IMG/VR virus record: IMGVR_UViG_3300004369_000643 | Location: 1-64,000 of that record | Strand: one strand, 5' to 3' | Length of the DNA stretch: 64,000 nucleotides | Source: a virus | In this document: one piece after another, positions 1 to 64,000 of the stretch | Numbering within the stretch: position 1 is the stretch's first letter | How the letters are laid out: the number at the start of each line of letters is the position of its first letter | Translations under genes and position numbers: made by a program | Notes under the pieces: model-generated | What the model was told of the DNA's origin: nothing | Databases searched by the model: none | What the model saw: only the letters and a program-made list of their open reading frames with translations

Positions 1-108
1 AGCCGTAGCCAAGATTATGTCAACTTCTCCGCCACTCCCGTGAGTGTAGAAATGGATGGCTGTGTCGTTGTTGCTGTGCTTGATTCGGATGGTTGCTCTT
101 GAACCCAT
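1..108 (-). CDS. hypothetical protein (5' part; runs off window edge)
   Basis: ATG at 108 after GAAAGGA SD; MGSRATIRIKHS... open to the edge. Confidence 0.6.
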   Translation of the reverse strand, partial: MGSRATIRIKHSNNDTAIHFYTHGSGGEVDIILATA

Positions 109-225
109 GTTGTGGTTTCCTTTCGGTTGATTGGTTGATGGTATCGATTTTAACACACTTCCGGTGTCCCTGTCAAATCGTAGGGGTAGGGATACCATAG
201 GGACACCATAGAAGTGTTATAGAAA

Positions 226-444
226 TCAGTATTCTCGGAGGGAGTCTCCCCATTCTTCAAAGGTGTTTCCCGATGTTCCGACCAGTCTGGCTCCTCGTTC
301 TGTAGTTGAGTACAGATCGAAGATGATACCTTCACTGGTGATGTTAACGTCTAGTGTTTCGATGGGGTCAGACCATTCTGCCTGAGGCAGTTGAATACTT
401 AGCCTGATGTTTCCGTCCTCGTCTATGTTTACATCTCTGCTCAT
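226..444 (-). CDS. hypothetical protein
   Basis: ORF track; start moved to MSRDV after GGAGG SD. Confidence 0.6.
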   Translation of the reverse strand: MSRDVNIDEDGNIRLSIQLPQAEWSDPIETLDVNITSEGIIFDLYSTTERGARLVGTSGNTFEEWGDSLREY

Positions 445-445
445 G

Positions 446-568
446 TCAGTTGTCCTCCCATTCTGCAATAAACTCTGCCCAGTTCTCCCAGTGCCATTCG
501 TCGGCGGGGTCGTACCCTAGTACCTCACAGTACTCCTCGTATGTAGGTTTGTGATGCCAAATAATCAT
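446..568 (-). CDS. small acidic Trp-rich hypothetical protein (40 aa)
   Basis: manual translation MIIWHHKPTYEEYCEVLGYDPADEWHWENWAEFIAEWEDN; packed between neighbours. Confidence 0.55.
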   Translation of the reverse strand: MIIWHHKPTYEEYCEVLGYDPADEWHWENWAEFIAEWEDN

Positions 569-569
569 C

Positions 570-893
570 TCACTTATCCTCCCATTTGGTTGTCGAATAG
601 AGGCCGGTTACCCACCACTCACGGTCGGCGTTCACTTCAGCCCAATGAGCCGCATCATCCCATGATAGGAAAGGGCCTACGAGTCGAACTCCGTCGAACA
701 CGTTGCCCACGACTACCACATGAAGATTATCTAAAGTTTCATTATTGAACACTGCCGTTTCGACCAGTTCGTGATCTTCAGGCCAGATAGCGGTATCGTC
801 TGTGTTAACTAGAACACACTCGTCGGCCTTCAGGATAGTTCCTGTGCCTCCGTGAACGATGAATGTGGTTTGATCTGCGGGATAGACTTTCAT
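570..893 (-). CDS. hypothetical protein
   Basis: ORF track, AAGGAG SD, TTGACA promoter upstream (~951). Confidence 0.7.
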   Translation of the reverse strand: MKVYPADQTTFIVHGGTGTILKADECVLVNTDDTAIWPEDHELVETAVFNNETLDNLHVVVVGNVFDGVRLVGPFLSWDDAAHWAEVNADREWWVTGLYSTTKWEDK

Positions 894-957
894 ATTTACT
901 CCTTTGGTTGATTGGTTGAGATGAGCAGTTTATCATCATGCTCAGGATGTTGTCAAA

Positions 958-1857
958 TCAGACGCTAGCGAGAAGCATCTGACGTGCCGTCAGGGTGAGA
1001 GCCTGAGCATCCTCGGGGTCGGTGACGACCTTAGTCTGCTTCATCTCCTGTGCCTTGCCCTTGGTTGCCATGTGGAACTCGTAGGACTGCACCGCCTGAT
1101 AGAGCGAGAAGGCGTTGTGACCGAACTTGTCGGCTTCCTCGCCGTAGAAGTACATAATGCCGTCACGGCGCTTCTCAGCGAAGTTTACCGCCTTCTGGTT
1201 GGCATCAGGGTCGGTGATGAGGGGTGCTACCGCATCCAGAATCCGGTTGCGGAGACTGTTGGTCATCTCCAGCCCCTTCAGCATCGTAGCGTCGGTGATA
1301 AAGGCATCGAAACGGTTAGCCGCTTCTGCCATGATCTGAGCCTTGCTGAACAGCATCTCGTCGTGGTTCTTCGAACGCTTCTGAGACATCTGAAGTTCGC
1401 CTAGACCTTCCTGATTGGTGCAGAAGGGTCGGAAGGTGAATCCGATGGCACGGGTGCTGAACGTGCTGTTCATGCTAGCCGTGTACATGATCGAACGGGT
1501 AAGGCTGTCGCCGTCACCGAACGTGTAAGGCTCGTCAATGTCCTGAGTGAATACGAGGATGGAACCGTGGTGCCACGTCTGCATTCCAGTGACGGACTCG
1601 GGGAACATTGCCTCAGCAGTGTTCAGAATCGACTCGTATGAGCCGGTGTAGTAGTTAGCGCCTGCACCAGCCTTTAGAACGGCCTGAGTGCCGTCTGCGT
1701 ACTCACGGTACACAGTGAAGGTGTCCTTATCTTCCGTCTTGTTAGGAAGGATGGTGCCTACCTTCTTGGGTGTGAACAGTGCGTCGGCGTCAAGAGCAGC
1801 GTCGATTGCGCTGATTCCGTCGGCGTACTTCTTGTTAGTTGAGAGCATGTAGCCCAT
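958..1857 (-). CDS. DUF932 / LGT_TIGR03299-like phage protein
   Basis: RPFCTN, H and C-terminal AFSLYQAVQSYEFH resemble DUF932 motifs; AGGAGG SD. Confidence 0.6.
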   Translation of the reverse strand: MGYMLSTNKKYADGISAIDAALDADALFTPKKVGTILPNKTEDKDTFTVYREYADGTQAVLKAGAGANYYTGSYESILNTAEAMFPESVTGMQTWHHGSILVFTQDIDEPYTFGDGDSLTRSIMYTASMNSTFSTRAIGFTFRPFCTNQEGLGELQMSQKRSKNHDEMLFSKAQIMAEAANRFDAFITDATMLKGLEMTNSLRNRILDAVAPLITDPDANQKAVNFAEKRRDGIMYFYGEEADKFGHNAFSLYQAVQSYEFHMATKGKAQEMKQTKVVTDPEDAQALTLTARQMLLASV

Positions 1858-2287
1858 GTTGTGACCTCCTTATGGTCTGTTGGTGTGTTGTGAAACTATT
1901 ATCTCACATTTATGACTGCTTGTCAAGTCTTAGATGAAAGTTCGTTTCGTGTGGTTGGTGTATTGGGTATAACGCACGGAGGCTATCAAAGTGTGACGAC
2001 CCCCGTGCATTGGTTGATACCAGACCTTATCACATCCCTGTGACACCTGTCAAATCGTAGATAAGGTTTCGGTTCAGTGCTGTCACTGTACAGGTGCATT
2101 CAACTAACCACAACCTCGTAACACAACTGTAACAATAGGGACACCATTGAGCATTTATTGAACTGCGGGCGCACGGCGAGCGAGTCCCGAGGGGGAGAAA
2201 GGGTGGGTGAGTCCCGAGGTGGAAAATCAGTGGCTGGACTGTCTAACCCTACCTAAAGTAGCAGTGGCGGGGCTAGCGGGGGTCGGG

Positions 2288-2356
2288 CTACCTGTTCTTG
2301 ATGTACCACAAAAGCATGAACGTGACGAGTGGTGTGATGATGCTTAGAAATAACAT
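2288..2356 (-). CDS. 22 aa hydrophobic membrane peptide
   Basis: MLFLSIITPLVTFMLLWYIKNR just downstream of a TTGACA/CATACT promoter. Confidence 0.4.
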   Translation of the reverse strand: MLFLSIITPLVTFMLLWYIKNR

Positions 2357-2444
2357 AGTGATAGTTTAGTATGAAGTGAGTATTCTGTCAATGTAGAAAG
2401 CCCGCCACCAGAAGTGACGGGCAAACGGATAAGGATAATAGGAC

Positions 2445-2702
2445 TTAGGCTTGTTCTAGTTCCCAAGTATCTTCTAGGATACAGAACATAGTCCAGTTGT
2501 AGTGCGATGCGATGTCGGCAGCAAAGTGCTTCTCATCGGGGTCGTTCCAGTCGTCCGTTAGGACTTGTAGAACGTCGGTAGGTATCTCCGCTAAGGGTTC
2601 CTCAGCCATAATGTCTACCGATTCGGGAAGGGTTTTACGATTACTGTAAAGTACCCATCCGATTTCTCGCACAAAGTCATCTCTTGTTAGTTCCATTTTC
2701 AC
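2445..2702 (-). CDS. hypothetical protein
   Basis: ORF track, AAGGAGG SD, terminator hairpin at ~2398-2424. Confidence 0.65.
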   Translation of the reverse strand: MKMELTRDDFVREIGWVLYSNRKTLPESVDIMAEEPLAEIPTDVLQVLTDDWNDPDEKHFAADIASHYNWTMFCILEDTWELEQA

Positions 2703-2735
2703 CTCCTTTCCTTAGTTGTCCTTGTTCTGCTTGTC

Positions 2736-3095
2736 TCAGGTGGGGAAACTTAGGCTGTATTGGTTGTTTCCGTTCTCGTCAAACCACGCAGGACTCATCC
2801 ATGACAAGTCCTCGCAAATCTTTTTCACGTTGTCCTTACCGTAAATGTTATCCATGATGCGTTCTAAACCGGCGTGGAGAACAACATCGCTTGTACCTAC
2901 GGGCAAAGCCGTACAGTAACTAGCGTCATCCATCATTTCCCATTCGCCGTCTACGAGTGTGTAGCAGTCGAACCGGAGTAAAGGTTCATCGTCGGGGTTG
3001 TTTTCGTCGTACATGCCGTTCCAACCTTCGTCAATAAAGCACCAGTCTACTCGGTAGTTGTCTCGGATTAGGGTCATGTCAGTTGTTTCGTTCAT
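2736..3095 (-). CDS. hypothetical protein
   Basis: ORF track, operon context. Confidence 0.7.
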   Translation of the reverse strand: MNETTDMTLIRDNYRVDWCFIDEGWNGMYDENNPDDEPLLRFDCYTLVDGEWEMMDDASYCTALPVGTSDVVLHAGLERIMDNIYGKDNVKKICEDLSWMSPAWFDENGNNQYSLSFPT

Positions 3096-3097
3096 GT

Positions 3098-3319
3098 TCA
3101 GGTGTCCTCCTCAATGTCGATACTTTGGAATGTGATGATACCCAACTTCTCCGAACGTACAGTCCAGAAACCATCTTCATCATCTGATGCCTCAGGGGTC
3201 ATCCACATAGGCATCACTTCGTTAGGTGCGAAGTAATCTTCTACACCACCTTTCATGCCCCAGATGAACAAGTCATCTGAGGCACGACCGTCGTAGTCTG
3301 TAAATCGTAGTTGTGTCAC
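3098..3319 (-). CDS. hypothetical protein
   Basis: GTG start overlaps upstream stop (GTGA). Confidence 0.6.
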   Translation of the reverse strand: MTQLRFTDYDGRASDDLFIWGMKGGVEDYFAPNEVMPMWMTPEASDDEDGFWTVRSEKLGIITFQSIDIEEDT

Positions 3320-3705
3320 TTTAGGAACTTCCCTTCTGCTTCGTACCACGTTTGGAAACTGTCCAAGATGCGAAGGTCGTGGAAGATGTCTGTGGGGTCG
3401 TCGCCCCAACTCATTCCACCTGTGACAGCCCACACTTCGTCGTAGTTGTCTCGGAATGTACCAAGTTCACGGCTGTCGCCGTAGGCTGTTTCGATAGCGT
3501 CGCTAACACGCTCGGCTACGGCTTGGAAGAACTCGGACTCGTTGTCAAACACCATGTGTTCGTAGTTCTCCGTCCAATACATGAGAGTGTCTGTTTCGTT
3601 GATGTAGGCTTCCATCTTGCCGTCGTGTAGTTCGCCAAGAATGGTGTGCCAATGTTCTTTGGTTTCGGTTATGTTTGCTACTGCGTAGATAAACTCTGCG
3701 CCCAT
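3316..3705 (-). CDS. hypothetical protein
   Basis: ORF track, AAAGGAG SD, TTGACA promoter at ~3761. Confidence 0.7.
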   Translation of the reverse strand: MGAEFIYAVANITETKEHWHTILGELHDGKMEAYINETDTLMYWTENYEHMVFDNESEFFQAVAERVSDAIETAYGDSRELGTFRDNYDEVWAVTGGMSWGDDPTDIFHDLRILDSFQTWYEAEGKFLK

Positions 3706-3789
3706 GTTGGTGCTCCTTTCGGTTGGTTGATGCCTAATGATAGCATAAAGGTGAGGCAGGTGTCAAATCCTACCTCACCTTTGCTATGC

Positions 3790-4152
3790 TCAGACTTCTT
3801 GTTCTAGGCGTGCCTTTTCTTCAGGATACTCTAGTTCATCCCAGATGGCTTGGTTCAGAACCTCAAAGCCTTCTTGTTGCATCCAGTCCTCCATGAACTT
3901 ATTCCAAGTGTAACCATCCATAATCGTGGCTACAGCCTCGTCCATCTGTTCATCGGTGTAAGGCTCTTTGTCGTCTGCGTCACGACGGTCAGCGATAGAC
4001 TCTCTAACATCAGACTCGGTGAACATGATTCCAACCCATCCGAACTCTTCCCTCATAGCGTGGAGAACTCGGAAGGCTTGTGTCTCATCCATGATGATGG
4101 TTTGGTTTCCCACTTCGATGGACTTGTATTGGTTGTTGTCGTCGGTTTTCAT
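3790..4152 (-). CDS. hypothetical protein
   Basis: ORF track; start at MKTDD; promoter at ~4204. Confidence 0.65.
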   Translation of the reverse strand: MKTDDNNQYKSIEVGNQTIIMDETQAFRVLHAMREEFGWVGIMFTESDVRESIADRRDADDKEPYTDEQMDEAVATIMDGYTWNKFMEDWMQQEGFEVLNQAIWDELEYPEEKARLEQEV

Positions 4153-4251
4153 ATTGTTCCTCTCTGTTGGTTGATACTTCATTATCCCACAAAAGGGAAG
4201 GACTGTCAAGTCCTCCCCCTCCGTAGGGACACCATAGGCATCTATTAGAAG

Positions 4252-4971
4252 TCAGACTTCTGCGAGTCCTGCCTCCGCAGAAGCCACGACTTCGTGGTAG
4301 TCGATGAGCCGGTCACGAACGTCGTCGTGGATTTCGTATGCGTCGTCGTTATCCCAGTCGAACCCTTCGGGCAGATGGTCGGAGAAACTTCCGCAACTGT
4401 CGAACAGCCTGCCATCTCGGACGACGAACGCACCGATGAAGTCCATGCCTTCTTCGACGTAGTTACCGGAGATGGTTACCCCAAACTTCTGGCTTACTTT
4501 CTCCCAGAGAGGTAGGGCAGGTGACCATGCCGTGTTGCCTGAGATGTGAATAACACCCTGTTCGGGGTGGTAGTCGTAGCCTGTCACTTCCATGCTCCAC
4601 TTCGTACCCCAGTTGGCGTTAGCCCATGAGTACCAGTCTGAGTAGCCTGTCTCAGCCTTAGCACGGTTAGCGTGTTCGATGAGAACGGCGTGTTCTGCCT
4701 TGTCCTCGGCATACTTCTCGGCATCCCAGTATTCGTTATCGGGGTCGTTCACCCACTCCATGATACGACCGTCGGGGTCGTACTCATCGGAAGGAGCAGG
4801 GGAGCGAGTACCCTGAAGCACCTCGGGCATGGGAACGAGTCGCATAGGCTGACCCCAGTAGTGGGTGTCACCAGCGTGTTCGTGTCCCTCAGACCGCATG
4901 ATGAAGTCGATGTTGTTTAGTGTTCCAACATCACCTTCGATAGTTACAGTATTCCAGCACCAGTTAGGCAT
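4252..4971 (-). CDS. DUF1281 / YubB (Api92-like) ferredoxin-fold protein
   Basis: MPNWC-x-N start, WYSW...NWGTKW and TAWSP motifs. Confidence 0.8.
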   Translation of the reverse strand: MPNWCWNTVTIEGDVGTLNNIDFIMRSEGHEHAGDTHYWGQPMRLVPMPEVLQGTRSPAPSDEYDPDGRIMEWVNDPDNEYWDAEKYAEDKAEHAVLIEHANRAKAETGYSDWYSWANANWGTKWSMEVTGYDYHPEQGVIHISGNTAWSPALPLWEKVSQKFGVTISGNYVEEGMDFIGAFVVRDGRLFDSCGSFSDHLPEGFDWDNDDAYEIHDDVRDRLIDYHEVVASAEAGLAEV

Positions 4972-4984
4972 GATGTGTCTCCTT

Positions 4985-5146
4985 TCAGTCGGCGTAGCCG
5001 TAGTTGTCGTAGTCGTAGCCGTCGTCGTCGGCACGGTATCCGATGCCGTCGGTTTCCCAGAGGAAATCTTCAGCCATCTGTTCCATCACTTCAGCGTCGT
5101 AATCGCTGAAGTCCTCATCTTCGTATGTATCCCATTCGTATTCCAT
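4985..5146 (-). CDS. small very acidic hypothetical protein
   Basis: AGGAGG SD; D/E/Y-rich. Confidence 0.6.
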   Translation of the reverse strand: MEYEWDTYEDEDFSDYDAEVMEQMAEDFLWETDGIGYRADDDGYDYDNYGYAD

Positions 5147-5230
5147 TGTGACCTCCTGTGGTCGGTTGTTTGGTTGATGAGTGAACCGTAACACACTTGT
5201 GCTACGGCTGTCAAATCGTGGGTGCGACCC

Positions 5231-5590
5231 TCACCAGTTGGCAGAGTCGCTAATCCATTCCCACATCTGGTCGGCATTACCCCTAGCGACGCTCTCAGGC
5301 ACGCTGTAGTAGCCTTCCTTGACTCGGATGCCCTTGTCCCTAATGGAACCGATTACATCACGCCAGACGGCTAATGAGGGGGCATAGAACGAGAACCAGA
5401 GTTCCATCTCACCCTGCCACTCGTCGCCGTTGTAGGGCGAGTAGTCAAGATAGTGAGGATGGTAGAGATGAACACCGTCGCCGGTGAGCAAGGGAAGAAC
5501 CTCGTTCAGCAGTTCCCTGCCAGTACGACGGTCGAACCACTCCAGCATCATGATGCCGAAGCCGGTTTCGGTGGCGGTGGTTGCTTCCAT
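5231..5590 (-). CDS. hypothetical protein
   Basis: AGGAGG SD, own promoter. Confidence 0.65.
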   Translation of the reverse strand: MEATTATETGFGIMMLEWFDRRTGRELLNEVLPLLTGDGVHLYHPHYLDYSPYNGDEWQGEMELWFSFYAPSLAVWRDVIGSIRDKGIRVKEGYYSVPESVARGNADQMWEWISDSANW

Positions 5591-5683
5591 GTTGTGACCT
5601 CCTGTGGTCGGTTGGGTTGATGTATTCACCGTATCACAGGGGTGCGACACTTGTCAAATCGTGCCACACCCCTGTGAAGTCGC

Positions 5684-6070
5684 TCAGTTCTTAGGCTGAG
5701 TGACCTTGACTGAGGCAACCTCGGTTGACTTGATGGCAGGGGCGATAGTCGCCTCATCCAACCAGCCAGCCTTGATAGCCTCGTCAATGAGGGCGAGAGT
5801 CGCCTCACGGCGAGTCAGCCTCTGGAACTGTCCCTGAGGAACAATGTCCTTGACGGTGGCGGTGTCCACCGAACGACGAGTCTGACGAACAACGGCGACC
5901 TTAGTGCCGTCGTCCAGTAGAACCGCATCGGTGTCCAGCGCACGGAAGGCATCCTCAGCCTCCTGCGCCTTCGCCTTCGCCTCCGCAAGAATGGCTCGGG
6001 CATCGACCACCGACTTGGCGAGCATCTGCTCAACCTTGCCGGTGTTGATGGTAGTAGTTGCTGTTTCCAT
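5684..6070 (-). CDS. hypothetical coiled-coil protein
   Basis: ORF track, AGGAGG SD, own promoter. Confidence 0.7.
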   Translation of the reverse strand: METATTTINTGKVEQMLAKSVVDARAILAEAKAKAQEAEDAFRALDTDAVLLDDGTKVAVVRQTRRSVDTATVKDIVPQGQFQRLTRREATLALIDEAIKAGWLDEATIAPAIKSTEVASVKVTQPKN

Positions 6071-6288
6071 GTGACCCTCCTTAGGTCTTATCGGTTGATG
6101 GTTCCCATCTTAGTCGATGGGTGTAACACCTGTCAAATCGTAGCGACTTGACCGCTGTGGAGTTACTAACGCAACATTAGCACAAGGGTGTGACGTTCAC
6201 TCCGACTTGACACGGATAGATAAGGTGTGTTATGGTCTTTACAAGTCGCCGGACACGGTAGACTAACCACAACCGAAAGGAGCCAGAA

Positions 6289-6480
6289 ATGGCTAAACGT
6301 AAAGTAAAAATGGAATGGACAGAAGCCGACACTCGCAAGGCGATGGCTCGCATGAACTGGGAACGTAATGTTGCCGAAATGCGAGAAGGTCGCAAGATGC
6401 GTGCCAGCACGTTCACCGACCGTCGCAAGAAGGCTAGCCGTGAGGCTTGTCGTAAGAACCGACGAGGTGAATGGTCATGA
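6289..6480 (+). CDS. small basic hypothetical protein
   Basis: AAAGGAG SD; K/R-rich. Confidence 0.65.
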   Translation: MAKRKVKMEWTEADTRKAMARMNWERNVAEMREGRKMRASTFTDRRKKASREACRKNRRGEWS

Positions 6481-6764
6481 CCGCTAGAGATGACTGCGAA
6501 TACCTAGACATTGGTGAACGGTTCTACCTGACGCTCTCCGCTATCGACATGATAGAGGAAGGGCTATCAGCGTTCACCGACGAAATGCTATCTGAAGTCG
6601 AAGAGGAAGAAATAGACATCGACGTACATGAAGTCTACGATATCGTGGGCGAGATGCGTACAGATGCGTACAGGAACCTACTTCACACGATGGCTAACGA
6701 CCGAGATGAGGCGAAAGCCTTGACACGGATGTTGCGACTTCACCAGAAGGAGCAGAACGGCTGA
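6477..6764 (+). CDS. hypothetical protein
   Basis: ATGA coupling with upstream gene. Confidence 0.65.
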   Translation: MTARDDCEYLDIGERFYLTLSAIDMIEEGLSAFTDEMLSEVEEEEIDIDVHEVYDIVGEMRTDAYRNLLHTMANDRDEAKALTRMLRLHQKEQNG

Positions 6765-6860
6765 CCGTAGGGACACCATTGAGGGTAAATAGGGCTAATG
6801 CCGACCCTCGGTGCGTCCCGCCTGTGCTGGAAGGGTCGAACAGTCCAGCATCAGCCAAAA

Positions 6861-6930
6861 TAATGGCTGGACTGTTTCGGGAATAATGGCTGGACTATTT
6901 CGGGAATAATGGCTGGACTGTTTCGGGGTA
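6861..6930. repeat. 3 tandem copies of 23 bp TAATGGCTGGACTGTTTCGGGAA
   Basis: units start at 6861, 6884, 6907. Confidence 0.9.
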
Positions 6931-6971
6931 CAACAAAGCCCCAACTCCTATTGGAGTCAGGGCTAGTTGTG

Positions 6972-7016
6972 GGGGGATTCTGTTGCCACGTTCCCCGAAC
7001 GCCGAGTCTGGCTCAG
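6972..7016 (-). ncRNA. hairpin + H-type pseudoknot motif, copy A
   Basis: CGUU-loop-AACG UGGCAACAGAA; loop GGGG pairs with downstream CCCC. Confidence 0.6.
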
Positions 7017-7240
7017 TAATCGCTGTCCCAGCGTTCGCCCGCATAGGCGGGGTCAAACCAACTAGGTGCGAAGGGGCTGTCAGGATAGTCCTGACGAATC
7101 CGCTCATCACGCTCCAGTCGGATGTCCCAGTGCCGGTCACACCGAGGGAACGATGTGCCGGAACCGCTGAGTGACATACGGTAAATCGTCTCGCCTGCGC
7201 AAGCGCCGTTACCGTTGTCCAAACAGTCGTCGTGAGTCAT
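7013..7240 (-). CDS. hypothetical protein with Cys/His residues
   Basis: AAGGAGGTGA SD. Confidence 0.65.
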   Translation of the reverse strand: MTHDDCLDNGNGACAGETIYRMSLSGSGTSFPRCDRHWDIRLERDERIRQDYPDSPFAPSWFDPAYAGERWDSDY

Positions 7241-7559
7241 ACTCACCTCCTTTCAGAGTTTGATCGTCGGGAGTCCGATAGACTCTCACTATCGCCTGTC
7301 CTGATGGCGACTCCCGATTGCTTATGGGCACAGTATGGCATAGGGGTGTGACAGCCGTCAAATCGTTCACTCTAAGCCCGCCAGCAGTAGGTTTGGGGGC
7401 AATATGCTGCCCATACGGTAATAGTCGCTTAGAACGGCTCCCAGAGGGGTATAACGGGTATTCTCAGCCCGTCAGTCTGCGCCCTATTCTGCGGTGGCGT
7501 GGGTGACTGTCACACCCGTCTGGCATACTGGCATTATCACCTAGAGGAGAGGAGATAGC

Positions 7560-7700
7560 GTGATTAGTTTGACCGAATATCTACTACCCGATTGGGTGGC
7601 GGTGACCATGATGGTCGGTGCCAACCTAGTTCCCCTCGCACTCACAGTGCGGGTGTCGTGGATCTCACGCCGGTGCCAGTGTAAGCGGTGCCGGTGGTGA
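7560..7700 (+). CDS. 46 aa membrane peptide with C-terminal CxCxxC
   Basis: manual translation; GGAG SD, own promoter at 7508-7529. Confidence 0.55.
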   Translation: MISLTEYLLPDWVAVTMMVGANLVPLALTVRVSWISRRCQCKRCRW

Positions 7701-7857
7701 CCACCACCGTTCGGGCGCACGCCCAGCCAGTCCCGAAAGTGGTGGCAACCTGAGGCAGTCCAGCCGATATTCGCCCGTGGCGGGGCTTTATGACCGTAGA
7801 AATGGTTAGATCCCCGCCAGAGAAGAGGGAGAGGGTTCTGACGGGGATCTAAATAGT

Positions 7858-7893
7858 TGGTTCCGGTAGGGGAGAACATTCCTACCGGAACCT
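7858..7893. terminator. perfect stem-loop, probable terminator
   Basis: GGTTCCGGTAGG...CCTACCGGAACC. Confidence 0.6.
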
Positions 7894-7907
7894 ATGTCAT
7901 GTTAGTT

Positions 7908-7953
7908 GGGGGATTCTGGTGCCACGTTCCCCCGAACGCCGATTCTTAGTCGG
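7908..7953 (-). ncRNA. hairpin + pseudoknot motif, copy B
   Basis: UGGCACCAGAA linker; GGGGG/CCCCC pseudoknot. Confidence 0.6.
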
Positions 7954-7967
7954 TTATGACGCTAGTG

Positions 7968-8129
7968 TCAGAGCCACTCGAAGATATCGCCGTCTGCGAT
8001 TTCTGAGTAGTCCAGACCCTCGGCGTCGGCAAGAGCGTGCCAGAAATCATCTTCTGTCAACATCCCCCGACGCTCTACGGCGTCCCAATTCACGTGATCA
8101 TGCCACGTGTCTCGGTTGGAACTAGTCAT
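7968..8129 (-). CDS. 53 aa acidic hypothetical protein
   Basis: manual translation MTSSNRDTWHDHVNWDAVERRGMLTEDDFW...; GGGGGTGA SD. Confidence 0.6.
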   Translation of the reverse strand: MTSSNRDTWHDHVNWDAVERRGMLTEDDFWHALADAEGLDYSEIADGDIFEWL

Positions 8130-8206
8130 ATTGTCACCCCCTCTCTGGTGTTGGTTGGTTTATCTATCATCATTATGCCATAAGGGTGTAACACCCCCCT
8201 TAGGAG

Positions 8207-8253
8207 CCGGTAGTTCGGTTGCCACGCCTACCGGAGCGCCGATGCTTAGTCGG
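8207..8253 (-). ncRNA. hairpin + pseudoknot motif, copy C
   Basis: loop CCGGUA pairs with UACCGG. Confidence 0.6.
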
Positions 8254-8280
8254 GGATCTGAGTGGTATGTAGCCACTAGG

Positions 8281-8313
8281 CTACGGCGGTACCACAATTA
8301 CGATAATAATCAA
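8281..8313 (-). CDS. minigene MIIIVIVVPP*
   Basis: AGGGGGTGA SD, TTG start; paralogous to 16014-16049. Confidence 0.55.
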   Translation of the reverse strand: MIIIVIVVPP

Positions 8314-8402
8314 GTGGCATCACCCCCTATCCGGTTCTTCGGGTTCATGTATTCATTGTTGCATACGGATGGCCCGCCGGTCAAATCGTAGCCATAGTTC
8401 CT

Positions 8403-8596
8403 AGAGATAGGGGTATCTCTCGGAGAGATAGGTGAATCGAACGTATGTTCGACGAACGTATGTTCGATGTTAGGTGACCTTAACACCGATAATTCCGATC
8501 AGATTAGTCGGGATATTAGGTGCGCCTAACATTGACAATCCCGATCAGATTAGTCGGGATATTAGGTGTCCCTAACATGGCGAACGCATGTTCGAT
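8403..8596. promoter_or_regulatory. operator array 1: CsoR-like site, 3 LexA boxes, 3 IdeR/DtxR-like cores, 2 IscR/Rrf2-like boxes
   Basis: CGAAC-N4-GTTCG at 8438, 8453, 8581; TTAGG-N4-C(C/T)TAA at 8470, 8516, 8562; CCGATCAGATTAGTCGG twice. Confidence 0.75.
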
Positions 8597-8817
8597 TTCT
8601 TCGACGCTGGGGACACCATAGGTTATTTATGGAGGATATGGCGAAAGCGAGTGTGGGGGCGGGTGAGAGAGTCCCGAATGGTGAAGAAAGAAAAGGCTGC
8701 AGGCAGGGTCAAATAGTCCAGCAAATAAAAATACATTGGCTGGACTGTTTCGGGGTGAAACACGGGTGGTTGGGGCATGAAAAAGCCCCCCGACTCGGTT
8801 GAGCCGGAGGGCCTTCG

Positions 8818-8838
8818 CTATGGCGGCGGTACTGCCAT
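8818..8838 (-). CDS. minigene MAVPPP*
   Basis: AAAGGGGTGA SD 6 nt before ATG; intrinsic terminator follows. Confidence 0.5.
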   Translation of the reverse strand: MAVPPP

Positions 8839-9215
8839 GTACCATCACCCCTTTCGTGGTTGGTGCGAATGGTTGGTAGTCTTTCAATCGGCTCCCCCGC
8901 ACTTCCTGTGGCACTACCTGTGCTGGGTTCTGTAGCCGTATCTTTTATGTACCTTCATACTATCGTTGGGGTGTGACAGTACCAACCTGCGGGTAGGGCT
9001 GTAACACGATTGTAACATTCACAAAAATATCCAAAAAAGTTTGCAAAAAAAGGTTGACAAACACGGGCGGGCGGGAAAGTTCGCAAAAAGTGTCGCATTT
9101 ACGAACGATTCGTGCAGCGGCAGCACGGCGAGACAGTCCAGCCGCCAAGCAGCAACTGCTGGACTGTTTCAGGGTAAACAAAAACCCCTCAGGCCGTAGC
9201 CCAAGGGGTAATGTT

Positions 9216-9262
9216 GCTAAGTTTCTGTTGCCACCTACTTAGCGAGGCCGGAACTTATCCGA
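9216..9262 (-). ncRNA. hairpin + pseudoknot motif, copy D
   Basis: CCU-loop-AGG UGGCAACAGAA; GCUAAGU pairs with ACUUAGC. Confidence 0.6.
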
Positions 9263-9265
9263 TAA

Positions 9266-9514
9266 TCACCAGTCCAACTGGAACTCGGCCATGATCTCAG
9301 CCCGAGTCATAGTCTCGTCGGTAGCGTAGTTGACTACTGCGTAGTCATCATCAGCCATATCACCGAAACAAGGCCACAAGTAGCCAGCCACCATACGGTG
9401 CCCGTTGCTACTCCACCGGTCGAACCACTGTGCGGCTGCTTCCATGATAGAATCGCACTCAATGTCGATTCCACCCGAATAGCAATAACCGCCATTCAGC
9501 GTGTAGGTAATCAT
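9266..9514 (-). CDS. hypothetical protein
   Basis: AGGAGGTGA SD, own promoter. Confidence 0.7.
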   Translation of the reverse strand: MITYTLNGGYCYSGGIDIECDSIMEAAAQWFDRWSSNGHRMVAGYLWPCFGDMADDDYAVVNYATDETMTRAEIMAEFQLDW

Positions 9515-9637
9515 CTCACCTCCTCTTCAGTTGTCAATGAACTTCTACTGTCAGGATATCAACGGGGTGTGACAATCAAAACCTGCGTACACTGCTGTAA
9601 CACGATTGTAACATTTAGGGGTTGACAAAAAGTTGAG

Positions 9638-9690
9638 CGCAGCCAACTCGCAGCCAACTCGCAGCCAACTCGCAGCCAACTCGCAGCCAA
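9638..9690. repeat. 11 bp tandem repeat CGCAGCCAACT x ~4.8
   Basis: direct reading. Confidence 0.9.
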
Positions 9691-9791
9691 GCGGCAGCAA
9701 CCTCAGACAGTCCAGCCCCCCAACCGGCAACGGCGGGACTCGCTGGGGCACAAAGAAAACCCCCACCCTCCGAAAAGAGTGGGGGAGTTCT

Positions 9792-10070
9792 TCACCAGCA
9801 GGCGTTTTCGATGTAAGCCCGCAAGTTGTAGGCTCCATCGTCACCGCCGAATGTTTCCTCGCACCATTCACCGAGTACGCTAGCAACCGCCCAGTACGCA
9901 AAAGGAATAGAAGCCTCGCCCTTTTCGTAATCCCAGACGTTGATAACTTCGCTAGGTTCGATACATTCAGGCATCGTTAGTTCGATGTACGCACCGCCGA
10001 AGTATTCGGCTCGCACGACATACGCTCCAACTCGCCATTCTGCGGTTATCACGTTTTCTATTGTTTCCAT
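9792..10070 (-). CDS. hypothetical protein
   Basis: AGGAGGTGA SD; terminator downstream. Confidence 0.7.
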   Translation of the reverse strand: METIENVITAEWRVGAYVVRAEYFGGAYIELTMPECIEPSEVINVWDYEKGEASIPFAYWAVASVLGEWCEETFGGDDGAYNLRAYIENACW

Positions 10071-10188
10071 TGTTCACCTCCTCAGGTGGTCTACCACCAC
10101 GATAGCACATCGGTGTACCAGATGTCAAACTTTAGATAATGTCACACCCATATGCTATAGTGAGGTTATCAGAAGAAATGGGGTGATT

Positions 10189-10323
10189 ATGACAACGTAC
10201 ACAGTTTGGGTTGGGGGTATCCCCGACGTTGAGCGAGTAACCTACGCCAAAGCCGTCGAAGTTTCTGACGGTTGGATTGCTGATGGATACGACGACGTGG
10301 TTATCGAAAAAGAAAGCGAGTAA
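10189..10323 (+). CDS. small hypothetical protein
   Basis: GGGGTGA SD; MTTYTVWVGG...; promoter at 10140-10161. Confidence 0.6.
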   Translation: MTTYTVWVGGIPDVERVTYAKAVEVSDGWIADGYDDVVIEKESE

Positions 10324-10355
10324 CCTACGCCAAAGCCGTCGAAGTTTCTGACGGT
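10232..10355 (+). repeat. 41 bp exact direct repeat (10232-10272 and 10315-10355)
   Basis: AGCGAGTAACCTACGCCAAAGCCGTCGAAGTTTCTGACGGT twice. Confidence 0.9.
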
Positions 10356-10594
10356 GAGTTACGGTGTAGAACCAACAACCACAACTTCAACAAGCACTAC
10401 CGTTTTGGCACGCTCTACGATACCGAAATGGCCACAACAACAACAGTAGAGCCTCATTATGAAGGCGGTCAGGGCTTTTTCGTGCCGTCGCACAGTCCCG
10501 ACATGGGGTTGGGGTCGGCTGGACTGTTTTGGGGTAGAAAGAAACCCCCAGCCCGAAAGAGGGGAGGGGGTGAGACTGAGGGTTTCTTAGATTT

Positions 10595-10780
10595 TTAGTA
10601 TTTCACTTCTACGTCGTAAGTGTTTTCCAGATACTTGACTACTTCGTCAAGTGTCATTGTGGGTAAAACTTCCTCGCTAACGTATGTGTTATTTACGCTG
10701 AGGGTTACTTCTGTAGGGTGTCCGTCGATAGTGTGTACGACGGCGTGCGTTACGTTATTATGTGTTTCTCTTCCTAGCAT
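10595..10780 (-). CDS. hypothetical protein
   Basis: AGGAGA SD before MLGRE. Confidence 0.6.
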   Translation of the reverse strand: MLGRETHNNVTHAVVHTIDGHPTEVTLSVNNTYVSEEVLPTMTLDEVVKYLENTYDVEVKY

Positions 10781-10923
10781 CTTATCTCCTGTTCTGCTAT
10801 CACTTCCTTTCGTGAAGTGTCTCGAAGGATACTTTCCTTCTTTGGTTGCTCCCAGTATACCAGAGTCGGTACATAAAAGCAACCCCTACCGGCGGATACC
10901 AGTAGGGGTTGTGGATAACTTGT

Positions 10924-11103
10924 TTATCGTCGGTCTAGTTGTTTGGCTACTTTGAGTGCCTGCTCCCTTGTGGGGAACGTGGCTCGTACTCCGTTACCGT
11001 TAGCCGTGTCGATTACTTGCCATCTGCTGCCTGTAGGCGAGAGGCGTATGTCGTATCGCTCTTTTTCCACCATACGTTTCCTTTCTGTATTGGTTGCTAT
11101 CAT
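10924..11103 (-). CDS. hypothetical protein
   Basis: ORF track; start uncertain. Confidence 0.5.
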   Translation of the reverse strand: MIATNTERKRMVEKERYDIRLSPTGSRWQVIDTANGNGVRATFPTREQALKVAKQLDRR

Positions 11104-11222
11104 CGTACCACGTCGATTATCTCTTGTCAAGTTATTCGATTGACTTGACAACGGCGAGTGTATCGGGTAAGATAGGTAACGAGATAGAGAAAGGCTCTAT
11201 CCATAAGGAAAGGTATCATCAC

Positions 11223-11453
11223 ATGATGAGAGGACAAGTAAAGTTTATCCAAGTTACCGGCAAGGTTGTCGAAGTTTGGTACGAGTCAATGACTGGCGAC
11301 AGTTCCGACTCTATCATTGACCGGCACGAATGGCACAGCCATCGTCGGGCGATGGAAGTTGCGGCTCATATTGCTGCTCCTCACGGTTGCGTTGTTCATA
11401 ACGCATGGGAAAATCGCCCTATCCTCACGCTGAATAACGACTCACTCGTGTGA
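11223..11453 (+). CDS. hypothetical protein
   Basis: AAGGAAAGG SD; terminator at ~11481-11510. Confidence 0.6.
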   Translation: MMRGQVKFIQVTGKVVEVWYESMTGDSSDSIIDRHEWHSHRRAMEVAAHIAAPHGCVVHNAWENRPILTLNNDSLV

Positions 11454-11619
11454 TGAAACCCCTCTCCGGTTCTCGGTAGCAAAACCCCCAGCCTTCGGGT
11501 TGGGGGTTTTGCTTTACCCCGAAACAGTCCAGCCCTACCCACTTCCCCCTCGGGGCTTGTTTGGGGTACGAAAAAGCCCCCACTCTCAGGACACTTTTTG
11601 AGAGTGGGGGCTTAGACTG

Positions 11620-11907
11620 TCAGCAATCGCAGTCGTAACCGACCGTGCCACAATCGGGACACTTGCTGATACAAGGAACGCACCAGCCCCAGTATTCGGG
11701 GTCAAGTACGTCGGAGAACCGGAACTCGTCGGCGGTAAATGACTCGCCACAGTCGTGGCAACCGAACTTGACGACTAGGTTATTCACCACGCCTGCTCGT
11801 TCGGCTTGCCTAACAGCCACCGCCCATACCGTACGGTAGATGGGGGAGAGACTGCTCCGGTAGGACACCCGATAGTCGGGTGCGTTGTCAATGTTACTGT
11901 AGAACAT
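11620..11907 (-). CDS. Cys-rich putative zinc-finger protein
   Basis: three CxxC pairs; SD present. Confidence 0.6.
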   Translation of the reverse strand: MFYSNIDNAPDYRVSYRSSLSPIYRTVWAVAVRQAERAGVVNNLVVKFGCHDCGESFTADEFRFSDVLDPEYWGWCVPCISKCPDCGTVGYDCDC

Positions 11908-12261
11908 TGTTCCTTCCTTCCTATGTTCGGTGGGGCTTAGCGGACTCTCACCGCTACCGGGCCTTCTGGCAAGCCCCACTTGCTTATGCCTTCATACTAC
12001 CAGCGGGGTGTGCCAATACCAACGTCGGAAACATTCTGTTCACATTCGTTCACATTCTGGAAACAATCGGAAAATGCGAAAGTTTCGCAAAAGTACGGCT
12101 GCGAGAAAAACCAGAACGGCTGCGAAAACCAGAGAAACAAGATAAAATGCGAAACATTTTACCTGTACCAACACCCCGAAACAGTCCAGCCGCAGCAGGC
12201 GGCAGTCGGGACTCATTGAGGTACAAAGAAACCCCCAGCCCGTCTGGACTGAGGGTTCTTC

Positions 12262-12384
12262 TCACTTCTTGTCCCGATACTTCTGCGCTCCTCGCTTGGG
12301 GAAGTGTCTCCCTGATGCAACAAACCGTGATGCTGTTGCGCTGATGGGGCGACGGATAGGCTCGTGACCTTGATTACCTGTCAT
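12262..12384 (-). CDS. small basic hypothetical protein
   Basis: GAAAGGA SD, terminator follows. Confidence 0.5.
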   Translation of the reverse strand: MTGNQGHEPIRRPISATASRFVASGRHFPKRGAQKYRDKK

Positions 12385-12506
12385 ATGTTTTCCTTTCTGT
12401 CTACCACCAGTATAACCCACCGCCTCCGGTTTCGCAACTTGCGTAGCCATACTGTAACCTTGTCTCAAGTATTTACACTGTCACACCCATCTGGTACACT
12501 ACAAGC

Positions 12507-12671
12507 ATGAAAGACAACGGACACAAATGGTACGCAGACGACACCGACGTTTACTGCAAACAATGCGGGTGCTACGCCGGTGGTCGATACGCCTCCGAAA
12601 CATGCGAAGCCGTGTTGTATTCTCACCACGCTAGTGCTATACTGGAAGCAGATAGAAAGGATAGGGTATGA
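12507..12671 (+). CDS. 54 aa leaderless Cys-containing protein
   Basis: ATG 6 nt after TACACT -10; overlaps next start (ATGA). Confidence 0.5.
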   Translation: MKDNGHKWYADDTDVYCKQCGCYAGGRYASETCEAVLYSHHASAILEADRKDRV

Positions 12672-12871
12672 AACAAACCACCCATCGTCCCCAACGGGTA
12701 ACCGAACTTCCTCTCGGCATTTCGGTTTCCTCCGTTCACTACGACTTAGAGTATGACGACATGAAGTCTCGGCTCAACGAGACATGCGTGTTCTTTCCCG
12801 ACGGGAACTCTCAAGTGCGTGGAACTTACGACGACCATGACAAGGTAGTCAACGAACTAATCCACGCTTGA
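12668..12871 (+). CDS. hypothetical protein
   Basis: ORF track; SD; terminator follows. Confidence 0.6.
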   Translation: MKQTTHRPQRVTELPLGISVSSVHYDLEYDDMKSRLNETCVFFPDGNSQVRGTYDDHDKVVNELIHA

Positions 12872-12902
12872 GTTGCTTGGATAGTGGCAAAGCCCTCGGC
12901 AC

Positions 12903-13475
12903 CTACGGGTGTCGGGGGTTTTTTGCTTCCCGCTGGACTGTTTCGGGGTGGATACGAACTTTGTTTCGCAGCATTGCATCGTGGAGATCAACGAATGTTT
13001 CAGATCCTAACACATTATTCACGATTGTCAAGTAGATCCTTGCGAACTCTTTGCCGTGTGCCGAGAAGTGTTGTCCGTTTTCGGCATCGCACCAACAGCA
13101 AATATGAGTTAGTTCGTGGATCAAAGTGAGATGGTTTCTGCTCCAAAGGGGTAAAGTGATGGTTGAGTAGCAACTTTCTGCGTGACGGCGACGATATCCG
13201 GGTCGAAGTTTGAGTCCCCGCCGCCGATCCCCGTGATAAAGGTAGATCAGCCGTTTGTTCGGGCGGTGTTCTTGGGGGTCAGACAGTCCAGCCGCTGCAG
13301 CGGAACCCGTCAAATACGCAGCGGTTCTAGGAAAGTTCGATAAAAACCACGAAGATTTGAGTATTTCTACCAGAAACTTCCAGCATTCGTGCAGCGAAAG
13401 ACGTTCATATTCGTCAATAAGTTCCCACTCCGCCCGGTAAAGCCGGGTTCGCTGATAGTCTCGCTCAAGTTTCAT
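12903..13475 (-). CDS. putative HEXXH metallohydrolase (TIGR04338 / Rv0185-like)
   Basis: RLYRAE N-terminus, ITLPLW, LIHELTH, AHGKEF motifs. Confidence 0.7.
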   Translation of the reverse strand: MKLERDYQRTRLYRAEWELIDEYERLSLHECWKFLVEILKSSWFLSNFPRTAAYLTGSAAAAGLSDPQEHRPNKRLIYLYHGDRRRGLKLRPGYRRRHAESCYSTITLPLWSRNHLTLIHELTHICCWCDAENGQHFSAHGKEFARIYLTIVNNVLGSETFVDLHDAMLRNKVRIHPETVQREAKNPRHP

Positions 13476-13735
13476 CCGAACCAGCGTCTGAATAAGTCAT
13501 ACTTCTTTGGAATCCATCGAAAAAGATGGCTTGTCAAGTAAAACCAGAACAGTATTAGTGATGGTCGTCCCATTTTTGATGAGGAAAACTTGTAAAAAGC
13601 GGTACTCATGGTAGAATGTTTCCCGCTTCTCAACGCTATCAGATCATAAGCAGCAATGTATGCGGCAAGTAGCAGCCACGCCCAACCACCAAAGTCTCTT
13701 GATTTACCGTTAGCACGTCCCGTCGATGGTATCAT
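13472..13735 (-). CDS. membrane protein
   Basis: two hydrophobic segments; leaderless. Confidence 0.6.
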   Translation of the reverse strand: MIPSTGRANGKSRDFGGWAWLLLAAYIAAYDLIALRSGKHSTMSTAFYKFSSSKMGRPSLILFWFYLTSHLFRWIPKKYDLFRRWFG

Positions 13736-13965
13736 AGTAGTATATTACCCCAAACATAGAACGGAGCCTTTCACCCCGTGAGATACAACAACAATACTTC
13801 ATCTGGTTATGTCCGACATCCGAAGAAAGCCTGCCAACATTCGCAGTATGTTGAGGAACGGAAGGAGTATTCGTGGCTTGCTCGCCTCGCTGAATGGGAG
13901 CGAAAGATACCAGATAGCGTGAAAAACCCACCCCGAAGGGTGGGCTAATCACGGGAGGTGAACTC

Positions 13966-14220
13966 TCAGGGGAGAGTGATGGTGTCACCGATGGTGAGGT
14001 TTGCTGTACCGTAGGTGTCCACGATGTCGCTGGTGGCTGAACCTGTATGTCCTGTACAGTACCTAGAGGCTATGCCCCATGCTGTGTCGCCGGGGTGAAC
14101 TCTCACAGTGATTGCTTCACACTCGTAGGCTGTTGCCTTGTCTAGTGCCACATCGGCTAGTCCTGCAAGGGTTAGTGTGCCGAGTGCGGTAGCGGTTATG
14201 GTTGCTATTACTTTCTTCAT
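13966..14220 (-). CDS. secreted LysM-domain protein
   Basis: signal peptide, VHPGDTAWGIA...LTIGDTITLP. Confidence 0.75.
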   Translation of the reverse strand: MKKVIATITATALGTLTLAGLADVALDKATAYECEAITVRVHPGDTAWGIASRYCTGHTGSATSDIVDTYGTANLTIGDTITLP

Positions 14221-14423
14221 GGTGCCAGTATACCCACATCGCATAGTGTTTGTCAAGTATTTTGCTTGATTTAGTGCAGGTGTCTGAATATCTCAGAGAT
14301 TATCAGGGTCGTCCTTGACCTCGATACTTCTTGCCGTAGTTCTTCGACTGCTTCTGGCGTGACGTTCCCGCCTTGGAGTGAACGCCTTTCCGCTTCACTT
14401 TCGATGTCGATGCTTTCTTCGTA

Positions 14424-14618
14424 TCAACCGCTCGTGCCATTCTTCTTTGCCTCTCGTTCTAGTCGGCGCTCTTCCGCCTGTTCGATTTCTGATTTTGTTG
14501 ACATTCTATGACCGTTTTGACACCAGACAGTAGCACCACCCAAAGTTCCAATAGTGTATTCACACTTCAGGCAGTAGTAGTTAGTTAGTCCATCTCTAGT
14601 TTTGTGTGTAAGTTGCAT
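14424..14618 (-). CDS. small zinc-ribbon protein
   Basis: CxxC...CxxxH; leaderless after TTGACA-17-TAGGAT. Confidence 0.55.
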   Translation of the reverse strand: MQLTHKTRDGLTNYYCLKCEYTIGTLGGATVWCQNGHRMSTKSEIEQAEERRLEREAKKNGTSG

Positions 14619-15026
14619 GAGAGTCATCCTATCGAATACGGCGGGACTTGTCAAGAGTGTCAGTAATCGGTATTCTACCACCAAATATGTACGAATAGTG
14701 AAAAGTATTAGTGTAACCTAGTTTTATGACTACGATGCAACGTTTACAAGCAGCAACTTTTGTTGCTTTTTGCTGCGAACCTGATATAGTGTGGCGAGAT
14801 ATTGCCGAACTACTGTGCTTGGGATATGAGCCGGTCGATTTCGATGTGTCCCAACTGGTCAGCGAGTCCCGCAGCGGGATACTCGCCTGACTTCTCGCAG
14901 CCGCTGCCGCAGCCAAACCGTGCTGCTCGCAGCCGAACTCGGTGAAAACTTCCAACTTTTTGATGTTTCTTCGCTGGGGTGTTGGTACAGGTTGCGAAAC
15001 CTGCCCCCTGCTGATATACTGGACTC

Positions 15027-15305
15027 ATGATGAAACACTATTACATAGGCATCCGCATGATGGCTGACCGTATCGGTCTTGACCCTTGGGATGTTCACCT
15101 GCCTACGTTGCGCACGTTCGTTCGTGACGCTGAGGGTGCACCCACTTCACGGTTCTGGTTCGGTTCCCCTTGCCGGTTTATCCGATCGGTGGACATCGCC
15201 GTTCACGTTTGGTTGCCCGATGCACTCATGGAGCGCCACCCTATGCTAGCGTGCTACCTGCGCACCACTAGCCCCCGATGGGGTAAGGCATGGAGGTCGT
15301 GGTAA
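15027..15305 (+). CDS. hypothetical protein
   Basis: leaderless ATG 6 nt after TATACT. Confidence 0.55.
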   Translation: MMKHYYIGIRMMADRIGLDPWDVHLPTLRTFVRDAEGAPTSRFWFGSPCRFIRSVDIAVHVWLPDALMERHPMLACYLRTTSPRWGKAWRSW

Positions 15306-15358
15306 GACGTTGCGTTTTGCCACGACACCTGCTATACTGGAAAGTGAAAGGAGATGCG

Positions 15359-15529
15359 ATGACCGCATACGACAACTGGAAAACTACGAACCCCGACTTG
15401 GAGTACGACGAGTGCCCCTCATGCGGGGAGGGCGTAGTCGAAGGTGACCGCTACGAGTGGTGGTGTTCAGAGTCCTGCGGGTATGGGGGAGACAACTTCC
15501 CTGAGCCTGACGACTACTACTACGAGTGA
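15359..15529 (+). CDS. small acidic zinc-ribbon protein
   Basis: AAAGGAG SD; CPSC...CSESC. Confidence 0.6.
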   Translation: MTAYDNWKTTNPDLEYDECPSCGEGVVEGDRYEWWCSESCGYGGDNFPEPDDYYYE

Positions 15530-15706
15530 GGAACAGCCCCCGATGCCTGATGGTGTCGGGGGTTTCTTCGTGCCCCAGTAAGCCCCGCCCGATGCGACGC
15601 ATTCGCCGCTTCGCCGCTCGCTCCGCCCCGTTTCGGGACTGGTTGATGGTGACTCGCCTGTGTGCGGACAGCAAAGAACCCCGCCCTTTCGGGTCGGGGT
15701 CGATGC

Positions 15707-15841
15707 TCACTCTGCGTTGATCAGAGCGAAGGGATCTGTGCGATTCGCCGTGTCAACGAAGACGATGGTCTCGCACTCGTAGCACTCGCCCTCATCGTTG
15801 AGGTAGTCTTCGAATGCTCCGCAGTTGATGCAGTTGCTCAT
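15707..15841 (-). CDS. 44 aa zinc-ribbon-like protein
   Basis: MSNCINCG...ECYEC; SD and terminator. Confidence 0.55.
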   Translation of the reverse strand: MSNCINCGAFEDYLNDEGECYECETIVFVDTANRTDPFALINAE

Positions 15842-15940
15842 CTGTTCTTTCCTTTCTTCTTGATACTGTCATAGTATCAGCGAGGTGTGTCGATCACAAC
15901 CTGTCTCGGTCGATGTAACACGACTGTAACAAAGTGGGTT

Positions 15941-15986
15941 GACCGGTTCTGTTGCCACGCTCCGGTCAGCGCCGACTCTCAGTCGG
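15941..15986 (-). ncRNA. hairpin + pseudoknot motif, copy E
   Basis: loop GACCGG pairs with CCGGUC. Confidence 0.6.
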
Positions 15987-16013
15987 GGGTGGTGAGGTGC
16001 TGTAGCCTCACGG

Positions 16014-16049
16014 CTACGGCGGCTCCACGATTATGATGATCATCATCAA
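16014..16049 (-). CDS. minigene MMMIIIIVEPP*
   Basis: perfect AGGAGGTGA SD, TTG start. Confidence 0.55.
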   Translation of the reverse strand: MMMIIIIVEPP

Positions 16050-16144
16050 GTGGAATCACCTCCTGTCCGGTTCTCTTTCATGACTTCATCTTACCGTTCC
16101 CCCCACGTTCGACAACCTGTGCCGACCGATTTTGTGTCTCTAGT

Positions 16145-16719
16145 AGAGATACCCCCTATCTCTGATAGATATGGGGCGGCTCACAGCAGGAAGGCACGGC
16201 ACTCGCCGTGCTACTCGCCTGTCGGCGGGCGAACCGACCGAGTGTAGATCGGCACCCCTCATGTCAAGTCGAAGCAATCGAACACATGTTCGATCAGAGC
16301 CGACCTCACCCGACCGAACACATGTTCGATCCGACCGAAACCCGACCGAACTAGTCGGGAATCAAACCCGACCAACCTAGTCAACAATCAAAAGCCGACC
16401 AACTAGGTCAACAATCAAACCCGACTGAACTAGTCGGGAATCGAAACCCGACCAAACCAGTCAACAATCAAAAGCCGACCAACTAGGTCAACAATAAAAG
16501 CCGACCAGAACAGTCGGGAATCAAAGCCGACCAGAACAGTCGGGAATCAAAGCCGACCAAACCGGTCGGGAATCAATCGAACACACGTTCGATCCGAACG
16601 AGAACGTGAACACAATCACAAAGCGAACACATGTTCGATCAACAACACCAACAATCGAACAAACGTTCGATCAACCAAAGCCGACCCCAATGTTACAGTT
16701 TGATGACAAACTTGACAAA
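16145..16719. promoter_or_regulatory. operator array 2: CsoR-like site, 5 LexA boxes, 9 tandem IscR/Rrf2-type boxes, PhoB/OmpR-like direct repeats
   Basis: CGAAC-N4-GTTCG at 16279, 16315, 16578, 16624, 16656; CCGAC-N7-GTC(GG/AA) x9 at 16338-16573. Confidence 0.75.
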
Positions 16720-16822
16720 GGCAAAGCGATGTGCTGCAGGGCCTCGGGACTTTTCGAGGGTGACTTCATAGCGGGGGCGTTGGTGTGACATATTTTTAGG
16801 TGTGGTTGTGGTTTGTGTTATC

Positions 16823-18709
16823 TCATGGTTTGGTGTTGAGTATGTTTTGGATTGCGGTTTGGGTGATGGCTGGTTGTGTTTTTTGGGTTTTGTTTTGTAG
16901 GGTGTTGTAGATGTGTTGGTCTATGGTGTTGGGGTTGATGAGGTTGTGTATTGTGGCGGGTTGTGTTTGTCCGATGCGGTGGATTCGGGCGCAGGTTTGG
17001 TGGTATTTGGCGGGTGTCCATGGGGCTTCGATGAAGAGCATGTTGTTTGATGCGGTTAGGGTGTGTCCGTGTGCTGCTGCGTCTATGGAGATGACGATGT
17101 TTTTGCAGTTTGTGTTATTCATGAATTCGTGTTTTGCGGTTTCGGTCTTTTGGGGGTTTTGGCCTCCGATGATCATTGGGGCGTTTAGTTCGTTGGCTAG
17201 GGTTTGTACTATGTGGCGGTGGTGGGCGGCGATGACTATTTTTTGTCCTGAGTTGTTGGCGTTTTCGATCCATTCTAGGGCGTGGGGGATTTTGGATTGG
17301 GCGGCGATTTTTCTGAGTTCTGTGAGTTGGATGAGGTTTTCGTAGTTTTGTGTTGCGTAGTGTGCTCGGATTCGGGCGGCTGTGGGGTTGGTGCCTTCGT
17401 TGATGGCGAGTTGTTCTTGTTGTTGTGTGTACCATTCTTGGAGGTCGTTGAGGGCGTGGTTGTACATTGTGCGGTGTTTTTTGTCCATTGTGGTGTGGAT
17501 GGTGTTGTATGTGATTGGTGGTAGGTCGGTGAGGACGTGTTGTTTTTCTCTGCGGATGTAGCAGTGGGTTTGTAGTTTGTTGAGTAGTTCTTTGTTGTTG
17601 GTTGATCCGTGTATTTGCCAGTGTCCCCAGTTGTCTCTGTAGGCTCCGCAGTAGCGTTTGTAGAAGTTCCAGCGGCCTCCGAAGTTGTCGATGTGTCCTA
17701 GGATTTCTAGTTGGGGTGCGTATTCGGCGGGCATGTTGGTGATGGGGGTGCCGGTGAGGAGTAGGATGTTGCCGGTGGTTGGGATGTTTTTTGCTATGTT
17801 TTTGGCGGCTTTTGTTCGTTGTGCGTCTGGGTTTTTGCAGTAGTGTGATTCGTCTAGGATGAGTGTGTTGTGGTGTTGGTTGTTGAGGTGTTGTTTTTGG
17901 GCGTGGATGTTGGGGTATCCGATGATGGTGTAGTCGGTTTCGGTCAGTTCGGGGGTTTTGCGGCCTTCGATGATTTGGATGGTGCGGTGGGGGAGTGCTT
18001 CTTGGATTTTTGTTTTCCAGTCTTCTGTGAGGCTGGTGGGGCAGATGATGAGGGCGGGGTATTGGTTTGTGTATTCTGTGGTGGCTAGGGCTTGGAGTGA
18101 TTTGCCTAGTCCCATTTCGTCTGCGATGAAGGTGCGTTGTTTTTCGGCGGCGTATGCTACGCCTGCTTTTTGGTAGGGGTAGAGTTGTAGTTGTAGGTTG
18201 GGGATGGTGATGTTTGCGTCGGTTGCTTGGGTGAGTTCTTGGGCGTGTTGTGCTTTTTTGGTTTCGATTTCTGCTTGTGTTTGGATGTGTTCGGGTATGG
18301 GGTGGTTGTATTTGTTTGCCCATTGGATGAGTTCGTGTACGTTGTTGTATGGTGTTTCCCAGTGGTTGTGGTGGGGGTTCCATTTGATGCCGGGGATGGC
18401 TTTGAGTTCGTGGATTTGTAGTGTGTCGTAGGGGACGCTGATTTTTAGGATGTCTTTTTCGAGTCTTATGGTGGTAGCCCCGATTGGGTGGTCGGGTAGT
18501 TGTAGGCGTATTAGTTCTTCGTCCACGTCGATGTTCCATGAGTTGGCGAAGGATATGGCTCGTTTTAGGGCTGGGAGGGGTATTGTCCAGTGTTTGTTGA
18601 GTTTGTCCCAGCGTGCGTGTGGGAATGATGTTTTGAGGGCTGTTATTTCGTCTTTGTTGTATGGTGTGTCTAGGACGAGTTGTGTGCCGTTTAGGTAGAG
18701 TCGTTTCAT
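16823..18709 (-). CDS. SNF2-family (SMARCAL1/HARP-like) helicase
   Basis: ADEMGLGKS, LDESH, LTGTP, Q-x-x-ARIHRIGQ; N-terminal HARP-like W repeats; start at MKRLY. Confidence 0.9.
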   Translation of the reverse strand: MKRLYLNGTQLVLDTPYNKDEITALKTSFPHARWDKLNKHWTIPLPALKRAISFANSWNIDVDEELIRLQLPDHPIGATTIRLEKDILKISVPYDTLQIHELKAIPGIKWNPHHNHWETPYNNVHELIQWANKYNHPIPEHIQTQAEIETKKAQHAQELTQATDANITIPNLQLQLYPYQKAGVAYAAEKQRTFIADEMGLGKSLQALATTEYTNQYPALIICPTSLTEDWKTKIQEALPHRTIQIIEGRKTPELTETDYTIIGYPNIHAQKQHLNNQHHNTLILDESHYCKNPDAQRTKAAKNIAKNIPTTGNILLLTGTPITNMPAEYAPQLEILGHIDNFGGRWNFYKRYCGAYRDNWGHWQIHGSTNNKELLNKLQTHCYIRREKQHVLTDLPPITYNTIHTTMDKKHRTMYNHALNDLQEWYTQQQEQLAINEGTNPTAARIRAHYATQNYENLIQLTELRKIAAQSKIPHALEWIENANNSGQKIVIAAHHRHIVQTLANELNAPMIIGGQNPQKTETAKHEFMNNTNCKNIVISIDAAAHGHTLTASNNMLFIEAPWTPAKYHQTCARIHRIGQTQPATIHNLINPNTIDQHIYNTLQNKTQKTQPAITQTAIQNILNTKP

Positions 18710-19587
18710 GTTCTGTTTTTGGGGTAGGGGTAGGTTTTGTTGTTTTGTTCGAATTGTTTTTTGAGTTGTTTGGTTTCTTTTTTGTTTTGTCCTAAGATGA
18801 GTGCGTATTTGTGTTTTGCGGGTACTTGTACGGGTGTTGCGTTTGCTTGTACGGTTTTGCTGTGTTGGCGTAGTTGTTGTTCGATGTGGTCGGGTATGTT
18901 GTTCCAGATGATGGTGCTGTCTCTGTTCCAGTTGGGTTGCCATTCGATGTTGAGTTCTTTAGCGTATTTTTTGTATGCTGATCTTGCTCGGAAGAAGCGG
19001 TCTGATACGACTTTGCCTGAGTAGGGGTTGATGTAGCGGGTTGTGCCGCCTGAGTTTTGGCCGAGGTAGTAGAAGTTGCAGGCTTGGTATACGGTGCCTA
19101 GTTCTTTTGCGAGGGGGTCTGAGTAGGCGGTGAATAGGCGGTATTGTGTGTTTTGTACCATCCATTTAATTGACCACATGATGAAGGCGCTTGCAAGGTT
19201 TTTGGGTGACCATGAGATGCAGGCTCCTCGTCCGATGAGGCGTTCTATTTCTTTTGTGTTGTCGCCTAGTAGTTTGCTGAAGGCGTTGGGCATACTGAAT
19301 AGGAGTACGCCTGCGAGTTGGTTGTTGTGGTATGCGCCGAACCAGTGTGTGGTGTAGAGGCTTGTTGTGCCTAACCATTCGTGGCGTTTGATGAATTCTG
19401 TTGCGTCTTTGTGTTCTTGTTCTGTGGTTAGGGGTGTGAATGTGAAGTCGTTGACTGTGAGTAGTTGTGCTTGTTGTAGGGTGATGCCTGCTTGTTGTAG
19501 GTCTTCGTCTAGGTTTTGTAGACGCATTTCGTATTGCCAACAGTGTTCTTTGTTGTATGCCCGTAGTTCGGGGATTGTGGGTGTCAT
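18706..19587 (-). CDS. Mom-like GNAT-fold DNA modification enzyme
   Basis: FIKRHEWLG, PKNLAS, AYSDP...GTVYQACNFYYLG motifs of the Mu Mom family. Confidence 0.7.
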   Translation of the reverse strand: MTPTIPELRAYNKEHCWQYEMRLQNLDEDLQQAGITLQQAQLLTVNDFTFTPLTTEQEHKDATEFIKRHEWLGTTSLYTTHWFGAYHNNQLAGVLLFSMPNAFSKLLGDNTKEIERLIGRGACISWSPKNLASAFIMWSIKWMVQNTQYRLFTAYSDPLAKELGTVYQACNFYYLGQNSGGTTRYINPYSGKVVSDRFFRARSAYKKYAKELNIEWQPNWNRDSTIIWNNIPDHIEQQLRQHSKTVQANATPVQVPAKHKYALILGQNKKETKQLKKQFEQNNKTYPYPKNRT

Positions 19588-19904
19588 AGCCTTACGTGGT
19601 AGCCTTCGTCTAGGAACAGGGGTGTGTTTTGTCCCATGTACGCATTGTAGATGTTGTATTCTGCGTATTCTTCGGCTTCTTCGCCTGTCATACCGTCTCG
19701 CTGTATGAGGATTTTGGTGATTTTTTGTTTACTATAGACTGCGAGCGCTACTCTGTTTACGTTACCGTCGTTGTCTTTTTGATAAACTTCGGTGTGCCCG
19801 ATGCAGGCTTCTTCTAATCCATCTGCGAATAGTGCTTCGGGGTTGACTTCGGTAAGGTAGTCTACCGTGTCTGTGTAAATGGGGATAAATCCGTATGCTT
19901 CCAT
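19584..19904 (-). CDS. conserved phage hypothetical protein
   Basis: ADGLEEACIG...EEAEEYAEYNI...AYMG-x-x-TP. Confidence 0.7.
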   Translation of the reverse strand: MEAYGFIPIYTDTVDYLTEVNPEALFADGLEEACIGHTEVYQKDNDGNVNRVALAVYSKQKITKILIQRDGMTGEEAEEYAEYNIYNAYMGQNTPLFLDEGYHVRL

Positions 19905-19943
19905 ACGTGCTATTTTATCACATACACCGATTGGTGGCAAATT

Positions 19944-20918
19944 TTAGTAGTTGCCGCCGCCGTCTGGTAGCAGAAGTAGTGGGTCTCCGTCGTCGTGGTT
20001 GATGCCGTATGAGGGGAGTTCTTCCCATAGTACTTTGTCGTAGGGGATTTCTGGGTGGTTTCTGCTGAGCCATGTGCGTGTGATTGTGCAGTTGGGGTAG
20101 TAGAATCCGCCGTCGTCTCCCCAGCGCTGGAAGAAGTGTTCGTTGGAGTTTGATCTGTTGGTGAGGAGGTCGTCTGCCATAATTTCGTATGGGACGTGTC
20201 CTCCTGCTTTTTCTACTTCTGATTCGGCTACGAGCCGGTTGCACCAGTGTGCTACGACTGCTGGCCGTTTTACACCACTTTGGGTGGGCTGGGCGGCTCT
20301 GTGTACTGACCGTCCGTGCCATACTTGTAGGTCGCCCCGTCGGGCGTGGAGTTGCACGATTGGGGCGTCGATTTCTTTCCGGTGGTCTTCAAATTCTTGG
20401 CTTGATACGTGCCCTCCGCCGTCTGGGGTGGGCTTTTGTGAAAACCGTTCACGATAGTTTAAATCCCATTTATGTGATCCGGGGATTGCTTCGATTGCAC
20501 CGTTTTCTTCGTTGCAGTCACCTAATGCTACCATTCCTCCAACGTAGTTTTGTGGCCCTACTTCGTGTGGGTGGTTTGCGTCAATGTGCCATCCGGTGTG
20601 TTGTACTGTCATACGTGTTTTGGTGACGTGGAGCGCTACGGCAATGTCGATTTCTTTGAAGAAGTCGTTTACACCTTTGTGGCAGAGCACTTCTTTCAGT
20701 TCGGGGACGTGCATGTACGCTTTGTCGTCTTCCCATCCTATGAAGTGTGGGTTTTCGGGTGTATCGAATTCGGCGTCCCAGCGGTTCCCGTATGAGTCTA
20801 GTGACTCTTCGGGAACTGCGTTGGGGATGATGGCAAAGCCATACTTTTCGTAGAATTCGGCTGTGTCTGTTCTTTCGCCGTTGTATTCGTAATTGTCAAT
20901 AACTGTGATTTCGCTCAT
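19944..20918 (-). CDS. PhyH-family 2OG-Fe(II) dioxygenase
   Basis: WHID, ENGAIEAIPGSH, GDLQVWHGRSVH. Confidence 0.85.
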   Translation of the reverse strand: MSEITVIDNYEYNGERTDTAEFYEKYGFAIIPNAVPEESLDSYGNRWDAEFDTPENPHFIGWEDDKAYMHVPELKEVLCHKGVNDFFKEIDIAVALHVTKTRMTVQHTGWHIDANHPHEVGPQNYVGGMVALGDCNEENGAIEAIPGSHKWDLNYRERFSQKPTPDGGGHVSSQEFEDHRKEIDAPIVQLHARRGDLQVWHGRSVHRAAQPTQSGVKRPAVVAHWCNRLVAESEVEKAGGHVPYEIMADDLLTNRSNSNEHFFQRWGDDGGFYYPNCTITRTWLSRNHPEIPYDKVLWEELPSYGINHDDGDPLLLLPDGGGNY

Positions 20919-21002
20919 GCCCCTATTTTACCACTTTTCTTTCTGCCATCATACAAACTCATCGTTTACCCTGATGAGTCGCTATGCTTTCATGTTGTTA
21001 TT

Positions 21003-21863
21003 TTACACTATTTTTTCTGCGGCGTCTAGGGTGTTGATGTGTGAGTACACTAGGCTGTCCATTGTTTGTGACATGGTGTAGCCTCCGGCGAGTACGTATG
21101 CGATGGGAATGTTGTATTGTTTTGCCCATTGGAATACGATGTTGTCTCGTTCGGCTAGTGTCTGGTGTGTGATTGTGGGGTAGGGGTCTGTTCCTGCATT
21201 ATACAAAATGACTCTTGTGTTGAGTTTAACTTTGTCTAATGTTTCGTTTACGGCGTCGATGTATTCGGTGTCTGATCGTGCGATTTTGATGTTGTGTGTT
21301 TCATCTTGGTCGTATTCGTCAAATCCGTTTGTTGAGATGTCGTATTGTTCTACTCTGTCATCTATGTTGAGGTGCCGTAACATGTTAACTGTTCCTCCTC
21401 CGCAGTGGGCGTCGAAGTCTAGAATGGTGACGTGGTGGTCGAATAGCCAGTTTGCTGTTACTGCTAGTCCGTTTACTGTGCAGAATCCTGAGCCGTGTTT
21501 GTGGTCGGCGTGGTGTAGCCCTGATGAGAGGCTTCCTGCTACAGTGTTGTGGTCTATTGCGTGTGCGGCGGCTGACATTACTCCTGCTGTGGAGTTGAGT
21601 ACCATCTGGTAGATTCCGTAATCCCATTTGAACCCGTTACTTTCGGCTAGGTATAGAGGGTCTCCCTTTTCTAGCGAGTCGAAGTATAGTCCGTCTAGCG
21701 CTGTTTTGATTTCAACGTAGGCGTCTTTGGTCATGTTTGTGGGATCGGTTACGTTTTCTTCACCGATTGTTTTTACGATTTCTTCGCTTTTTCGTGTTGT
21801 ATCAAAGGCGTGCTCTGCGCCAGTGTAATGTTTGTTCCAATAAATGGGGTGGGTGTATGTCAT
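21003..21863 (-). CDS. histone-deacetylase-family hydrolase
   Basis: GLHHA, GSGFC, LDFDAHCGGGT, YNAGTD, GGY. Confidence 0.9.
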   Translation of the reverse strand: MTYTHPIYWNKHYTGAEHAFDTTRKSEEIVKTIGEENVTDPTNMTKDAYVEIKTALDGLYFDSLEKGDPLYLAESNGFKWDYGIYQMVLNSTAGVMSAAAHAIDHNTVAGSLSSGLHHADHKHGSGFCTVNGLAVTANWLFDHHVTILDFDAHCGGGTVNMLRHLNIDDRVEQYDISTNGFDEYDQDETHNIKIARSDTEYIDAVNETLDKVKLNTRVILYNAGTDPYPTITHQTLAERDNIVFQWAKQYNIPIAYVLAGGYTMSQTMDSLVYSHINTLDAAEKIV

Positions 21864-21876
21864 TGTGCTCCTTTCT

Positions 21877-22557
21877 TCAGGGCGCAACTTTGTAGTTTTG
21901 TACAAAGTGTTGATATGTGACGGGCATGTGTGATGATAGGAAATGTTCGACTGCATATGCGTATTGACGGATTTCCCATTGTGCGGTTTCGTCTGCCCGT
22001 AGGTTAATAAAGTTCATTAACGCTCTTGCGTTTGTTGTTGCGTAGAACTCTGTGTATGTTGATACAGGGAGTACCATGCGTGCTACTTCTTTTGCTACTC
22101 CTTGTTCTAGAAGTTTTTGGTATGTTGTGAATGATTCGTCATATGACTTAACCATTACGTCTTTAGAGAACTGAGGGTTTTCTAAAGGTTCGAATGTGTA
22201 GGCTCCGGGTTTACCTACCTGACTGCGTATTTGCTGACTGTCAGGTAGGTAGGCTACGGCGGGTAGTTCACTGTAGCGCCCTGAGTATTCGTTGTATGAC
22301 CAACCTATACGGTGTCTGAACCATTCTCGCACCACAAAGATGGGTGCTTTGATGTGGAAACGAAAGAAGTTGTGTTCGAAAGGGGTTCCGTGCTTTTCTC
22401 TCATGAGGAAGCCGATTAGTCCTTTGTCTCGTTCTGTCATTTCTGTTTGTGTTGCTCCGAAACTAACTCTTGCAGCGTTCACTACTGACAGGTCGTCAGC
22501 ATTTACTGCGTCTAGTCGCACGAAGCCGTGGTCTAACACTGTAAGTTGGTTTGTCAT
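21877..22557 (-). CDS. thyX: flavin-dependent thymidylate synthase
   Basis: HGTPFEH, RHR-x7-SGRY, EVARMVLP, AQWEIR. Confidence 0.95.
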   Translation of the reverse strand: MTNQLTVLDHGFVRLDAVNADDLSVVNAARVSFGATQTEMTERDKGLIGFLMREKHGTPFEHNFFRFHIKAPIFVVREWFRHRIGWSYNEYSGRYSELPAVAYLPDSQQIRSQVGKPGAYTFEPLENPQFSKDVMVKSYDESFTTYQKLLEQGVAKEVARMVLPVSTYTEFYATTNARALMNFINLRADETAQWEIRQYAYAVEHFLSSHMPVTYQHFVQNYKVAP

Positions 22558-23150
22558 CAGACGTTTACTCCGAAGTTACGATTGTAGACATGGAAGTCTG
22601 TCTTCTTGCGGGGTGCCTTCAAGTATATAGGGCCGTCGTATGCGCCGTGCTCAATGATGTGCTCTTGCAATTCATGGGGCAGGTGTTGGGGTAGTAGTAC
22701 TCCTTCGTCATGCATGTCGGTGTCTACGTATGTGAGGTGAGCCTTGTGGCGGAAGTCGGTTCTTCCACCGAAGTCTTCAATCCAATAAACCTTTTGTCCC
22801 TTTTCTTGTAGTTCTTGAGCCAAGGGCAAGCAGGCATCGAACTTCCATCTAACTGATCGTTCGTTGGTTCCGTCAGTAATCACGGGGATGTCTTGAGGGA
22901 TTCCTAGAATGGGCGAGATGTGTTCGTTTGCGTTTTCTCTCCACGTGGTCAACCAGTATAGGTCGGTACTCATGTACAGCCCTTGTATCAGTGCCATCAT
23001 GTATTCGGGCACCCATACGGTGTAACCGTTGGCCTTGTAGGGAAGTGTTTCTGCATCAAAGTTAATGTCACCTCGTGTGTATAGGTGGTTGATGCTGTTG
23101 ATAACACCGTCTACGTCAAGAAAAACTGCGTATTCATTTGTTGCTTCCAT
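22557..23150 (-). CDS. HAD-family phosphatase (Swiss-army-knife RNA repair-like)
   Basis: FLDVDGV, WLTTW, K, WIED. Confidence 0.8.
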   Translation of the reverse strand: MEATNEYAVFLDVDGVINSINHLYTRGDINFDAETLPYKANGYTVWVPEYMMALIQGLYMSTDLYWLTTWRENANEHISPILGIPQDIPVITDGTNERSVRWKFDACLPLAQELQEKGQKVYWIEDFGGRTDFRHKAHLTYVDTDMHDEGVLLPQHLPHELQEHIIEHGAYDGPIYLKAPRKKTDFHVYNRNFGVNV

Positions 23151-23346
23151 ATTAATCTCCTTTTCTTATGGTTACCCAATTTTAACATGTTTTAACATAT
23201 TTGTCAAATTGGGGCTATAAATGCTGTGACCCCAGCCGTTTGGCCGGGGTCACGTCCTCCAAGGAAATACCCAAAGTGCTGTTTGTGTATTATGAGAGGA
23301 ATATCTATATTATACGTTACCGTTTGACATGTGTCAAATGTTACAT

Positions 23347-25149
23347 TTACCAGTTTATCACTTCGTCGTCAAACTCTTCGTTTTCTAACGCTTTGTTTAA
23401 CTCCTCATCGGTTCTTCCACTTTTTACCGTGGAGTTATATTGTGAGAACTCTACAACTTCAAAAGGCCATGTGTCTCCCCGTTTACAAAGAGCAGGCCAT
23501 TCTCTGGCTTCTCGCTGTCCACGATAGTGCTTGAACTCAATTAGTTCAGGGTCTGTGGGGTCAGGCGCTAGGGCGATACCGAACTCTGACCATCGTGACC
23601 ATACTGCTGAACCGAAAGGACGAAGGTCACGTTGACCTCCAGAACCTAAGGGAGCATGATGCTCAATCCATAGCGCACAGTTGTATGTATGTCTGAGGTA
23701 GTCTAAGAATCTTGCAATTTCGATAGATACCGATTCTGCTGTACGACCACCGGGATCAATGAACGCTTTGTAGAGAGGGCCGAAGAATAGGATGTCAGGC
23801 TGGATTGCCGCAACGTGTTCTTCTATCATTGCTCTGTCTGCAGGTAGCAGTAGGTTAACTCCGTCAGGTTTCATAAGTAGATGAGCGTCCATGCTTTCAT
23901 GCTTTTCGAACCATTTTATTTTGTCATAGATGCGCATTGATGTACGCCTAATAATTCGTTCAGGGTTTTCTAAGTCGATCATTAACGTTCGTGCAGGCTT
24001 CATTACATCTCGTCTAAAGGGATGGATGCCTGCGGCAGACATGAGCGCAACCTGTCGTGCAAGAGTGGTTTTACCTGCACCTTCGGCGGCAACAACAATA
24101 ACTCGTTCTTGTCGCTCTAACACATTGGGAATAACCCAGTCGTACGATAGGTCAACGTCTGTTTCTAAGAAGGGAGTCCACTCTACAAGGTTACCGTTGT
24201 CCTTATACTGTCTGTCTTTTTGTGAGATGAATGCATCTAGGCTTGATGCAACACGCCCCATTAGAACACCTGAAGCCAAGTCTTGATCTTTCAGTTCTGA
24301 CAGATCGTAGATAAGTTTGTCTAAGGGTGACTCTAATTCTTCTGTAGCCACATCTTCTTCGATGCTGGTATCAAAAGGAATTAAACTGTCGCTTAGTTCT
24401 TCACCAGCAGCAATTAGATCGGAAACGTCCTTATGCTTTCCGGGCTTGAATACTTTAACTTTACATCCGGCTTCGGTCAGCATCTTGTTTACTGATCGTG
24501 CATGGAGATACCCTGCTTCGTCGTTATCACTAATAATGATAACGTTGGCCTCTGCAAGTGCGTCGGTGTGATGGCTCATCCATTTGTTTTGACCTTCAGC
24601 ACCGGCACCACCGGGATTTGTAGTCGCAGTCTTACCTAGTTCCTCAAGGGAGTGTACGTCTTTCTCACCTTCAACAACATAGATGGGGCGACCCTCTTCT
24701 TTGGCCGCAAGAACCTGAGGAAGCCGATACAGGGGCTTCTCTAAGTCAGATGTTGACCAGTTCCACCCGCCGTTCTGGTCGGGCTGACGTTGGCGGAATG
24801 TTTTCTTACCACGCTCGTCTACGAACCTGAGAACTTCCATCACTAACTCACCCTCAGCATTGTAATAAGGGTAGGTATCTAATAAGTCTAACTTCTGCTT
24901 CTTGGGTGCTTTAGTTTCCTGAGGAAAAAGGTCTGACGTGGAGATATCAATAGATTCACAAATCTCGTTAAGGTCACAGCCTCCACCTCTAAGGCACTTC
25001 ATAAGCACTTGGCCTTGTCGCCCTACGGACACACGGAGTGAGGGGTTATCGTCGTCAACTCGGCAAGGGCATGTGGCATCCCACTGGTTGTCTCCAGACT
25101 TTCGTGTGTTTAGTCGTGCTAATACGTTATCAATGGGTTCCATGTCCAT
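23347..25149 (-). CDS. primase (TOPRIM)-helicase (AAA/RecA-like) fusion
   Basis: N-terminal Zn finger, VEGEKD, DND, GAGKT, RPFGS. Confidence 0.9.
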   Translation of the reverse strand: MDMEPIDNVLARLNTRKSGDNQWDATCPCRVDDDNPSLRVSVGRQGQVLMKCLRGGGCDLNEICESIDISTSDLFPQETKAPKKQKLDLLDTYPYYNAEGELVMEVLRFVDERGKKTFRQRQPDQNGGWNWSTSDLEKPLYRLPQVLAAKEEGRPIYVVEGEKDVHSLEELGKTATTNPGGAGAEGQNKWMSHHTDALAEANVIIISDNDEAGYLHARSVNKMLTEAGCKVKVFKPGKHKDVSDLIAAGEELSDSLIPFDTSIEEDVATEELESPLDKLIYDLSELKDQDLASGVLMGRVASSLDAFISQKDRQYKDNGNLVEWTPFLETDVDLSYDWVIPNVLERQERVIVVAAEGAGKTTLARQVALMSAAGIHPFRRDVMKPARTLMIDLENPERIIRRTSMRIYDKIKWFEKHESMDAHLLMKPDGVNLLLPADRAMIEEHVAAIQPDILFFGPLYKAFIDPGGRTAESVSIEIARFLDYLRHTYNCALWIEHHAPLGSGGQRDLRPFGSAVWSRWSEFGIALAPDPTDPELIEFKHYRGQREAREWPALCKRGDTWPFEVVEFSQYNSTVKSGRTDEELNKALENEEFDDEVINW

Positions 25150-25597
25150 ACCTTTCTAGTATCCATGCTTCTCGTGTCTTTTCGTACAAAGATATAAACA
25201 TAGCACGATCTGCGTTGGTTGTCAAGGCGGTAGCGTTTGTTCCCAATCGTTTGATGGTTTCTGATAAAACTGCATGGGGCTTGCTGTAATCGTACGTACC
25301 GCTATAAATTTTTTGTCCGATTGCTTGAAGTACAGTCCATGCTTCTTCAGGCTCGGGAGGGAGTTCTTCTCCGCTTACTTTTGCTAATACAATGGTGCGG
25401 AGTTCTCCGGGTCGGGGTAACCATTTCTTTCCTGAGATTCCCATCTCTTTGATGGTGTCTCTGACTGCCTCGTACTCTAGATCGTTAATGTATTCCCAGT
25501 AACCTTTCATTCTGATGGTTAGTGAGGCGTTGTCTAGTGACTGGTTCCATGTCACGCTGAGTAGTTCTACTACGTTTTTACATTCATTCTTGTCCAT
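25130..25597 (-). CDS. replicative helicase loader/inhibitor-like (G39P-like) protein
   Basis: W..., P-x-P-x-ELR, PEEAW pattern; adjacent to primase. Confidence 0.55.
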   Translation of the reverse strand: MDKNECKNVVELLSVTWNQSLDNASLTIRMKGYWEYINDLEYEAVRDTIKEMGISGKKWLPRPGELRTIVLAKVSGEELPPEPEEAWTVLQAIGQKIYSGTYDYSKPHAVLSETIKRLGTNATALTTNADRAMFISLYEKTREAWILERYGHGTH

Positions 25598-25688
25598 ACT
25601 TACAGACTACACTCCTTTTGCTCAAATGTCAATACCAAAGAAGAAGCCCCCCTTTCGGGGGGCGTTACTCCTTTCTGCTAGGTGGCTA

Positions 25689-26123
25689 TCAGAAATCCTC
25701 GAAAGGATCGCTGCTAGGAACTGTGGCCTTCTGGCGAGGCGCAGGGCGGTTTGAACCGCCACCTCCACCACCTGCACGGCGGCGCTCAAGGCTTTCAATT
25801 CCGATGGTATTGACAGCAACGGTGTCGGCAACAATTTCGACAGTGGAGCGCTTTTCGCCTTCGGCGTTCTCCCACGAGCGCTGTTCAAGTCTACCCTTAA
25901 TAACTACGGGGGTACCCTTTTCCAGCACGTTAGCGGCCATCTCTGCGATTCCTCGCCATGCCACTACGTTGAAGAAACTTGTCTCTTCCTGCCATTCGCC
26001 GTTGACCTGAAAGCGCTTGTTTGACGCAATTGAAAACGACAAACGTGCGTTGCCGTTGGCGGCAAACTTCAGTTCGGGGTCGGCGGTAACGTTACCGGTT
26101 ACTGTAATATCTGCATTGCTCAT
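25689..26123 (-). CDS. ssb: single-stranded DNA-binding protein
   Basis: ITVTGNVTADPEL, FFNVVAW, Gly linker, acidic tail. Confidence 0.95.
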   Translation of the reverse strand: MSNADITVTGNVTADPELKFAANGNARLSFSIASNKRFQVNGEWQEETSFFNVVAWRGIAEMAANVLEKGTPVVIKGRLEQRSWENAEGEKRSTVEIVADTVAVNTIGIESLERRRAGGGGGGSNRPAPRQKATVPSSDPFEDF

Positions 26124-26181
26124 TATCTTCTCCTATCATGTTTGCTATTTGCAGTTCCCTGTTTTCAGGGACATCTGTATA

Positions 26182-26595
26182 TTACTTTATGTTGTCAGCC
26201 GTGTCAATACCTGTTTCTGTTTCCTCATCATCGGTCGTGGAAAGCAGCGACTCTACCGCTTCTGCATAGGGGGTACCTTGCTTGTAGGATTCGTGTAATT
26301 TTTCCAGATGACTGATGCGCTCCGTAGGGTCGAAGATTGCTGCTAGCAGACGTTGTTGCGCAAATGACTCGGCGTTAGCCTGATATTCGTCTGTCACTTT
26401 TTCAACTTTTGCCCTAAGTTCGTCTAGCATGAACTGTAGTCCTGCCACACGTTTGAATAGTGAGTGAGTGTCGTAGGAGTATTCTTTTCTTGCTAAGTTT
26501 CGGATAGTTTTTTTGTGTGACATGATGGCAAACTCTAAGTCTTCAAATGCTTCTAGCATTGCTTCATGTGCTTTTGTTTGTGTTTTGTAATTCAT
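26182..26595 (-). CDS. hypothetical coiled-coil protein
   Basis: ORF track. Confidence 0.6.
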   Translation of the reverse strand: MNYKTQTKAHEAMLEAFEDLEFAIMSHKKTIRNLARKEYSYDTHSLFKRVAGLQFMLDELRAKVEKVTDEYQANAESFAQQRLLAAIFDPTERISHLEKLHESYKQGTPYAEAVESLLSTTDDEETETGIDTADNIK

Positions 26596-26650
26596 AATTT
26601 TTCCAATCTGTTAGTGTTGTTTACTGTTGTTAATGTTTGTGTTTAAGTAG

Positions 26651-26665
26651 TTACGGGGGTTCCAT
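26651..26665 (-). CDS. minigene MEPP*
   Basis: AAAGGAG-aagat-ATG GAA CCC CCG TAA. Confidence 0.4.
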   Translation of the reverse strand: MEPP

Positions 26666-26703
26666 ATCTTCTCCTTTGTTGTCCTGATCAGGCCCATCTC
26701 TCG

Positions 26704-27075
26704 GTGGTGACCAAATCGGTCAGTTAGTGGTGACCAAATCGGTCAGTTACCTTTATATTTGATCCATCTGTCAATTAGTGCCAAAGTGGTCAGTATCCTT
26801 TCTCATACATAGGTACATCTATCGATGTGACCCTGTATGGTCAGTTAATCCGTCTATAAATGTCTAATTGGTCATATTTCCTCCTTAGCCTTATACTTTC
26901 CCCGACGGGCATAGATTCCTGTACGAAAGTGTTTGGTGCCTCCTATGTCCTGTCCCTTATGACGGGCATTATCTGTGAAAATGAAATACTTACATTAGAT
27001 GAATGGTGCGTATTGTCCCTCCATGAAAGTCGCTTATACTTTTCATGACGGGCAGTAAGTTCTGAAATGAAAGCC
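26704..27075. repeat. non-coding repeat cluster (TGACC-N5/7-GGTCA; GACGGGCA x3), candidate origin or operator array
   Basis: 23 bp tandem pair at 26704-26749 plus degenerate copies. Confidence 0.6.
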
Positions 27076-27178
27076 CATAAACAAAAAAAAATCTTGTTCC
27101 TCATACCAGAACCAACTGGCAGAAGAACAAGAAACGAAAGTACTTGATCGAAAAAATTTATGAGACTACAATAGACTT

Positions 27179-27385
27179 ATGACGATTAGAAACTCAGAAG
27201 AAGCCAGAATGGCTCTATACGATTATTTTGTAGACACGCTTGTTGATTTGTACGACCCTGAAGAGGGTGAGGAAAGAGAAACTCGTGACGATATGATGAA
27301 CGTGGTCAGCGTTTTATTTGAAGGATTGTCTCTTAATGCCGAGCAGTTAGACGATGGTACGATTAGATTTAGCGCTAGCCTTTAA
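27179..27385 (+). CDS. hypothetical protein
   Basis: leaderless after TACAAT. Confidence 0.6.
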   Translation: MTIRNSEEARMALYDYFVDTLVDLYDPEEGEERETRDDMMNVVSVLFEGLSLNAEQLDDGTIRFSASL

Positions 27386-27976
27386 TTGATGGTTTCTGTG
27401 TGAAGTGAAATGCTTCCTACACATAACCTGATACTCAACCACGTCGTCAGCATCAACTACTTCATCTGATCCTTCTATTTGAGGAGTACCCGCAATAAAT
27501 AGAGCGTTGTGCGTTGCTCGTTCACCGCACCAGCACCTCACCCCGTTATCTAGTTGGACGAGTCTGTCGCAAACTTCAATGAGTCTTTTGGTCGCAGAGA
27601 ACAGATTTCCTTTAAAGTTGGTTAACAAACCGTAGGCGTAAACTTCTATGCTTTTAAGGTCTGCCAGTTCAACGAGTTCTTCAACTTGGGAGACAGTCAA
27701 GAACTGTGATTCGTCTATGAATAGATATTTTAGTGATGTTTGGTTGTTATGGTTGTAGTTATCGACTAACGTAACTAATGAGTCATCTGTGTTTATTGAC
27801 ATCGATAATGTCATGCCTCCCATCCTACTAGAGCACACAGATGCTCCCATACGGTCGTTTCTGTTCACTAATAGAACTTGTGTCGGGAATGCCGCTTCAA
27901 TGTTGAAATGTGTTTGCAGTAGGTGCGTCGTTTTACCAGAAGCCATTGTTCCGGTAAGAAAAGTAATTCTAGACAT
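27347..27976 (-). CDS. tdk: thymidine kinase
   Basis: GTMASGKT, IDESQF, YGLLTNF, CWCG, YQVMCRKH. Confidence 0.9.
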   Translation of the reverse strand: MSRITFLTGTMASGKTTHLLQTHFNIEAAFPTQVLLVNRNDRMGASVCSSRMGGMTLSMSINTDDSLVTLVDNYNHNNQTSLKYLFIDESQFLTVSQVEELVELADLKSIEVYAYGLLTNFKGNLFSATKRLIEVCDRLVQLDNGVRCWCGERATHNALFIAGTPQIEGSDEVVDADDVVEYQVMCRKHFTSHRNHQLKASAKSNRTIV

Positions 27977-27977
27977 G

Positions 27978-28196
27978 TTACTGAGCCTGCGCAGAATTCC
28001 AAATTGCTGATCTGTCTGAACGGTAAACAGGAGATGTATCCTTAGGGCCGTTAGGCATACCCACAATACCGGGTGTTGTGAAAATCTTTTTAACAGAACT
28101 TTCGCAGGTTGGGCATTCCGTTAGACCGTCGTCCGTCATCTTTTGAAATATTTCAAACGTGCCACACTTGGGGCAAGAGTAATCATAATTGGGCAT
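27978..28196 (-). CDS. FmdB-family zinc-ribbon protein
   Basis: MPNYDYSCPKC...CPTC. Confidence 0.8.
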   Translation of the reverse strand: MPNYDYSCPKCGTFEIFQKMTDDGLTECPTCESSVKKIFTTPGIVGMPNGPKDTSPVYRSDRSAIWNSAQAQ

Positions 28197-28281
28197 ACTT
28201 CATATTATACCACGTTCCGTAAATCACGCAAGGGCTTTTCGTTGTACAATAAATGATAAGTGCTGTTTTTGTGGAGAAGAT

Positions 28282-30372
28282 ATGGGCAGGGGTAGACATT
28301 TTAAACGTGCGGCTAAAGCAGCACTAGTGGCAATTTTTACATTAGCGTGGTTTGCTCCTACTGTAAATGCATCTTCTTACACGGTCACCGAAGAGTCGGA
28401 ATGGACATTCAGCCTTAACGAAGCAAAAACCGTATACATCTATGGCAACTCCAACCGATCCTGTAACGAGCGTGGAGCCGACCCGTACCTGTGGTTGTAT
28501 GACAATGGGTCAGAATCAGACGGGTCAATAATCGCTGAGGACGATGACGGGAACCACAACTCAACTGATCAGTGTGTTTCCTCAAAAATTGTTGCAAACC
28601 TGAACGCAGGTGATTATTTGATTCGTGCCGGGTATTGCTGTAGTCAGCGAACACTGGGAACTAATCCGAGTGGCTACGACTATGAACTGGTCATTACAGA
28701 CGTTGAGTTGATTGGTGAAACACCACCCACAACGACAACTACAACAACTGTTCCGCAAACAATAGGAACACCAACAAACCTCACCCTGACCGTTGACTAC
28801 TACAACGGAACTGTTAACGCCGACTGGGATTCGCCAACCGATGGAACACTTGATCCCGAACGATACGCAATTGGATTCGGTCTCAACGATGAAGGAAATG
28901 CTGGGCCTTACGGAGTTGCTACCGGCAACGTGGGTGATGAAACCGCTCTAAACACGCAATATACATTTGATGCAGAATACTTAGAATTACTTTTTAACGA
29001 GGCTCATGGTTTATTCAATGTTATGATCAGATCGGACAACGACACGGAGTCTATGTACTCCTCTTGGACGCCTGTTCAGTCAACTACAATTATGAACATG
29101 CCCGACGTTGTTGACAATCAAACGTACGTGGTGGACAGTGCGACTGGGGATTTGACGTTTAGTTGGGACGCTTCTTCCGACGGGTTTGTGTATCCGTCTC
29201 ATTACCAAATCGCTTGGAACGACATCGGAAATATGTGGGAACTGGAAGACCAAGGTGCTATCTCTAGCACTGAGACTTTTTCTGAAACTCCTTACACAGT
29301 CGCATTTGAAGATATTGGTAGTGGTGTTAAATACTTTAATATTCTTGCGTGTGGCGCTGAAGGGAACTGTCATATTGGTGAAACAATGGAAATTCAAGTT
29401 TCAGAAGGCACTCCTCCGACGACAACGACTACAACCACCGTGCCACCTACTACAACTACGACTACAGCCACAACAACAACGACTACAACAACTACGACTA
29501 CCTTGCCACCGACAACGACCACAACCACAACCACTACAATACCTGTAACGACTACAACGGAGGTTACGCCATCAACAACTACTACAACGTCCACCACTTC
29601 TCCTCCAACTACAACCACCACTACATCATTGCCACCGACAACAACGTCATCGTCTACAACAAGCACAACTGCCCCGCCTGTCACAACACTACCCCCAACT
29701 ACAACCACTTCCACGACAACCACCACATCGTCAACTTCAACGACAACTACGACAGTAGCCCCAACTACGACTACAACAACGAGTACGACGATCCCGAGGA
29801 CGCCGCCTACAACAACCACCGTGCCGCCGACGCTAGCAGAAGAACGAGCGGCTGAAACCAAAGTAGAGTTTGATCAATTAGGTATTGAGACGGACGGCGT
29901 TAACTTAATTGAAGTCGATGAAGCAGAAGTTAAAATCGTTGAAGAACTAGACGAGTTAGACGAAGAACTAGCCGAAGAATTCTTGGATGTTGTTGACGGG
30001 GAAATTTCTGTCGAAGAAATTGAAAGTCTCATTACTGACGAAAACTTTGATCAGATTTCTGACGACGCTAAAGTTGTACTTGTTGCTGCTATTAACGAAG
30101 CAGACGATGAAGTAAAGGAAGAGTTTGAAAATGCGGTAGACATTTTCGATGACGAGGCGTATAACGAGTATGTTGCCGAAGGATCTACCGTTGATGTTGA
30201 AACACGTCGTACTGTTGTTGCTGCTGCCGCAGCCGTAACCGTGGCTACTGCTGCGGCGTCTGCTGGCCCTGCTGGTGGTGGCTCTTCGGGCGGTGGTGGC
30301 GGAGGCGGTTCTGGAGGGGACTCTGGCGGTAGTGATAAAAAGGGAAGTTCTAGAAGAAGAAAGTCTAGGTGA
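28282..30372 (+). CDS. secreted or membrane-anchored protein with FN3-like domains and Thr/Pro-rich mucin-like stalk
   Basis: signal peptide, ADPYLWLY...EDDDG, ~140 aa T/P/S tract, acidic region, Ala-rich segment and basic tail. Confidence 0.75.
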   Translation: MGRGRHFKRAAKAALVAIFTLAWFAPTVNASSYTVTEESEWTFSLNEAKTVYIYGNSNRSCNERGADPYLWLYDNGSESDGSIIAEDDDGNHNSTDQCVSSKIVANLNAGDYLIRAGYCCSQRTLGTNPSGYDYELVITDVELIGETPPTTTTTTTVPQTIGTPTNLTLTVDYYNGTVNADWDSPTDGTLDPERYAIGFGLNDEGNAGPYGVATGNVGDETALNTQYTFDAEYLELLFNEAHGLFNVMIRSDNDTESMYSSWTPVQSTTIMNMPDVVDNQTYVVDSATGDLTFSWDASSDGFVYPSHYQIAWNDIGNMWELEDQGAISSTETFSETPYTVAFEDIGSGVKYFNILACGAEGNCHIGETMEIQVSEGTPPTTTTTTTVPPTTTTTTATTTTTTTTTTTLPPTTTTTTTTTIPVTTTTEVTPSTTTTTSTTSPPTTTTTTSLPPTTTSSSTTSTTAPPVTTLPPTTTTSTTTTTSSTSTTTTTVAPTTTTTTSTTIPRTPPTTTTVPPTLAEERAAETKVEFDQLGIETDGVNLIEVDEAEVKIVEELDELDEELAEEFLDVVDGEISVEEIESLITDENFDQISDDAKVVLVAAINEADDEVKEEFENAVDIFDDEAYNEYVAEGSTVDVETRRTVVAAAAAVTVATAAASAGPAGGGSSGGGGGGGSGGDSGGSDKKGSSRRRKSR

Positions 30373-30383
30373 ATGGAGGCACC

Positions 30384-30608
30384 ATGAAAAATAAAATTAA
30401 ACTAGCAGTTGGAGCCGTCCGTCGAATGGGTAGAGAGATGCTTTACCTTGGATGGACATTAGCGGGTACGGGGTTGGTGCTAATCACACTTTCCTCAACC
30501 ACGTTAAAGCAAGGAATATATATTTCCTTCGCCGGTCTTGCACTACACCTGTTTGGTACTGTATTAGACTATGTAGATGATGAGAGAAGCGATGACAGCG
30601 ACGACTAA
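30384..30608 (+). CDS. small two-TM membrane protein
   Basis: hydrophobic segments. Confidence 0.7.
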   Translation: MKNKIKLAVGAVRRMGREMLYLGWTLAGTGLVLITLSSTTLKQGIYISFAGLALHLFGTVLDYVDDERSDDSDD

Positions 30609-30843
30609 ACTTATTTGGAATACTACCGGTAGAATTTTTGCCGTGTTCTTGATGAACGCCATGGCTATTATTGGTAGTTCAAGTCTTATTGGTGGTATTG
30701 AGCCGTGGAAGGCTGCTTTCCTTGCTGGGGCTACGGCGGCGGCAACGGTATTGCAGAAACTTGCAGCGGCTTATGCGGATGACGGTAAGATTACTACCGA
30801 TGAGATTGATTCTGCATTTAGTCTTTCCCAGAAGAAAAGTTAA
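30592..30843 (+). CDS. holin-like membrane protein
   Basis: 2 TM segments plus DDGKITTDEIDSAF tail. Confidence 0.6.
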   Translation: MTATTKLIWNTTGRIFAVFLMNAMAIIGSSSLIGGIEPWKAAFLAGATAAATVLQKLAAAYADDGKITTDEIDSAFSLSQKKS

Positions 30844-30945
30844 CTAAATTTTCTATAAAGGTTCATTCTTGGGTATATGCCCAGTATGGTACAATATTTA
30901 TGAGGCAAATAGCCTTGTAATTGTCCCCTAACAAGGAGAAAACAT

Positions 30946-31143
30946 ATGGATGTTAGCATCTATAAGCAGGTTGGTGAGCGTGCCCTCATGACATTCGCCC
31001 AGACATTTCTGGCTATGTTTGTCGTGGCGGATCTGAGTTCAGCGAAGGGTGCTGCTACTGCGGCACTTGCTTCGGCACTTTCAGTGGTGAAGTCATTTGC
31101 TGCTACAAAGGTTGGCGACAAGTCCACTGCTTCACTCGTCTGA
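30946..31143 (+). CDS. r1t-type holin
   Basis: ERALMTFAQT...A...SVVKS motif. Confidence 0.75.
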   Translation: MDVSIYKQVGERALMTFAQTFLAMFVVADLSSAKGAATAALASALSVVKSFAATKVGDKSTASLV

Positions 31144-31253
31144 GTTTAATATAGTATCGCTTGATTCAACTACAAGTGCTGCTGTAAACTAAGACTGTTG
31201 GGGGATAGCCTTTTGCTCCTTTTGTGACTATCCGCTAACGAGAAAACCCCCGG

Positions 31254-31559
31254 TCACGATTGTGACTGGGGGTTTTTCTGTTCCCTAGAGCGTTTAGCGG
31301 GAATATGCTTAAGTCTATCGGGCGTAATTGACCTCCACTGGCCATGGCCATGTGAGCCGCCCCACAAGTCGATCCACTCGCTTGCGGGATTAAGATTGGT
31401 GTTTACTACATGACGCTTGAACACAAACTTCCCTTGCTCGCCTTTGATTTTACACTCATCATCTTTGTTAAGTGTGATTTGAGCAGAGATTTGATATTCT
31501 TCGCTAATAACCCAGCCTTCAGGGGGGCCGATAGGTTGTGTTTTCCTTTTTCTAGCCAT
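31254..31559 (-). CDS. hypothetical actinophage protein
   Basis: KIKGEQGKFVF...EWID...WRS; SD. Confidence 0.7.
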   Translation of the reverse strand: MARKRKTQPIGPPEGWVISEEYQISAQITLNKDDECKIKGEQGKFVFKRHVVNTNLNPASEWIDLWGGSHGHGQWRSITPDRLKHIPAKRSREQKNPQSQS

Positions 31560-31608
31560 ATGTTGTTCCTCCTTTGTCTAGCAAGGATACTACATATGAT
31601 AGCGCCTG

Positions 31609-32583
31609 TCAAATCGTATCGTAAATCTTAGTCGCAATTTCTTCACGAACATCAACGTTTTCATCCAAATAGGCTTTAGTGTTTACACGGCCTTGACCAA
31701 TGTTTTCACCGTTGTACGCATACCAAGCACCCTTCTTGTCAAGAATACCCAAATTAACAGCGATATCCACGATATCTCCAGTTCGGCTGATTCCTTCACC
31801 GTAGGTAATTTCAAATTCTGCTTGTCGGAAAGGGGGAGCAACTTTGTTCTTTACAACTTTGACACGAGTCTTGTTTCCAGAAGCCTCTCCACCGTCTTTT
31901 AATGTTTCAATACGTCGAATGTCCATACGTACCGAAGCATAAAACTTCAGAGCCTTACCTCCGGTTGTTACTTCAGGCGAACCGAACATTACACCAATCT
32001 TTTCACGCAACTGGTTAATCATAATTAACGTTGTCTTTGAGTGGTTCAGGTTTGCGACAATTTTACGCATCGCCTGTGACATGAGTCGTGCGTGCAGCCC
32101 AACATGACTGTCTCCCATCTCACCTTCAATTTCTGCACGAGGGGTCAAAGCCGCAACTGAGTCAACCACGACAACATCAAGCGCACCTGATTCAATCAAC
32201 TTGTTTGTAATAGTTAGAGCCTGCTCACCTGTGTCGGGCTGTGATATTAACAAGTTGTCGATGTCACAACCAATCGCTTTAGCGTAGATAGGGTCAAGTG
32301 CGTGCTCTGCATCAATGAATGCACACTTACCGCCTTGCTTCTGAGCCGCTGCGATGACATGTAGAGCGATAGTGGTCTTTCCTGACGACTCAGGGCCATA
32401 GATTTCGGTCACTCTTCCACGAGGCAGACCGCCAACGCCCAAAGCGATGTCAAGAGCAATTGAGCCGGTTGAGATTGTTTCTACATTCATTGATGCGTTG
32501 TCCCCAAGGCGCATGATTGAGCCTGTACCAAACTGCTTTTCAATTTGGCTGATTGCGTCTTCTAAGAGTTTTTCTTTATCCAT
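31609..32583 (-). CDS. recA: recombinase A
   Basis: [33 protein letters not shown]. Confidence 0.98.
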
Positions 32584-32639
32584 GTGTGTATTCTACGGTT
32601 TCGGTGGAACTAAGTCAAGTGAGCAGGTAGAATAAAATC

Positions 32640-32996
32640 ATGAGTAAACGTGGGCCTAAGCGTGTTGTGACTAATGCTGTTAAAGTCGGTGACTACGGTA
32701 AAACTGTGTGGCATGTAGAGTTGGAATGTTTTCACACTTTAGAAACTAAGCGAAAACCTAAAGTTAATGAAGATAAACTTTGTTGTAAGGTCTGTGCCGC
32801 TCCTTTGCCCCCTGTAGATAAAGATATGTTTATAGATGCCGGGACTTGGGTTGATTATGACCCTATGGATGAGTTGAAAGTTAGGGCTACACTTGCGTCG
32901 AAGGTTGGCGTACCGTTGGATCAGGTTGAAATTGTTAATGGTACTGCGACCGTGTTTATTGATGCTCAACAACTGCAGCGGCTGACTGGCTCCTGA
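32640..32996 (+). CDS. hypothetical protein
   Basis: leaderless; LECFH...CKVC. Confidence 0.65.
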   Translation: MSKRGPKRVVTNAVKVGDYGKTVWHVELECFHTLETKRKPKVNEDKLCCKVCAAPLPPVDKDMFIDAGTWVDYDPMDELKVRATLASKVGVPLDQVEIVNGTATVFIDAQQLQRLTGS

Positions 32997-33010
32997 TTTT
33001 AGGCATGAAT

Positions 33011-33060
33011 GTCCCTCCCTTTCGTGTGGTAGTTGACGCTAACTCACGAGAGGGAGGGAC
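33011..33060. terminator. long stem-loop
   Basis: GTCCCTCCCT...AGGGAGGGAC. Confidence 0.6.
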
Positions 33061-33541
33061 GAACCCTTAAGCATTATTCAAATCTGTTCACTTCATGAAC
33101 CCCAAACACCGCCTATTTTTTCAGCGATGCCCACTCTCCCTAGATATGGCTCTAGTAGCCCGTGTGCCGGAACCGCATGGGCGTTTGCATGTCCCGAACC
33201 TGTTCCTCAAGGCTTGATGGTCTTCGTGCAGTGACTGGCATCTCGTCAAAGATGTTGTTCCAGTGTATCGTGTGATTCATATCGTTCCTCTGTGGGCAGG
33301 CGTGCCCTAGTGTGTTTTCAAAGTACCAGTTGCGTAACGAGTGTAACCCTCCGGTTCTTCAGTGAACGTTTATGTCATCGGGATTTCCCGGTTTCGGTCT
33401 GTTGGTGGTTTGCTCCTTTGCTAGTAGTTTGCCTGTATGCTACTTGTTTCTGTGCTGTACGTCAAGGGATGTTTTGCCTTGTTTCCTTGACGGTTGACAG
33501 GTAGGATATCACAAGCATGATATTTACACATAAGGAGATTT

Positions 33542-33766
33542 ATGATTAAACTTTCCAGCCCGGAATGGTTCAAAGATGCGCCGTGTCGGGGTAATGACCG
33601 TACTTTCTTTTCCAGTAAGCCGTCAAAGCGGAAGAGCGCTATCGATGTGTGCTCTGGATGTTCTAGTGCATCTAAGTGTTTGGATTACGCAGTATCCAAT
33701 CAGATAACTATTGGTGTTTGGGGCGGAAAGACCGGCCCTGAATTAGACAGGCTAGTTAATTCATGA
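33542..33766 (+). CDS. whiB: WhiB-family transcription factor
   Basis: four Cys (C...CxxC-x5-C) and GVWGG. Confidence 0.9.
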   Translation: MIKLSSPEWFKDAPCRGNDRTFFSSKPSKRKSAIDVCSGCSSASKCLDYAVSNQITIGVWGGKTGPELDRLVNS

Positions 33767-34155
33767 TCTATGATTGGGATAATGAGTTTGAGAAGGATGT
33801 GTTAGCGGTTGTTAAACGTGGTCAGATTGAAGTAACATTTTTGACTGCTCCACGGGCTTCCATTAACGGTGAAGATTATGATTTAGTTATGTGGAAGAAG
33901 AAGGAGATGCAGATTGTGGTTGCTCAAGAGTATTTGGATGATCATGTGGATGAGGAGATTGCATCTGAGGTTGCTGCTGCGGTTAGAGAAAGTTACGATT
34001 CTGATGAGCCAGCAAACGTTCGTGAAACGGCTATACGACTGTTAGCGCACAAACTTGATTATATTATGAACGATGTGATATTTAACCATTCCGATAATCC
34101 TGATGAGTTGAGTTTTGAGTCTGCTTTGGAGCGCTTATTGGATGATGAGGCTTGA
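33763..34155 (+). CDS. hypothetical protein
   Basis: ORF track, ATGA coupling. Confidence 0.7.
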   Translation: MIYDWDNEFEKDVLAVVKRGQIEVTFLTAPRASINGEDYDLVMWKKKEMQIVVAQEYLDDHVDEEIASEVAAAVRESYDSDEPANVRETAIRLLAHKLDYIMNDVIFNHSDNPDELSFESALERLLDDEA

Positions 34156-34210
34156 CCTGTTACGATAACTTAGGTATCATAGAGGTAGTACTATTTATTA
34201 AGGAGATATA

Positions 34211-34729
34211 ATGTCTGTGTTAGAGAACCCTACTGAAGCCTTAAAGTCGGTTTATACTGCGCTTCGGTCGTTTGAGTCTGATCTGCAAGAGATGGACTCT
34301 TCTTCAAATTTGAGTTATGCTTCGGTTGAGGAAACTTTGCAGTTGGCTAGTGATATGCATATGATCAAGTCGTACACTGCTGAACTGTTCAATGAACTTC
34401 AGTCAATGATTACTAACCATTTAAGTCACTTGCCTGCGCCTGTTGCTGTAGATGGTGCTACGGTAGAAATTAAGTCTGGTTCCCCTCGCAAGACGTGGGA
34501 TCATCAGTCTATTATTAATGATGTCAGTAAACGTATTGTTGATAGTAGTGTTGATTTGAATACCGGAGAGGTGGTAAAGACACCTACAGAAATGATTAAA
34601 GAAGCGTTACAGTTCGCCGGTATCTCGTATTGGAAGGTAACCAAGTTGAAGGAACTTCATTTGGATGCTGATGAGTATTGCGAAGTCGGGGAAGCGAAGA
34701 AACAACTAGTTATTAGGAGAGATAAGTGA
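34211..34729 (+). CDS. hypothetical protein in recombination module
   Basis: ORF track, AAGGAG SD. Confidence 0.75.
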   Translation: MSVLENPTEALKSVYTALRSFESDLQEMDSSSNLSYASVEETLQLASDMHMIKSYTAELFNELQSMITNHLSHLPAPVAVDGATVEIKSGSPRKTWDHQSIINDVSKRIVDSSVDLNTGEVVKTPTEMIKEALQFAGISYWKVTKLKELHLDADEYCEVGEAKKQLVIRRDK

Positions 34730-35376
34730 GTAATATTTTGCAAGCGTTGTCAGAGCCTTTTGACCCTTCGGTTGAACGGCAGTTGAAGAAGGGCGGTACT
34801 AGTTTAACGTACATCCCTATCAGCGAGGTTATTACTCGCTTGAATCGTGTATTGGGTGTTGACATGTGGTCGTATGAGATTGTTTCGTGTAATCGTGACG
34901 ATCTTGATCCCGATTTCGTTGTTGCTCATGTTCGGTTGACTGCCACGTTTGTTCCTACCAACGAAGCACCTTCTATTACGGTAGTAAAAGACGGTATTGG
35001 TGGTCAAAAGATTAAGCGTACTAAGAATGGTGATATTGTTGATCTTGGTGACGAAATGAAAGGTGCTGTTTCGGATGCTTTGAAGAAGGCGGCACAGCAC
35101 TTAGGTGTAGGCATTTACTTGGCTCGCTCAGAAGAGGCTATTTACTTAGAGCAGGCTGAGGAAGAGGCAGATCAACCTATTAGTGAAGAGCACTTTTCTA
35201 AGTTGCGAGATATTCTCAATTCCCTTGGTGATGATACTGCATCAGCAAAGGAGCATTGGGATACAATTTCTGATGGTAAAGCATTTGAGCGTGTTAATGT
35301 GACACGTGACCTGCTTCAGCAGATGCTTATTTTTGCTAAGGAATGTCAGAATCCTGAGGAGAGCGATGCAGGATAG
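34726..35376 (+). CDS. Rad52/Rad22-like ssDNA annealing protein
   Basis: LTYI...VITRLNRVLG...W, KGAVSDALKKAA..LGVG.YL. Confidence 0.85.
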   Translation: MSNILQALSEPFDPSVERQLKKGGTSLTYIPISEVITRLNRVLGVDMWSYEIVSCNRDDLDPDFVVAHVRLTATFVPTNEAPSITVVKDGIGGQKIKRTKNGDIVDLGDEMKGAVSDALKKAAQHLGVGIYLARSEEAIYLEQAEEEADQPISEEHFSKLRDILNSLGDDTASAKEHWDTISDGKAFERVNVTRDLLQQMLIFAKECQNPEESDAG

Positions 35377-36157
35377 TCTTGACTTAGGGCCTATGCCTTA
35401 CGACTACCCCAAGTATATGTCTCCTAGTTCTATCGGAACTTTTCAGCAGTGCCCACTAAAGTTTAAGTATTCACGGCTAGACAAACTACCTACCGAGTCT
35501 ACAGAAGCACAGCATCTTGGCTCTTTTGTTCACGAGGTTCTTGAAGAACTATTTGCGTATCCTCGTGAAGATCGTAGCGAGGCTACTGCTCGCAAGTTGG
35601 CTCGTGACTTGTGGAATAATAAATGGTCGGCAGAGTTCCACGCTCTTAAAGAAAAGTGTGATGAGAATGAGTTTCGCTGGAAGGCGTGGTGGTGCATTGA
35701 GAACTACTTCAGTATGGAAGACCCCACATCTTTTGATGCTACAGGTATTGAAGCGAAGATGGACGGCGATATTGATGGTGTACCTATCTTTGGTATTATT
35801 GACCGATATACGGTTGAAGATGGCAAGTTAGTTATCTCTGACTACAAGACAGGCAAGAAGCCTCGCCCCCAGTACGAGTGGGAAAAGAAGATGCAGATTA
35901 CAATTTATAGCATTCTTTTAAAAGAGCAGACCGGTATGGACATTGAACGTGCGGAGTTACTTTACGTCAAGTCTGGTCAGTTTGCGAAATACACTGTTGA
36001 TGAGGAATTAGAAACTGCTGTTCGTGTTGAGGTCAGGAATACGTGGGATGAAGTTAAGTCGATGTGCGACTCTGGCGTGTTTGAAACAAGAACCGGGCCT
36101 TTGTGTAACTGGTGTGACTTCAAGTCTATTTGTCCAGAATTTGGAGCCAATCGATGA
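35366..36157 (+). CDS. RecB-family / Cas4-like PD-(D/E)XK exonuclease with Fe-S cysteines
   Basis: SPSS...QCP, GIIDR, DYKTG, Q..IY, CNWC...CP. Confidence 0.9.
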   Translation: MQDSLDLGPMPYDYPKYMSPSSIGTFQQCPLKFKYSRLDKLPTESTEAQHLGSFVHEVLEELFAYPREDRSEATARKLARDLWNNKWSAEFHALKEKCDENEFRWKAWWCIENYFSMEDPTSFDATGIEAKMDGDIDGVPIFGIIDRYTVEDGKLVISDYKTGKKPRPQYEWEKKMQITIYSILLKEQTGMDIERAELLYVKSGQFAKYTVDEELETAVRVEVRNTWDEVKSMCDSGVFETRTGPLCNWCDFKSICPEFGANR

Positions 36158-36606
36158 ATGAAACATTTGAGTTATTGGTTTCCGAGGATGTTAAAAACAA
36201 ACTTGATCAGCACGATAAAGAGTTATTGCGATTACCTGAAAATAGGCTTCAATGGCGTAATTGTCTGTTGACTATAATTGATACTGTTAACAAAAAAATT
36301 GACAGTCTTCAAGAAGAGATTAGTCGGCTCAGGGAGACATACTCTGGGTTCGTAACCGATCCAGCGGCAGGTTTAGATGAGCAAAAAGATAAGGCTATTC
36401 GTTTCAGGTTTTACGCAGAAAAGCGTTTGGCTGAGGTAGATAGATTGTTGGCATTAGGTGATGAAGTAGACCCATCCATATCATTAGCCACTTTTCTACG
36501 AGATGCTATTATTTCGCATCGAAAGTGGAATGAAGACAATGGTGTTCAGTTATCTGAAGGTGACGAATGTTTGTATGCGGCTCTTGATGGAGAATGGAAG
36601 TTCTAG
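36154..36606 (+). CDS. hypothetical protein
   Basis: ORF track. Confidence 0.7.
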   Translation: MNETFELLVSEDVKNKLDQHDKELLRLPENRLQWRNCLLTIIDTVNKKIDSLQEEISRLRETYSGFVTDPAAGLDEQKDKAIRFRFYAEKRLAEVDRLLALGDEVDPSISLATFLRDAIISHRKWNEDNGVQLSEGDECLYAALDGEWKF

Positions 36607-37700
36607 TGAAAATAGGTTTTGCTTCTAATGATTGGTCTCGTTCTGCGAAAGATGCTTTAGGTCGCCCTGTTATGGGAGGATCGGGTTATATTAGAATCGG
36701 TCAGTATATTAAGCATTATAAGAACACCGGCATTGATGCAGTTGTTGGGATATTAGCACACAATAGTAGGGCTGGTACTTTTGGAGTGCATTCTTGGGAT
36801 GGTAACGACTATTTTGATTGTGACGTTATCGTGATGCAGAGATACATGCACAAACAGGTATTGCCTGATATGAAAAGAGCGCAGGCTACTGGTCAGATAA
36901 TTCTACAAGATGTTGATGACTGGTATTGGGGTTTAAGTGAAAAAAATCATGCCTATTCCGCTAGTGATCCTACTAAGAATCCTGACGAAAACATTAACTG
37001 GTACGAAAACATAATCAAGGAATCAGACGGCGTTATTACTTCTACTCCATTCCTGTACAACAAGATGAAAGAATGGAATGAAAATATCGTTTTACAGACA
37101 AACTATGTTGATACTGGAATGTTTTCCAAAGCCTATCAGCATGAGCCTAGGCTTAAAATTATCGTAGGGTGGATGGGTTCAACAGCGCATAGAAGTGGTG
37201 ACTTAGAAATCTTACGCCCTTATAGTAAGAAAATTTCAGAGTTTGCTTCATGGCATCATACCGGCGATATGAATGTACCTAATTGGCCTAAGTTTCATAA
37301 ACAGGTTGGTATTGAAGCGGGTGCGCTCACTACTTTTCCGTTCGTTGCTCCCCATGAATTAAATACAGGAATCAAGTTTGACGTTGGTATTGTCCCATTG
37401 ACAGATATTCCTTTCAATCATGCTAAGTCATATATTAAGGGCTTAGAGTATGCTGCTGCTGGTTTACCTTTTGTTTGCTCTTGGTCACCTCAATACGAAG
37501 AACTAACTCAGGAGCACGGTATAGGCTCGTTAGTTTCATCTCCGGCAGACTATGTTCAAGAATTAAGTAAATTTAGAGATTTCGGTTATCGTGTTAAGGT
37601 AGCCAACGATAATCGTATCCGTGTCCGCAAATTTGATAGTAAAATAGGTGCAGAGCAGTTATACAAACATATAAAAAAGTTAGTTGATGGTGCGAAATGA
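36606..37700 (+). CDS. GT4/GT-B glycosyltransferase
   Basis: DVDD, GWMGS..H, DVGIVPL...FN..KS.IK.LEYAAAGLP. Confidence 0.85.
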   Translation: MKIGFASNDWSRSAKDALGRPVMGGSGYIRIGQYIKHYKNTGIDAVVGILAHNSRAGTFGVHSWDGNDYFDCDVIVMQRYMHKQVLPDMKRAQATGQIILQDVDDWYWGLSEKNHAYSASDPTKNPDENINWYENIIKESDGVITSTPFLYNKMKEWNENIVLQTNYVDTGMFSKAYQHEPRLKIIVGWMGSTAHRSGDLEILRPYSKKISEFASWHHTGDMNVPNWPKFHKQVGIEAGALTTFPFVAPHELNTGIKFDVGIVPLTDIPFNHAKSYIKGLEYAAAGLPFVCSWSPQYEELTQEHGIGSLVSSPADYVQELSKFRDFGYRVKVANDNRIRVRKFDSKIGAEQLYKHIKKLVDGAK

Positions 37701-38173
37701 AACGTGGCAAACCTCTTAAGCGGACACCACTTAAACGTGGAGATAGTCAGTTAAAACGTACTCCTCTTTCTCATAGGTCTAAGAAAACAGAAGAGTTATA
37801 TGTTGATCGCAGAGCCATTGTGAAAGAAATGCTTAAGACACATACTTATTGTCAAGCATGTAAGATTTGGGTGGCTTTTGATTTATACACTGGAAAGCGA
37901 ACTGCTATTACTTTCAATGTAAATAAGACTCGTGACATACATGAGATAGTAAACAGATCGCAGGGTGGATCAATTACAGAACGTCGTAATCTGTTAGCAG
38001 TTTGTAGACCTTGCCATAATAGAATAACTACAGACCCTAAAAACGCCGAACGCTTAGGTCTTCATTTGGAGAGTTGGTGCAACAATAGTTTAGGTTTTGG
38101 TGAAGCGGAAAGGATTAGAAATGAATGGTCGAAAGGCACTCCTACAGAACCTTCTTGGTTCAGCAGTAAATGA
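37697..38173 (+). CDS. HNH endonuclease-like protein
   Basis: CQAC...HE...RSQGG...NLLAVCRPCH. Confidence 0.75.
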   Translation: MKRGKPLKRTPLKRGDSQLKRTPLSHRSKKTEELYVDRRAIVKEMLKTHTYCQACKIWVAFDLYTGKRTAITFNVNKTRDIHEIVNRSQGGSITERRNLLAVCRPCHNRITTDPKNAERLGLHLESWCNNSLGFGEAERIRNEWSKGTPTEPSWFSSK

Positions 38174-39020
38174 ACATCCAGATTTACTTGATGAGATAAA
38201 CTCGCTTTCAGGTAACTTTAAAGATATTGATCTTCCTCATCTTGATCGTGAGGAAGTAAATACTGAATTTTTGTCTGGCTTACAGCAACAATGGCGCAAT
38301 GATGGTGTTGTCATTTTTGACTCATTTTTTCCTGACGAAATGATTGAAGCATACAGGTCTGATTGGATTCAACATAACAGAGTGAACCACGATAGACCCA
38401 TGGGGTACCCCGGCGAGTGTGCATACTTTCAGGTTGAGAGTTTGATGCGGCTAGCAACATACAAACCTCTCCACGATGTGTTGTCTCACCTAATTGGCGA
38501 CAATATGGGTGTACATTTAAACCTTACAGGGTGGAAATCCACTCAACGTAACTGGCATCAAGACGGATATTTGAATCCTGATTCCAACAAAGACCATTAC
38601 TTGGCTGTATGGATAGCACTAGATGACATCCATGAGGATTCAGGCCCGTTTGAGTTTGTTCGTGGTTCTCATGTTCTTCCTATTATCACACAAGATCAAA
38701 CTTTGTCTAGGCTGGAAGTCGCAGAGCGTACCGATCCTATGTGGCCTAAGTACTCTGAAAGATTTTTGACACCCATGTTTGAAGATTTATTGGATCGTGG
38801 TAATATGAGGACAGAAAAGTTTTTGGCTAAAAAGGGTGACGTACTTGTATGGCACGCTCGTTTAATGCACCGAGGTTCTCTTCCTAACAATCCTGATTTG
38901 TGGAGAGAGACTGCTATCATACATTATTCAGGCATTAATCATAGGCCCGATATGCCGGTTGCTGAGCAGTTTGAAGACGGTGGCTGGTTTTTCCCGATAA
39001 ATCAAAACATTCCACTGTAG
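38097..39020 (+). CDS. PhyH-family 2OG-Fe(II) dioxygenase
   Basis: WHQD, WIALDD...SGPFEFVRGSH, GDVLVWHARLMH; start uncertain. Confidence 0.85.
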   Translation: MVKRKGLEMNGRKALLQNLLGSAVNEHPDLLDEINSLSGNFKDIDLPHLDREEVNTEFLSGLQQQWRNDGVVIFDSFFPDEMIEAYRSDWIQHNRVNHDRPMGYPGECAYFQVESLMRLATYKPLHDVLSHLIGDNMGVHLNLTGWKSTQRNWHQDGYLNPDSNKDHYLAVWIALDDIHEDSGPFEFVRGSHVLPIITQDQTLSRLEVAERTDPMWPKYSERFLTPMFEDLLDRGNMRTEKFLAKKGDVLVWHARLMHRGSLPNNPDLWRETAIIHYSGINHRPDMPVAEQFEDGGWFFPINQNIPL

Positions 39021-39021
39021 T

Positions 39022-39402
39022 ATGCCTGCGAAGTATGGGCATCAAGACAAGGCTAAAGCAACTAAGTTACATAGTTTGCTGGTGCGTACTAGAGATAACT
39101 TTACTTGTCGTTGGTGTGGTGCTTCTAAGAAAGACGGTAAGCAGATCCAGTGTGCGCATATTATTTCTCGTGGTGTTTCTGCGACTAGGACTGATGAGCG
39201 CAATGCGGTTGCATTATGTGCGTCATGCCATTGGAAGCAAAGTAAAAATCCTATAATCTGGGCTAGATGGATAGAGTGCGAGTTAGGTACTGAACATATA
39301 GATGATTTGATTGAAAGAGGGGTACCCGGTGTTTTGGTGGATTGGACATCAGAAGTATCCCGCCTACAATCTGCCCTTGACCGTTTAACTGACATAAGGT
39401 AA
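39022..39402 (+). CDS. NinG/HNH-like endonuclease
   Basis: RD..CRWC, QCAHIISR, N...LCASCH. Confidence 0.75.
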   Translation: MPAKYGHQDKAKATKLHSLLVRTRDNFTCRWCGASKKDGKQIQCAHIISRGVSATRTDERNAVALCASCHWKQSKNPIIWARWIECELGTEHIDDLIERGVPGVLVDWTSEVSRLQSALDRLTDIR

Positions 39403-39411
39403 AATAGAGTA

Positions 39412-39762
39412 ATGACTTATTCTCGTAGCGCACCTATTAGTTCAGTGGAAGTGGAATCTGAGTTAATTCGACTTACGGGTGAAATTGAGTCAGAGACAGA
39501 GGCATTTGAAATGCTGGCAAAAGATCATGCCGTTAAGGAAGCAGAATATAAGAAGCAGTGGTTTAAAGAGTATCTTGCCGCTGAAGGCGCTGTGAAGCAA
39601 AAGGAAAGTTGGGCTGGATATAAGACTAGCGAGTTATATTACGACGCTCAAGTTGCGGATGCGTTAGTTAGGGCAAAGCGAGAGAAGTTACATTCTTTAA
39701 GAACTGCCTGTGACGCATTGAGAACAATTGCCGCAAACGTACGATCACAGGTTAAGTTTTAA
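39412..39762 (+). CDS. hypothetical coiled-coil protein
   Basis: leaderless; ORF track. Confidence 0.7.
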   Translation: MTYSRSAPISSVEVESELIRLTGEIESETEAFEMLAKDHAVKEAEYKKQWFKEYLAAEGAVKQKESWAGYKTSELYYDAQVADALVRAKREKLHSLRTACDALRTIAANVRSQVKF

Positions 39763-39771
39763 GGAGAATAT

Positions 39772-40380
39772 ATGGGTAACTATTTAAATGTTGGGTGCGG
39801 TACGCACTACGCTACAGGTTGGGTTAACACCGATGTATGGGAAGACCATGCTACTAAGCCCGATGTGCTGGTTGAGTCAGGAAAGCCATACCCCTTTGAA
39901 GACAATACTTTTGATGCCATTTTCTTAGGCCACGTTTTAGAGCACATGGATTGGAGCGAGGTTGGTGGATTTTTAGAAGACATGAATAGGATTGCTAAGC
40001 CTAATTCACCAATACTTGCTGTGGGGCCTGATGTCTATCGAACAATTAAACGTTGGCATAAAAATCAAGAGCCGTGGAGTATGGTTGAATCTGTAATGGA
40101 GCATCAAGATGTTTACGGCGGGTATACGTCTTTTATTAACTCTGATGCTTATACTGCTACGCCTCCTGACTGGTGGGATGGTGCGGCTCATCACTGGAAT
40201 TGCCACGAAGACCGCATGTTCAGCATTATGTCATCCGTCTTTACGGACTGTTCTGTTTACACTGACAAGATTACGTGCGATGGTACAATGACTAGTTGGT
40301 TAGACAATGAAAATAATATCACTTGGCCTGTTGTAGGCTACTGGCACTGGCAATGCGCCGTACTGGGGTACTCAACATGA
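39772..40380 (+). CDS. class I SAM-dependent methyltransferase
   Basis: LNVGCG...GWVNTD, PFEDNTFD...HVLEH. Confidence 0.85.
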   Translation: MGNYLNVGCGTHYATGWVNTDVWEDHATKPDVLVESGKPYPFEDNTFDAIFLGHVLEHMDWSEVGGFLEDMNRIAKPNSPILAVGPDVYRTIKRWHKNQEPWSMVESVMEHQDVYGGYTSFINSDAYTATPPDWWDGAAHHWNCHEDRMFSIMSSVFTDCSVYTDKITCDGTMTSWLDNENNITWPVVGYWHWQCAVLGYST

Positions 40381-41165
40381 TTCATAATATTGCAGATAAT
40401 CTTCAAAACCTTGCTGTAGATATTGATCTGTTACGCCCTTTGGAGAATAACGCACGACGAGGTAATGTCGATGCGATTATGGCATCTTACAGTAAGTTTG
40501 GTCAGGTAAAACCTATTGTGGCTATAGCAGATGACGCCGGTGACCTTACAGTTATCGCAGGTAACCACCAGTTAGAAGCGGCTAAAAGGTTAGGGTGGCA
40601 ACAGATCGCAGTTTCTGTAGTTGATTTAGACAACGACGATGCACTTGCGTTTGCCTTGGCAGATAATCGTATTTCTGATCTAGGCACAACAGATAATGAA
40701 ATTCTGTATGAGTTGTTAACTGACGTAATTGGCGACGACGAAAACTTTTTTGAAGTTTTAGGCTGGGACGATTTCTCTGTGGCGGCTATAGAAAACACTG
40801 TGATTACTGCCGAGTTGGCTAATGATAGCAATGCTGGATGGACTGCTCCTGAAATTGTTTTTAACGACGTGGGTGTTGACTCTCCGCCCCCCGCTGTACC
40901 TACTCAGAGTAGCGGCACCAATGAGCAGCCCGCCCGCAATCCACAACCGAATACGTCCACGATTGTAACACAGGGTAGCACAAGCACGGGATCGTCAGGT
41001 ACAAGTAATGCATCTATTCAATTTACTCTAGTTTTTGATAGCGCAGAGCAACAATCTAAATGGTATGCTTTTATTAAGTGGCTTAGAGAAAGTCCTGTCT
41101 ATGATGGCGATACAACTTCAGAGAGGTTGTTTGACTTTATTGCCCAGCATTCAGAAATGGGCTAA
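40377..41165 (+). CDS. ParB/Srx N-terminal domain protein
   Basis: NARR, FGQVKPI, VIAGNH, ALADNR. Confidence 0.85.
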   Translation: MIHNIADNLQNLAVDIDLLRPLENNARRGNVDAIMASYSKFGQVKPIVAIADDAGDLTVIAGNHQLEAAKRLGWQQIAVSVVDLDNDDALAFALADNRISDLGTTDNEILYELLTDVIGDDENFFEVLGWDDFSVAAIENTVITAELANDSNAGWTAPEIVFNDVGVDSPPPAVPTQSSGTNEQPARNPQPNTSTIVTQGSTSTGSSGTSNASIQFTLVFDSAEQQSKWYAFIKWLRESPVYDGDTTSERLFDFIAQHSEMG

Positions 41166-41167
41166 CT

Positions 41168-42340
41168 GTGGCTAGGCGTAGAATGTTTTTAGACATGAAT
41201 TGTGTCGATGCTGCACGTGAGCGTATCCGTCATGTTTATGATACTTTCGATACTGTTTGTGTACAGTTTAGTGGCGGTAAAGACTCAACTGCTTGCTTGT
41301 ACTTAGCGAAAGAAATACATGAGGAACGTGGTTTAGGGCCTGTTAAAGTTATTTTCCGTGATGAAGAGATGCTGTCTCCTGCGGTTGCTGATTACGTTCA
41401 GCGTGTAAGCGAGTATGATTGGGTGGACATGGAGTGGTATTGTCTTCCTATGGGGCAAGAAGTTTGGGTTCTAGGTGCAAGAGAGTATGTTTTGCTATGG
41501 TCTAAGATGCGAGAAAGCGAAGGCCGCTTGTTTAGACCTTTTCCAAAGAACGCTATTAGGGCGGAGCACTTTGGGCTTGATCCGAGTAAGGCGATTCCCC
41601 GGAAGGTCGATGAATACACTATGCAGGGAAAGAAGGGAAGAACAGCATTTATTACCGGTGTACGTGCAAATGAATCGATGATTCGGTATCGTACAGTAAC
41701 TCAAAAGTTACACGAGAATTATATTAATCGACCATTTAAGTTATCTAAGGCAATACCTCTGCGGTTTGCTAAAGTTATTTATGACTGGACATCTGATGAT
41801 GTTTTAAAGTTTATTACTGAAGAGCATGGTGCCGATTATTGTGCATACTATGACTATGCTGCTATGAGTGGAGCAAATCAAAGGGTGGGCATCCCTCTTC
41901 ATGCTGTAGCCTCAAGAAGACTTACTGATGTTCTTAGAACTGAGCCAGAGTTCTATGACGATCTTGTTAGATGTTTTCCTCAGATTGAAGCACAGCGTCA
42001 GTTGTGGTCTGAATTCAACATTGAAAGAGTTATTGATATGTACGAGAGCATGGGGTGGAAGGGCGTTAAGTACTGCGTTGAAGATAATATTTTAACTCCG
42101 GGGCTTCGAAAAGCGGCCATGGTGTACAGTAATGACTTTAAGAAGAAACACGCCAAAGACCCTTATGGGTACCCGTTAGATCACTTGATTCGGACATTGT
42201 TATTAAATTCATTTGTAGGTTCACCAAGTCCTGTAGGCCCTAAGACCAAAGCACACAACAAGCGCAGATCGCTACTAGAGCAAGATGATCAGATTATCAT
42301 GGATGCCAACAGCCTTGACTTGCACGACGATACACGGTAG
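41168..42340 (+). CDS. PAPS-reductase-family protein (IbrA-like)
   Basis: AARERI, FSGGKDS, GVRANES, IYDW. Confidence 0.85.
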   Translation: MARRRMFLDMNCVDAARERIRHVYDTFDTVCVQFSGGKDSTACLYLAKEIHEERGLGPVKVIFRDEEMLSPAVADYVQRVSEYDWVDMEWYCLPMGQEVWVLGAREYVLLWSKMRESEGRLFRPFPKNAIRAEHFGLDPSKAIPRKVDEYTMQGKKGRTAFITGVRANESMIRYRTVTQKLHENYINRPFKLSKAIPLRFAKVIYDWTSDDVLKFITEEHGADYCAYYDYAAMSGANQRVGIPLHAVASRRLTDVLRTEPEFYDDLVRCFPQIEAQRQLWSEFNIERVIDMYESMGWKGVKYCVEDNILTPGLRKAAMVYSNDFKKKHAKDPYGYPLDHLIRTLLLNSFVGSPSPVGPKTKAHNKRRSLLEQDDQIIMDANSLDLHDDTR

Positions 42341-42349
42341 TGTAATCAC

Positions 42350-42871
42350 ATGGATTTAGCAAATATAAAAGATGTGCGTCCCCCTAAATGGACATCTTCG
42401 TGTTATGTTGTTTCTCCTGACTATAAAAAACTTGAGAAGTCAATTAAGAAGTATGGTATTTTAAGTCCTATAGTAATTCAGCCTGACGGAACTATTGTAG
42501 ATGGTTTTCATCGATGGAAGGCTGCAAATGAATTGGGTTTAAGTAAGGTTCCTGTAGTTGTCGTTCAGGTTGACGACATTGAAGCCATGTTATTACACAT
42601 TGACCTAAATAGGTATCGTGGTATAGTTATAGCCAAGTACCTGTCTAATATGATTAGACGTATCCTTCAGTCTGGTAGATACGATCATGAATCGTTGCGA
42701 AGTAAAATGGGACTTACTTCTGAAGAGTTTGACGTTTTAGCAGAAGGCTCTTTGATTAAGATGCGTAAGATTAAGCAGCACACGTATTCACCTGCTTGGG
42801 TTCCCATTGAGTCAGCGACTGGCGAAGATATAAACGTTGAGCGTGTTACTGGACACGCAGAGCAGGTTTAA
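42350..42871 (+). CDS. ParB-like protein (IbrB-like)
   Basis: G..SPIV...IVDGFHR, NRYRG, YS.AW. Confidence 0.8.
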   Translation: MDLANIKDVRPPKWTSSCYVVSPDYKKLEKSIKKYGILSPIVIQPDGTIVDGFHRWKAANELGLSKVPVVVVQVDDIEAMLLHIDLNRYRGIVIAKYLSNMIRRILQSGRYDHESLRSKMGLTSEEFDVLAEGSLIKMRKIKQHTYSPAWVPIESATGEDINVERVTGHAEQV

Positions 42872-42886
42872 GAAAGGAATGTAATC

Positions 42887-43213
42887 ATGAAAATTAATGC
42901 ATATCAAGCCGCCGCAAAGGAAACGGCGGTATTTCCTCCCGACAAAGGTATAGAGTACACGACACTAGGTTTAGTAAGTGAGGCTGGTGAAGTAGCCGAT
43001 AAGGTTAAGAAAGTTATTCGTGATAGCGGCGGAGAATTTTCAGAAGAAGCAAAGCAGGCGATCAAAAAGGAACTAGGGGATGTCTTGTGGTACGTTGCTG
43101 GTTTGGCTTGGGAGTTGGGTTTCACTTTAGAAGACGTTGCTGAAACAAATATTTTAAAGTTGTCTAGCCGCTATGACCGTGGTAAGATTGGTGGATCTGG
43201 AGATGACAGGTAA
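42887..43213 (+). CDS. MazG-like nucleotide pyrophosphohydrolase
   Basis: GLVSEAGEV..K.KK, ELGDVLWY, GSGDDR. Confidence 0.9.
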   Translation: MKINAYQAAAKETAVFPPDKGIEYTTLGLVSEAGEVADKVKKVIRDSGGEFSEEAKQAIKKELGDVLWYVAGLAWELGFTLEDVAETNILKLSSRYDRGKIGGSGDDR

Positions 43214-44159
43214 CTCTTCGTGGCGTTCTCTGTCCACGCCAATCAATAATCTTTCCCCAGATGAAGCATTAATATTTAGTAAGTCTGATTATTCCGTTGT
43301 ACTTAATCCCGTTTACGTTTGGGATACATTTCAGAAGAAGTTTGTAGAAGTTGAAGATCGTTACTGTACTGGTAGGTATGTAACTGACGCATTGGCTGAT
43401 AGTGGTATGCGTCAAGAAAACTGGGAAGTTGTTAAAGATCGTTATGTTATCGTTCCAAACTCAGATATTTTAGAGCGAGCAACTACTATTGCAGATGCGT
43501 TTAATGGCTCGGCTCATTTAGATAGTTGTGGCAGTCTAGATAACGGTAGAAAGTTTTTTGTTGCAATATTTACAGGGACTTTTGAGATTATAGGCTCTGG
43601 GGACAAAGATATGATTGATACTTATGTCATTGCTATGACTTCACATGACGGCTCGGTTCCCGTTTGTTATTACAATTTAGATGTCCGCAGGAGAAACAAT
43701 TCTGTTTACAGGTTCTTTGATGAAAGTGCTGATTTTTGTATACGTAAGCGGCACACCCCTAATCATGCAGATCGGGATAGTGAGGTTACTGAAGTTTTAA
43801 CCATGCGTCAAATGTGGAGTATGTCGTTTAAATCTACTTTAAATAAATTGCTTTCACCTTTATCAGAGTCGCAGTTTGAAACTGTTTTAAATTCTCAGTG
43901 GAACCCTAATACAGCATCTTCTAAAAGCAAACGTGATCACGCAGAAAATGTTATTGATACAATCAATTCGCTGTATAGGTCTGACTACAATTTCGGAATG
44001 TTTGGTCACAGCAAGTGGGCAGCGTTTAATGCTATTTGTGAATACATCGATTTCCACAGGGATATTCCCGGCTTGGAAGCGGCGCAGCATTCTTTAGAGA
44101 TTGATAACTTTAGTCATCGTTTAAAGTTATCTCTGTATAAAGAGTTACGTTCTGTTTAG
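43203..44159 (+). CDS. DUF932-family protein
   Basis: GSLDNGRKFF, TSHDGS, RHT, KWAAFNAICEYID. Confidence 0.75.
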   Translation: MTGNSSWRSLSTPINNLSPDEALIFSKSDYSVVLNPVYVWDTFQKKFVEVEDRYCTGRYVTDALADSGMRQENWEVVKDRYVIVPNSDILERATTIADAFNGSAHLDSCGSLDNGRKFFVAIFTGTFEIIGSGDKDMIDTYVIAMTSHDGSVPVCYYNLDVRRRNNSVYRFFDESADFCIRKRHTPNHADRDSEVTEVLTMRQMWSMSFKSTLNKLLSPLSESQFETVLNSQWNPNTASSKSKRDHAENVIDTINSLYRSDYNFGMFGHSKWAAFNAICEYIDFHRDIPGLEAAQHSLEIDNFSHRLKLSLYKELRSV

Positions 44160-44422
44160 TCTAGTTCGATAAAGATGCACTCTCCGGGGCACTCCTCGGC
44201 TGATTCAATTACATCTTCAAGAATATTTTCTGGAACGTCAGCCATTCCTGTAGACATCTGGTAAACAGGCCCGTCTGCCTCACCGTTAGGCCCCTTTACA
44301 TTAGGCCATGAGACTTCTTTAACGTATGCCAAGCCATCGTCATGCATTTCAAATACACTGGGGCATATTTCTGCGCACAAGCCATCTCCGGTACAGAGGT
44401 CTTGATCAATCCAAACTTTCAT
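44156..44422 (-). CDS. ferredoxin
   Basis: DQDLCTGDGLC..ICP...ECPGECI. Confidence 0.9.
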   Translation of the reverse strand: MKVWIDQDLCTGDGLCAEICPSVFEMHDDGLAYVKEVSWPNVKGPNGEADGPVYQMSTGMADVPENILEDVIESAEECPGECIFIELD

Positions 44423-44430
44423 AATTTCTC

Positions 44431-45774
44431 CTAAATGATAATTTCTATTTTACGTCGCAACCCCATTCCCAGCCCTGCACAAATGTTAAAAGCGTGGGTT
44501 GCTGCGTCAACTTGGTCATCGTGTACTCGGGCTTCGGGAAAGGATGATAGTTCGTCAAGGAAGTCTGTGTTCCAGTCAGCCCTAACCATTCTTACGTTTC
44601 CATTTGCTACTGCCGCCGCAAATGGTTTTGCTCGTGTCACTTTGTCACCTGTGGCTCTCTGACCTTTGAAGTCGTATCCGGGTAAAACGTAACGAGCATA
44701 TTGATCGATTAGGTTTTTACCTGCTGATCCCGGCTCCTGCTCCATCTGTATTGGGATTTCAGGGCCATCTTCAATTGCTGTGTTACGAACAAACTTTTCT
44801 ACACGATCACCTTTTGCTCTAACCCTACGAACATCTATAATGTAAAATACACCATTGTCAAAAGCAGCCAAGCACCCTACTGTCCAGTCTGGATCAGGGT
44901 TGCTGGATGTTGGCTCTGTTCCCGCCAAGTCCCAGAAGCGTACAATCTGAGTGTCTTTACTAAATGATGGAATTTCGGTAAATTCAATTACTTCCAAGTT
45001 GTTTCTATCGAACATTGATCCAAGCGTGGTCGCCCACCAGTCACCAAACTCCAGTCGGTTTCTTTCAATGGGGTCAAGTTCTTGAAGTACTGCACGGTAT
45101 GATTCAGGGTCAATGCCGGGGTTATCAGTAAGCATTGATGGAATGAATATGCGTCCGTTCTTTTCACCCTCCACGAGAAATCGTTGCCGCACCCAGTTAG
45201 GTGCTGGGTTGGTTGCTGCTCTCATTCGTAGCGGTACCTCTGCAAGAGGCCCACTGGCTGGTCGCCTTAAACGTGAGAACATATAGCGATAGTCAGATTC
45301 TCTAATTTCTGTAACCTCATCCATTCCGATGAATTGAAACTCTGAACCTTTGTACCGTAGATAGTCGTTGACGTTATTTAGGTAACCGAATGTTATTCTA
45401 GCGCCAGATGGGAACGTTGCAGTGTATTGGTTGGCGTTCCAATGAACATCGTCGTATTGCATAATCCAGTCTTTGAAACGATCCATTAGGGCACCGGGAA
45501 GCGCAAGGTCGGCATATGTACGACGGAAAAGGATGGCACTGTAACCGGGAACATCTATATACTGTAGTGCCGCCATAATTAATGCTGATGATTTACCACC
45601 GCCTGCAGCACCTCCAAAGAGTACTTCCTGACCCATTGATTTAAGGAATACCTTCTGAGTTATTGATGGCTCTTCAACCCAGTAGTCTGAACGCTTCGGC
45701 TCTAGATACTTCCTAATTTTCTCCCAATCCTGAGTTTGCATCGACATATCTGCTTGTCTCCTAGACAATTTCAC
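44431..45774 (-). CDS. terL: terminase large subunit
   Basis: GGAAGGGKS, IGMDE, ATNP, RFWDLA, HDDQVDA. Confidence 0.92.
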   Translation of the reverse strand: MKLSRRQADMSMQTQDWEKIRKYLEPKRSDYWVEEPSITQKVFLKSMGQEVLFGGAAGGGKSSALIMAALQYIDVPGYSAILFRRTYADLALPGALMDRFKDWIMQYDDVHWNANQYTATFPSGARITFGYLNNVNDYLRYKGSEFQFIGMDEVTEIRESDYRYMFSRLRRPASGPLAEVPLRMRAATNPAPNWVRQRFLVEGEKNGRIFIPSMLTDNPGIDPESYRAVLQELDPIERNRLEFGDWWATTLGSMFDRNNLEVIEFTEIPSFSKDTQIVRFWDLAGTEPTSSNPDPDWTVGCLAAFDNGVFYIIDVRRVRAKGDRVEKFVRNTAIEDGPEIPIQMEQEPGSAGKNLIDQYARYVLPGYDFKGQRATGDKVTRAKPFAAAVANGNVRMVRADWNTDFLDELSSFPEARVHDDQVDAATHAFNICAGLGMGLRRKIEIII

Positions 45775-45788
45775 GGTAAAGTATACCT

Positions 45789-45947
45789 ATGAAGAAATTT
45801 CTGTCCCGTTCTTTCGCTGCTCACGCTTGTATGGGCGCAGGCATCGTTTTTATCGGCCTTGGTATTAGTATACTAAGTTTGGGGTGGGGTTTGGCAAGTG
45901 CTGGTCTTGCTTGTGGAATGTACGGGTATTTATTAGGGGCTGAATAA
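45789..45947 (+). CDS. 52 aa membrane protein upstream of portal
   Basis: manual translation; hydrophobic; TAATG coupling to portal. Confidence 0.6.
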   Translation: MKKFLSRSFAAHACMGAGIVFIGLGISILSLGWGLASAGLACGMYGYLLGAE

Positions 45948-47533
45948 TGGCATGGAACTCTAGTTCAAATAAATCACTTCAATCCGGTATTGAAGAAAAG
46001 CGTGCGCAGGTTTCTGTGGGCGCTCCGGTTGCGTATAGCCCAACTATTCAGGGAAACAATCGTGGTTACCATGATGGTTGGGATATTGTTAAGACCTATA
46101 AAGAGGCCGTTGCTAAGGTAACATGGGTATATCGCTCCATTGATGTTATTGCTTCCAATCAAGCAAGCCTGCCCATGATTCTCCGCAGGGATAACAACCC
46201 TTTTGGTGAAATTGTAACTGAAAATCCTATTCTAAAAATTTTCAATAACACTGCTAATATTGGTGAGAATGCTTGGGCATTCAGGTATCGGCTTAGTTCG
46301 CAGTTACTGATGAGCACTAGAGGTGTATTTGTTGAGATAGTGCGCTCTAGGGATGGTACACCGATTGCAATGCATTTGTTACCGCCTCAGAATACATCAC
46401 CAATTCCCGATGTTAAAAACTTTGTTAAGGGCTTTGAAGTCCAAATTACGGCCATGGAAAAGCGAGTCATCAAGCCTAGTGATGTAATTTGGGTGCGCCG
46501 CCCGCATCCCCTTGATCCGTACTTATCCATGACCCCTATGGAGGCGGCTGGTATTGCCATTGAGCAAGAGACTTTGGCTAAGTTGTACAATAGAAACTTT
46601 TTGATTAACGACGGTAGGCCGGGGGGACTACTAGTCTTGCGAAGTGAAATTTCTGAAGAAGACAAAGATGAACTGCGATCAAGATTTAGAGGCAATATTG
46701 GTAGAGCAGGCGCTGTTGGTGTTATTTCATCAGATGATGGTGCTGATTTTGTAGATACTGCTGCTAGCCCTCGTGATGCTTCGTATCAGCAAATGAGAAC
46801 AATTACTAAGGAAGAAATTTTAGCATCGTTCGGTGTCCCAGAGTCTATTATTGGTAACTCAGCCAACAGAACATTCTCTAATGCTATGGAAGAGGGTAAG
46901 GTTTTCTGGATGGAAACTATGACTCCACATTTGAATCTTATTGCCCGTTCATTTGATGCTATTGATGAATCTTACTTTGTTGACTTTGATACGTCAAACG
47001 TTCCTATTTTGATTTTGTCGAAGCAGGAACGTGAGAAGCATTATTTGTCAGAATTCCAGCAAGGTTTGATTAGCACAAATGAGTATAGAGAATCCTCTGC
47101 TCGTAAGAAAGTTGAGTCTGAGTTGGCTGATTCACTCTTGGCAAATCCAAATCTTACACCTTTGGCTAATACTGAAAAGCCTATGCAGCCTGAAGGCCAA
47201 GAGCAAGGTATGGGTGGTGCTCCCGGTATGGGTGGAATGGATGACATGGCCGGTGGTATGGGGGGTATGGACGGCGGCACTCCTCCGGCTCCTCGTGATG
47301 CGGGCTTTGTTGAAAGTGGTGTACCTCTCCAGCAACAAGCCACCTCAGCATTACAGCAACAAGTCACTGAGTTTAGTCCAGAAGAAGGTGCATTTGTTCC
47401 ACTTGGCAATGTTCAGGGGACACAGAGAATTGAAGCACCTGCTAGCGCAGTTCCTAGTGAATTAGATGTGGAGGGTGAGAAGAGCCTCCCTTTAGAACAA
47501 AGACTTCTATTATTGGAGAACCTCCTCTCGTAG
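45947..47533 (+). CDS. HK97-type portal protein
   Basis: VYRSIDVIA, P..AA, NF..N..RPGG, I...FGVP, TNEYR. Confidence 0.9.
   Translation: MAWNSSSNKSLQSGIEEKRAQVSVGAPVAYSPTIQGNNRGYHDGWDIVKTYKEAVAKVTWVYRSIDVIASNQASLPMILRRDNNPFGEIVTENPILKIFNNTANIGENAWAFRYRLSSQLLMSTRGVFVEIVRSRDGTPIAMHLLPPQNTSPIPDVKNFVKGFEVQITAMEKRVIKPSDVIWVRRPHPLDPYLSMTPMEAAGIAIEQETLAKLYNRNFLINDGRPGGLLVLRSEISEEDKDELRSRFRGNIGRAGAVGVISSDDGADFVDTAASPRDASYQQMRTITKEEILASFGVPESIIGNSANRTFSNAMEEGKVFWMETMTPHLNLIARSFDAIDESYFVDFDTSNVPILILSKQEREKHYLSEFQQGLISTNEYRESSARKKVESELADSLLANPNLTPLANTEKPMQPEGQEQGMGGAPGMGGMDDMAGGMGGMDGGTPPAPRDAGFVESGVPLQQQATSALQQQVTEFSPEEGAFVPLGNVQGTQRIEAPASAVPSELDVEGEKSLPLEQRLLLLENLLS
47488..47494 (+). other. putative -1 ribosomal frameshift site C CCT TTA
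   Basis: in-frame X XXY YYZ heptamer, GGAGG 13 nt upstream; -1 frame open into MuF. Confidence 0.6.
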
Positions 47534-47646
47534 ACGAGTCCGAGTGGAGAACTAAAACACTATACACTGTCAATTCTTTAGAAGAACAATTAAACACCGC
47601 ATTAGACAAAGTTTTTGATGAGCAAGAGCGTGTTGTTCTAGAAGAG

Positions 47647-48309
47647 TTGAATAGTGACGCCGTTAAAGCCGCTATTGCTAGCGGTTCGGTGCCCTTAATT
47701 ATGTCCGCAATTCCCACGACTTTGCTGACTCCCACAACTGTTGGATTAGTTGCTGCTATGCTTGCTTCATATAACAAAGCAGTCACAGATAATGTTGAAG
47801 AGGGATATGGTGCTCCTGTTAGTCAGCAGACGGCAGATGCGGCGGCTTCGGAGCATTTAGCATCAGTAAATAATTTTAATTCAACAACCCAGCAGGAGGT
47901 TGCGTCTGCTTTGGTTGCTGCGTCGCAGTTGTCTGATGAAACTGATGGCGATATTGATATCGCTTTAAAAATTGCTTTGGCTTACTCGCTGATTAAGGCA
48001 GTTTTCAATAAACTCAGAACAAAGCGTAGAAAGTTGATTGTAGATGCTGCCGTACTTGGTACGTATAACCAAGGATTGTATGATTCTGCAACTGCCGAAG
48101 AGCAAAGATCAGGTAGAATTGTTCAGAAGCAGTGGATTTCTTTAATGGATGAGAGAGTTAGGTCTACTCATAGACAGTTACATGGGGATAAAGTTGCTGT
48201 CGGTACGCCTTTTATTGTTGATGGCGTGTCCATTAGATTCCCTAAAGACCCTTTGGCTCCTCCCGGTTTGACTATTAACTGCCGTTGCGTTTTACGCTTC
48301 AGCAGGTAG
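47647..48309 (+). CDS. MuF / SPP1 gp7-like minor head protein domain
   Basis: KQW...DERVRSTH..LHG...F...FP.DP......INCRC; frame open from 47479. Confidence 0.85.
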   Translation: MNSDAVKAAIASGSVPLIMSAIPTTLLTPTTVGLVAAMLASYNKAVTDNVEEGYGAPVSQQTADAAASEHLASVNNFNSTTQQEVASALVAASQLSDETDGDIDIALKIALAYSLIKAVFNKLRTKRRKLIVDAAVLGTYNQGLYDSATAEEQRSGRIVQKQWISLMDERVRSTHRQLHGDKVAVGTPFIVDGVSIRFPKDPLAPPGLTINCRCVLRFSR

Positions 48310-48400
48310 TTTATATATAAGTATTTATATAAAGCAGAGACTGGGTACCCAATAGGGTTTGTACAATATGACATAGGAGACTAGTCCTTAGAGGAGAGTT

Positions 48401-49966
48401 ATGACTGTTGCAGAACTAAATGACACCGAGCAAGATACCAGATTTAAGGCTATTTCAGGTCAGATTGGTATTGACAAGGCTCAGGGGATCGTAGAAGCGT
48501 TTGTTTCTGGTATTGGCAATAAAGATTCTGTCGGAGATATCGTTGTTGCTGGTGCCTTCAATGGTTCGCTCAAGCGTCGCAAACCACGAGTTGTTTGGGG
48601 GCACGACTGGAATCAACCCATTGGTAAAGTTATAGAGATTTATGAAGTCCCAAAGACTGATCCGAGATTGCCTGATAAGATGAAGCAGGCTGGTGTTGGC
48701 GGTTTGTTTGCAAAGGTTCAGTTCAATCTCAATACTGAGCGTGGACGTGAAGCATTTGCTAACGTAGCGTTTTACGGTAATGAGCAAGAGTGGTCAATCG
48801 GTTATAAGACCATTACTGCAGATTTTGATGCAGTTAAGCAGGCTAACGTTCTCAGAGAAGTAGAGTTGTATGAGATTTCTCCTGTCCTGCACGGAGCAAA
48901 CCAGTTAACTGCAACTATCTCAGTAAAGGATGATGAAAAGGGCAAGGAGTCCAAAGGTTGGCAATCAGGTGACGACGACAAAGACGGGCCTGCCAGCAAT
49001 ATGGATGCGATGTCAGAGCGGCTGGGGCGTATGCTATCTCAGGCGCTAGGTAAGCCCGTTCAGATTATTCAAGCAGACGGAAATAATGTTGTATTTCAAA
49101 CAGGCGAAGACATGACATGGAGTGCTACCATTTCAGTAGAAAATGGGCAAGTTCAAGTCGGTCGGCCTACACGTGTAAAGCCCACTACAAGTTATACCCC
49201 TGTTGGGGAGGAAGCGCCACCTTCAATGATGATTAAAGATACTGATGAAAAAAATGCCGAAGAGCCTGCTGGCGTTAGAAACGCTGACAACGAGCAAGGC
49301 TCGTGGGCAACTCCAGATATTGCTTTGGCTTGGTCAAAGACTCTGGGATGCTCAGGTTATCATTCCCACGGTGGAGGCTTTATGCCTTGTGAAACCCACG
49401 AAGAATACTTAGAGGCTATTAAGAAGTTTGATGGTAATGCTAACATCAACTCCCACAATAATTACCTTGCTGGTGTTGAGGTTGAAGAAGCGAAAGACGC
49501 TGGATGTGGTTGCAGTACTTCCGAAAAGGGTCATGGCTACATGCGTAATGAAAAGCCTGAATATTTGAAAGATCCAATGGCGCTGCTGCTTATGGCCTAT
49601 AACGAGATGCTTAAACTACGGGGTGCGGGCGAGTTGCGTGAGGCAACTCTCTCATTAATTGGTGCGGTTGAGAATTTTTTGACCGAAGCACCTATGTCTC
49701 TTCCAAGTGAGCAGGGCGAGAAAGTAACCTCAGGTTTTGTTGTTCATGTTAAGTGTTCAGAACGTGAGGCTTTAAGTGTTAGTGGTGCTATGTCGTCACT
49801 TCCAGTATTCTCATTCAAGTCGGAAGATGGTGTTGATGTTCACTTCACTACCGAACTTGCGGAAGAAGAACTAATGGAAAAAGTTGCTATTTCGCTTGCC
49901 GGATTAGACTTTGATCCTGAGGTAACAGTAACCAGACCGATTGACACCGATGAAGGTGTTCAGTAA
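48401..49966 (+). CDS. HK97-type prohead protease with C-terminal extension
   Basis: DSVGD...GAF, WGHD...PIG, WSIGY, LYEISPV..GAN. Confidence 0.9.
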   Translation: MTVAELNDTEQDTRFKAISGQIGIDKAQGIVEAFVSGIGNKDSVGDIVVAGAFNGSLKRRKPRVVWGHDWNQPIGKVIEIYEVPKTDPRLPDKMKQAGVGGLFAKVQFNLNTERGREAFANVAFYGNEQEWSIGYKTITADFDAVKQANVLREVELYEISPVLHGANQLTATISVKDDEKGKESKGWQSGDDDKDGPASNMDAMSERLGRMLSQALGKPVQIIQADGNNVVFQTGEDMTWSATISVENGQVQVGRPTRVKPTTSYTPVGEEAPPSMMIKDTDEKNAEEPAGVRNADNEQGSWATPDIALAWSKTLGCSGYHSHGGGFMPCETHEEYLEAIKKFDGNANINSHNNYLAGVEVEEAKDAGCGCSTSEKGHGYMRNEKPEYLKDPMALLLMAYNEMLKLRGAGELREATLSLIGAVENFLTEAPMSLPSEQGEKVTSGFVVHVKCSEREALSVSGAMSSLPVFSFKSEDGVDVHFTTELAEEELMEKVAISLAGLDFDPEVTVTRPIDTDEGVQ

Positions 49967-49996
49967 GATATTCTCTATAAGGATACAGGAGTAAAA

Positions 49997-51799
49997 ATGA
50001 GTGATAACCTTAATGAAGACCTTCAGAAGATGGAAGCCCTGAGCGAAGTCATTGATTCTGGGGAAAGCATGTCTGCCGAAGAAAAGGGTATGCATGATAT
50101 GAAGAAGAATGCGCCATCAGTTTTTATGACTGATATTCGTTTCAAGGAGTCCATGGAGGCCGGTGATTTGCTTACCGAAGAAGCCTATATGTCTTTGGAT
50201 GCGGATGATCAGAAGGGCTATGAAATGGTTCAAGTAATGGATGAAAAGACCAAAGAGCCTATGGGTTGGGTTTTCCGCTTTAAGTCTGATGAAGATGATG
50301 GCGAAGAGGCTGTTGAAGAGGCTGTCGAAGAGGCTGTCGAAGAGGCTGTTGAAGAGAAGTCAGAGACTTCAGATATTTCTGAAAAAGCGGCTGCTCTCAT
50401 GGCACAAATGCGTTCAACTGATGATGATAAACCATCAATGTTCTTAACTGATGCTCGGTTTAAGGAAATGATGGAAGACGGAGAACTAGTTTCCTCTGAA
50501 GATTATGACGGTCTTGATGAAGACGCTAAGGGTGCTTACGAGGCTGTTGAAGTTTACGAAGAGGGTACCGGCAAGGGTTATGGTATGCGTTACCGCCGCC
50601 GCAGTCCTCTTGAGTTGACTTCAATGCGTAAGGGTCAGCACATGGACGAGAAGGCTGATGACGGTATGGAAGACATGTTTGATTCAGAAGAAGAAGCACT
50701 TGAGCGTGCGGCTACTCTGGGTTGTGAAGGCGTTCATCGTGCCGGTGAGAAGTTTATGCCTTGTGCATCACACGATGATTGGATGAAGTTGAGCAAGCCT
50801 GCAGAAGAAGAAGCACCCGCTCCTGCTGCCCCTGCTGCTCCTTCTGCTCCTGCTGCTCCTGCAGACGCTGGCATGAAGTCAGAAGAAGAGTTCCTTTGTG
50901 GATTCCAGCGTAAGTCAGTTACGCAATCATGTGAATTTTGCTCAGGTGGTTGCGCACCGCAAGACGGTCTACCCGGATTGGCTGATATTGAGAATCAAGT
51001 TAAGTCAGATTATGAGGGTTCTGAGATCATTAGTTCAGGATACTCTGCAGGTGACGACGTTTTCGTTGTAGACGTTAAGCGTGCTGATGGATCATTCATT
51101 GAAGTGTTCTTGACCGGTGAAGGTGAAGAACTAGGATGGTTGCGTTTAGATGAGAGTGCAATTGAGGGCAAGTCCGCTGAAGCAATTGAAGTTGTTTCTA
51201 AGTCAGACGCTGAATTGACAGCATCAAAAGCCATTAGCGACATGGGAATTAAGGCTGAAGTCATGAGTGTTACCGTTGACATCTTCGCAGACGAAGATGT
51301 TTATGTTGTGGAACTTGATGCGGAAGAGAAGAGTTACGATGTGTTCATTTCAGCAGACGGCAAGGTTCTAGGCTACGATGAATATGAGTACGACACTCCT
51401 GCCTCATATGAACTTTCTGAAGAGGAAGAGATTAAGGCAATTGAAGCCGAACTAGAAATTAAGCGGATGTACTCTCGTGAACAGCGTGAGGCTATGGCTG
51501 AATCTGGTGAGGCTCTTCCCGACGGATCATTCCCCATTGCGGACGAAGCCGACCTTAGTAATGCTATCCAAGCACTCGGACGTGCGTCTGATCCAGAAGC
51601 GGCTAAGGCACACATTATGAAGCGTGCTACAGAACTTAAGTTAGAGGATATGATCCCTTCAGATTGGAGCGATGGTGATTCACCTGCTCCAGCATCTGCA
51701 CCAAAAGAAACAGACGCAGAAGAGAAGGGTTTGGACGAAGATATCCTTAAAGCAATGGAAGAGTTCAATAGCCTTTTGGAAAGTGACGAACTTTCTTGA
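49997..51799 (+). CDS. acidic head-associated protein (Cys/His module, PepSY-like repeats, ALPDGSFPI domain)
   Basis: position in head module; motifs shared with 61243-62757. Confidence 0.75.
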   Translation: MSDNLNEDLQKMEALSEVIDSGESMSAEEKGMHDMKKNAPSVFMTDIRFKESMEAGDLLTEEAYMSLDADDQKGYEMVQVMDEKTKEPMGWVFRFKSDEDDGEEAVEEAVEEAVEEAVEEKSETSDISEKAAALMAQMRSTDDDKPSMFLTDARFKEMMEDGELVSSEDYDGLDEDAKGAYEAVEVYEEGTGKGYGMRYRRRSPLELTSMRKGQHMDEKADDGMEDMFDSEEEALERAATLGCEGVHRAGEKFMPCASHDDWMKLSKPAEEEAPAPAAPAAPSAPAAPADAGMKSEEEFLCGFQRKSVTQSCEFCSGGCAPQDGLPGLADIENQVKSDYEGSEIISSGYSAGDDVFVVDVKRADGSFIEVFLTGEGEELGWLRLDESAIEGKSAEAIEVVSKSDAELTASKAISDMGIKAEVMSVTVDIFADEDVYVVELDAEEKSYDVFISADGKVLGYDEYEYDTPASYELSEEEEIKAIEAELEIKRMYSREQREAMAESGEALPDGSFPIADEADLSNAIQALGRASDPEAAKAHIMKRATELKLEDMIPSDWSDGDSPAPASAPKETDAEEKGLDEDILKAMEEFNSLLESDELS

Positions 51800-51817
51800 T
51801 ACTCTAGGAGGCATAAA

Positions 51818-51997
51818 ATGCAGCCTAGCCAAGTGATACAGAGAATTGCTGCCGCTAACCAAACTTTAGCAGAATTAGGAGCATATGCTGTTCTTGGTGA
51901 CCACGTTAGAGATAACGAGGTAGAATATCTGTATAGAGACGGATTAGAGCATGTCTTTAGTCCCTTAGAAACCACTGGGGATTCGGATGACGATTGA
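51818..51997 (+). CDS. 59 aa hypothetical protein
   Basis: AGGAGG SD; manual translation MQPSQVIQRIAAANQ... Confidence 0.6.
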   Translation: MQPSQVIQRIAAANQTLAELGAYAVLGDHVRDNEVEYLYRDGLEHVFSPLETTGDSDDD

Positions 51998-54900
51998 GTT
52001 TAAAGCGCCCGAAATAGGTCCAAATGCCGATGCGCTGACCAGCCTTACACGAGGCCGAGGGCCACGTAGAGGCAACTTAGAAGACCTACTGAAGTATTGG
52101 CGTCCTATCATGAAGAAGCCGGGTGGATTCCGTAGGTGTGTTGTCATTTTAATGGATAAGCCCCAGTTTGGTGGAAAGCCTCAGCGCATTTGTGCTTGGC
52201 TTCACCACGAACTTACAGGTAAGTGGCCAAATGAAGGTAAGGGCAAGAAGGGTAGCCGCAGTCGTAAGAAGCGCCGTGGGCGTTCAGTTACTCGTAGGGT
52301 AAGGTCTGCGGGTAAGAAGTCTTTGATGGGTATGTCACCTTTGACTGAGGTTACTTCTTTGCGTATGGCTATTCGTGAGTCTCGTGAGTTTGGCGGAATT
52401 TTGGTTCAACCAATTGCGGGTAGGCAGAATGCTGTAGAAATGAAAGCGGCTATGTTCCTGCGCCACTCAGAATCTTTACCTTTGTTTGCTGGAAATGACG
52501 TTAAGCGGGTTGGTACTGTTGGTTCTTCTAGTGGTTTGGGGCAGGCCGCTCAGGCTGCGGGTAGTATTATTCTTCCGGGTGATTTGTCTGACATTCGTAG
52601 TCCTATCCGTTCGCAAATTTATGAAACTTTAACTCCGGGCGGTGGTGGAAGCATTCGCCGTCCTAGTGCTCGTCGCTTATTGAGAGGTACGGGTCGTGGT
52701 GCTCGTAATAAGTTTAGGTGTCCTCCGGGTTTTGAAAAGGGCGGAACTTTTACTAATTCTGAGTTCTCTACTTGTGGTGCGCAGATTTTAGGTATTGCTA
52801 GTTCAGGCCCCGGTTCGCCCACAGCAGAGGCAAACAATAGGCTTTCACGTTTAGCGAACACTGCTGGCTTGGTTAATGAGATTGGTGATCTCCGTAAGAA
52901 TACTAATGCTGTAGATATTATCCGTGCTGCTCAAATTCCTGCTGCCCCCAAGAAGGGTAGCCCAACTCGTGCCCAGACTTCAATTGACTTAGTTCTTTCT
53001 CGTTACACTGAAGAAGATTTCCCAACTAAAGTTGTTAGGCGAGACGGTGTTATTTTGGAGCCTGTTGTTTCGGTTGAAGCGCTTGGACGCTTAAATGAGT
53101 TTGACGACATGGCAGATGGTAGCCTTATTGAAAAGTATGAAGCAGGTCAGATTGGTGCGGCAACTGTTCCTGCATTTAGTGCTGGATTGCGCAATGTGTT
53201 TGTTTCCGTTCCAGATGCTGGTGCTGTTAAGATTAGTCGTGTAGGCGGAGAAATTTCAGATCAGGAACGGGCAGGCTTGTTACGTTCGTTTTCTGCGGGT
53301 ATATCTAGAAGCGCTGATTTACCTGATCCTTCCGCTGCTGTCCGTTCGTGGGCTGACGGCTCTGACGGTAGATTTACTGTTGAGTTTGGTGCGATTACAG
53401 ATAACGGTTTTAGTGTTCAAGATGATAAGAATGAGTTGATCATGGTATCCACTGCTGGTGGCAAATCTCAAACTGTTCCTCGCTGGGTTTATGAAACTTT
53501 CCTGTCTCGTTCTGCACCTCGCCGTGCAAAGGATGCCCCTATTTTTGAAATTGTTTCTGACGAAAGTCCTCTAGAAAAAAGTGTTTCACCATTTTATTTC
53601 TCGAAAAAGTCAGTAACTCCTACTAGTGATTTAAGTGATGTTTTAGATGCGCAGGATTATTACTTATCAATTAATAGTAAAGTTAAAGCATTTTCTTATT
53701 TGACTGAAGTTGAAGTTAAGGCTCCTAGGCGTGGAGGTTTGGGTCGTCGTCTTGGTCGTGGTGGTCGGGCTGTTGGTGGGCGTAGTCGTGCAGTATTCGA
53801 CGGCGCTTCAGGTAGGTATCGTTGTCCTCCGGGCACCCGTTATGGTGGTCGATTCTCAGATCAGTTTGGACGTAATTGCGGCTACTCACTTCCACGAGGT
53901 GTAGTTAATAATCTTGTTGATTTCGGTATGCGGGTTGAGGACGCAATGGAACGTCGGCGTACCCGCCGAGGCGTAGACACTACTCCGGGTGACGGTCGCA
54001 CAAATCTTAAGCCAGAGACTGTTACGCTTTTTGATGATGCCATTGGTAGAGTAGAAGCCGCTACAGGAGATTTAAGTAGAGTCTTTGAGAAGACAGAGGG
54101 CGCTCAAGGTGGTACATTAGGCCGCACTATTGGTGAGGCTCGGCGTGATGTTGATTTAACTCCTGAAGAGCGTGAGTTACTTGAAGGTGAGGCATTGGCC
54201 GATGCGTTAGAGAATCTACGTGATGTTTTAAATAACGAGGATTTAAACAACGCCAATATCGATGAAATCCGTAAGGCGTATAAGGCTGTTGAGAAGGCTG
54301 CTAACATCGAAGCGGGTCGTCTGACTGATAATCCTCCACGCACACCAGATCAACGTACATTGTCTCAAAAGATTTTAGACTTCTTGAAAGAAGTTCTCTT
54401 CCGTCTGTTGGGTATATGGAATGAAGATGATGAGCGTCGGCGCATTGGCGGCGGTGTAGACACTCGTCCCGGTGATGGTGATGCTGATGTGCCGGGAAGT
54501 CGTCCTCGTGTTCCGGGTGGAGGACAGAGCCGTCCTCGTATTCCTGTAGATAATGATCAAGGTCGTCCTCGGATTCCTCTAGATAATGATCAACGGCGTC
54601 CTCGTATTCCTTTAAGTTTGGATGATGCTGTTCGCAGTGATTCAGATGATCGGGATTCTTTAGAGGCGATTTTGAATGAGTTTCGTGATCGTGCTGAAGA
54701 ATACGAGGTTGCTGGCGGTGGAATGACTGCTGATTTTGTTGAGTCATTAGACGACAAAGATTTGGATAGATATACTCAAGCATTTGAAGATGCTGCAAGA
54801 CTGTTAGCGGATGATCCAGCATTTGATGATATTAACGACGCTTTAAATCGTCTGCGTGGTGAGCGAGATCGTCGGGACAGGCAACGCAGTCTAGTTAATG

Positions 54901-57900
54901 CCGATCTTCGTGAACGCTTTGATTTAGATAGCGAAGATGGTCTTGCTGACGCTATTGAACACTTTGAAGACCTTGCCGATGAGTATGAGGCAGCAGATAT
55001 CATGACTGCTGACTTCTTTGAACGTTTGAACGACGATGAAATTGCGTTCTTCCAAGACGTGTTTGATAGGGCTATAGATAACATTGGGGACAATGAAGAC
55101 GGCGCATTTGATGCGATTGCTCGACGTTTAGAAGATGAACGCTCACGCCGTGATCAATTGAATAGAGAAGATTTCAGTAAGGAAGATTACAATTTAGTTC
55201 TTAAAGAAATGAATGCACATATGAAGCGGTTTGAGGTTGCTGGCGGTGGAATGACCGCTGACTTCTTTGATGCCGTTTCAGATGATGACCTGATTAAGTA
55301 TCGTCGTGCTGTTCGTGATGGTTTAGATGCTGATGCTTTTGATGGTGAAAATCGTGAAGCATTACAGGAACTCTTAGGGCGTATGGACGGAGAGTTTGAT
55401 CGTCGCTTTAAAGGCCCCGGCAAGCGTCCTCGTATTGAGTCAGAAGAAAACAAAATTGAAGATAAGTTTACTTTAGATGGTGATGCCGATCTTGCTGCTG
55501 CTATTAAAGAGTGGGAAAGGCGTGCCGCCGACTTTGAAGTTACTGGTGGTGGAATGACTCAAGATTTAGTTGAGTCACTAAGTAATGAAGAACTTATTTT
55601 CTTTGAAGATGCTCACATCCGCTTAAAGGAGCGTATGGGAGAATTTGATTCTTTCGATCCCGCTGATTTAGATGAGATAATTAATCGCCTTCGTGGTGAG
55701 CGTGAGCGTCGTGGATTTAATTCATGGGGGCAAGGATCAGAGCCTGATCAGCGTTCGCTGATAAATGTCAATAACCGCTTCCCACGAAACGGTTTACCTA
55801 ATCGTGCTTATTGGCGGGATGACAATTATGACGGTGATGATGCTGCTGAGTTAGATCGACGGTTTGGTCGTTACTATGATGGTAACAATATGCTGAATGA
55901 TAGGGGTCGCTCTGTTAATCGCCGTTTGGGTCGTGATAGTGATTCTAATGCACCTGACGTTGCGCCTGATGGCGATAGTCCTGACGATCCAGATAATCTT
56001 AGCAGGTTCTCTGATGATGAACTTAGAGCATTACTTGCTGATGATAATGCTGAATTACCTTTCAATATCCAACGCATTTCTGATGATGACTTAAGGCGTA
56101 TAGAGCAAATTGGTGACGAGTTTGGCTCATCAGAAGAGATTACAGCAACAAACGGAATATTTAGGCGTCCATTAAATAATGTCCGAATTGTTGCGGAGGA
56201 AGTAAATAGGGGGCTGAATGGTGAGCGAGATCCGAACCGTTTAGGTGCAGGTACACCTGATGCGTCTCGGCCTGACATTCCTTCACCGCTTTCCGATAAT
56301 AACTTTAATTCTGGCCGTAGGCTACGTCAGCCTATAAGAGCAATTGATGATGCCGATGATAATCAGTTAAATAACTTGCGTGGCGCTATGCAGCGTGAGT
56401 TTGCAAATTCGTATAACGAGTGGGTTGCTGAGTTAGGGATTGCAGGTGTCGCTTCGGAAGATGTATCGTTTACTAGGATTAAAGAATATATTGACGGTAT
56501 TCAAGATGTTGATAGGCGTCGTCTATTAGAGATGAGATTGGCTGACTTACGAGAGTTGAATGAGGGTGTACGTAAGTTAAATCAGGGTGATGATACTCGT
56601 GAAGTTCTTAGAGATCATTTAGGCAGGATATCGGTTGTTCGTAGAGCGAGCGTTATGAATTTGATTGACAACGACGATGCTAACGTTCCTAATGTTCCTG
56701 ATGAACCATTTGTTGAATCTTTGATTCCTAGTGATAATCCTCTTGAGGGTAGAAGACGGGTACGGGATGCTGGATTAAAGTATGATCAAGAAGGTAATTC
56801 TTTCTTAGCGAACATGGATTTTAATGATCTTGGTCAACTATTTGATGATATAAAAGCGGCAGAGATCGATGGCGAGGTTTTAGCGCCTAGGTTCCGTGAT
56901 ACTGTTAGAGCGGAATATAACTTTAGGCTGAGAACAAATGACGGGGATTACGATGCTTTAGTTGCCCGTTTGGAAGGAATGTCTGACGAAAGCCTAGAAG
57001 AAATGGCTACTCGTGACATAGACTTTAGAGTTATTAGACTACGTGGGGGTAATGACAATGGTAGTCCTCCGAGCCGTGCAGCCTTGGCTCAAGCAGATAG
57101 ATTAATTGAGGCCAAAGAGCGACGTGAGAGAAATCTGCGTGAAAGAATTCCTACAGGCACTATAGATGTTCCTGAAGATGGCAGCATCCGTGATCGGGTT
57201 GGTGCAGTTTTGGGTGAGGGTGCTGTTGATATGGATGACAGAGCAGCAGAAGCCTTCTTACGCAGCCTGTCTTTTGAAGAATTTACACGTTTGTTGGAAC
57301 GTAAAATGAATATGATGCCAGCATTTGATGATATAGACGACGAAGATTATATCGTTCTTTCTCAGATTGGGCAGCGTATAACTCGTGAAAAAGATAGGCG
57401 AGAGCACGTTCGAAGGTTCCAGTTAGACGTACCAATAAGCCAGCGTTCAAACGAGGCTTTAGATAAGTATGAAACCTATTTTAATGAGTTGCTTGGTAGG
57501 CTTCCTGACGGTAACGCAAATTTTGAGCGGGTGCGAGACGAGATTCGTCGTGAGAAGCGAGCGAGAATTTTTGCACAGTCACCTAGCGTTATTGATTTAG
57601 AAGATGAGGGTAGTTCATTAGTAGATGCGTTCGTACCTGATGCGCCGGGTTCTGGAGATATCGAAGACCTTGAGAAGTTCTTTGCTAATCGTGCGCTTCA
57701 CGACGTTATGTCTACTCGTGATATGTTGAGAGTAAGAGATAGGATTCAGAATAGCCCTAATCTTACTCAAGATGAGTCTACGGCCTTGTTGCGTACTTGG
57801 GATGATCGTATGCGTAACAGAGGTTTGAATTTTGAAAGAAATCTGCCTATAGATCAGCGGTCGGCTGATGCGCTACAACGGCATATAGACTTTTTGAATA

Positions 57901-60377
57901 CACGAATGGAAATCCGTGATGCAGATGGTAACAGGGATATTGCGGTGGTGCAGGCATATGAAAATGCTATTTCTCTTTTAAGTAAACAGCGTGATATTCG
58001 TATCGCTGCTGATGAGGTAGCGGCTGCTGTCGATGCTAATCCTAGTTTGTCTGATAGGTGGCGTAATGTCGCTAAATGGAATTTCTTGAAGGCTCGTCGT
58101 ATGCGTCAGCAGAAACGTGAACAGAAAATTCGTGAGATTGCAGAAAGACGTTATGCTAATCGGCGTTCACCTTGGAATATAGGCGGATTAGATGGCTTAA
58201 GCAACATGTCTGATTCACAGGTTAGGGCACGGATTAGAGATACATATTTGGTTGGAAGTTCGACTGATACTGGTACGGTAACAATTAATGGTGAAGTTTT
58301 TACAAAGCGTATAACTCCAACTAACTCAAGGATCGAAGTTAATCGTTCGGCTAATGGTAGAATTTACAAAATAGATTTCAGCGCACATATGAAGTTTGAG
58401 TTAGTAGATTCTAACGGGAATGTAGTCAAGAGTGAGACTCACCGATCAGCAGAGGGTTGGACTAGAGGTAGAATAGAGAGAAGCATTACTTATGATAGTA
58501 ACGGTGTTGGCACTGTTGAACACAAGTTTTTAGGTCTTGATAGGGTCATGTCTTATAATGGGCAGGACGTTCCGTTTAAAGGCGGGGGATATACTGACGA
58601 GTTGTTTAATAACAACTTGCTTTTCTACAGAAACATGGGTATAGAAAAGGTTAGCGTTTCTGCTGCTAGCGATGGTAACATTGTTTGGCCTCGTATTGGA
58701 TTTAGAGAATACGACGGGAACAAAATCAAACGACTTAACACTAAAATGCTTGTAGTTTTAGAAGACTATAGGGGTTATAAGAGGGCTAAAGAAACAGGAG
58801 TTCCGCCAACAGCAGAGCAAATTGCGGCTAAAGCCCTCGTTCAAGATGACGTTAGGATGGCAAGATTAGATGCCATGTTGGAGCCACATAGGCTCAACCC
58901 GCAAGACGTTGATGCTCTGCCGGGGTACCACGATTTCTTATTGGCTCTTGACGGTGAAAATCGTAGAAACTCTGTAGCCTTCCAGTTACTTAGAGGAAGT
59001 AACCGAAATTTGCGCCTTGCTAAAGGCGGAGAAGGGATCTCTGGATTAGATGAGGGTATGCTTGATGAGTTGTTTGCAGATGATCCCGATTTGGAGAATA
59101 GAGAAATTGCTAATCCGTTTGGGGGTATGAACTTTAGTAGTGGTGTTTGGGATATTAGCGATATTTTGGGTGATGCTGGTGGTGATCCTCGTCGGGTTAA
59201 CAGTAATTTAATTGATCCATATGATGGCCCTGTTGATTCTGCTGTAAGCGCCCCTCGTCAAACGGTTGGCCCACTTTCACAGAAGATGAATCCAGAAGTT
59301 GGTAGAGACGTTCAACGCCCAGTTAATGGTGTTCCTGTAGGAACAAACAATATTAGCAATTCAAATGATGCTGTAGATTATTTGAATGGTGGTGGAGATG
59401 TTTCTGGGGTTCCTGACGAATTTGTAAATCAGGCGATTATAGGTTTGTCTGATTTACTTTCTGACGCTAATCGTTTAGGCGATATAAGGTTTAGAAACAT
59501 TAAACCTAGCGATGCTAACGGCATTAATGACGGTTTAGATTTTAATGGTGCACAAATTTTAGAAGACACAGTAACTGGTCAAGTTTTTGTAATCAAGTAC
59601 AATCAGGGTCGGGGTTACGGTCATGATGAGGCTGCAAACGAACTTGTTGGTCGTGCCATCATGATTCGTATGGGCTTCGCTCAAGGCCAAGTCAGACTTG
59701 ATGGGCCGGGCGATCCGAATGAAAGCCGACCTGCACGTGGTTTGGTTGGTGAAGCGTTGCATAACTATCTGCCTGAAGGAGTTAACCGTTCAGATATAAG
59801 TATGGGTAATAGTGGGGCGGACATATATCTTAATGATGCTGCCGAGTTGGACGATATGACACACCTTATGCTGGGAGATGCTTTACTTTTCAATACCGAT
59901 AGACATTCCAAAAACTGGCTGCAGTACACTGATCCGAATACTGGTAAAATTAGAATTGTACCAATTGACATGGGTCTAGGTTTACGAGGCAGATCCGCAA
60001 ATGGTGATGATTTAAGGGCTGAAGGGCTAGACGCTCCTAACCAAATTGCCAAGTGGGCATTGTCAGGCAAGGGCGGCAGTCATAGTCTTAATGGTGTTCA
60101 GAAAGCACTTAAGATGCTTGCTACAGATGCGGATAAAAGGCGAGAAATTGCAGCATCGTTTGATCGTGCAATAGCAAGAATGCGTGCTGCTCACCAGCAA
60201 GAAGACATTACTGGTGTATTGGAGACCATTGGGCGTGAACATGGGAATTTGGATAGCGATGGGTGGAAGCGAGCGCAGGCCATGTTTTTAGAAAGATATG
60301 GATGGTTAATGGAATCATCTGTTAATGGGGATCAACTTGTCAGATTGATTATAGACGCAAGGCCACCGAGATCATAA
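51987..60377 (+). CDS. 2796 aa multidomain protein with internal repeats, GNAT-like domain and C-terminal HipA/PI3K-like kinase
   Basis: RCPPG twice, MTxDF/L repeats, G.G.....G..VW...GF, K...NE...DRH..N...IDMG. Confidence 0.8.
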   Translation: MTIEFKAPEIGPNADALTSLTRGRGPRRGNLEDLLKYWRPIMKKPGGFRRCVVILMDKPQFGGKPQRICAWLHHELTGKWPNEGKGKKGSRSRKKRRGRSVTRRVRSAGKKSLMGMSPLTEVTSLRMAIRESREFGGILVQPIAGRQNAVEMKAAMFLRHSESLPLFAGNDVKRVGTVGSSSGLGQAAQAAGSIILPGDLSDIRSPIRSQIYETLTPGGGGSIRRPSARRLLRGTGRGARNKFRCPPGFEKGGTFTNSEFSTCGAQILGIASSGPGSPTAEANNRLSRLANTAGLVNEIGDLRKNTNAVDIIRAAQIPAAPKKGSPTRAQTSIDLVLSRYTEEDFPTKVVRRDGVILEPVVSVEALGRLNEFDDMADGSLIEKYEAGQIGAATVPAFSAGLRNVFVSVPDAGAVKISRVGGEISDQERAGLLRSFSAGISRSADLPDPSAAVRSWADGSDGRFTVEFGAITDNGFSVQDDKNELIMVSTAGGKSQTVPRWVYETFLSRSAPRRAKDAPIFEIVSDESPLEKSVSPFYFSKKSVTPTSDLSDVLDAQDYYLSINSKVKAFSYLTEVEVKAPRRGGLGRRLGRGGRAVGGRSRAVFDGASGRYRCPPGTRYGGRFSDQFGRNCGYSLPRGVVNNLVDFGMRVEDAMERRRTRRGVDTTPGDGRTNLKPETVTLFDDAIGRVEAATGDLSRVFEKTEGAQGGTLGRTIGEARRDVDLTPEERELLEGEALADALENLRDVLNNEDLNNANIDEIRKAYKAVEKAANIEAGRLTDNPPRTPDQRTLSQKILDFLKEVLFRLLGIWNEDDERRRIGGGVDTRPGDGDADVPGSRPRVPGGGQSRPRIPVDNDQGRPRIPLDNDQRRPRIPLSLDDAVRSDSDDRDSLEAILNEFRDRAEEYEVAGGGMTADFVESLDDKDLDRYTQAFEDAARLLADDPAFDDINDALNRLRGERDRRDRQRSLVNADLRERFDLDSEDGLADAIEHFEDLADEYEAADIMTADFFERLNDDEIAFFQDVFDRAIDNIGDNEDGAFDAIARRLEDERSRRDQLNREDFSKEDYNLVLKEMNAHMKRFEVAGGGMTADFFDAVSDDDLIKYRRAVRDGLDADAFDGENREALQELLGRMDGEFDRRFKGPGKRPRIESEENKIEDKFTLDGDADLAAAIKEWERRAADFEVTGGGMTQDLVESLSNEELIFFEDAHIRLKERMGEFDSFDPADLDEIINRLRGERERRGFNSWGQGSEPDQRSLINVNNRFPRNGLPNRAYWRDDNYDGDDAAELDRRFGRYYDGNNMLNDRGRSVNRRLGRDSDSNAPDVAPDGDSPDDPDNLSRFSDDELRALLADDNAELPFNIQRISDDDLRRIEQIGDEFGSSEEITATNGIFRRPLNNVRIVAEEVNRGLNGERDPNRLGAGTPDASRPDIPSPLSDNNFNSGRRLRQPIRAIDDADDNQLNNLRGAMQREFANSYNEWVAELGIAGVASEDVSFTRIKEYIDGIQDVDRRRLLEMRLADLRELNEGVRKLNQGDDTREVLRDHLGRISVVRRASVMNLIDNDDANVPNVPDEPFVESLIPSDNPLEGRRRVRDAGLKYDQEGNSFLANMDFNDLGQLFDDIKAAEIDGEVLAPRFRDTVRAEYNFRLRTNDGDYDALVARLEGMSDESLEEMATRDIDFRVIRLRGGNDNGSPPSRAALAQADRLIEAKERRERNLRERIPTGTIDVPEDGSIRDRVGAVLGEGAVDMDDRAAEAFLRSLSFEEFTRLLERKMNMMPAFDDIDDEDYIVLSQIGQRITREKDRREHVRRFQLDVPISQRSNEALDKYETYFNELLGRLPDGNANFERVRDEIRREKRARIFAQSPSVIDLEDEGSSLVDAFVPDAPGSGDIEDLEKFFANRALHDVMSTRDMLRVRDRIQNSPNLTQDESTALLRTWDDRMRNRGLNFERNLPIDQRSADALQRHIDFLNTRMEIRDADGNRDIAVVQAYENAISLLSKQRDIRIAADEVAAAVDANPSLSDRWRNVAKWNFLKARRMRQQKREQKIREIAERRYANRRSPWNIGGLDGLSNMSDSQVRARIRDTYLVGSSTDTGTVTINGEVFTKRITPTNSRIEVNRSANGRIYKIDFSAHMKFELVDSNGNVVKSETHRSAEGWTRGRIERSITYDSNGVGTVEHKFLGLDRVMSYNGQDVPFKGGGYTDELFNNNLLFYRNMGIEKVSVSAASDGNIVWPRIGFREYDGNKIKRLNTKMLVVLEDYRGYKRAKETGVPPTAEQIAAKALVQDDVRMARLDAMLEPHRLNPQDVDALPGYHDFLLALDGENRRNSVAFQLLRGSNRNLRLAKGGEGISGLDEGMLDELFADDPDLENREIANPFGGMNFSSGVWDISDILGDAGGDPRRVNSNLIDPYDGPVDSAVSAPRQTVGPLSQKMNPEVGRDVQRPVNGVPVGTNNISNSNDAVDYLNGGGDVSGVPDEFVNQAIIGLSDLLSDANRLGDIRFRNIKPSDANGINDGLDFNGAQILEDTVTGQVFVIKYNQGRGYGHDEAANELVGRAIMIRMGFAQGQVRLDGPGDPNESRPARGLVGEALHNYLPEGVNRSDISMGNSGADIYLNDAAELDDMTHLMLGDALLFNTDRHSKNWLQYTDPNTGKIRIVPIDMGLGLRGRSANGDDLRAEGLDAPNQIAKWALSGKGGSHSLNGVQKALKMLATDADKRREIAASFDRAIARMRAAHQQEDITGVLETIGREHGNLDSDGWKRAQAMFLERYGWLMESSVNGDQLVRLIIDARPPRS

Positions 60378-60414
60378 TTTTGCTATTTTTGTAAGATTGG
60401 GGTAGACTAGGGAC

Positions 60415-60648
60415 ATGAAAAAATTTGAATTTTATGACATACAGGGAAAACTTGCAGGTATCGTTACTGAAAACGAAGATGGTTTAGTTGCTGAAAGTGC
60501 TGGTGACCCAGAGTTTAAAGAGTTTATTGAAGGGATGGCTGAGTTAGAGGAGGCCAAAACTGTACGTGAAGTAGTTAAGTCAGGTTTTTCGTACATGAGT
60601 ATTGTGGAAGTACCAGTAACTGATGCGCCCACTGGAGAAGCATTATGA
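60415..60648 (+). CDS. small acidic hypothetical protein
   Basis: leaderless after TAGACT. Confidence 0.65.
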   Translation: MKKFEFYDIQGKLAGIVTENEDGLVAESAGDPEFKEFIEGMAELEEAKTVREVVKSGFSYMSIVEVPVTDAPTGEAL

Positions 60649-61250
60649 AATATTACATTCTGACTAATAATGCTACCATGCTATTGAGGGTTGCTGCCCC
60701 TAACTCTGGAGAGTTCATTGTTAAGCGTGGCTATGAAAAAGATGCAGACGCCGTTAAACTAGAGTTAGATGTTAGGGCTACGAATAATCCTGATGTTGAT
60801 GTGTATGCGCCCACGATGATTAGGAAACGGTTCCCTAACACTATTGAGGTTGATTCAGCAAAGTTTGAAGATGCTATTAAAAAGGTAGAACAGTTTAATG
60901 CCGAGTACGACGATAATGTTGCTGAGTTAGAAGCCATGTCTCTAGAGGATTTAAAAACATATATTTCTACGGCTCCTGCACGAATGCCAAAGTTAATCAA
61001 CTACGCTCAAATAAATAAGTTGTGGCAAGTTTTGTATTCGACTAGTGAGTCAGGCTTTATGTCTATTGAAGAGGGCGAACGTAACGATGATGAGGTTAAG
61101 GAAGATATTCATGCTTTGTACACCATTATTAAAGATGCAGAAATTACAAACGATAATACTATGATTAAGAATGTTTTAAAGTTGGGGGAGAATATCACCC
61201 CGGAGGCTTTAGGTATTAGTTTTGTGGAGGAGCCAACTGATAATGGCTAA
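60645..61250 (+). CDS. hypothetical protein
   Basis: ATGA coupling. Confidence 0.7.
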   Translation: MKYYILTNNATMLLRVAAPNSGEFIVKRGYEKDADAVKLELDVRATNNPDVDVYAPTMIRKRFPNTIEVDSAKFEDAIKKVEQFNAEYDDNVAELEAMSLEDLKTYISTAPARMPKLINYAQINKLWQVLYSTSESGFMSIEEGERNDDEVKEDIHALYTIIKDAEITNDNTMIKNVLKLGENITPEALGISFVEEPTDNG

Positions 61251-62757
61251 AGATCCACTTGCTGACCAGACTGTACCTACAAGAGAAATGGCTGAAAACC
61301 TTTCTAAAATTTTAGGTTGTTCGGGCGCTCACCGTGTTGGTGATGACGCTTGGGGGCCTTGCGAGTCTGCTGAAGATTTGCAGCAACTGATCAAGTTGGG
61401 TAATCCTGCATTCAGGGAGTGGAAAGAACAGCAAGGTAAGAAAAACGGCAGTAGGGAGATGCTTCGCTTGAAGGCGGCTAAAGGTAAAAGTGTTTTTTCT
61501 TCTAGGTCTGAAGCAGAGATGGCGGCTATCCGTTTAGGTTGTTCTGGCGCTCATCAAACTTCTCAGGGTAAGTGGGCACCTTGTGGTACACCTGAAGAGC
61601 ATAATGCTGTTCATGGTAATGGTGCTAATGGTTCGGCTAGGGTTATCCGTGCTCAACGACCTGCCCGTAGAGTAGTGACCAATGAACGTCGATGGGAAAA
61701 TCTCCGTGAACGTGGCCCTCGTGGTATTGAGACACTTCCCGGTGGCGGGCTAGTTTCAGGTAAGGCTGGTGTTTCAGATTCGTTCAAGCCCACTTCCGGT
61801 ATGATTTCGGAAGCCAAAAAGGGTTTAGAGTGGCGTAAAGAGTTTGGGCGTGGCGGTACGATGGTAGGGGTTGCCCGTGCTAGAGATATCGCTAATGGAA
61901 AGAATCTGCCTTACAGAACAGTTAAGAGAGTTAAAGCATTTTTTGATAGGCACCAGAGCGATTCTAAGGCTGAAGGCTACCGTCCGGGTGAAAAAGGTTT
62001 CCCTTCTAATGGTCGAATTGCTTGGGCATTGTGGGGCGGAGATGCTGGATACACTTGGGCGAAGTCAATTGTTCGCCGTGTAGAAGGCGGGGAAAAGGCT
62101 AATTTTGACACTATCGAAGAGAAACGTTTCTATACCGATAAACGTCGCCAAGAGTATGCCAAACGAGGTTGGGCATTACCTGACGGCTCTTACCCAATTA
62201 GAGATGTTGGTGATTTGCGGAATGCAATACAAGCCTATGGTTTAGGTAAAAATAGGGAAGCGGCCAAGCGCCATATCATGAAGCGTGCCCGTGCTCTAGG
62301 TAAGACTGATTTGATTCCAGATAACTGGAAGGTGCGTGGAAAGGCTGCTAGACGTTACGGCCCTAATGATCCTAAAACTCCTGCTAAGCCGTCAGAGCGG
62401 ATAACCGGTTCAAGTAGAAATAAGCCGGGGTCTGCTTCAAATACTCGTGGTAAGATTGAGTTATCGGTGGCAGTAGAGAAGTCTCTAAAAGAGAAGGTCA
62501 AGGAACACAACGAGAAGATGGAGAAACGTAATAAAGATAGCCGTAAGGTTACTTTAGGTATGCTTAAGTCTGTTTGGCGTAGAGGTGCTGGTGCATTCTC
62601 CCAGACGCATCGCCCCAAGATGACTAGACAGCAGTGGGCTATGGGTCGTGTCAATGCTTTCCTTAAGTTAACGTCTAGCGGAAAGCCATCAAATCCTAAG
62701 TACACAACCGATAACGATTTGCTTCCTAAAGGTCATCCACGGTCTACCCGTAAGTAG
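61243..62757 (+). CDS. basic head-associated multidomain protein
   Basis: two LGC.GAH...PC modules, IAWALWGGDAG, ALPDGSYPI, RRGAGAF...W...RVNAFL. Confidence 0.75.
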   Translation: MAKDPLADQTVPTREMAENLSKILGCSGAHRVGDDAWGPCESAEDLQQLIKLGNPAFREWKEQQGKKNGSREMLRLKAAKGKSVFSSRSEAEMAAIRLGCSGAHQTSQGKWAPCGTPEEHNAVHGNGANGSARVIRAQRPARRVVTNERRWENLRERGPRGIETLPGGGLVSGKAGVSDSFKPTSGMISEAKKGLEWRKEFGRGGTMVGVARARDIANGKNLPYRTVKRVKAFFDRHQSDSKAEGYRPGEKGFPSNGRIAWALWGGDAGYTWAKSIVRRVEGGEKANFDTIEEKRFYTDKRRQEYAKRGWALPDGSYPIRDVGDLRNAIQAYGLGKNREAAKRHIMKRARALGKTDLIPDNWKVRGKAARRYGPNDPKTPAKPSERITGSSRNKPGSASNTRGKIELSVAVEKSLKEKVKEHNEKMEKRNKDSRKVTLGMLKSVWRRGAGAFSQTHRPKMTRQQWAMGRVNAFLKLTSSGKPSNPKYTTDNDLLPKGHPRSTRK

Positions 62758-62945
62758 TATCGCTGGATTTGAGTTTAGGCTATACGCTAGAATAGTAGTA
62801 TTGCCTGTTGCAAGAGAATATTGGGAAAGTTCCCGTGAACCCCTTTACGTAGGTGATAGCATAATACTTGACTGGTGTCACCAGATTGTTGGGTCGCCTG
62901 TCATTAAAGTAAACATGTTAAACTCAAACCTTAAGGAGACTAAAC

Positions 62946-64000
62946 ATGAGTTTTGATGAAAGCCGACTCAACGAACTGAAGTCTGCTCTTACCGCTAAGA
63001 TGGATGAGCAGAAGCAGATCGCTGATTCGATGCAATTTGAGGGCACAACCCTCATCGCTGATGACGAGAAGAAGTCAGCATTCCAGAATAACATGACCCA
63101 AATTCGTGAGATTAAGGGTCTTATTGACGACATGAGCACACTTCGTGACGTGGCGGCTTGGTCTTCAGAGGCCGAATACAAGTCAGTTGCTGCCGAGGTT
63201 GCTGCTGGCGTTGAGGCAGAGGTTTCTCGCCACCGTTCAGTCGGTGACGCTTTCCTCGCTTCGGATGAGTTCAAGTCACTTCAGGGCGGCAAGGCTGGCG
63301 TAAACATGCCTTCACCGTTCATGGCGAAGTCACTTCAGCAGAAAGACCTTTACTCAGGTCTTCCTACTGGAACTCCTAGCGCCTTCGGTGCTATTGAGCG
63401 TGACGGTATTGTTCCGATTGCTCAGCGCCGCAGCCGTGTACGTGACCTTTTCCCGGCACGTACCACTAACTCAGCAGTGGTTGAGTACTTCCGTCAGACC
63501 GGCTTCACAAACAACGCTTCAGTTGTTCCTGAGTACTCCTCAGGCAACTTTGGTGCGAAGCCTCAGTCAACAATGACTTTCGTGGGTGAGCAGGCTCCTG
63601 TTCGCACGATTGCTCACTGGGAAGCCGCTCACCGCAACGTTCTCGCTGACGAGCCGCAATTGCGTTCGATCATCGACAACGAACTGTTGTACGGTCTTCG
63701 TCTGACCGAGGATGCTCAGATTCTTTCAGGTGCTGGCACCGGCGAGGATCTCACTGGTATCCTTAACACTTCAGGCATTCAGACCTACTCATGGTCAGCA
63801 GGCGCAACTACGCCTGTTGCTGACACCAAGGCGGACGCTCTCCGTCGTGCGGCCACGTTGGCATACCTCGCCTACTACGAGCCGACCGGCATCATCGTTC
63901 ACCCTGCAGACTGGGAAGACATCGAACTCACCAAGAACTCACAGGGCACGTATCTTCTTGCCATGTCTGTTGCTGGTGGTGCAGAGTCACGTGTCTGGCG
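62946..64000 (+). CDS. HK97-fold major capsid protein (partial, runs off window)
   Basis: AAGGAG SD; open to the edge; coiled N-terminus, VRDLFP, KP.S...F, RTIAHW, GILN, HPADW. Confidence 0.9.
   Translation, partial: MSFDESRLNELKSALTAKMDEQKQIADSMQFEGTTLIADDEKKSAFQNNMTQIREIKGLIDDMSTLRDVAAWSSEAEYKSVAAEVAAGVEAEVSRHRSVGDAFLASDEFKSLQGGKAGVNMPSPFMAKSLQQKDLYSGLPTGTPSAFGAIERDGIVPIAQRRSRVRDLFPARTTNSAVVEYFRQTGFTNNASVVPEYSSGNFGAKPQSTMTFVGEQAPVRTIAHWEAAHRNVLADEPQLRSIIDNELLYGLRLTEDAQILSGAGTGEDLTGILNTSGIQTYSWSAGATTPVADTKADALRRAATLAYLAYYEPTGIIVHPADWEDIELTKNSQGTYLLAMSVAGGAESRVW

What the first reader, a model, noticed from the sequence alone, without database searches (positions are those of the whole stretch)
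6972..15986. Five-copy structured RNA: hairpin plus H-type pseudoknot with invariant UGGCA(A/C)C(A/C)GAA-type linker and full covariation
Seen on the minus strand at 6972-7016, 7908-7953, 8207-8253, 9216-9262 and 15941-15986, always just 3' of a stop codon. The layout is P1 hairpin, then P2 stem (CGUU/AACG, CGCU/GGCG, CCU/AGG, CGCU/AGCG), then a linker (UGGCAACAGAA x3, UGGCACCAGAA, UGGCAACCGAA), then a segment complementary to the P2 loop. Loop and anti-loop covary: GGGG/CCCC, CCGGUA/UACCGG, GCUAAGU/ACUUAGC, GACCGG/CCGGUC. I do not recognise it as a described family. Inference: a 3'-end protector, ribozyme, protein sponge or ligand binder. UGGCAAC/UGGCACC also resembles the T-box bulge that pairs with the tRNA NCCA end (speculative).
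Basis: partly seen in the sequence, partly recalled or inferred. Interest (0 to 1): 0.88.

Follow-up and report, generated by a model that had tools for sequence, protein, structure and literature searches.

The report
Phage genes capped by tmRNA knot
Five small early genes or mini-genes of an uncultured marine or salt-marsh phage end in the same ~45-base hairpin-plus-pseudoknot that forms the tail of the two-piece ribosome-rescue RNA (tmRNA) of alphaproteobacteria. It most likely acts as a portable cap protecting the message end just behind the stop codon, and I found no catalogue entry or paper on this stand-alone use.

Summary
Five minus-strand copies have a hairpin P1, then an H-type pseudoknot (P2, P3) with an almost invariant 11-nt linker. 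Both pseudoknot stems covary.

It is not an unknown fold. It is the 3' domain of the coding piece of alphaproteobacterial two-piece tmRNA: the stop-codon helix H5 plus the pseudoknot behind the tag. The Rfam alpha_tmRNA consensus ends in this same sequence but leaves it unpaired, which explains why Rfam gave no hit at its thresholds.

What appears new is the context:
- The 102.6-kb phage record has no tmRNA, SmpB or integrase.
- The module sits behind ordinary small ORFs or Pro-Pro-stop mini-ORFs. Two copies are followed within 6 nt by intrinsic terminators.
- About 35 distinct stand-alone copies occur in other viral contigs, behind unrelated ORFs.
- The stop codon lies either inside P1 or about 16 nt before it.
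- One other contig has a likely hammerhead, below Rfam's cut-off, that would cut 6-8 nt after the knot.

Best reading (inference): a portable, stop-codon-proximal 3'-end cap that blocks 3' exonucleases, as it probably does for the tmRNA coding piece. Ribosome or S1 docking and factor decoy remain open.

This scan reported the same module before on other DNA (three earlier notes). I found no publication describing it.

The parts
6972..7016 (-). Module copy c1: P1 hairpin (7002-7016, holds the UGA stop 7013-7015), P2, P3 and linker 6978-6988.
   Evidence: R1 score 62.6 bits. The non-pseudoknot fold recovers P1 and P3.
7013..7246 (-). 77-aa ORF ending inside P1 of c1; a real phage protein family.
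   Evidence: phrog_6230, E 3e-23. Promoter-like site at 7361-7332.
6937..6964 (-). Intrinsic-terminator-like hairpin (12 bp plus U-rich tail) starting about 6 nt after c1.
7908..7953 (-). Module copy c2; linker 7914-7924 is the variant UGGCACCAGAA.
   Evidence: R1 score 67.3 bits. Weak alpha_tmRNA hit over 7904-8013. In close relatives position 7919 reads the consensus A.
7968..8129 (-). 53-aa acidic ORF whose UGA lies about 16 nt before P1 of c2.
   Evidence: A 65%-identical homologue in L360 carries a module at the same place with different, compensated P3 arms.
8207..8253 (-). Module copy c3; linker 8214-8224 is the variant UGGCAACCGAA. It lies in the leader of the 53-aa gene.
   Evidence: R1 score 57.2 bits.
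8281..8313 (-). SD-led mini-ORF (10 codons, Ile/Val-rich, ends Pro-Pro-UAG). The UAG lies in a GUAGCC-N4-GGCUAC hairpin, about 28 nt before c3.
   Evidence: Promoter-like site at 8384-8355.
9216..9262 (-). Module copy c4; linker 9223-9233.
   Evidence: R1 score 56.9 bits.
9266..9514 (-). 82-aa ORF whose UGA lies about 5 nt before P1 of c4.
   Evidence: Promoter-like site at 9537-9510.
9184..9209 (-). Intrinsic-terminator-like hairpin (11 bp plus U tract) starting about 6 nt after c4.
15941..15986 (-). Module copy c5; linker 15947-15957. It is followed by a promoter-like repeat, not a terminator.
   Evidence: R1 score 55.6 bits. Repeat family D3 at 15864-15933.
16014..16049 (-). Paralogous SD-led mini-ORF (Met/Ile-rich, ends Pro-Pro-UAG in the same kind of hairpin), about 28 nt before c5.

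Best explanation
Each copy is a stand-alone version of the 3' domain of the coding piece of alpha-type two-piece tmRNA. That domain is helix H5, which in tmRNA carries the tag's stop codon, stacked on the single pseudoknot behind the tag, whose loop is the invariant GGCAACAGAA.

In this phage the module has been detached from tmRNA and is used as a portable 3'-UTR element. It is transcribed on the minus strand right behind the stop codon of small early ORFs or mini-ORFs.

Proposed mechanism (inference):
- P1, P2 and P3 stack into one rod of about 16-18 bp. The A-rich linker locks the rod, probably through minor-groove contacts.
- The rod stops 3'-to-5' exonucleases a few nucleotides past the stop codon.
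- Decay or processing intermediates therefore keep an intact ORF with its stop codon. The message lasts longer and does not become a non-stop mRNA that would be tagged and destroyed by trans-translation.
- The module would do the same job in two-piece tmRNA, whose coding piece has a free 3' end only about 50 nt behind its own stop codon.

Shown: the identity with the tmRNA domain, the fold, the position relative to stop codons and terminators, and the spread in phages.

Inferred: nuclease blocking and the benefit to the phage.
For: Identity with the tmRNA domain:
- Pattern hits of the second P1 type lie inside ARAGORN-called permuted tmRNA genes, directly after the tag stop.
- The RF01849 consensus ends in the same P2/P3/linker sequence.
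- 27 of 151 alphaproteobacterial genomes have exactly one R1 hit. 23 of 29 alphaproteobacterial R1-hit loci checked lie at the 3' end of a permuted tmRNA gene, and GGCAACAGAA is present in 27 of the 29.

Not a tmRNA here:
- ARAGORN finds none in the window, RF01849 reaches only 18.5 bits in the 102.6-kb record, and that record has no SmpB.

Fold:
- Among 84 distinct pattern hits, 35 have a P3 run of 5 or more against 5 in a displaced control.
- The P2 pairs were not used for selection. They form in 34 of 35 of those hits against 9 of 49 of the rest.
- Orthologous ORFs keep the module with compensated stems.

3'-end role:
- The module always follows an ORF or mini-ORF.
- The stop codon clusters at +2 to +7 (inside P1) or -14 to -18 relative to P1. 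The first intact helix therefore begins about 10-18 nt after the stop, just outside a terminating ribosome (the ribosome footprint is from general knowledge).
- c1 and c4 are followed within 6 nt by terminators. The same layout occurs in a Rhizomicrobium tmRNA gene.
- The Rfam alpha_tmRNA model ends 3-4 nt after P3.
- In L415 a likely hammerhead abuts the module. It scores 30.2 bits, E 6e-5, below the gathering score. Its GUC cut site lies 6-8 nt after P3 and would leave the module as the RNA's 3' end.

Host independence:
- Stand-alone copies occur in contigs whose modules have 38-70% G+C, behind unrelated ORF families.
Against: - There are no RNA 3'-end data. The metatranscriptome contigs that cover c1, c2, c4 and c5 are shallow and cannot show ends.
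- c3 sits inside a leader rather than at a transcript end, unless the transcript is processed there.
- c1 and c4 already have terminator hairpins, so a second barrier looks redundant.
- An 11-nt loop kept nearly invariant from alphaproteobacterial tmRNA to phages of diverse G+C suggests recognition by a conserved partner, not only a passive roadblock.
- Folding energies without the pseudoknot are not exceptional.
- Only 4 of 25 stand-alone copies examined are followed by a terminator-like hairpin.
- A hammerhead-like core follows in only 2 of the 68 loci from the combined-pattern scan. One has a sub-threshold Rfam match (L415); the other was read by eye only (L392).
Confidence: 0.5

Rival explanations
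1. Ribosome or S1 docking device acting at termination. As in tmRNA, the H5-pseudoknot unit contacts the 30S surface or ribosomal protein S1 when the ribosome reaches the stop codon. It would aid termination or recycling, or keep ribosomes or S1 near these very short messages for re-initiation.
For: - The stop-to-helix spacing of about 10-18 nt puts the module at the mRNA entry site of a terminating ribosome.
- The loop is nearly invariant across hosts, as expected for a universal partner.
- Literature: S1 binds the tmRNA pseudoknot ring, most strongly PK2, and H5/PK2 touch S2 and S3 on the 30S (PMC3968760).
Against: - Stop-codon distance is not fixed. It is two clusters plus outliers at -28, -32, -44 and -58.
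- PK2-PK4 can be replaced in E. coli tmRNA without loss of tagging (PMC3968760).
- No binding data exist.
Confidence: 0.2
2. Processing or 3'-end-formation signal. A host RNase that trims the tmRNA coding piece recognises the knot and cuts or stops next to it. Polycistronic early transcripts such as mini-ORF-c3-ORF53-c2 would then be split into units that each end in a module.
For: - Every ORF or mini-ORF in these cassettes is followed by a module. c3 lies between a mini-ORF and the next gene.
- The L415 hammerhead points to a need for an end close to P3.
Against: - No enzyme is known that recognises this knot.
- This largely overlaps with the best explanation and cannot be separated from it by sequence alone.
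Confidence: 0.12
3. Decoy that titrates a factor binding the tmRNA tail and so modulates trans-translation. Candidate factors are RNase R, S1 or an unknown alpha-type tmRNA partner. The analogy is the TLD-only tmRNA of mycobacteriophage DS6A, which inhibits tmRNA.
For: - Five copies sit on strongly promoted early transcripts.
- There is a precedent for phage tmRNA pieces that inhibit tmRNA (PMC4131195).
Against: - The module was detected in bacterial tmRNAs only in alphaproteobacteria. Sampled cyanobacteria and Actinomycetota gave only a few weak R1 hits.
- Stand-alone copies nevertheless occur in contigs of very different G+C.
- This phage's portal and RecA lean, weakly, towards actinobacterial phages and hosts.
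- A decoy need not sit next to stop codons.
Confidence: 0.08
4. Small ligand-sensing riboswitch, or a self-cleaving ribozyme in its own right.
For: It is a compact pseudoknot with an invariant loop, as in preQ1, SAM-II, guanidine-III or pistol RNAs (general knowledge).
Against: - No riboswitch or ribozyme family matches even at E up to 10.
- It lies after ORFs, not before them.
- It follows unrelated genes.
- In tmRNA it is a constitutive structural domain.
- One contig adds a separate likely hammerhead right behind it.
Confidence: 0.05
5. Leftover ssrA fragments from integration or excision at a tmRNA gene (att-site remnants).
For: ssrA fragments are known in prophages and islands (PMC4131195, PMC9004378).
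Against: - There are five copies with different, mutually compensated stems.
- Each sits behind a different ORF.
- No tyrosine integrase is present in the 102.6-kb record.
- Orthologous positions in other contigs keep the fold with changed stems.
Confidence: 0.02

Closest known systems
3' domain of the coding piece of alphaproteobacterial two-piece (permuted) tmRNA: helix H5 plus the pseudoknot behind the tag (Rfam RF01849 alpha_tmRNA; PMC3968760, PMC11915505)
   Same: - Same order: hairpin, P2, P3 and the 11-nt linker with GGCAACAGAA.
- CGGC or GGC lies at the P1/P2 junction.
- Stop codons lie in or near the hairpin.
- A terminator often follows.

   Different: - No tRNA-like domain, no PK1 or resume codon, and no tag ORF.
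- It follows normal SD-initiated ORFs of 41-160 aa or mini-ORFs.
- This phage has five copies, against one per alphaproteobacterial genome.
Complete two-piece tmRNA genes carried by phages (Melnitz and pelagiphages, PMC9004378; Caulobacter phiCbK-like phages)
   Same: The same module is present in phage DNA.
   Different: There it is part of a full tmRNA gene, one per genome. Here it stands alone behind protein genes.
TLD-only (CDS-less) tmRNA of mycobacteriophage DS6A (PMC4131195, PMC11915505)
   Same: A phage keeps only one piece of tmRNA.
   Different: It is the opposite piece (tRNA-like domain). It is a separate small RNA gene rather than an mRNA appendage, and it is reported to inhibit tmRNA.
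3'-terminal mRNA stabilisers that block 3' exonucleases: REP hairpins, the B. thuringiensis cry 'retroregulator', hairpins left by RNase III at T7 sites (general knowledge); xrRNA pseudoknots of flaviviruses as a structural analogy
   Same: Proposed mode of action: a stable fold at the message end, portable between genes.
   Different: Those in bacteria are simple hairpins. This is a sequence-conserved pseudoknot shared with tmRNA. xrRNAs block a 5'-to-3' enzyme.
PeSL-type promoter/stem-loop early-gene cassettes of T4-like phages
   Same: Modular early cassettes: promoter, small ORF, structured 3' element, terminator.
   Different: PeSL elements are DNA-level promoter-plus-hairpin units without a conserved pseudoknot.

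Membership tests
tmRNA gene, two-piece alpha type (RF01849 / RF04321) | tRNA-like domain (alanine acceptor stem plus T arm) | tested here: not met
   ARAGORN finds no tmRNA or tRNA in the window. RF01849 reaches at best 18.5 bits against a cut-off of 50 in the whole 102.6-kb record. No RF04321 hit at gathering in the window.
tmRNA gene, two-piece alpha type (RF01849 / RF04321) | Tag reading frame without SD or start codon, ending in a hydrophobic ...AA tag | tested here: not met
   The upstream ORFs are ordinary, 53-82 aa; one is phrog_6230. The mini-ORFs have an SD and a start codon and end in Pro-Pro.
tmRNA gene, two-piece alpha type (RF01849 / RF04321) | Helix H5 carrying or adjoining the stop codon | tested here: met
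   The UGA of the 77-aa ORF lies in the 5' strand of P1 in c1. P1 holds UGA or UAA in most stand-alone copies.
tmRNA gene, two-piece alpha type (RF01849 / RF04321) | Terminal pseudoknot with GGCAACAGAA loop directly after H5 | tested here: met
   Alignment A2 and pair counts. Same sequence in the RF01849 consensus and in 27 of 29 alphaproteobacterial R1-hit loci printed, most of them tmRNA genes.
Small pseudoknot riboswitches (preQ1, SAM-II/V, guanidine-III, fluoride, glutamine) and small ribozymes (pistol, hammerhead, twister, hatchet) | Match to the family covariance model | tested here: not met
   No hit at gathering in 64 kb. None at E up to 10 in 6800-16200.
Small pseudoknot riboswitches | Position in the 5' leader of functionally related genes | tested here: not met
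   It lies after ORFs of many unrelated families.
T-box leader | Specifier loop, T-box sequence, terminator/antiterminator upstream of aminoacyl-tRNA-related genes | tested here: not met
   No T-box match in Rfam. No such genes follow the copies.
ssrA fragment at a phage attachment site | Single copy next to an integrase, identical to the host tmRNA 3' end | tested here: not met
   Five diverged copies. No PF00589 integrase in the record.
Exonuclease-blocking 3' mRNA stabiliser (functional class) | RNA 3' ends accumulate at the element, and half-life depends on it | not testable with these tools
   Only shallow metatranscriptome contigs are available.

The most novel reading that the evidence does not exclude
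The H5-pseudoknot unit is not a passive cap. It would be a conserved handle for the translation or rescue machinery (30S head, S1, or a tmRNA-specific factor). Phages and other mobile elements across phyla would attach it to their messages either to control what happens to a ribosome at the stop codon, or to escape or subvert trans-translation. That would also give a first specific function to the invariant loop of alpha-type tmRNA.
Probability: 0.2. Interest if true: 0.85.

Novelty: new variant of a known kind. Interest (0 to 1): 0.6.

Why it matters
It links an orphan-looking phage RNA motif to a defined domain of tmRNA. It shows that this domain works, or is at least selected, on its own behind ordinary genes.

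If the cap reading is right:
- It explains why the pseudoknot loop of two-piece tmRNA is invariant, although the pseudoknots behind the tag are dispensable in E. coli.
- It identifies a compact (~45 nt), host-independent, portable mRNA 3' stabiliser of the pseudoknot type in bacteria and phages, which could be useful for expression design.
- It improves annotation, because these copies give weak tmRNA hits.

If the docking or decoy reading is right, it reveals a new interface between phages and ribosome rescue.

Tried and rejected
- **Rfam.** No hit at gathering or relaxed thresholds except a weak alpha_tmRNA match.
- **Close phage relatives.** blastn of the region against isolated phages found no match.
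- **Literature search by linker sequence.** It returned only primers.
- **Bacterial genome scan.** The strict pattern gave mostly chance hits.
- **Host assignment by RecA.** Best identity was 68% to alphaproteobacteria, 66% to cyanobacteria and 70% to Actinomycetota, so it is not decisive.
- **Stops in all three frames before the knot.** This held in only 11 of 35 copies, so it is no rule.
- **Hammerhead or other ribozyme behind the module in 29 stand-alone loci.** None was adjacent. One pistol ribozyme lies 390 nt downstream in L357.
- **Combined module-plus-hammerhead pattern.** Of 68 hits, 2 are real. L392 and L415 gave no hit at gathering. L415 passes only at relaxed threshold. The L392 hammerhead was judged by eye only, and its fold was not supportive.
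- **Metatranscriptome contigs.** They cover four copies but are shallow, may contain DNA and show no ends.
- **Isolated phages with stand-alone copies.** Only the tmRNA-embedded copies of Caulobacter phages were found.
- **Key tmRNA papers.** Keiler 2000, Sharkady 2004 and Gaudin 2002 are not held.

Full report
**1.
- Reading the minus strand at the five places shows the same architecture each time:
  - a 4-6 bp hairpin P1;
  - the junction CGGC;
  - a 3-4 bp stem P2 whose loop carries the 5' arm of P3;
  - an 11-nt linker;
  - the 3' arm of P3.
- The linker pattern occurs five times on the minus strand. It occurs once, without the fold, on the plus strand.
- P2 and P3 differ between copies but stay complementary.
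- Nested folding recovers P1 and P3 in all five copies. The energies are not unusual, so the evidence is comparative.

**2. What it is.**
- A pattern scan of viral contigs, filtered by script, showed that many hits have the same pseudoknot. They fall into two P1 types.
- The second type lies inside permuted (two-piece) tmRNA genes called by ARAGORN, directly behind tags such as ANESYALAA.
- Aligned to Rfam alpha_tmRNA (RF01849), one such gene shows that the family consensus ends in the very sequence of P2, P3 and the linker. Rfam annotates this part as unpaired because covariance models cannot hold pseudoknots.
- That explains why the window gave only an 18.5-bit alpha_tmRNA match over c2.
- In tmRNA terms, P1 is helix H5, which carries the tag's stop codon. 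The knot is the single pseudoknot that follows it in alpha-type two-piece tmRNA (PMC3968760).
- I sampled bacterial genomes with a model built from 30 members (A2, R1):

| Group sampled | Genomes with an R1 hit | Notes |
|---|---|---|
| Alphaproteobacteria | 27 of 151, exactly one each | 23 of 29 alphaproteobacterial R1-hit loci checked lie at the 3' end of a permuted tmRNA gene; GGCAACAGAA is present in 27 of the 29 |
| Cyanobacteria | 5 of 101 | weak hits only |
| Actinomycetota | 2 of 151 | weak hits only |

**3. It is not a tmRNA here.**
- The window has no tRNA-like domain. The whole 102.6-kb virus record has no tmRNA match above Rfam's cut-off, no SmpB and no tyrosine integrase. The record is estimated to be 69% complete.
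- It holds exactly these five copies.
- The phage is a tailed phage with portal, prohead protease and terminase. It also encodes a bacterial-type RecA. It has no close cultured relative.
- Related DNA occurs in seawater and salt-marsh metagenomes.
- Its host is unresolved.

**4. Context in the window.** The region from 5 to 16.7 kb, on the minus strand, is a chain of early cassettes with repeated promoter-like, operator-like and terminator elements.
- **Two cassettes are simple: promoter, small ORF, module, terminator.**
  - The 77-aa ORF (phrog_6230) has its UGA inside P1 of c1. The terminator starts 6 nt after the knot.
  - The 82-aa ORF stops 5 nt before c4, again with a terminator 6 nt behind.
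- **A third unit has two modules.**
  - It reads: promoter, SD-led 10-codon mini-ORF ending Pro-Pro-UAG inside a hairpin, c3, then the 53-aa ORF, then c2.
- **c5 follows a paralogous mini-ORF unit.**
  - It is succeeded by the next promoter.
- Every module thus follows an ORF or mini-ORF, as it follows the tag ORF in tmRNA.

**5. Context elsewhere.**
- *How many copies:* a stricter scan found 41 viral loci, about 38 of them true. Only 5 lie inside tmRNA genes.
- *How many distinct copies:* together with relatives found through the portal protein, I collected 35 distinct stand-alone copies.
- *Upstream ORFs:* they are 41-160 aa long and belong to many unrelated families.
- *Stop position:* the stop codon lies either inside P1 (+2 to +7) or 14-18 nt before it, with a few outliers. 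The first helix left intact by a terminating ribosome therefore starts about 10-18 nt after the stop.
- *Orthologues:* orthologous ORFs keep the module with changed but compensated stems. Examples are the c2 ORF against L360, and L037 against a 128-kb relative.
- *Independent check of P2:* the P2 pairs were not used to select sequences. They form in 34 of 35 pseudoknot-bearing pattern hits, against 9 of 49 of the others.
- *Copy number:* other large contigs carry 1-3 copies, so five is the most seen here.
- *What follows the module:* a terminator (4 of 25 examined), a promoter or the next gene.
- *Hammerhead cases:* in two contigs a hammerhead-like core follows.
  - In L415 the Rfam type III hammerhead model matches below its cut-off (30.2 bits, E 6e-5). 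The GUC cut site lies 6-8 nt after P3.
  - The L392 case was read by eye only.

**6. How it most likely works.**
- In tmRNA the module is the last structure of the coding piece. The Rfam model ends 3-4 nt after P3, and a terminator can follow, as in Rhizomicrobium.
- In the phage it is likewise the last structure before a terminator, a likely ribozyme cut or the next transcription unit. It also sits as close to the stop codon as a terminating ribosome allows.
- The simplest common function is a 3' cap that stops 3'-to-5' exonucleases just past the stop codon. Surviving RNA then always carries a complete ORF with its stop.
- This matters most for tmRNA itself. It also matters for short, strongly expressed early phage messages, which would otherwise become non-stop substrates for trans-translation.
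- This part is inference.
- The near-invariant loop may be needed for tertiary contacts within the knot, or it may be read by a conserved partner.
- The literature reports that S1 binds most strongly to PK2 and that H5/PK2 contact S2 and S3. Docking and decoy readings therefore stay open.

**7. Known or new.**
- Known:
  - the fold as a tmRNA domain;
  - full two-piece tmRNAs in phages (PMC9004378);
  - TLD-only phage tmRNA (PMC4131195);
  - ssrA fragments at attachment sites.
- I found no paper on the stand-alone H5-pseudoknot module behind ordinary genes. Several key tmRNA papers were not available.
- This scan has noted the same module before on other DNA (e1-816143, e1-5872943, e1-5922850). 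I reached the tmRNA identity independently. I took only the hammerhead lead from those notes, and confirmed it partly.

**8. Limits.**
- There is no expression or 3'-end evidence beyond shallow metatranscriptome contigs.
- The collections were searched with sequence-restricted patterns, so diversity is underestimated.
- P3 covariation in A2 is partly ascertained by my filter. P2 and the orthologue comparisons are not.

Noticed in passing
window 8281-8313 (-) and 16014-16049 (-): Two paralogous SD-led mini-ORFs, Ile/Val/Met-rich and ending Pro-Pro-UAG. The UAG lies in the 5' strand of a GUAGCC-N4-GGCUAC hairpin, about 28 nt upstream of modules c3 and c5. The composition recalls ilv-type leader peptides, and Pro-Pro-stop is a known termination-stalling motif (both from general knowledge). 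Possibly a translation-sensing leader.
   Followed up: partly
window 8438-8595 and 16271-16690: Arrays of CGAAC-N5-GTTCG palindromes. There are also nine tandem 26-27-nt units (16338-16576) and 46-nt repeats (8466-8603) next to the c3 and c5 units. These may be operator or iteron arrays, or a replication origin or regulatory hub.
   Followed up: no
window 6859-6927 and at least 8 other sites between 6.8 and 13 kb: A repeated GAAACAGTCCAGCC-type motif on the minus strand. It includes three exact tandem 23-nt copies right after the c1 terminator, and inverted pairs. It often sits just behind terminators and may be a protein-binding site.
   Followed up: no
window 9627-9703: An 11-nt unit (CGCAGCCAACT) repeated about six times in tandem, upstream of the c4 cassette.
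   Followed up: no
window 31609-32583 (-): Full-length bacterial-type RecA (Pfam E 1e-137), 66-70% identical to RecA of three different phyla. Rad52-like annealase and PD-(D/E)XK nuclease genes lie at 34726-36157.
   Followed up: partly
L027 2790-2880 (-) and L021 4915-4975 (-): In two other viral contigs the stand-alone module is followed, 45-60 nt downstream, by a T-arm-like hairpin (GGUUCGA-type loop) and a possible acceptor-like pairing. ARAGORN and Rfam do not call it as tRNA or tmRNA. L021 also has an 82-nt RF00023 match (59 bits) 4 kb away.
   Followed up: partly
L357 8429-8502 (+): Pistol ribozyme (Rfam 45.9 bits, above cut-off) about 390 nt downstream of a stand-alone module in another viral contig.
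   Followed up: no
window 18706-19587 (-), 19944-21956 (-), 51987-60377 (+): A Mom-family protein, PhyH dioxygenase and histone-deacetylase-like genes lie in the replication region. A 2796-aa ORF lies between the head protease and downstream structural genes.
   Followed up: no

Follow-up and report, generated by a model that had tools for sequence, protein, structure and literature searches.

Pro-Pro-stop mini-ORFs of an uncultured marine phage: conserved frames and candidate termination-pause mini-genes

Introduction

Ribosome pausing at Pro-stop or Pro-Pro-stop ends has so far been described for a handful of leader peptides and engineered proteins. The human cytomegalovirus UL4 uORF2 ends in Pro-Pro-stop. 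Where bacterial upstream open reading frames end in Pro-stop, the ribosome stalls while the stop codon occupies the A site; LPPP is also a ribosome-stalling sequence (PMC10987492). In E. coli, a C-terminal Pro-Pro disturbed termination in every context tested, and this interference leads to stop-codon cleavage that depends on 3' exonuclease trimming (PMC3834316).

Here, we describe mini-ORFs A, B, and C in the early region of an uncultured marine phage (IMG/VR record IMGVR_UViG_3300004369_000643; contig of 102,594 bases), of which positions 1 to 64,000 make up the window analyzed in this work. This phage retains dedicated units of 6-11 codons built on Pro-Pro-stop, in which the same codons are predicted to lock the unit's own ribosome binding site. 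Like TnaC of E. coli, the NSP-stop and NAP-stop uORFs of Bacteroidota (PMC10987492), and UL4 uORF2, the mini-ORFs carry Pro right before the stop codon and have a conserved C-terminus. In the TnaC-type uORFs, the stop codon resides in the A site and the effect is exerted on the RNA just downstream, and the same would be expected of A, B, and C. However, the known bacterial Pro-stop uORFs act as the leader of a gene downstream and are mostly longer (TnaC, 24 residues), whereas A and C apparently stand alone with 10-11 codons, and in contrast to the TnaC-type uORFs, the Pro codons of A, B, and C also pair with their own Shine-Dalgarno (SD) sequence. The YbeL-PP model of SsrA tagging (PMC3834316) has a Pro-Pro-stop ending identical to that of the mini-ORFs. 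YbeL-PP is, however, an engineered or incidental protein end, while the mini-genes of this phage are dedicated units that conserve it, and the stable structure right behind the mini-ORFs should block 3' trimming toward stop-codon cleavage. The RAPP/RGPP arrest peptides (ApdA, ApdP, and SecM-like), some members of which come from Actinobacteria, also have Pro-Pro at the arrest point (PMC10987492), but they arrest elongation rather than termination, and the mini-ORFs, with the endings VVPP, VEPP, and VPPP, lack Arg-Ala/Gly-Pro-Pro.

Results and Discussion

An excess of SD-led Pro-Pro-stop frames

The initial annotation listed four SD-led frames ending in Pro-Pro-stop, and all four (A to D) are present on the minus strand where it had placed them (Table 1). 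Each has an SD 6-12 nt 5' of its start (4/4). When the contig was scanned for an SD followed by an ORF of at most 12 aa with a PP-stop end, A, B, C, and D were the only matches in its 102,594 bases; all four fall within the window. Dinucleotide-preserving shuffling yielded a mean of 0.29 such ORFs when the whole window was shuffled and of 0.26 when this was done in 2-kb blocks, and four or more were reached in 0 of 200 shuffles. The observed count is thus far above the shuffles, and the chance-level frequency that had been named as an argument against the mini-genes was not seen. None of the 138 contig ORFs of at least 100 aa ends in PP. The base following the stop codon is C in five of five copies (A, B, C, and the two orthologues described below), which is the rarest base at this position among the same long ORFs (27/138).

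Table 1. Positions of the mini-ORFs and of associated sequence and structure features
Feature	Positions	Strand	Description
Mini-ORF A	8281-8313	minus	TTG start, MIIIVIVVPP*, stop UAG then C
Mini-ORF B	8818-8838	minus	ATG start, MAVPPP*, stop UAG then C
Mini-ORF C	16014-16049	minus	TTG start, MMMIIIIVEPP*, stop UAG then C
Mini-ORF D	26651-26665	minus	ATG start, MEPP*, ordinary SD, 56 nt before 137-aa ORF
C orthologue in L196	13332-13367		MMLIVIIVEPP*
B orthologue in L194	10838-10861		MNTVPPP*
Promoter of the L196 unit	13263-13290		11/12
Extended SD of A	8319..8328	minus	10 nt, complementary to 16S tail bar one G.U
Extended SD of B	8845..8852	minus	RGG(R)GGUGA pattern
Extended SD of C	16055..16064	minus	perfect 10-nt complement of 16S tail
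Promoter-like site, unit A	8355..8384	minus	TTGACC, 18 nt, AACAAT, with TG; consensus match only
Weak promoter-like site, unit C	16088..16115	minus	8/12 matches, by eye; unreported by scan
Hairpin P1 of A	8283..8326	minus	-16.3 kcal/mol; SD arm pairs with Val-Pro-Pro codons, ORF in upper stem and loop
Hairpin P1 of B	8822..8849	minus	-13.9 kcal/mol; SD arm pairs with Pro codons
Hairpin P1 of C	16018..16060	minus	-17.1 kcal/mol
Stop-codon hairpin of A	8269..8284	minus	6 bp; stacks directly on P1; kept in C and L196
Stop-codon hairpin of C	16002..16017	minus	over the C stop codon
Strong intrinsic terminator behind B	8778..8815	minus	z = -3.9; stem starts 2 nt past B stop
Small hairpin and H-type pseudoknot behind A	8204..8263	minus	model R1 58.7 bits; covariation; tmRNA-type module
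Hairpin and pseudoknot behind C	15938..15996	minus	R1 50.8 bits

As originally described, both A and C start with TTG, contain an Ile/Val run, and carry a 6-bp hairpin at the stop with the pseudoknot behind it; they follow one design of Met, seven hydrophobic residues, Val or Glu, and Pro-Pro-stop. The design of the B family is Met, one or two residues, and Val-Pro-Pro-Pro-stop. Since A and C are paralogues with 77% identity, copies of one unit of ~150 nt, and B has the extended SD and hairpin design common to both, the independent families number about two, plus D. The extended SD of A, B, and C follows the pattern RGG(R)GGUGA; five ORFs in the 102.6 kb possess an extended SD, and three of these are the mini-ORFs.

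Conservation in related phages points to selection on translation

Two related metagenome phages, L194 and L196, were reached via the neighboring SNF2 helicase. L196 carries an orthologue of C and L194 one of B, and PP-stop is kept at both homologous loci, which is the conservation in related phages that the initial annotation had suggested looking for. In addition to its promoter, the L196 unit has both the stop hairpin and the pseudoknot. In all, five of five copies end in PP* or PPP* despite 20-25% nucleotide divergence and synonymous Pro changes. Start codons are replaced only by start codons (TTG to ATG) and stop codons only by stop codons (TAG to TAA). Further differences between the copies are synonymous (ATA/ATC, GAG/GAA, CCG/CCT, and two CCG/CCA) or conservative (M/L and I/V), two indels are of exactly 3 nt and hence in frame, and a length change of 2 nt sits just 5' of the start codon, outside the frame. 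The minimum numbers of changes at codon positions 1, 2, and 3 are 6, 2, and 14, respectively (chi-square p = 0.006; Monte Carlo p = 0.0007), for a set of five sequences from two families in which A, C, and the L196 copy are of common ancestry.

This distribution of changes, together with the start and stop exchanges, the synonymous changes, and the in-frame indels, argues for selection on translation beyond RNA shape. It bears on the alternative that a structured noncoding RNA gave rise to the frames incidentally, with its hairpin under selection, for instance as a processing or protein-binding site, the G-rich arm resembling an SD, the C-rich arm resembling Pro-Pro codons, and the A/U-rich self-complementary top reading Ile/Val/Met by chance. 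Such an RNA would agree with a hairpin kept in five of five copies with compensatory changes, with AUG/AUC runs that are partly palindromic and build the upper stem, and with the well-supported structured RNA behind three of the five copies. However, it is at odds with the three-base periodicity of substitutions in the mini-ORF frame, with starts and stops that are exchanged only for their like, with indels that respect the frame even where a 2-nt change lies immediately outside it, and with an SD sequence and spacing that are the same as in real early genes of the phage group. The overlapping plus-strand frame 8107-8391 does not fit the periodicity either, its third positions being position 1 of the mini-ORF. 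We consider a noncoding origin of the frames doubtful.

Judging from these substitution patterns, A, B, and C are likely conserved, translated reading frames of 6-11 codons under selection. The initial view of deliberate, translated PP-stop mini-genes thus gained support for A, B, and C from both frequency and conservation of PP-stop; it did not hold for D.

Searches for further copies covered several databases. With blastn, neither mini-ORF region matched any of 50,697 GenBank phages. Pattern scans of IMG/VR returned only unrelated or chance matches: such hits for the stop hairpin, one ordinary gene start for SD plus start, mostly a coding region of small viruses for the SD/Pro helix, one locus of doubtful homology with a 2-codon frame for leader plus SD, and nothing for the B unit. 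The leader-plus-SD pattern matched nine times in 185,579 bacterial and archaeal genomes, in unrelated phyla and in no case with a frame or knot, which is close to a rough chance estimate of about 4-5. A search with the 190-aa early protein detected no related locus, a covariance model of the whole A/C unit found no extra copy over 50 loci, and Rfam gave no match at gathering scores and, around A, nothing meaningful at E up to 10.

A conserved hairpin and a putative pause at termination

Because the Pro codons pair with the SD, the ribosome binding site and start codon are predicted to be locked in a hairpin (P1) in free RNA. P1 is kept in five of five copies (-14 to -19 kcal/mol), and between B and its L194 orthologue the upper stem is rebuilt with different base pairs through compensatory changes. 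The SD-Pro pairing alone is no evidence of design, because a G-rich SD and C-rich Pro codons pair in almost any order; shuffled Pro arms paired with the SD about equally well, and the shuffle control was not significant. According to the folding model, burial of the SD and start codon could equally mean that the frames are rarely or never translated.

From the conserved features we infer that A, B, and C are translated, that the ribosome pauses at their ends, and that this pause has consequences for the RNA. Our tentative interpretation, to which we give just short of an even chance, is that they are translated cis-acting termination-pause mini-genes. The Pro codons would serve two purposes, namely, to place Pro-Pro right before a weak stop codon (UAG or UAA with C as the next base), slowing peptide release, and to pair with the SD. 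A ribosome would load on the nascent RNA, translate the few codons, and dwell at Pro-Pro-stop, and the parked ribosome would prevent the hairpin from re-forming and keep the adjacent downstream structure open. In B, this structure would be the intrinsic terminator, so that RNA polymerase should read through, and B would act as an attenuator with its output set by the speed of Pro-Pro synthesis and release. In A and C, it would be the stop-codon hairpin followed by the generic 3' pseudoknot, and the main effect of a ribosome parked on the 5' side and a knot on the 3' side might be on how long the small RNA persists and how it is translated again. Should the pause be real, the mini-ORFs would rank with the smallest natural arrest units described, and they would provide easily tested and useful compact parts controlling termination, read-through, or RNA lifetime.

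The geometry of a role in cis is clear in B only, since the short units of A and C contain no gene of their own to regulate and the L196 copy seems, on inspection by eye, to end in a U-poor hairpin, which was unreported by the terminator scan. Consensus scans reported no terminator directly behind A or C, while the L194 orthologue has the same terminator layout as B (z = -4.4). B resembles proline-codon leader ORFs and translation-coupled attenuators such as Salmonella mgtL/mgtP and the pyrBI leader in that its frame with consecutive Pro codons stops a few nucleotides short of an intrinsic terminator, an arrangement in which the position of the ribosome can determine termination. In contrast to mgtL and pyrBI, no alternative antiterminator helix was identified for B and no defined operon lies downstream, where a repeat array (an operator array according to the initial annotation) and another mini-gene unit are located. 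No promoter of B was confirmed by the consensus scan. The Ile/Val runs of A and C also brought an ilv-type leader-peptide attenuator into consideration, but this was rejected, with no biosynthetic genes downstream and no alternative helices identified.

A and C each appear to be transcribed as a separate short early RNA, with a predicted promoter, a leader of ~25 nt, an SD of the strongest type in this phage, the ORF, and the RNA structure; in unit A, the leader would extend ~25 nt ahead of the SD if transcription starts at the promoter-like site. One 229-nt contig from a metatranscriptome library spans C; DNA carry-over is possible for it, and it gives no RNA ends, strand, or level. A contig joint from a public run skips 8014-8452, with only 22 letters on one side. 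In such public-run contigs, a lack of coverage is uninformative.

Going one step further, the phage might make autonomous "ribosome-parking" small RNAs, in which Pro-Pro-stop holds the ribosome and the Pro codons act as an anti-SD that permits about one round of translation. Since the 3' side would be sealed by the hairpin and the tmRNA-type pseudoknot, the stalled complex would be beyond trimming and rescue, and the RNAs could act early in infection as timers or sensors or as sinks of host Pro, EF-P, release, or rescue capacity. It is tempting to speculate along these lines, though we regard this as possible rather than likely.

Comparison with minigene toxins and active peptides

Strong initiation signals, a tiny ORF, a stem-loop, and residence on a mobile element or phage are common to the mini-ORFs, the lambda bar minigenes, and the CreT RNA toxins (PMC2490762, PMC8501985). 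This raises the question of whether the phage uses the RNAs of A, B, and C in trans as "minigene" toxins to take over its host; translated at a high rate, they would tie up a ribosome, peptidyl-tRNA-Pro, or a release or rescue factor in each round while the phage genes are spared. A and C apparently stand alone with no other cargo, and their very strong SD, short ORF, and stem-loop right behind it correspond to the CreT layout (PMC8501985). The mini-gene units are gained and lost as cassettes among relatives, as accessory genes are. Moreover, neither family varies its final sense codon, which is CCG for A, C, and the L196 copy and CCA for B and its L194 orthologue; CCG is the rarest Pro codon in the long ORFs of the phage (14%).

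However, bar and CreT frames consist of 2-6 codons with a particular rare codon and an irrelevant peptide, whereas here 6-11 codons are combined with conserved residues and an SD in a hairpin. As to the bar/CreT size criterion (~2-6 codons), the B family has 6-7 codons and A/C 10-11, with SD and stem-loop present; minigene drop-off and toxicity drop steeply from 2 to 8 codons (PMC2490762). CreT loses function upon synonymous change (PMC8501985), whereas the penultimate Pro codons of the mini-ORFs vary synonymously between copies. A tRNA trap needs no selection on hydrophobic residues, yet the second codon positions are almost invariant, and an SD-hiding hairpin opposes translation at a high rate. 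The synonymous Pro drift (CCG to CCU and CCG to CCA) and the length of 10-11 codons disfavor a codon-specific tRNA trap of the bar/CreT type for A and C, and a toxin function of the RNAs in general seems unlikely to us.

The hydrophobic run and the (V/E)PP end are conserved at the amino acid level, as would be expected if these very short, hydrophobic, Pro-Pro-capped peptides were active themselves, for example, as small inhibitors or membrane-active agents. Yet 10-11 residues are too short for a membrane span, and nothing in the context suggests a signal or processing. In the B family, with 6-7 residues, the hydrophobic run is missing although the SD, hairpin, and PP(P)-stop are shared, which makes the ending, not the peptide body, the common denominator. 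Activity of the peptides is therefore very improbable. The mini-ORFs were also compared with type I toxin mRNAs, which are defined by a hydrophobic membrane peptide of ~20 aa or more together with a cis antisense RNA; this assignment was rejected, as the peptides here have 6-11 residues.

The pseudoknot behind A and C and its relation to tmRNA

The pseudoknot found behind A and C occurs in five copies in the contig and at 77 IMG/VR loci. Within the contig, it directly follows a stop codon in five of five cases, three of them behind ORFs of 53-82 aa; because all contig pseudoknots follow stop codons, A and C are found where a translated gene would stand. It is a generic 3' element, also present behind ordinary protein genes here and in many phages. 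Its invariant strand and loop and its post-stop position match the 3' pseudoknot of the coding piece of two-piece (permuted) tmRNA (RF01849/RF04321). In contrast to two-piece tmRNA, the A/C knot is a separate module shared with ordinary genes, and a tRNA-like domain is missing here. The initial annotation had noted neither the SD-Pro pairing, nor the generic nature of the knot, nor its tmRNA type.

Given this likeness, A and C could be remnants or imitations of a tmRNA's message part, which consists of a tag ORF, a stop in a hairpin, and a pseudoknot. The stop codon in a hairpin followed by the pseudoknot is a tmRNA-like feature of A and C, and the order of ORF, stop hairpin, and this same pseudoknot is that of ARAGORN-called two-piece tmRNAs on IMG/VR contigs. 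At one locus (L080), the canonical tag end YALAA* stands directly 5' of the same knot with no tmRNA call. However, the contig lacks a tRNA-like domain: ARAGORN detected no tmRNA in it, and the RF00023 search of the contig matched only the T-arm of a tRNA-Leu. In addition, tmRNA tag frames have neither SD nor start codon, whereas A and C have both, the A/C peptides end in PP instead of a degradation tag, and the knot is likewise present behind ordinary protein genes, both here and in many further phages. The missing tRNA-like domain, the presence of SD and start codon, and the PP end led us to reject a tmRNA identity of A and C, and even a relic or mimic is highly improbable.

Upstream of the pseudoknot elsewhere, an SD-led PP-stop frame was present at 0 of 43 distinct loci. 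The pseudoknot model found no copy in 141 sampled Actinomycetes and 3 alphaproteobacterial genomes, a comparison in which a subset of candidates was scored and which has no bearing on the host. The tmRNA-type knot after stop codons in many phages represents a widespread, uncatalogued 3' element, and its link to the mini-ORFs offers a concrete route to asking about its role at terminating ribosomes.

Mini-ORF D

Mini-ORF D has no hairpin (-3.5 kcal/mol; z = 0.02) and lies in an insert missing from the relatives; a search for orthologues of D and of the 137-aa ORF that follows gave none. About one shuffle in four would be expected to contain one such ORF per window. D is probably a chance or unrelated upstream ORF outside the A/B/C family.

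Mini-gene census and chance expectation

The initial annotation described four mini-ORFs led by a Shine-Dalgarno (SD) sequence and ending in Pro-Pro-stop, and all four were found as described (A to D; see the table). A scan for an SD 5-mer, a gap of 4 to 12 nt, a start codon, and a frame of at most 12 codons with a PP-stop returned exactly these four in the window and zero others in the whole contig. Their number also exceeds chance, in the comparison that the annotation had proposed: dinucleotide-preserving shuffles contained 0.26 to 0.29 such ORFs per window, and 0/200 shuffles reached four. The four mini-ORFs do not count as independent events. Over ~135 nt, A and C share 77% identity, and a covariance model of the unit matches each of them along its full length; B has the same extended SD, RGG(R)GGUGA, and the same start spacing. 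This extended signal precedes five ORFs in 102.6 kb, three of which are A, B, and C.

The SD of D is ordinary, no hairpin accompanies it, and the ~1-kb segment around it (~26154-27177) is replaced by ~90 nt in the closest relatives, L196 and L197. Because one D-like frame per window is expected in about one-quarter of shuffles, D is best treated as a chance or unrelated upstream ORF rather than as the deliberate mini-gene originally proposed. The segment (42% GC) also includes a 137-aa ORF and a palindromic operator-like repeat in two copies.

Positions of the mini-ORFs and of the pseudoknot copies matched by model R1
Feature	Position	Strand	Remark
Mini-ORF A	8281-8313	minus	MIIIVIVVPP*
Mini-ORF B	8818-8838	minus	MAVPPP*
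Mini-ORF C	16014-16049	minus	MMMIIIIVEPP*
Mini-ORF D	26651-26665	minus	MEPP*
Pseudoknot copy (R1)	6968-7026	minus	directly behind stop codon
Pseudoknot copy (R1)	7904-7963	minus	directly behind stop codon
Pseudoknot copy (R1), unit A	8204-8263	minus	directly behind stop codon
Pseudoknot copy (R1)	9213-9272	minus	directly behind stop codon
Pseudoknot copy (R1), unit C	15938-15996	minus	directly behind stop codon

Conservation of frame and hairpin

No relative was detected in GenBank phages, nor in IMG/VR by DNA patterns. Relatives were reached via the SNF2 helicase encoded just upstream of C, which has many close homologues, and 36 metagenome and 12 IMG/VR loci were fetched. Locus L196 carries a C orthologue ~1.4 kb beyond the helicase gene, compared to ~0.8 kb for C in this contig. 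This copy has an 11/12 promoter match and the conserved leader; its extended SD and ATG start precede the frame MMLIVIIVEPP*, and both the stop hairpin and the pseudoknot are present. Locus L194 contains a B unit with the frame MNTVPPP*, followed by a terminator. Both related loci have kept the PP-stop, and the core idea of the initial annotation, that these are deliberate PP-stop mini-genes, is supported by this conservation once D is set aside.

Codon changes were compared within A/C/L196 and B/L194. Starts are TTG or ATG and stops TAG or TAA; synonymous changes affect Pro, Glu, and Ile codons, residue exchanges are M/L and I/V, and each of the two indels inside the frames comprises 3 nt. 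C and its L196 orthologue also differ by 2 nt in length just before the start codon. The minimum numbers of changes at codon positions 1, 2, and 3 are 6, 2, and 14 (chi-square P = 0.006; Monte Carlo P = 0.0007 for counts this low at position 2 and this high at position 3).

The G-rich SD arm of A, B, and C is predicted to pair with the final codons of the frame, with the start codon and the remaining ORF forming the upper stem and loop (predicted -14 to -17 kcal/mol). This layout raised the idea that "SD" and "Pro-Pro" might be merely two arms of one helix. In a control that moderates this idea in one direction, shuffled Pro arms paired with the SD about equally well, and thus such pairing arises regardless in G-rich and C-rich neighbours; the upper stem is the informative part of the hairpin. 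Between B and L194 it is rebuilt with different base pairs, and in L196 the register of the hairpin is shifted, with CCUCC paired to GGGGG. Since the changes are of the codon type and the hairpin is kept in 5/5 copies, both reading frame and hairpin appear, from these comparisons, to be under selection. A purely structural RNA is a weakened explanation, considering the codon periodicity and the retention of start, stop, and frame. The alternative of an active micropeptide is likewise weakened, as the hydrophobic body is absent from the B family.

Unit architecture and cassettes

For A and the L196 copy, consensus scans placed a promoter-like site 25 to 30 nt ahead of the SD; a weaker site was read by eye for C, and a promoter of B was not confirmed by consensus scan. 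In B and L194, a strong intrinsic terminator begins 2 nt past the stop (z = -3.9 and -4.4, respectively). In A, C, and L196, a 6-bp hairpin holding the stop codon adjoins the first hairpin and is followed by a C-rich linker, a small hairpin, and an H-type pseudoknot.

By sequence comparison, the units seem to behave as cassettes. L194 has a B unit but lacks the C type; in L196 the C type is present, and a B unit was not detected. At L217, a repeat array lies directly before the 53-aa gene without an A unit, and therefore array and mini-gene unit are separable; about a dozen GTTAGG-type repeats precede this gene, found 3' of A in this contig, at L217:4770-5000 (+). Gain or loss of the B unit as a cassette between flanking direct repeats is suggested by a seawater DNA contig from another sample that joins 8752 to 9172, omitting B, leader, and terminator. 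The repeats share a ~16-nt motif (GAAACAGTCCAGC core) at 8743-8760 and 9155-9175 (minus). One salt-marsh metatranscriptome library yielded a 229-nt contig that spans 15880-16108 with a single mismatch, which is only a hint at expression. On an unrelated-looking IMG/VR contig (L228:5090-5121, minus), a 22-nt leader-plus-SD identical to that of unit A precedes a two-codon frame, MS*, without a pseudoknot, which may be chance or a diverged relative.

The pseudoknot module

The contig contains five copies of the hairpin-plus-pseudoknot module, ~55 nt each, and the ORFs ending directly before them comprise 77, 53, and 82 aa, plus A and C. Intrinsic terminators follow two of the five, and in one relative the knot is placed between two genes. 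The knot core pattern matched 77 IMG/VR loci (43 distinct), with 7/7 pairs of the second stem covarying. At loci other than tmRNAs, an ORF of 41 to 178 aa usually ends 4 to 54 nt upstream; at the remaining loci, the knot is the last one of ARAGORN-called permuted (two-piece) tmRNAs, directly after the tag frame. An alignment places the knot at the 3' end of the Rfam alpha_tmRNA model; Rfam has no separate family for the module. A and C as tmRNAs were rejected, because no tRNA-like domain was found in the contig. As far as the sequence indicates, A and C stand where a "gene, stop, knot" unit has its translated gene.

In a phage contig with six tRNAs, a frame ending YALAA*, the canonical tmRNA tag end, directly precedes the same pseudoknot (L080:9540-9640, plus). 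ARAGORN calls no tmRNA there; the locus may represent a phage tmRNA that is unusual or was missed.

Possible mode of action

In E. coli, a Pro-Pro at the C-terminus interfered with termination in all contexts examined; the stop codon is then cleaved, which requires trimming by a 3' exonuclease as far as the ribosome (PMC3834316). Ribosomes stall on natural upstream ORFs that end in Pro-stop, with the stop codon placed in the A site, and are also stalled by LPPP (PMC10987492). In 5/5 copies the base after the stop is C, the least common post-stop base among contig ORFs of at least 100 aa (n = 138), 0/138 of which end in PP.

The most likely mode of action, an inferred one, is a PP-stop pause and its consequences. 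A ribosome would load before the 3' arm is transcribed, pause on the PP-stop, hold the SD hairpin open, and cover ~10 nt past the stop. In B, these would be the 5' arm of the terminator, making the unit a translation-coupled attenuator. In A and C, they would be the stop hairpin, and stable downstream structures would block trimming, yielding a long-lived complex and RNA. After ribosome release, the hairpin would shut the frame.

A bar/CreT-like sink for tRNA-Pro or other factors would be in line with A and C apparently standing alone, with a Pro codon, CCG, that is the rarest of the phage, and with a last codon that stays constant within each family. This reading is weakened by the ORF length (PMC2490762), by the other Pro codon drifting synonymously (contrast PMC8501985), by the conserved residues, and by the hidden SD.

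Genome setting

The window represents the first 64 kb of a 102,594-base IMG/VR virus contig, whose portal protein is ~40% identical to Brevibacterium and Gordonia phage portals and whose nearest DNA relatives stem from seawater and salt-marsh metagenomes. Leftward early and replication genes fill positions 1 to ~27,000, and numerous very small genes, repeats, and non-coding RNA occupy 5 to 17 kb. Between the helicase gene and unit C, an array of 26- to 27-bp units, each composed of a short hairpin and a T-rich stretch behind it (16394-16673, minus), contains 8 terminator-like matches versus 1.3 expected. Most related contigs stop within a few hundred bases past the helicase gene, suggesting that assemblies break at this array or at a genome end. 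The helicase ORF (16823-18943, minus) has an ~80-residue, low-complexity, T/Q/H/R/K-rich N-terminal extension, absent from 628-aa homologues, that coincides with a sharp strand-composition switch at ~16.7 kb.

Follow-up and report, generated by a model that had tools for sequence, protein, structure and literature searches.

What does a phage gain from a short non-coding stretch given over almost entirely to palindromes? The window that we analysed, 64,000 nt long, is positions 1 to 64,000 of the IMG/VR virus record IMGVR_UViG_3300004369_000643, which is ~69% complete and derives from an uncultured phage of Actinomycetota, probably freshwater ones. Positions 8403-8621 (array 1), non-coding and in the early region, are the most palindrome-dense 219 bp in the 102.6 kb record: inverted repeats without mismatches (arms 5 nt or longer, spacers of 3-9 nt) cover 68% of array 1 and 11.8% of the record as a whole. 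Windows from a second array, array 2, rank second and third by the same measure. A preliminary description had read array 1 as end-to-end operators for LexA, IdeR/DtxR, IscR/Rrf2 and CsoR-like regulators, serving as a decoy, and each of its motifs was found where it had been placed. From its sequence we predict that array 1 is a stack of protein-binding sites (Table 1). We suggest, tentatively and as our best reading, that this phage has a pair of paralogous upstream control regions among its small early genes, and that array 1 is one of the pair, a composite element tying an early transcription unit to the host LexA and the host iron repressor.

Table 1. Sites and genes of the two arrays, and other phage genes named in the text (record numbering, identical to that of the window up to position 64,000)
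Feature	Position	Strand	Remark
53-aa gene	7968-8129		faced by the leftward promoter
RNA-like repeated element	8207-8253		hairpin resembling the iterons at 7940-7953 and 8242-8253
Pro-Pro-stop minigene (small ORF)	8281-8313		faced by the leftward promoter
Candidate sigma-70-like promoter, TTGACC, 18 nt, TG-AACAAT	8384..8355	-	consensus scan
Palindrome AGAGATA-GGGG-TATCTCT	8403-8420	no strand	centre ~63 bp upstream of where the leftward transcript is inferred to start
Extra AGAGATAGG half-site	8424-8432	+	repeat and motif scan
Two abutting SOS-box-type palindromes, CGAACGTATGTTCG	8437-8467 (8438, 8453)	no strand	start-to-start 15 bp
Iron-box-type palindrome 1, ATGTTAGG-TGAC-CTTAACAC	8467-8486	no strand	two arm mismatches
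Iteron CCGATCAGATTAGTCGG, copy 1	8495-8511	no strand	CCGAY...AGTCGG family
Iron-box-type palindrome 2, ATATTAGG-TGCG-CCTAACAT	8513-8532	no strand	
Iteron CCGATCAGATTAGTCGG, copy 2	8541-8557	no strand	
Iron-box-type palindrome 3, ATATTAGG-TGTC-CCTAACAT	8559-8578	no strand	
Third SOS-box-type palindrome, CGAACGCATGTTCG	8581-8594	no strand	
Conserved 92-aa early protein	15027-15305		between the arrays
Paralogous array 2	16145-16669		flanked by the SNF2 helicase gene (3' end) and by a leftward promoter homologous to that at 8355-8384
Palindrome AGAGATA-CCCCC-TATCTCT, 5-nt centre	16145-16163		~73 bp upstream of array 2's own homologous promoter
SOS-type boxes of array 2	16279, 16315, 16578, 16624, 16656		
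Nine tandem units of ~26-27 bp, CCGACC-N-AGTC(GGG/AAC)AATCAAA	16338-16575		in array 2
SNF2 helicase gene	16823-18943	-	adjoins array 2
RecA, full-length	31609-32583		Pfam E 1e-137
Two ParB_N proteins	40323-41165, 42350-42871		in a PAPS-reductase/methyltransferase/MazG cluster
HA plus HTH protein	68304-68693		
Winged-helix protein, weakly Rrf2-like, 87 aa	89829-90092		

The host was assigned from metagenome-assembled genome (MAG) bins alone, which may hold mis-binned phage contigs. The MAGs were tied to the phage clade through relatives of a conserved early gene, and their lexA contigs have 59-67% GC, against 46% in the phage. Searches of cultured-phage DNA in INPHARED with 7500-9500 and 8200-8700 (megablast and blastn) gave no match, and the 112-aa protein on the left (7541-7879) has no relative in IMG/VR. 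To the right of the array, two of the three candidate ORFs in 8622-8914 were compared with 2.7 Mb of fetched loci, and neither had a relative there. An Rfam search of positions 1-30000 returned nothing credible, and no tRNAs were found. Self-BLAST of the record showed no long repeats, on which ground a contig-end artefact was rejected, and no terminal repeats. Neither an integrase (PF00589) nor a clear CI-type HTH protein was found in the ~69%-complete record.

The SOS-type core CGAAC-N4-GTTCG occurs eight times in the 102,594 bp of the record, where chance predicts ~0.1 (4^-10 per position), and every copy lies in one of two clusters, 8438-8594 (three perfect cores, in array 1) and 16279-16669 (five, in array 2). 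When one mismatch is allowed there are 13 sites, compared with 2.75 in block shuffles. The full 16-mer is present in four of the eight copies and is the published SOS box of Mycobacterium tuberculosis, TCGAAC(N4)GTTCGA (PMC3381160). The LexA assignment of the preliminary description is supported by this form and by the MAGs: in four of them (G006, G007, G009 and G010) the ~200 bp upstream of lexA hold three to four copies each, one perfect and two to three with one mismatch, positioned upstream of the LexA DNA-binding domain and with central words of similar kinds to those of the array. Adjacent pairs of the box recur in 105 IMG/VR stretches. The statement that no cognate regulator is encoded also stands, now for the record at its ~69% completeness, in which a domain search found no LexA DNA-binding, S24 peptidase, DtxR-type or CsoR-type domain.

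For the second kind of box, the preliminary description gave TTAGG-N4-CYTAA at 8470, 8516 and 8562 and assigned it to DtxR/IdeR/DmdR. The core is present at these sites, each within a 46-bp tandem unit (starting at 8466, 8512 and 8558), but its extent had been underestimated, the true form being the 20-bp palindrome ATGTTAGG-N4-CCTAACAT. In the canonical DmdR1/IdeR box, a 19-mer, nine bases separate TTAGG from CCTAA (PMC7174319). In the array they are four bases apart, so that the half-site words of the canonical 19-bp TTAGGTTAGGCTAACCTAA are kept while the spacing is not, and the boxes fail as 19-bp sites. Function is better supported than form. Among 201 class-level actinobacterial genomes, the strict pattern TGTTAGG-N4-CCTAACA gave 14 sites in 13 genomes (reversed control, 0), and 12 of the 14 lie directly upstream of genes for an FTR1 permease, an SBP_bac_6 (Fe3+-type) binding protein or a SIP/Peripla_BP_2 protein. 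The last class includes genes for siderophore-interacting proteins. In G007, G009 and G010 the box is single-copy in the genome and directly upstream of the FTR1 gene, and two of these MAGs, G007 and G010, have it between the start codon and a -35-like hexamer (TTGACA or TTGCAA); in the FTR1 promoters of Actinomycetota MAGs the 20-bp palindrome spans the spacer and the -10. A Fe_dep_repress (DtxR-family) domain was present in five of five MAGs. The assignment to a putative iron repressor is supported by the sites at iron-uptake genes and contradicted, as to the textbook IdeR/DmdR1 operator, by the spacing. A testable prediction is that a subset of Actinomycetota uses an iron operator of the form ATGTTAGG-N4-CCTAACAT, with a spacing unlike that of the textbook IdeR box.

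In this phage the iron-type box occurs nowhere outside array 1, so as a control element it would control very little here. The strict box was found in at least 120 stretches among all viral contigs; single copies are, by a rough estimate, near chance for a collection of that size and were rejected as evidence, so only multi-copy arrays count. A box near-identical to iron box 2 of array 1 and preceded by TAGTCGGG was found in L045, L069 and L018, of which only L069 has detectable homologs of this phage (SSB and a small ORF). SOS-type and iron-type boxes cluster together in L045, L018, L069 and L074, which share few or no detectable genes with it.

The other two operator assignments gained no support. 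For IscR/Rrf2, five of the nine array 2 units fit CCGAC-N7-GTCGG and hence the type-1 core YYGAC-N7-GTCRR, and the two iterons of array 1 read CCGAT-N7-GTCGG, one half-site off that core. In five MAGs the 300 bp upstream of the Rrf2 genes contained no GAC-N7-GTC, and enrichment in the host class is lacking: CCGAC-N4-CTAGTCGG gave four matches in 121 genomes, against ~23 for the reversed control. The CsoR-like shape, with AT-rich inverted repeats on either side of a G/C tract, is present in the AGAGATA palindromes of both arrays. Matches of this type in host-class genomes are nearly all within ORFs, none being an evident operator; GAGATA-N4/5-TATCTC in the 201 genomes falls mostly in one conserved ATPase-like gene of genomes with 31-35% GC, and the reversed control gave a similar count. 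The AGAGATA palindrome and the CCGAT iterons look phage-specific, and the palindrome is probably the site of a phage-specific regulator. The CCGAY...AGTCGG family of the iterons is common to array 1, array 2 and one hairpin of the neighbouring RNA-like repeat.

An equivalent array exists in this phage, and such boxes also occur in related phage contigs, where the preliminary description had advised a search. Array 2 has a grammar that matches array 1 and neighbours a replication and nucleotide-metabolism module (SNF2 helicase, primase-helicase, SSB and ThyX). The composition of the record shifts exactly at array 2, from ~52% GC without skew on the left to ~45% GC with positive skew on the right. 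The homology extends beyond the sites, 8213-8338 being 76.5% identical to 15946-16074 on the left of array 2. Contig L102 has only the 53-aa gene in common with this phage and lacks array 1.

Array 1 does have a candidate target, contrary to the preliminary description: the leftward promoter-like site lies 18 bp from the first palindrome and faces the Pro-Pro-stop minigene, the RNA-like repeat and the 53-aa gene. This candidate is a consensus match only, from a scan in which such matches were no more numerous than in shuffled sequence. Over SOS box 3, no rightward promoter was convincing. The AGAGATA palindrome is proximal to the promoter and in helical phase with it in both arrays (at about -63 and -73), with that of array 2 about one helical turn further away. 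The host-type boxes lie further out, at a distance of roughly 90-240 bp on the upstream side of the start site, itself inferred, with SOS box centres at ~96, 111 and 240 bp. None of them overlaps the -35 or -10, and the SOS boxes of array 1 are thus not placed as operators over these elements or over the start of the promoter that they would control.

Since two kinds of box match host operators, the phage probably either reads host repressors or soaks them up. Under the control reading that we prefer, two repressors of the host, LexA and an iron-responsive one that is probably a member of the DtxR/IdeR family, would occupy array 1 on the incoming genome, and a phage factor on the proximal AGAGATA palindrome would act jointly with them to set the leftward early unit, which comprises the minigene, the RNA-like element and small genes. 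Cleavage of LexA, which the phage RecA could provoke, would release the unit, and iron limitation would release the iron repressor. Early expression would so be tied to the DNA damage and iron status of the host, and the rising number of genomes would titrate the repressors as a physical side-effect. The same grammar beside a homologous promoter and leader at array 2 supports this reading, as do the helical phase of the proximal palindrome, the host-operator form of the two box classes, the joint clusters of these boxes in other contigs and their persistence in relatives. The 128-kb relative G001 has six SOS-type boxes and no fewer than 22 of the form TGTTA-N8-TAACA, and its intergenic arrays, numbering at least six, precede early genes; in L002, L003, L005, L006, L007 and L008, SOS-type boxes follow the 3' end of the helicase gene closely. 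Against it, LexA and DtxR-type repressors usually overlap the promoter whereas the boxes here lie upstream, and the spacing of the iron box is unlike that of the characterised IdeR/DmdR1 operator.

Phage genes under host repressors are familiar: DtxR acts at tox of corynephage beta, and LexA at GIL01, CTXphi and tum of coliphage 186. As in those phages, the DNA studied here carries putative operators for LexA or an iron repressor, through which expression may follow the iron or damage status of the host. Those phages are mostly temperate and have one or two operators over the promoter of a named gene, whereas here two kinds of host-type site, three of each, share a stack with phage-specific ones on the upstream side of an early promoter. 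What have so far been isolated cases would here become two stacked operator types that recur across many uncultured phage contigs. If host repressors bind, these abundant freshwater-type actinophages may sense damage and iron in the first minutes of infection, or may drain the repressors; either would be a new link between infection and iron or stress physiology in hosts that are hard to culture.

The draining alternative, in which the arrays mainly titrate host LexA and iron repressor and thereby de-repress SOS and iron-uptake genes, was the proposal of the preliminary description, and on the sequence evidence we consider it unlikely. Operator clusters are known to lower the free concentration of a regulator and to de-repress its regulon, as with the datA locus of Escherichia coli, which titrates DnaA, and with the Fur titration assay. 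These are chromosomal or artificial plasmid systems, each for one regulator, and to our knowledge no natural phage-borne sponge for several regulators has been described. The two box classes of host-operator form, the lack of a cognate regulator domain in the record and the placement of the boxes upstream of the promoter rather than over it all agree with titration. So does the relative G001, whose iron-type boxes, at least 22 in 14 kb, compare with one or two strict copies per host-class genome. Three other relatives (L006, L057 and L074) carry dense DnaA-box clusters at the homologous place, and DnaA is another host protein that can be titrated. However, the arrays adjoin promoters, and the preliminary description had itself listed repression of the adjacent promoter as counting against a decoy. 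Adjacent boxes in G001 make promoter-like units ahead of early genes, TTAACA-18-TAACAT, which account for 5 of its 25 promoter-like sites and which ordinary cis-regulation explains. Moreover, this phage has just three iron-type boxes, and a pure decoy would have no need of the AGAGATA palindrome and the CCGAT iterons, which make up half of array 1 and do not resemble host sites. A wider version, in which the clade sequesters host regulators by DNA alone (SOS, iron and, in relatives, DnaA) and so reprograms damage, iron and replication control in the host, also seems to us improbable.

The arrays could instead serve a DNA transaction, with an initiator (of the phage, or host DnaA in relatives) on the iterons of an origin, or as a stop signal during injection of the genome; we consider this, too, unlikely. 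Iteron-type origins such as lambda ori, and repeat fields of the F sopC type, have regular palindromic repeats flanked by accessory sites. Array 1 has its 46-bp period and array 2 its nine regular units, the latter abutting the replication module, as at lambda ori. The field after the helicase gene varies by lineage in a way typical of initiator/iteron pairs: CCGAC-N7-GTCGG nine times in this phage, AAGTTACCCGGCAGTAACTT six times in G001, SOS-type boxes seven times in L002 and at least 10 DnaA-box words in L006. Across viral loci, 124 DnaA-box words were seen within 600 bp of SOS-type boxes where 51.5 were expected, many related contigs end 0.2-2 kb from the post-helicase field, and the composition shift falls at array 2. 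In this phage, however, none of 24 DnaA boxes lies within 600 bp of either array, array 1 has just two iteron copies and no initiator gene identified next to it, and the cumulative GC skew, level across the first 16 kb (1-16 kb) and climbing only from array 2, has neither a turning point nor a minimum at 8.4 kb. Compared with the iteron origins there are two fields, each with a promoter, and neither an adjacent initiator or partition gene nor an AT-rich unwinding element was identified. The ParB_N proteins were rejected as a sign of a partition site, being in a cluster typical of DNA-modification genes and away from the arrays.

The injection-stop form of this alternative rests on the large lytic phage T5 and its relatives; the T5 iss region contains non-coding repeats, inverted repeats, palindromes and eight DnaA boxes (Davison, bioRxiv 10.1101/866236). 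The likeness lies in a crowded non-coding region in the first-expressed part of the genome with ordered sites for host proteins (bioRxiv 10.1101/866236). The T5 sites are DnaA boxes, in a role that is itself a hypothesis, whereas the arrays here have none, although L006, L057 and L074 do, and no terminal repeat was seen in the record.

Still less probable is that all of the boxes are bound by phage proteins, with the host likeness a coincidence or a mimicry of LexA and iron-repressor specificity. Candidates are encoded: the HA-HTH protein, the 87-aa winged-helix protein, the two ParB_N proteins and the 92-aa early protein between the arrays, which has no Pfam or PHROG family and for which an AlphaFold model from a seven-sequence alignment reached a pLDDT of 54. 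In another lineage (L054, L064 and others) the HA-HTH gene either follows paired SOS-type boxes directly or lies ~0.5 kb away from them. This adjacency reflects gene order and is not a rule; HA-HTH was rejected as the binder of the SOS box, as 0 of 42 close homologues have GAAC-N4-GTTC within 3 kb. Chance would hardly make two independent motifs agree with host operators, one at 10 and the other at 14-16 specified bases, and no LexA-like or DtxR-like DNA-binding domain was found in the ~69%-complete record.

Transcription of the array into an RNA of consecutive hairpins is very improbable: every palindrome could fold as a hairpin and the CCGAT...GTCGG unit resembles a hairpin of the RNA-like element, but at host promoters palindromes of the same kind serve as operators in DNA, Rfam gave no match, the arm mismatches would pair as G-U on the plus strand for one unit but on the minus strand for the others, so that no single strand is favoured, and a terminator-like hairpin separates the array from the leftward promoter upstream. 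That hairpin, at ~8780-8815 on the minus strand, was recognised by eye and missed by the scan.

The non-coding stretch at 8403-8621 (array 1) is a genuine element that recurs and departs strongly from randomness. A check of the sequence found all four motif classes where the preliminary description had placed them. Among 219-bp stretches of the record, array 1 ranks first in palindrome density, with perfect inverted repeats covering 68% of it versus 11.8% of the whole record; the second and third densest windows both lie within a paralogous stretch at 16.1-16.7 kb (array 2). The SOS-type box, CGAAC-N4-GTTCG, has eight copies in the record, all in the two arrays (by our arithmetic, ~0.1 expected by chance). 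More accurately, the 'TTAGG' (iron-type) box is a palindrome of 20 bp, ATGTTAGG-N4-CCTAACAT.

Paired SOS-type boxes were found in 105 viral stretches, ~50 of them with at least three boxes in 600 bp. Enriched within 600 bp of these boxes are TTAGG-N4-CCTAA (19 of 24 occurrences, 3.7 expected) and DnaA-box words (124 of 333, 51.5 expected). Three contigs (L045, L069 and L018) show the same adjacency of the TAGTCGGG iteron end and the ATTAGGTG..CCTAACAT box; they have few or no detectable genes in common with the phage, only L069 giving matches (SSB and a small ORF). In the relative G001 (128 kb), early genes are preceded by at least six intergenic arrays, which together hold at least 22 iron-type and 6 SOS-type boxes; its TTAACA-18-TAACAT promoter-like units are built from neighbouring boxes. 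In related phage contigs, 1-7 SOS-type boxes follow closely after the 3' end of the helicase gene. The dense DnaA-box clusters of three related or similar phage contigs (see table) adjoin SOS-type boxes, at the position equivalent to array 2.

The window makes up the initial 64 kb of an IMG/VR virus record, which is linear, 102,594 bp, ~69% complete and 46% GC. Its portal is ~40% identical to those of Brevibacterium and Gordonia phages and its SNF2 helicase ~30% identical to helicases of Arthrobacter phages; no DNA-level match to cultured phages was found. Small, mostly leftward genes fill 1-16.7 kb. From 16.8 kb comes a module of leftward genes for replication and nucleotide metabolism (SNF2 helicase, Mom-like protein, PhyH, ThyX, primase-helicase, SSB, thymidine kinase), followed by structural genes. 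Composition switches exactly at array 2 (16.7 kb), from ~52% GC without skew to ~45% GC with positive skew.

Features of the phage record and of related or host-group loci
Feature	Position	Strand	Description
Leftward promoter-like site	8384..8355	-	TTGACC, 18 nt, AACAAT, upstream TG; consensus match
Pro-Pro-stop mini-ORFs, Shine-Dalgarno-led	8818-8838, 8281-8313, 16014-16049	-	MAVPPP, MIIIVIVVPP, MMIIIIVEPP
Conserved early protein, 92 aa	15027-15305	+	Between the two arrays; strand opposite to neighbours
RecA, full-length bacterial type	31609-32583	-	Pfam RecA E 1e-137, plus RecA_C
HA-HTH protein, 129 aa	68304-68693 (beyond window)	+	Helicase-associated (HA) domain and Mor/sigma-70 region-4-like helix-turn-helix
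Putative variant iron operator sites	L181 1501, L182 1501, L183 1501; L185-L198		Before FTR1, Fe3+-binding-protein and siderophore-interacting-protein genes
DnaA-box clusters	L006 12000-12290 (IMGVR_UViG_3300044491_002068); L057 2800-2880; L074 4960-5020		Perfect words TGTGGATAA

The host group was sought through relatives of the 92-aa early protein (alignment A1), which has no Pfam or PHROG family and is 55-66% identical across seven phage contigs, with 38 invariant residues including WFGSPC and TSPRWG. Relatives were found on contigs of genome bins (MAGs) labelled Candidatus Nanopelagicales, Actinomycetota and Acidimicrobiia; such contigs may be mis-binned phage DNA, and the host link is a lead, not proof. 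In four of these MAGs, one perfect SOS box and two or three others with a single mismatch lie within ~200 bp upstream of lexA; their central words are of the kinds seen in the phage clade (GGGT, AGGT, ATGT). These boxes, and a form matching the M. tuberculosis LexA consensus TCGAAC(N4)GTTCGA (PMC3381160), support the earlier assignment of the SOS-type boxes to LexA.

Gene context supports the assignment to an iron repressor, but not to a canonical IdeR box: the phage box has the TTAGG/CCTAA words in common with the 19-mer DmdR1/IdeR box (PMC7174319), but differs in spacing. Three MAGs each carry exactly one GTTAGG-N4-CCTAAC, placed immediately before an FTR1 iron-permease gene; in two of these MAGs it falls between the start codon and a -35-like hexamer (TTGACA or TTGCAA). 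Among 201 sampled genomes of the same class, the strict 14-base pattern gave 14 sites versus none for the reversed control, 12 of them directly upstream of genes for FTR1, an Fe3+-type solute-binding protein or a siderophore-interacting/periplasmic-binding protein. A gene for a DtxR-family regulator is present in each of the five MAGs. Judged by this context, the palindrome is an iron-regulon operator of some Actinomycetota, and its binding protein would probably belong to the DtxR/IdeR family; as an operator, ATGTTAGG-N4-CCTAACAT seems to be a variant not described before. Loci L192 and L194 carry two copies 21 bp apart.

The CsoR and IscR/Rrf2 assignments found no such support. In the 201 genomes nearly every GAGATA-N4/5-TATCTC match falls within an ORF, most often that of a single conserved ATPase-like gene in low-GC genomes, and the reversed control gives a similar count. 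CCGAC-N4-CTAGTCGG has fewer matches than its control, and no GAC-N7-GTC lies upstream of Rrf2 genes in the MAGs. A hairpin of the adjacent, repeated RNA-like element co-varies with the iteron (CCGAT...TTAGTCGG near array 1, CCGAC...CAGTCGG near array 2), and the iteron field 3' of the helicase gene varies between lineages. Since host-like context is lacking and the iterons behave in this way, we read both classes as probable phage-specific sites; putative phage-encoded binders exist in the record.

Array 1 had also been described as lacking a target gene, which is wrong. The leftward promoter-like site lies 18 bases left of its first palindrome, and 3' of this site come a Shine-Dalgarno-led mini-ORF ending Pro-Pro-stop, the RNA-like element and a 53-aa gene. 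The same order is seen at array 2: promoter-like TTGTCG/16 nt/TAAGAT, AGAGATA palindrome, SOS-type boxes, iterons, SOS-type boxes; just to its left, 15946-16074 is 76.5% identical to 8213-8338. By our arithmetic from consensus promoters, with starts inferred, the AGAGATA centre precedes the start by ~63 bp in array 1 and by ~73 bp in array 2, a difference of one helical turn, as would be expected for a promoter-proximal regulator site.

We favour a cis-regulatory region that would use host repressors, given the link to a promoter-like site, the phase that the proximal palindrome keeps in both arrays, and G001's boxes embedded in promoter-like units. RecA filaments trigger LexA self-cleavage, so the phage RecA bears on any LexA-based control and could be a built-in means to remove LexA. 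Counting against cis-control, the host-type boxes sit well upstream of the promoter-like site, not over it. This placement keeps alive the repressor sponge (decoy) of the preliminary description, in which the arrays would soak up host repressors, as do the sheer box number in G001 and the absence of cognate regulator domains from the record. Also kept alive is an origin or other DNA-handling role, to which the iteron fields, the DnaA-box clusters in relatives, adjacency to the replication module and a likeness to the T5 injection-stop region point.

Nearly all related contigs (L002-L012) stop 0.2-2.2 kb past the helicase gene, inside or just beyond the repeat field, where L006 and L054 enter long low-complexity CT-rich or GGCGAGG repeats. 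Assembly may have broken at repeats, the early region may be hypervariable, or the genome may end there. Over 16800-20000 (SNF2 helicase and Mom-like genes) the plus strand has extreme composition (GC skew +0.47 to +0.49, AT skew -0.57), which makes the coding (minus) strand very rich in C and A. The early region has a perfect 41-bp direct repeat (10232-10272 and 10315-10355, 83 bp apart). Each Pro-Pro-stop mini-ORF has a leftward promoter-like site upstream and a hairpin after it. TGTAACA or its complement is directly repeated at 8997-9016, 15915-15932 and 16691-16719, close upstream of further leftward promoter-like sites and on the right margin of array 2, and similar words flank the box fields of contigs L002, L045 and L057. 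A near-consensus promoter precedes the HA-HTH gene, whose homologue in another phage lineage is the final gene ahead of an SOS-type box field.
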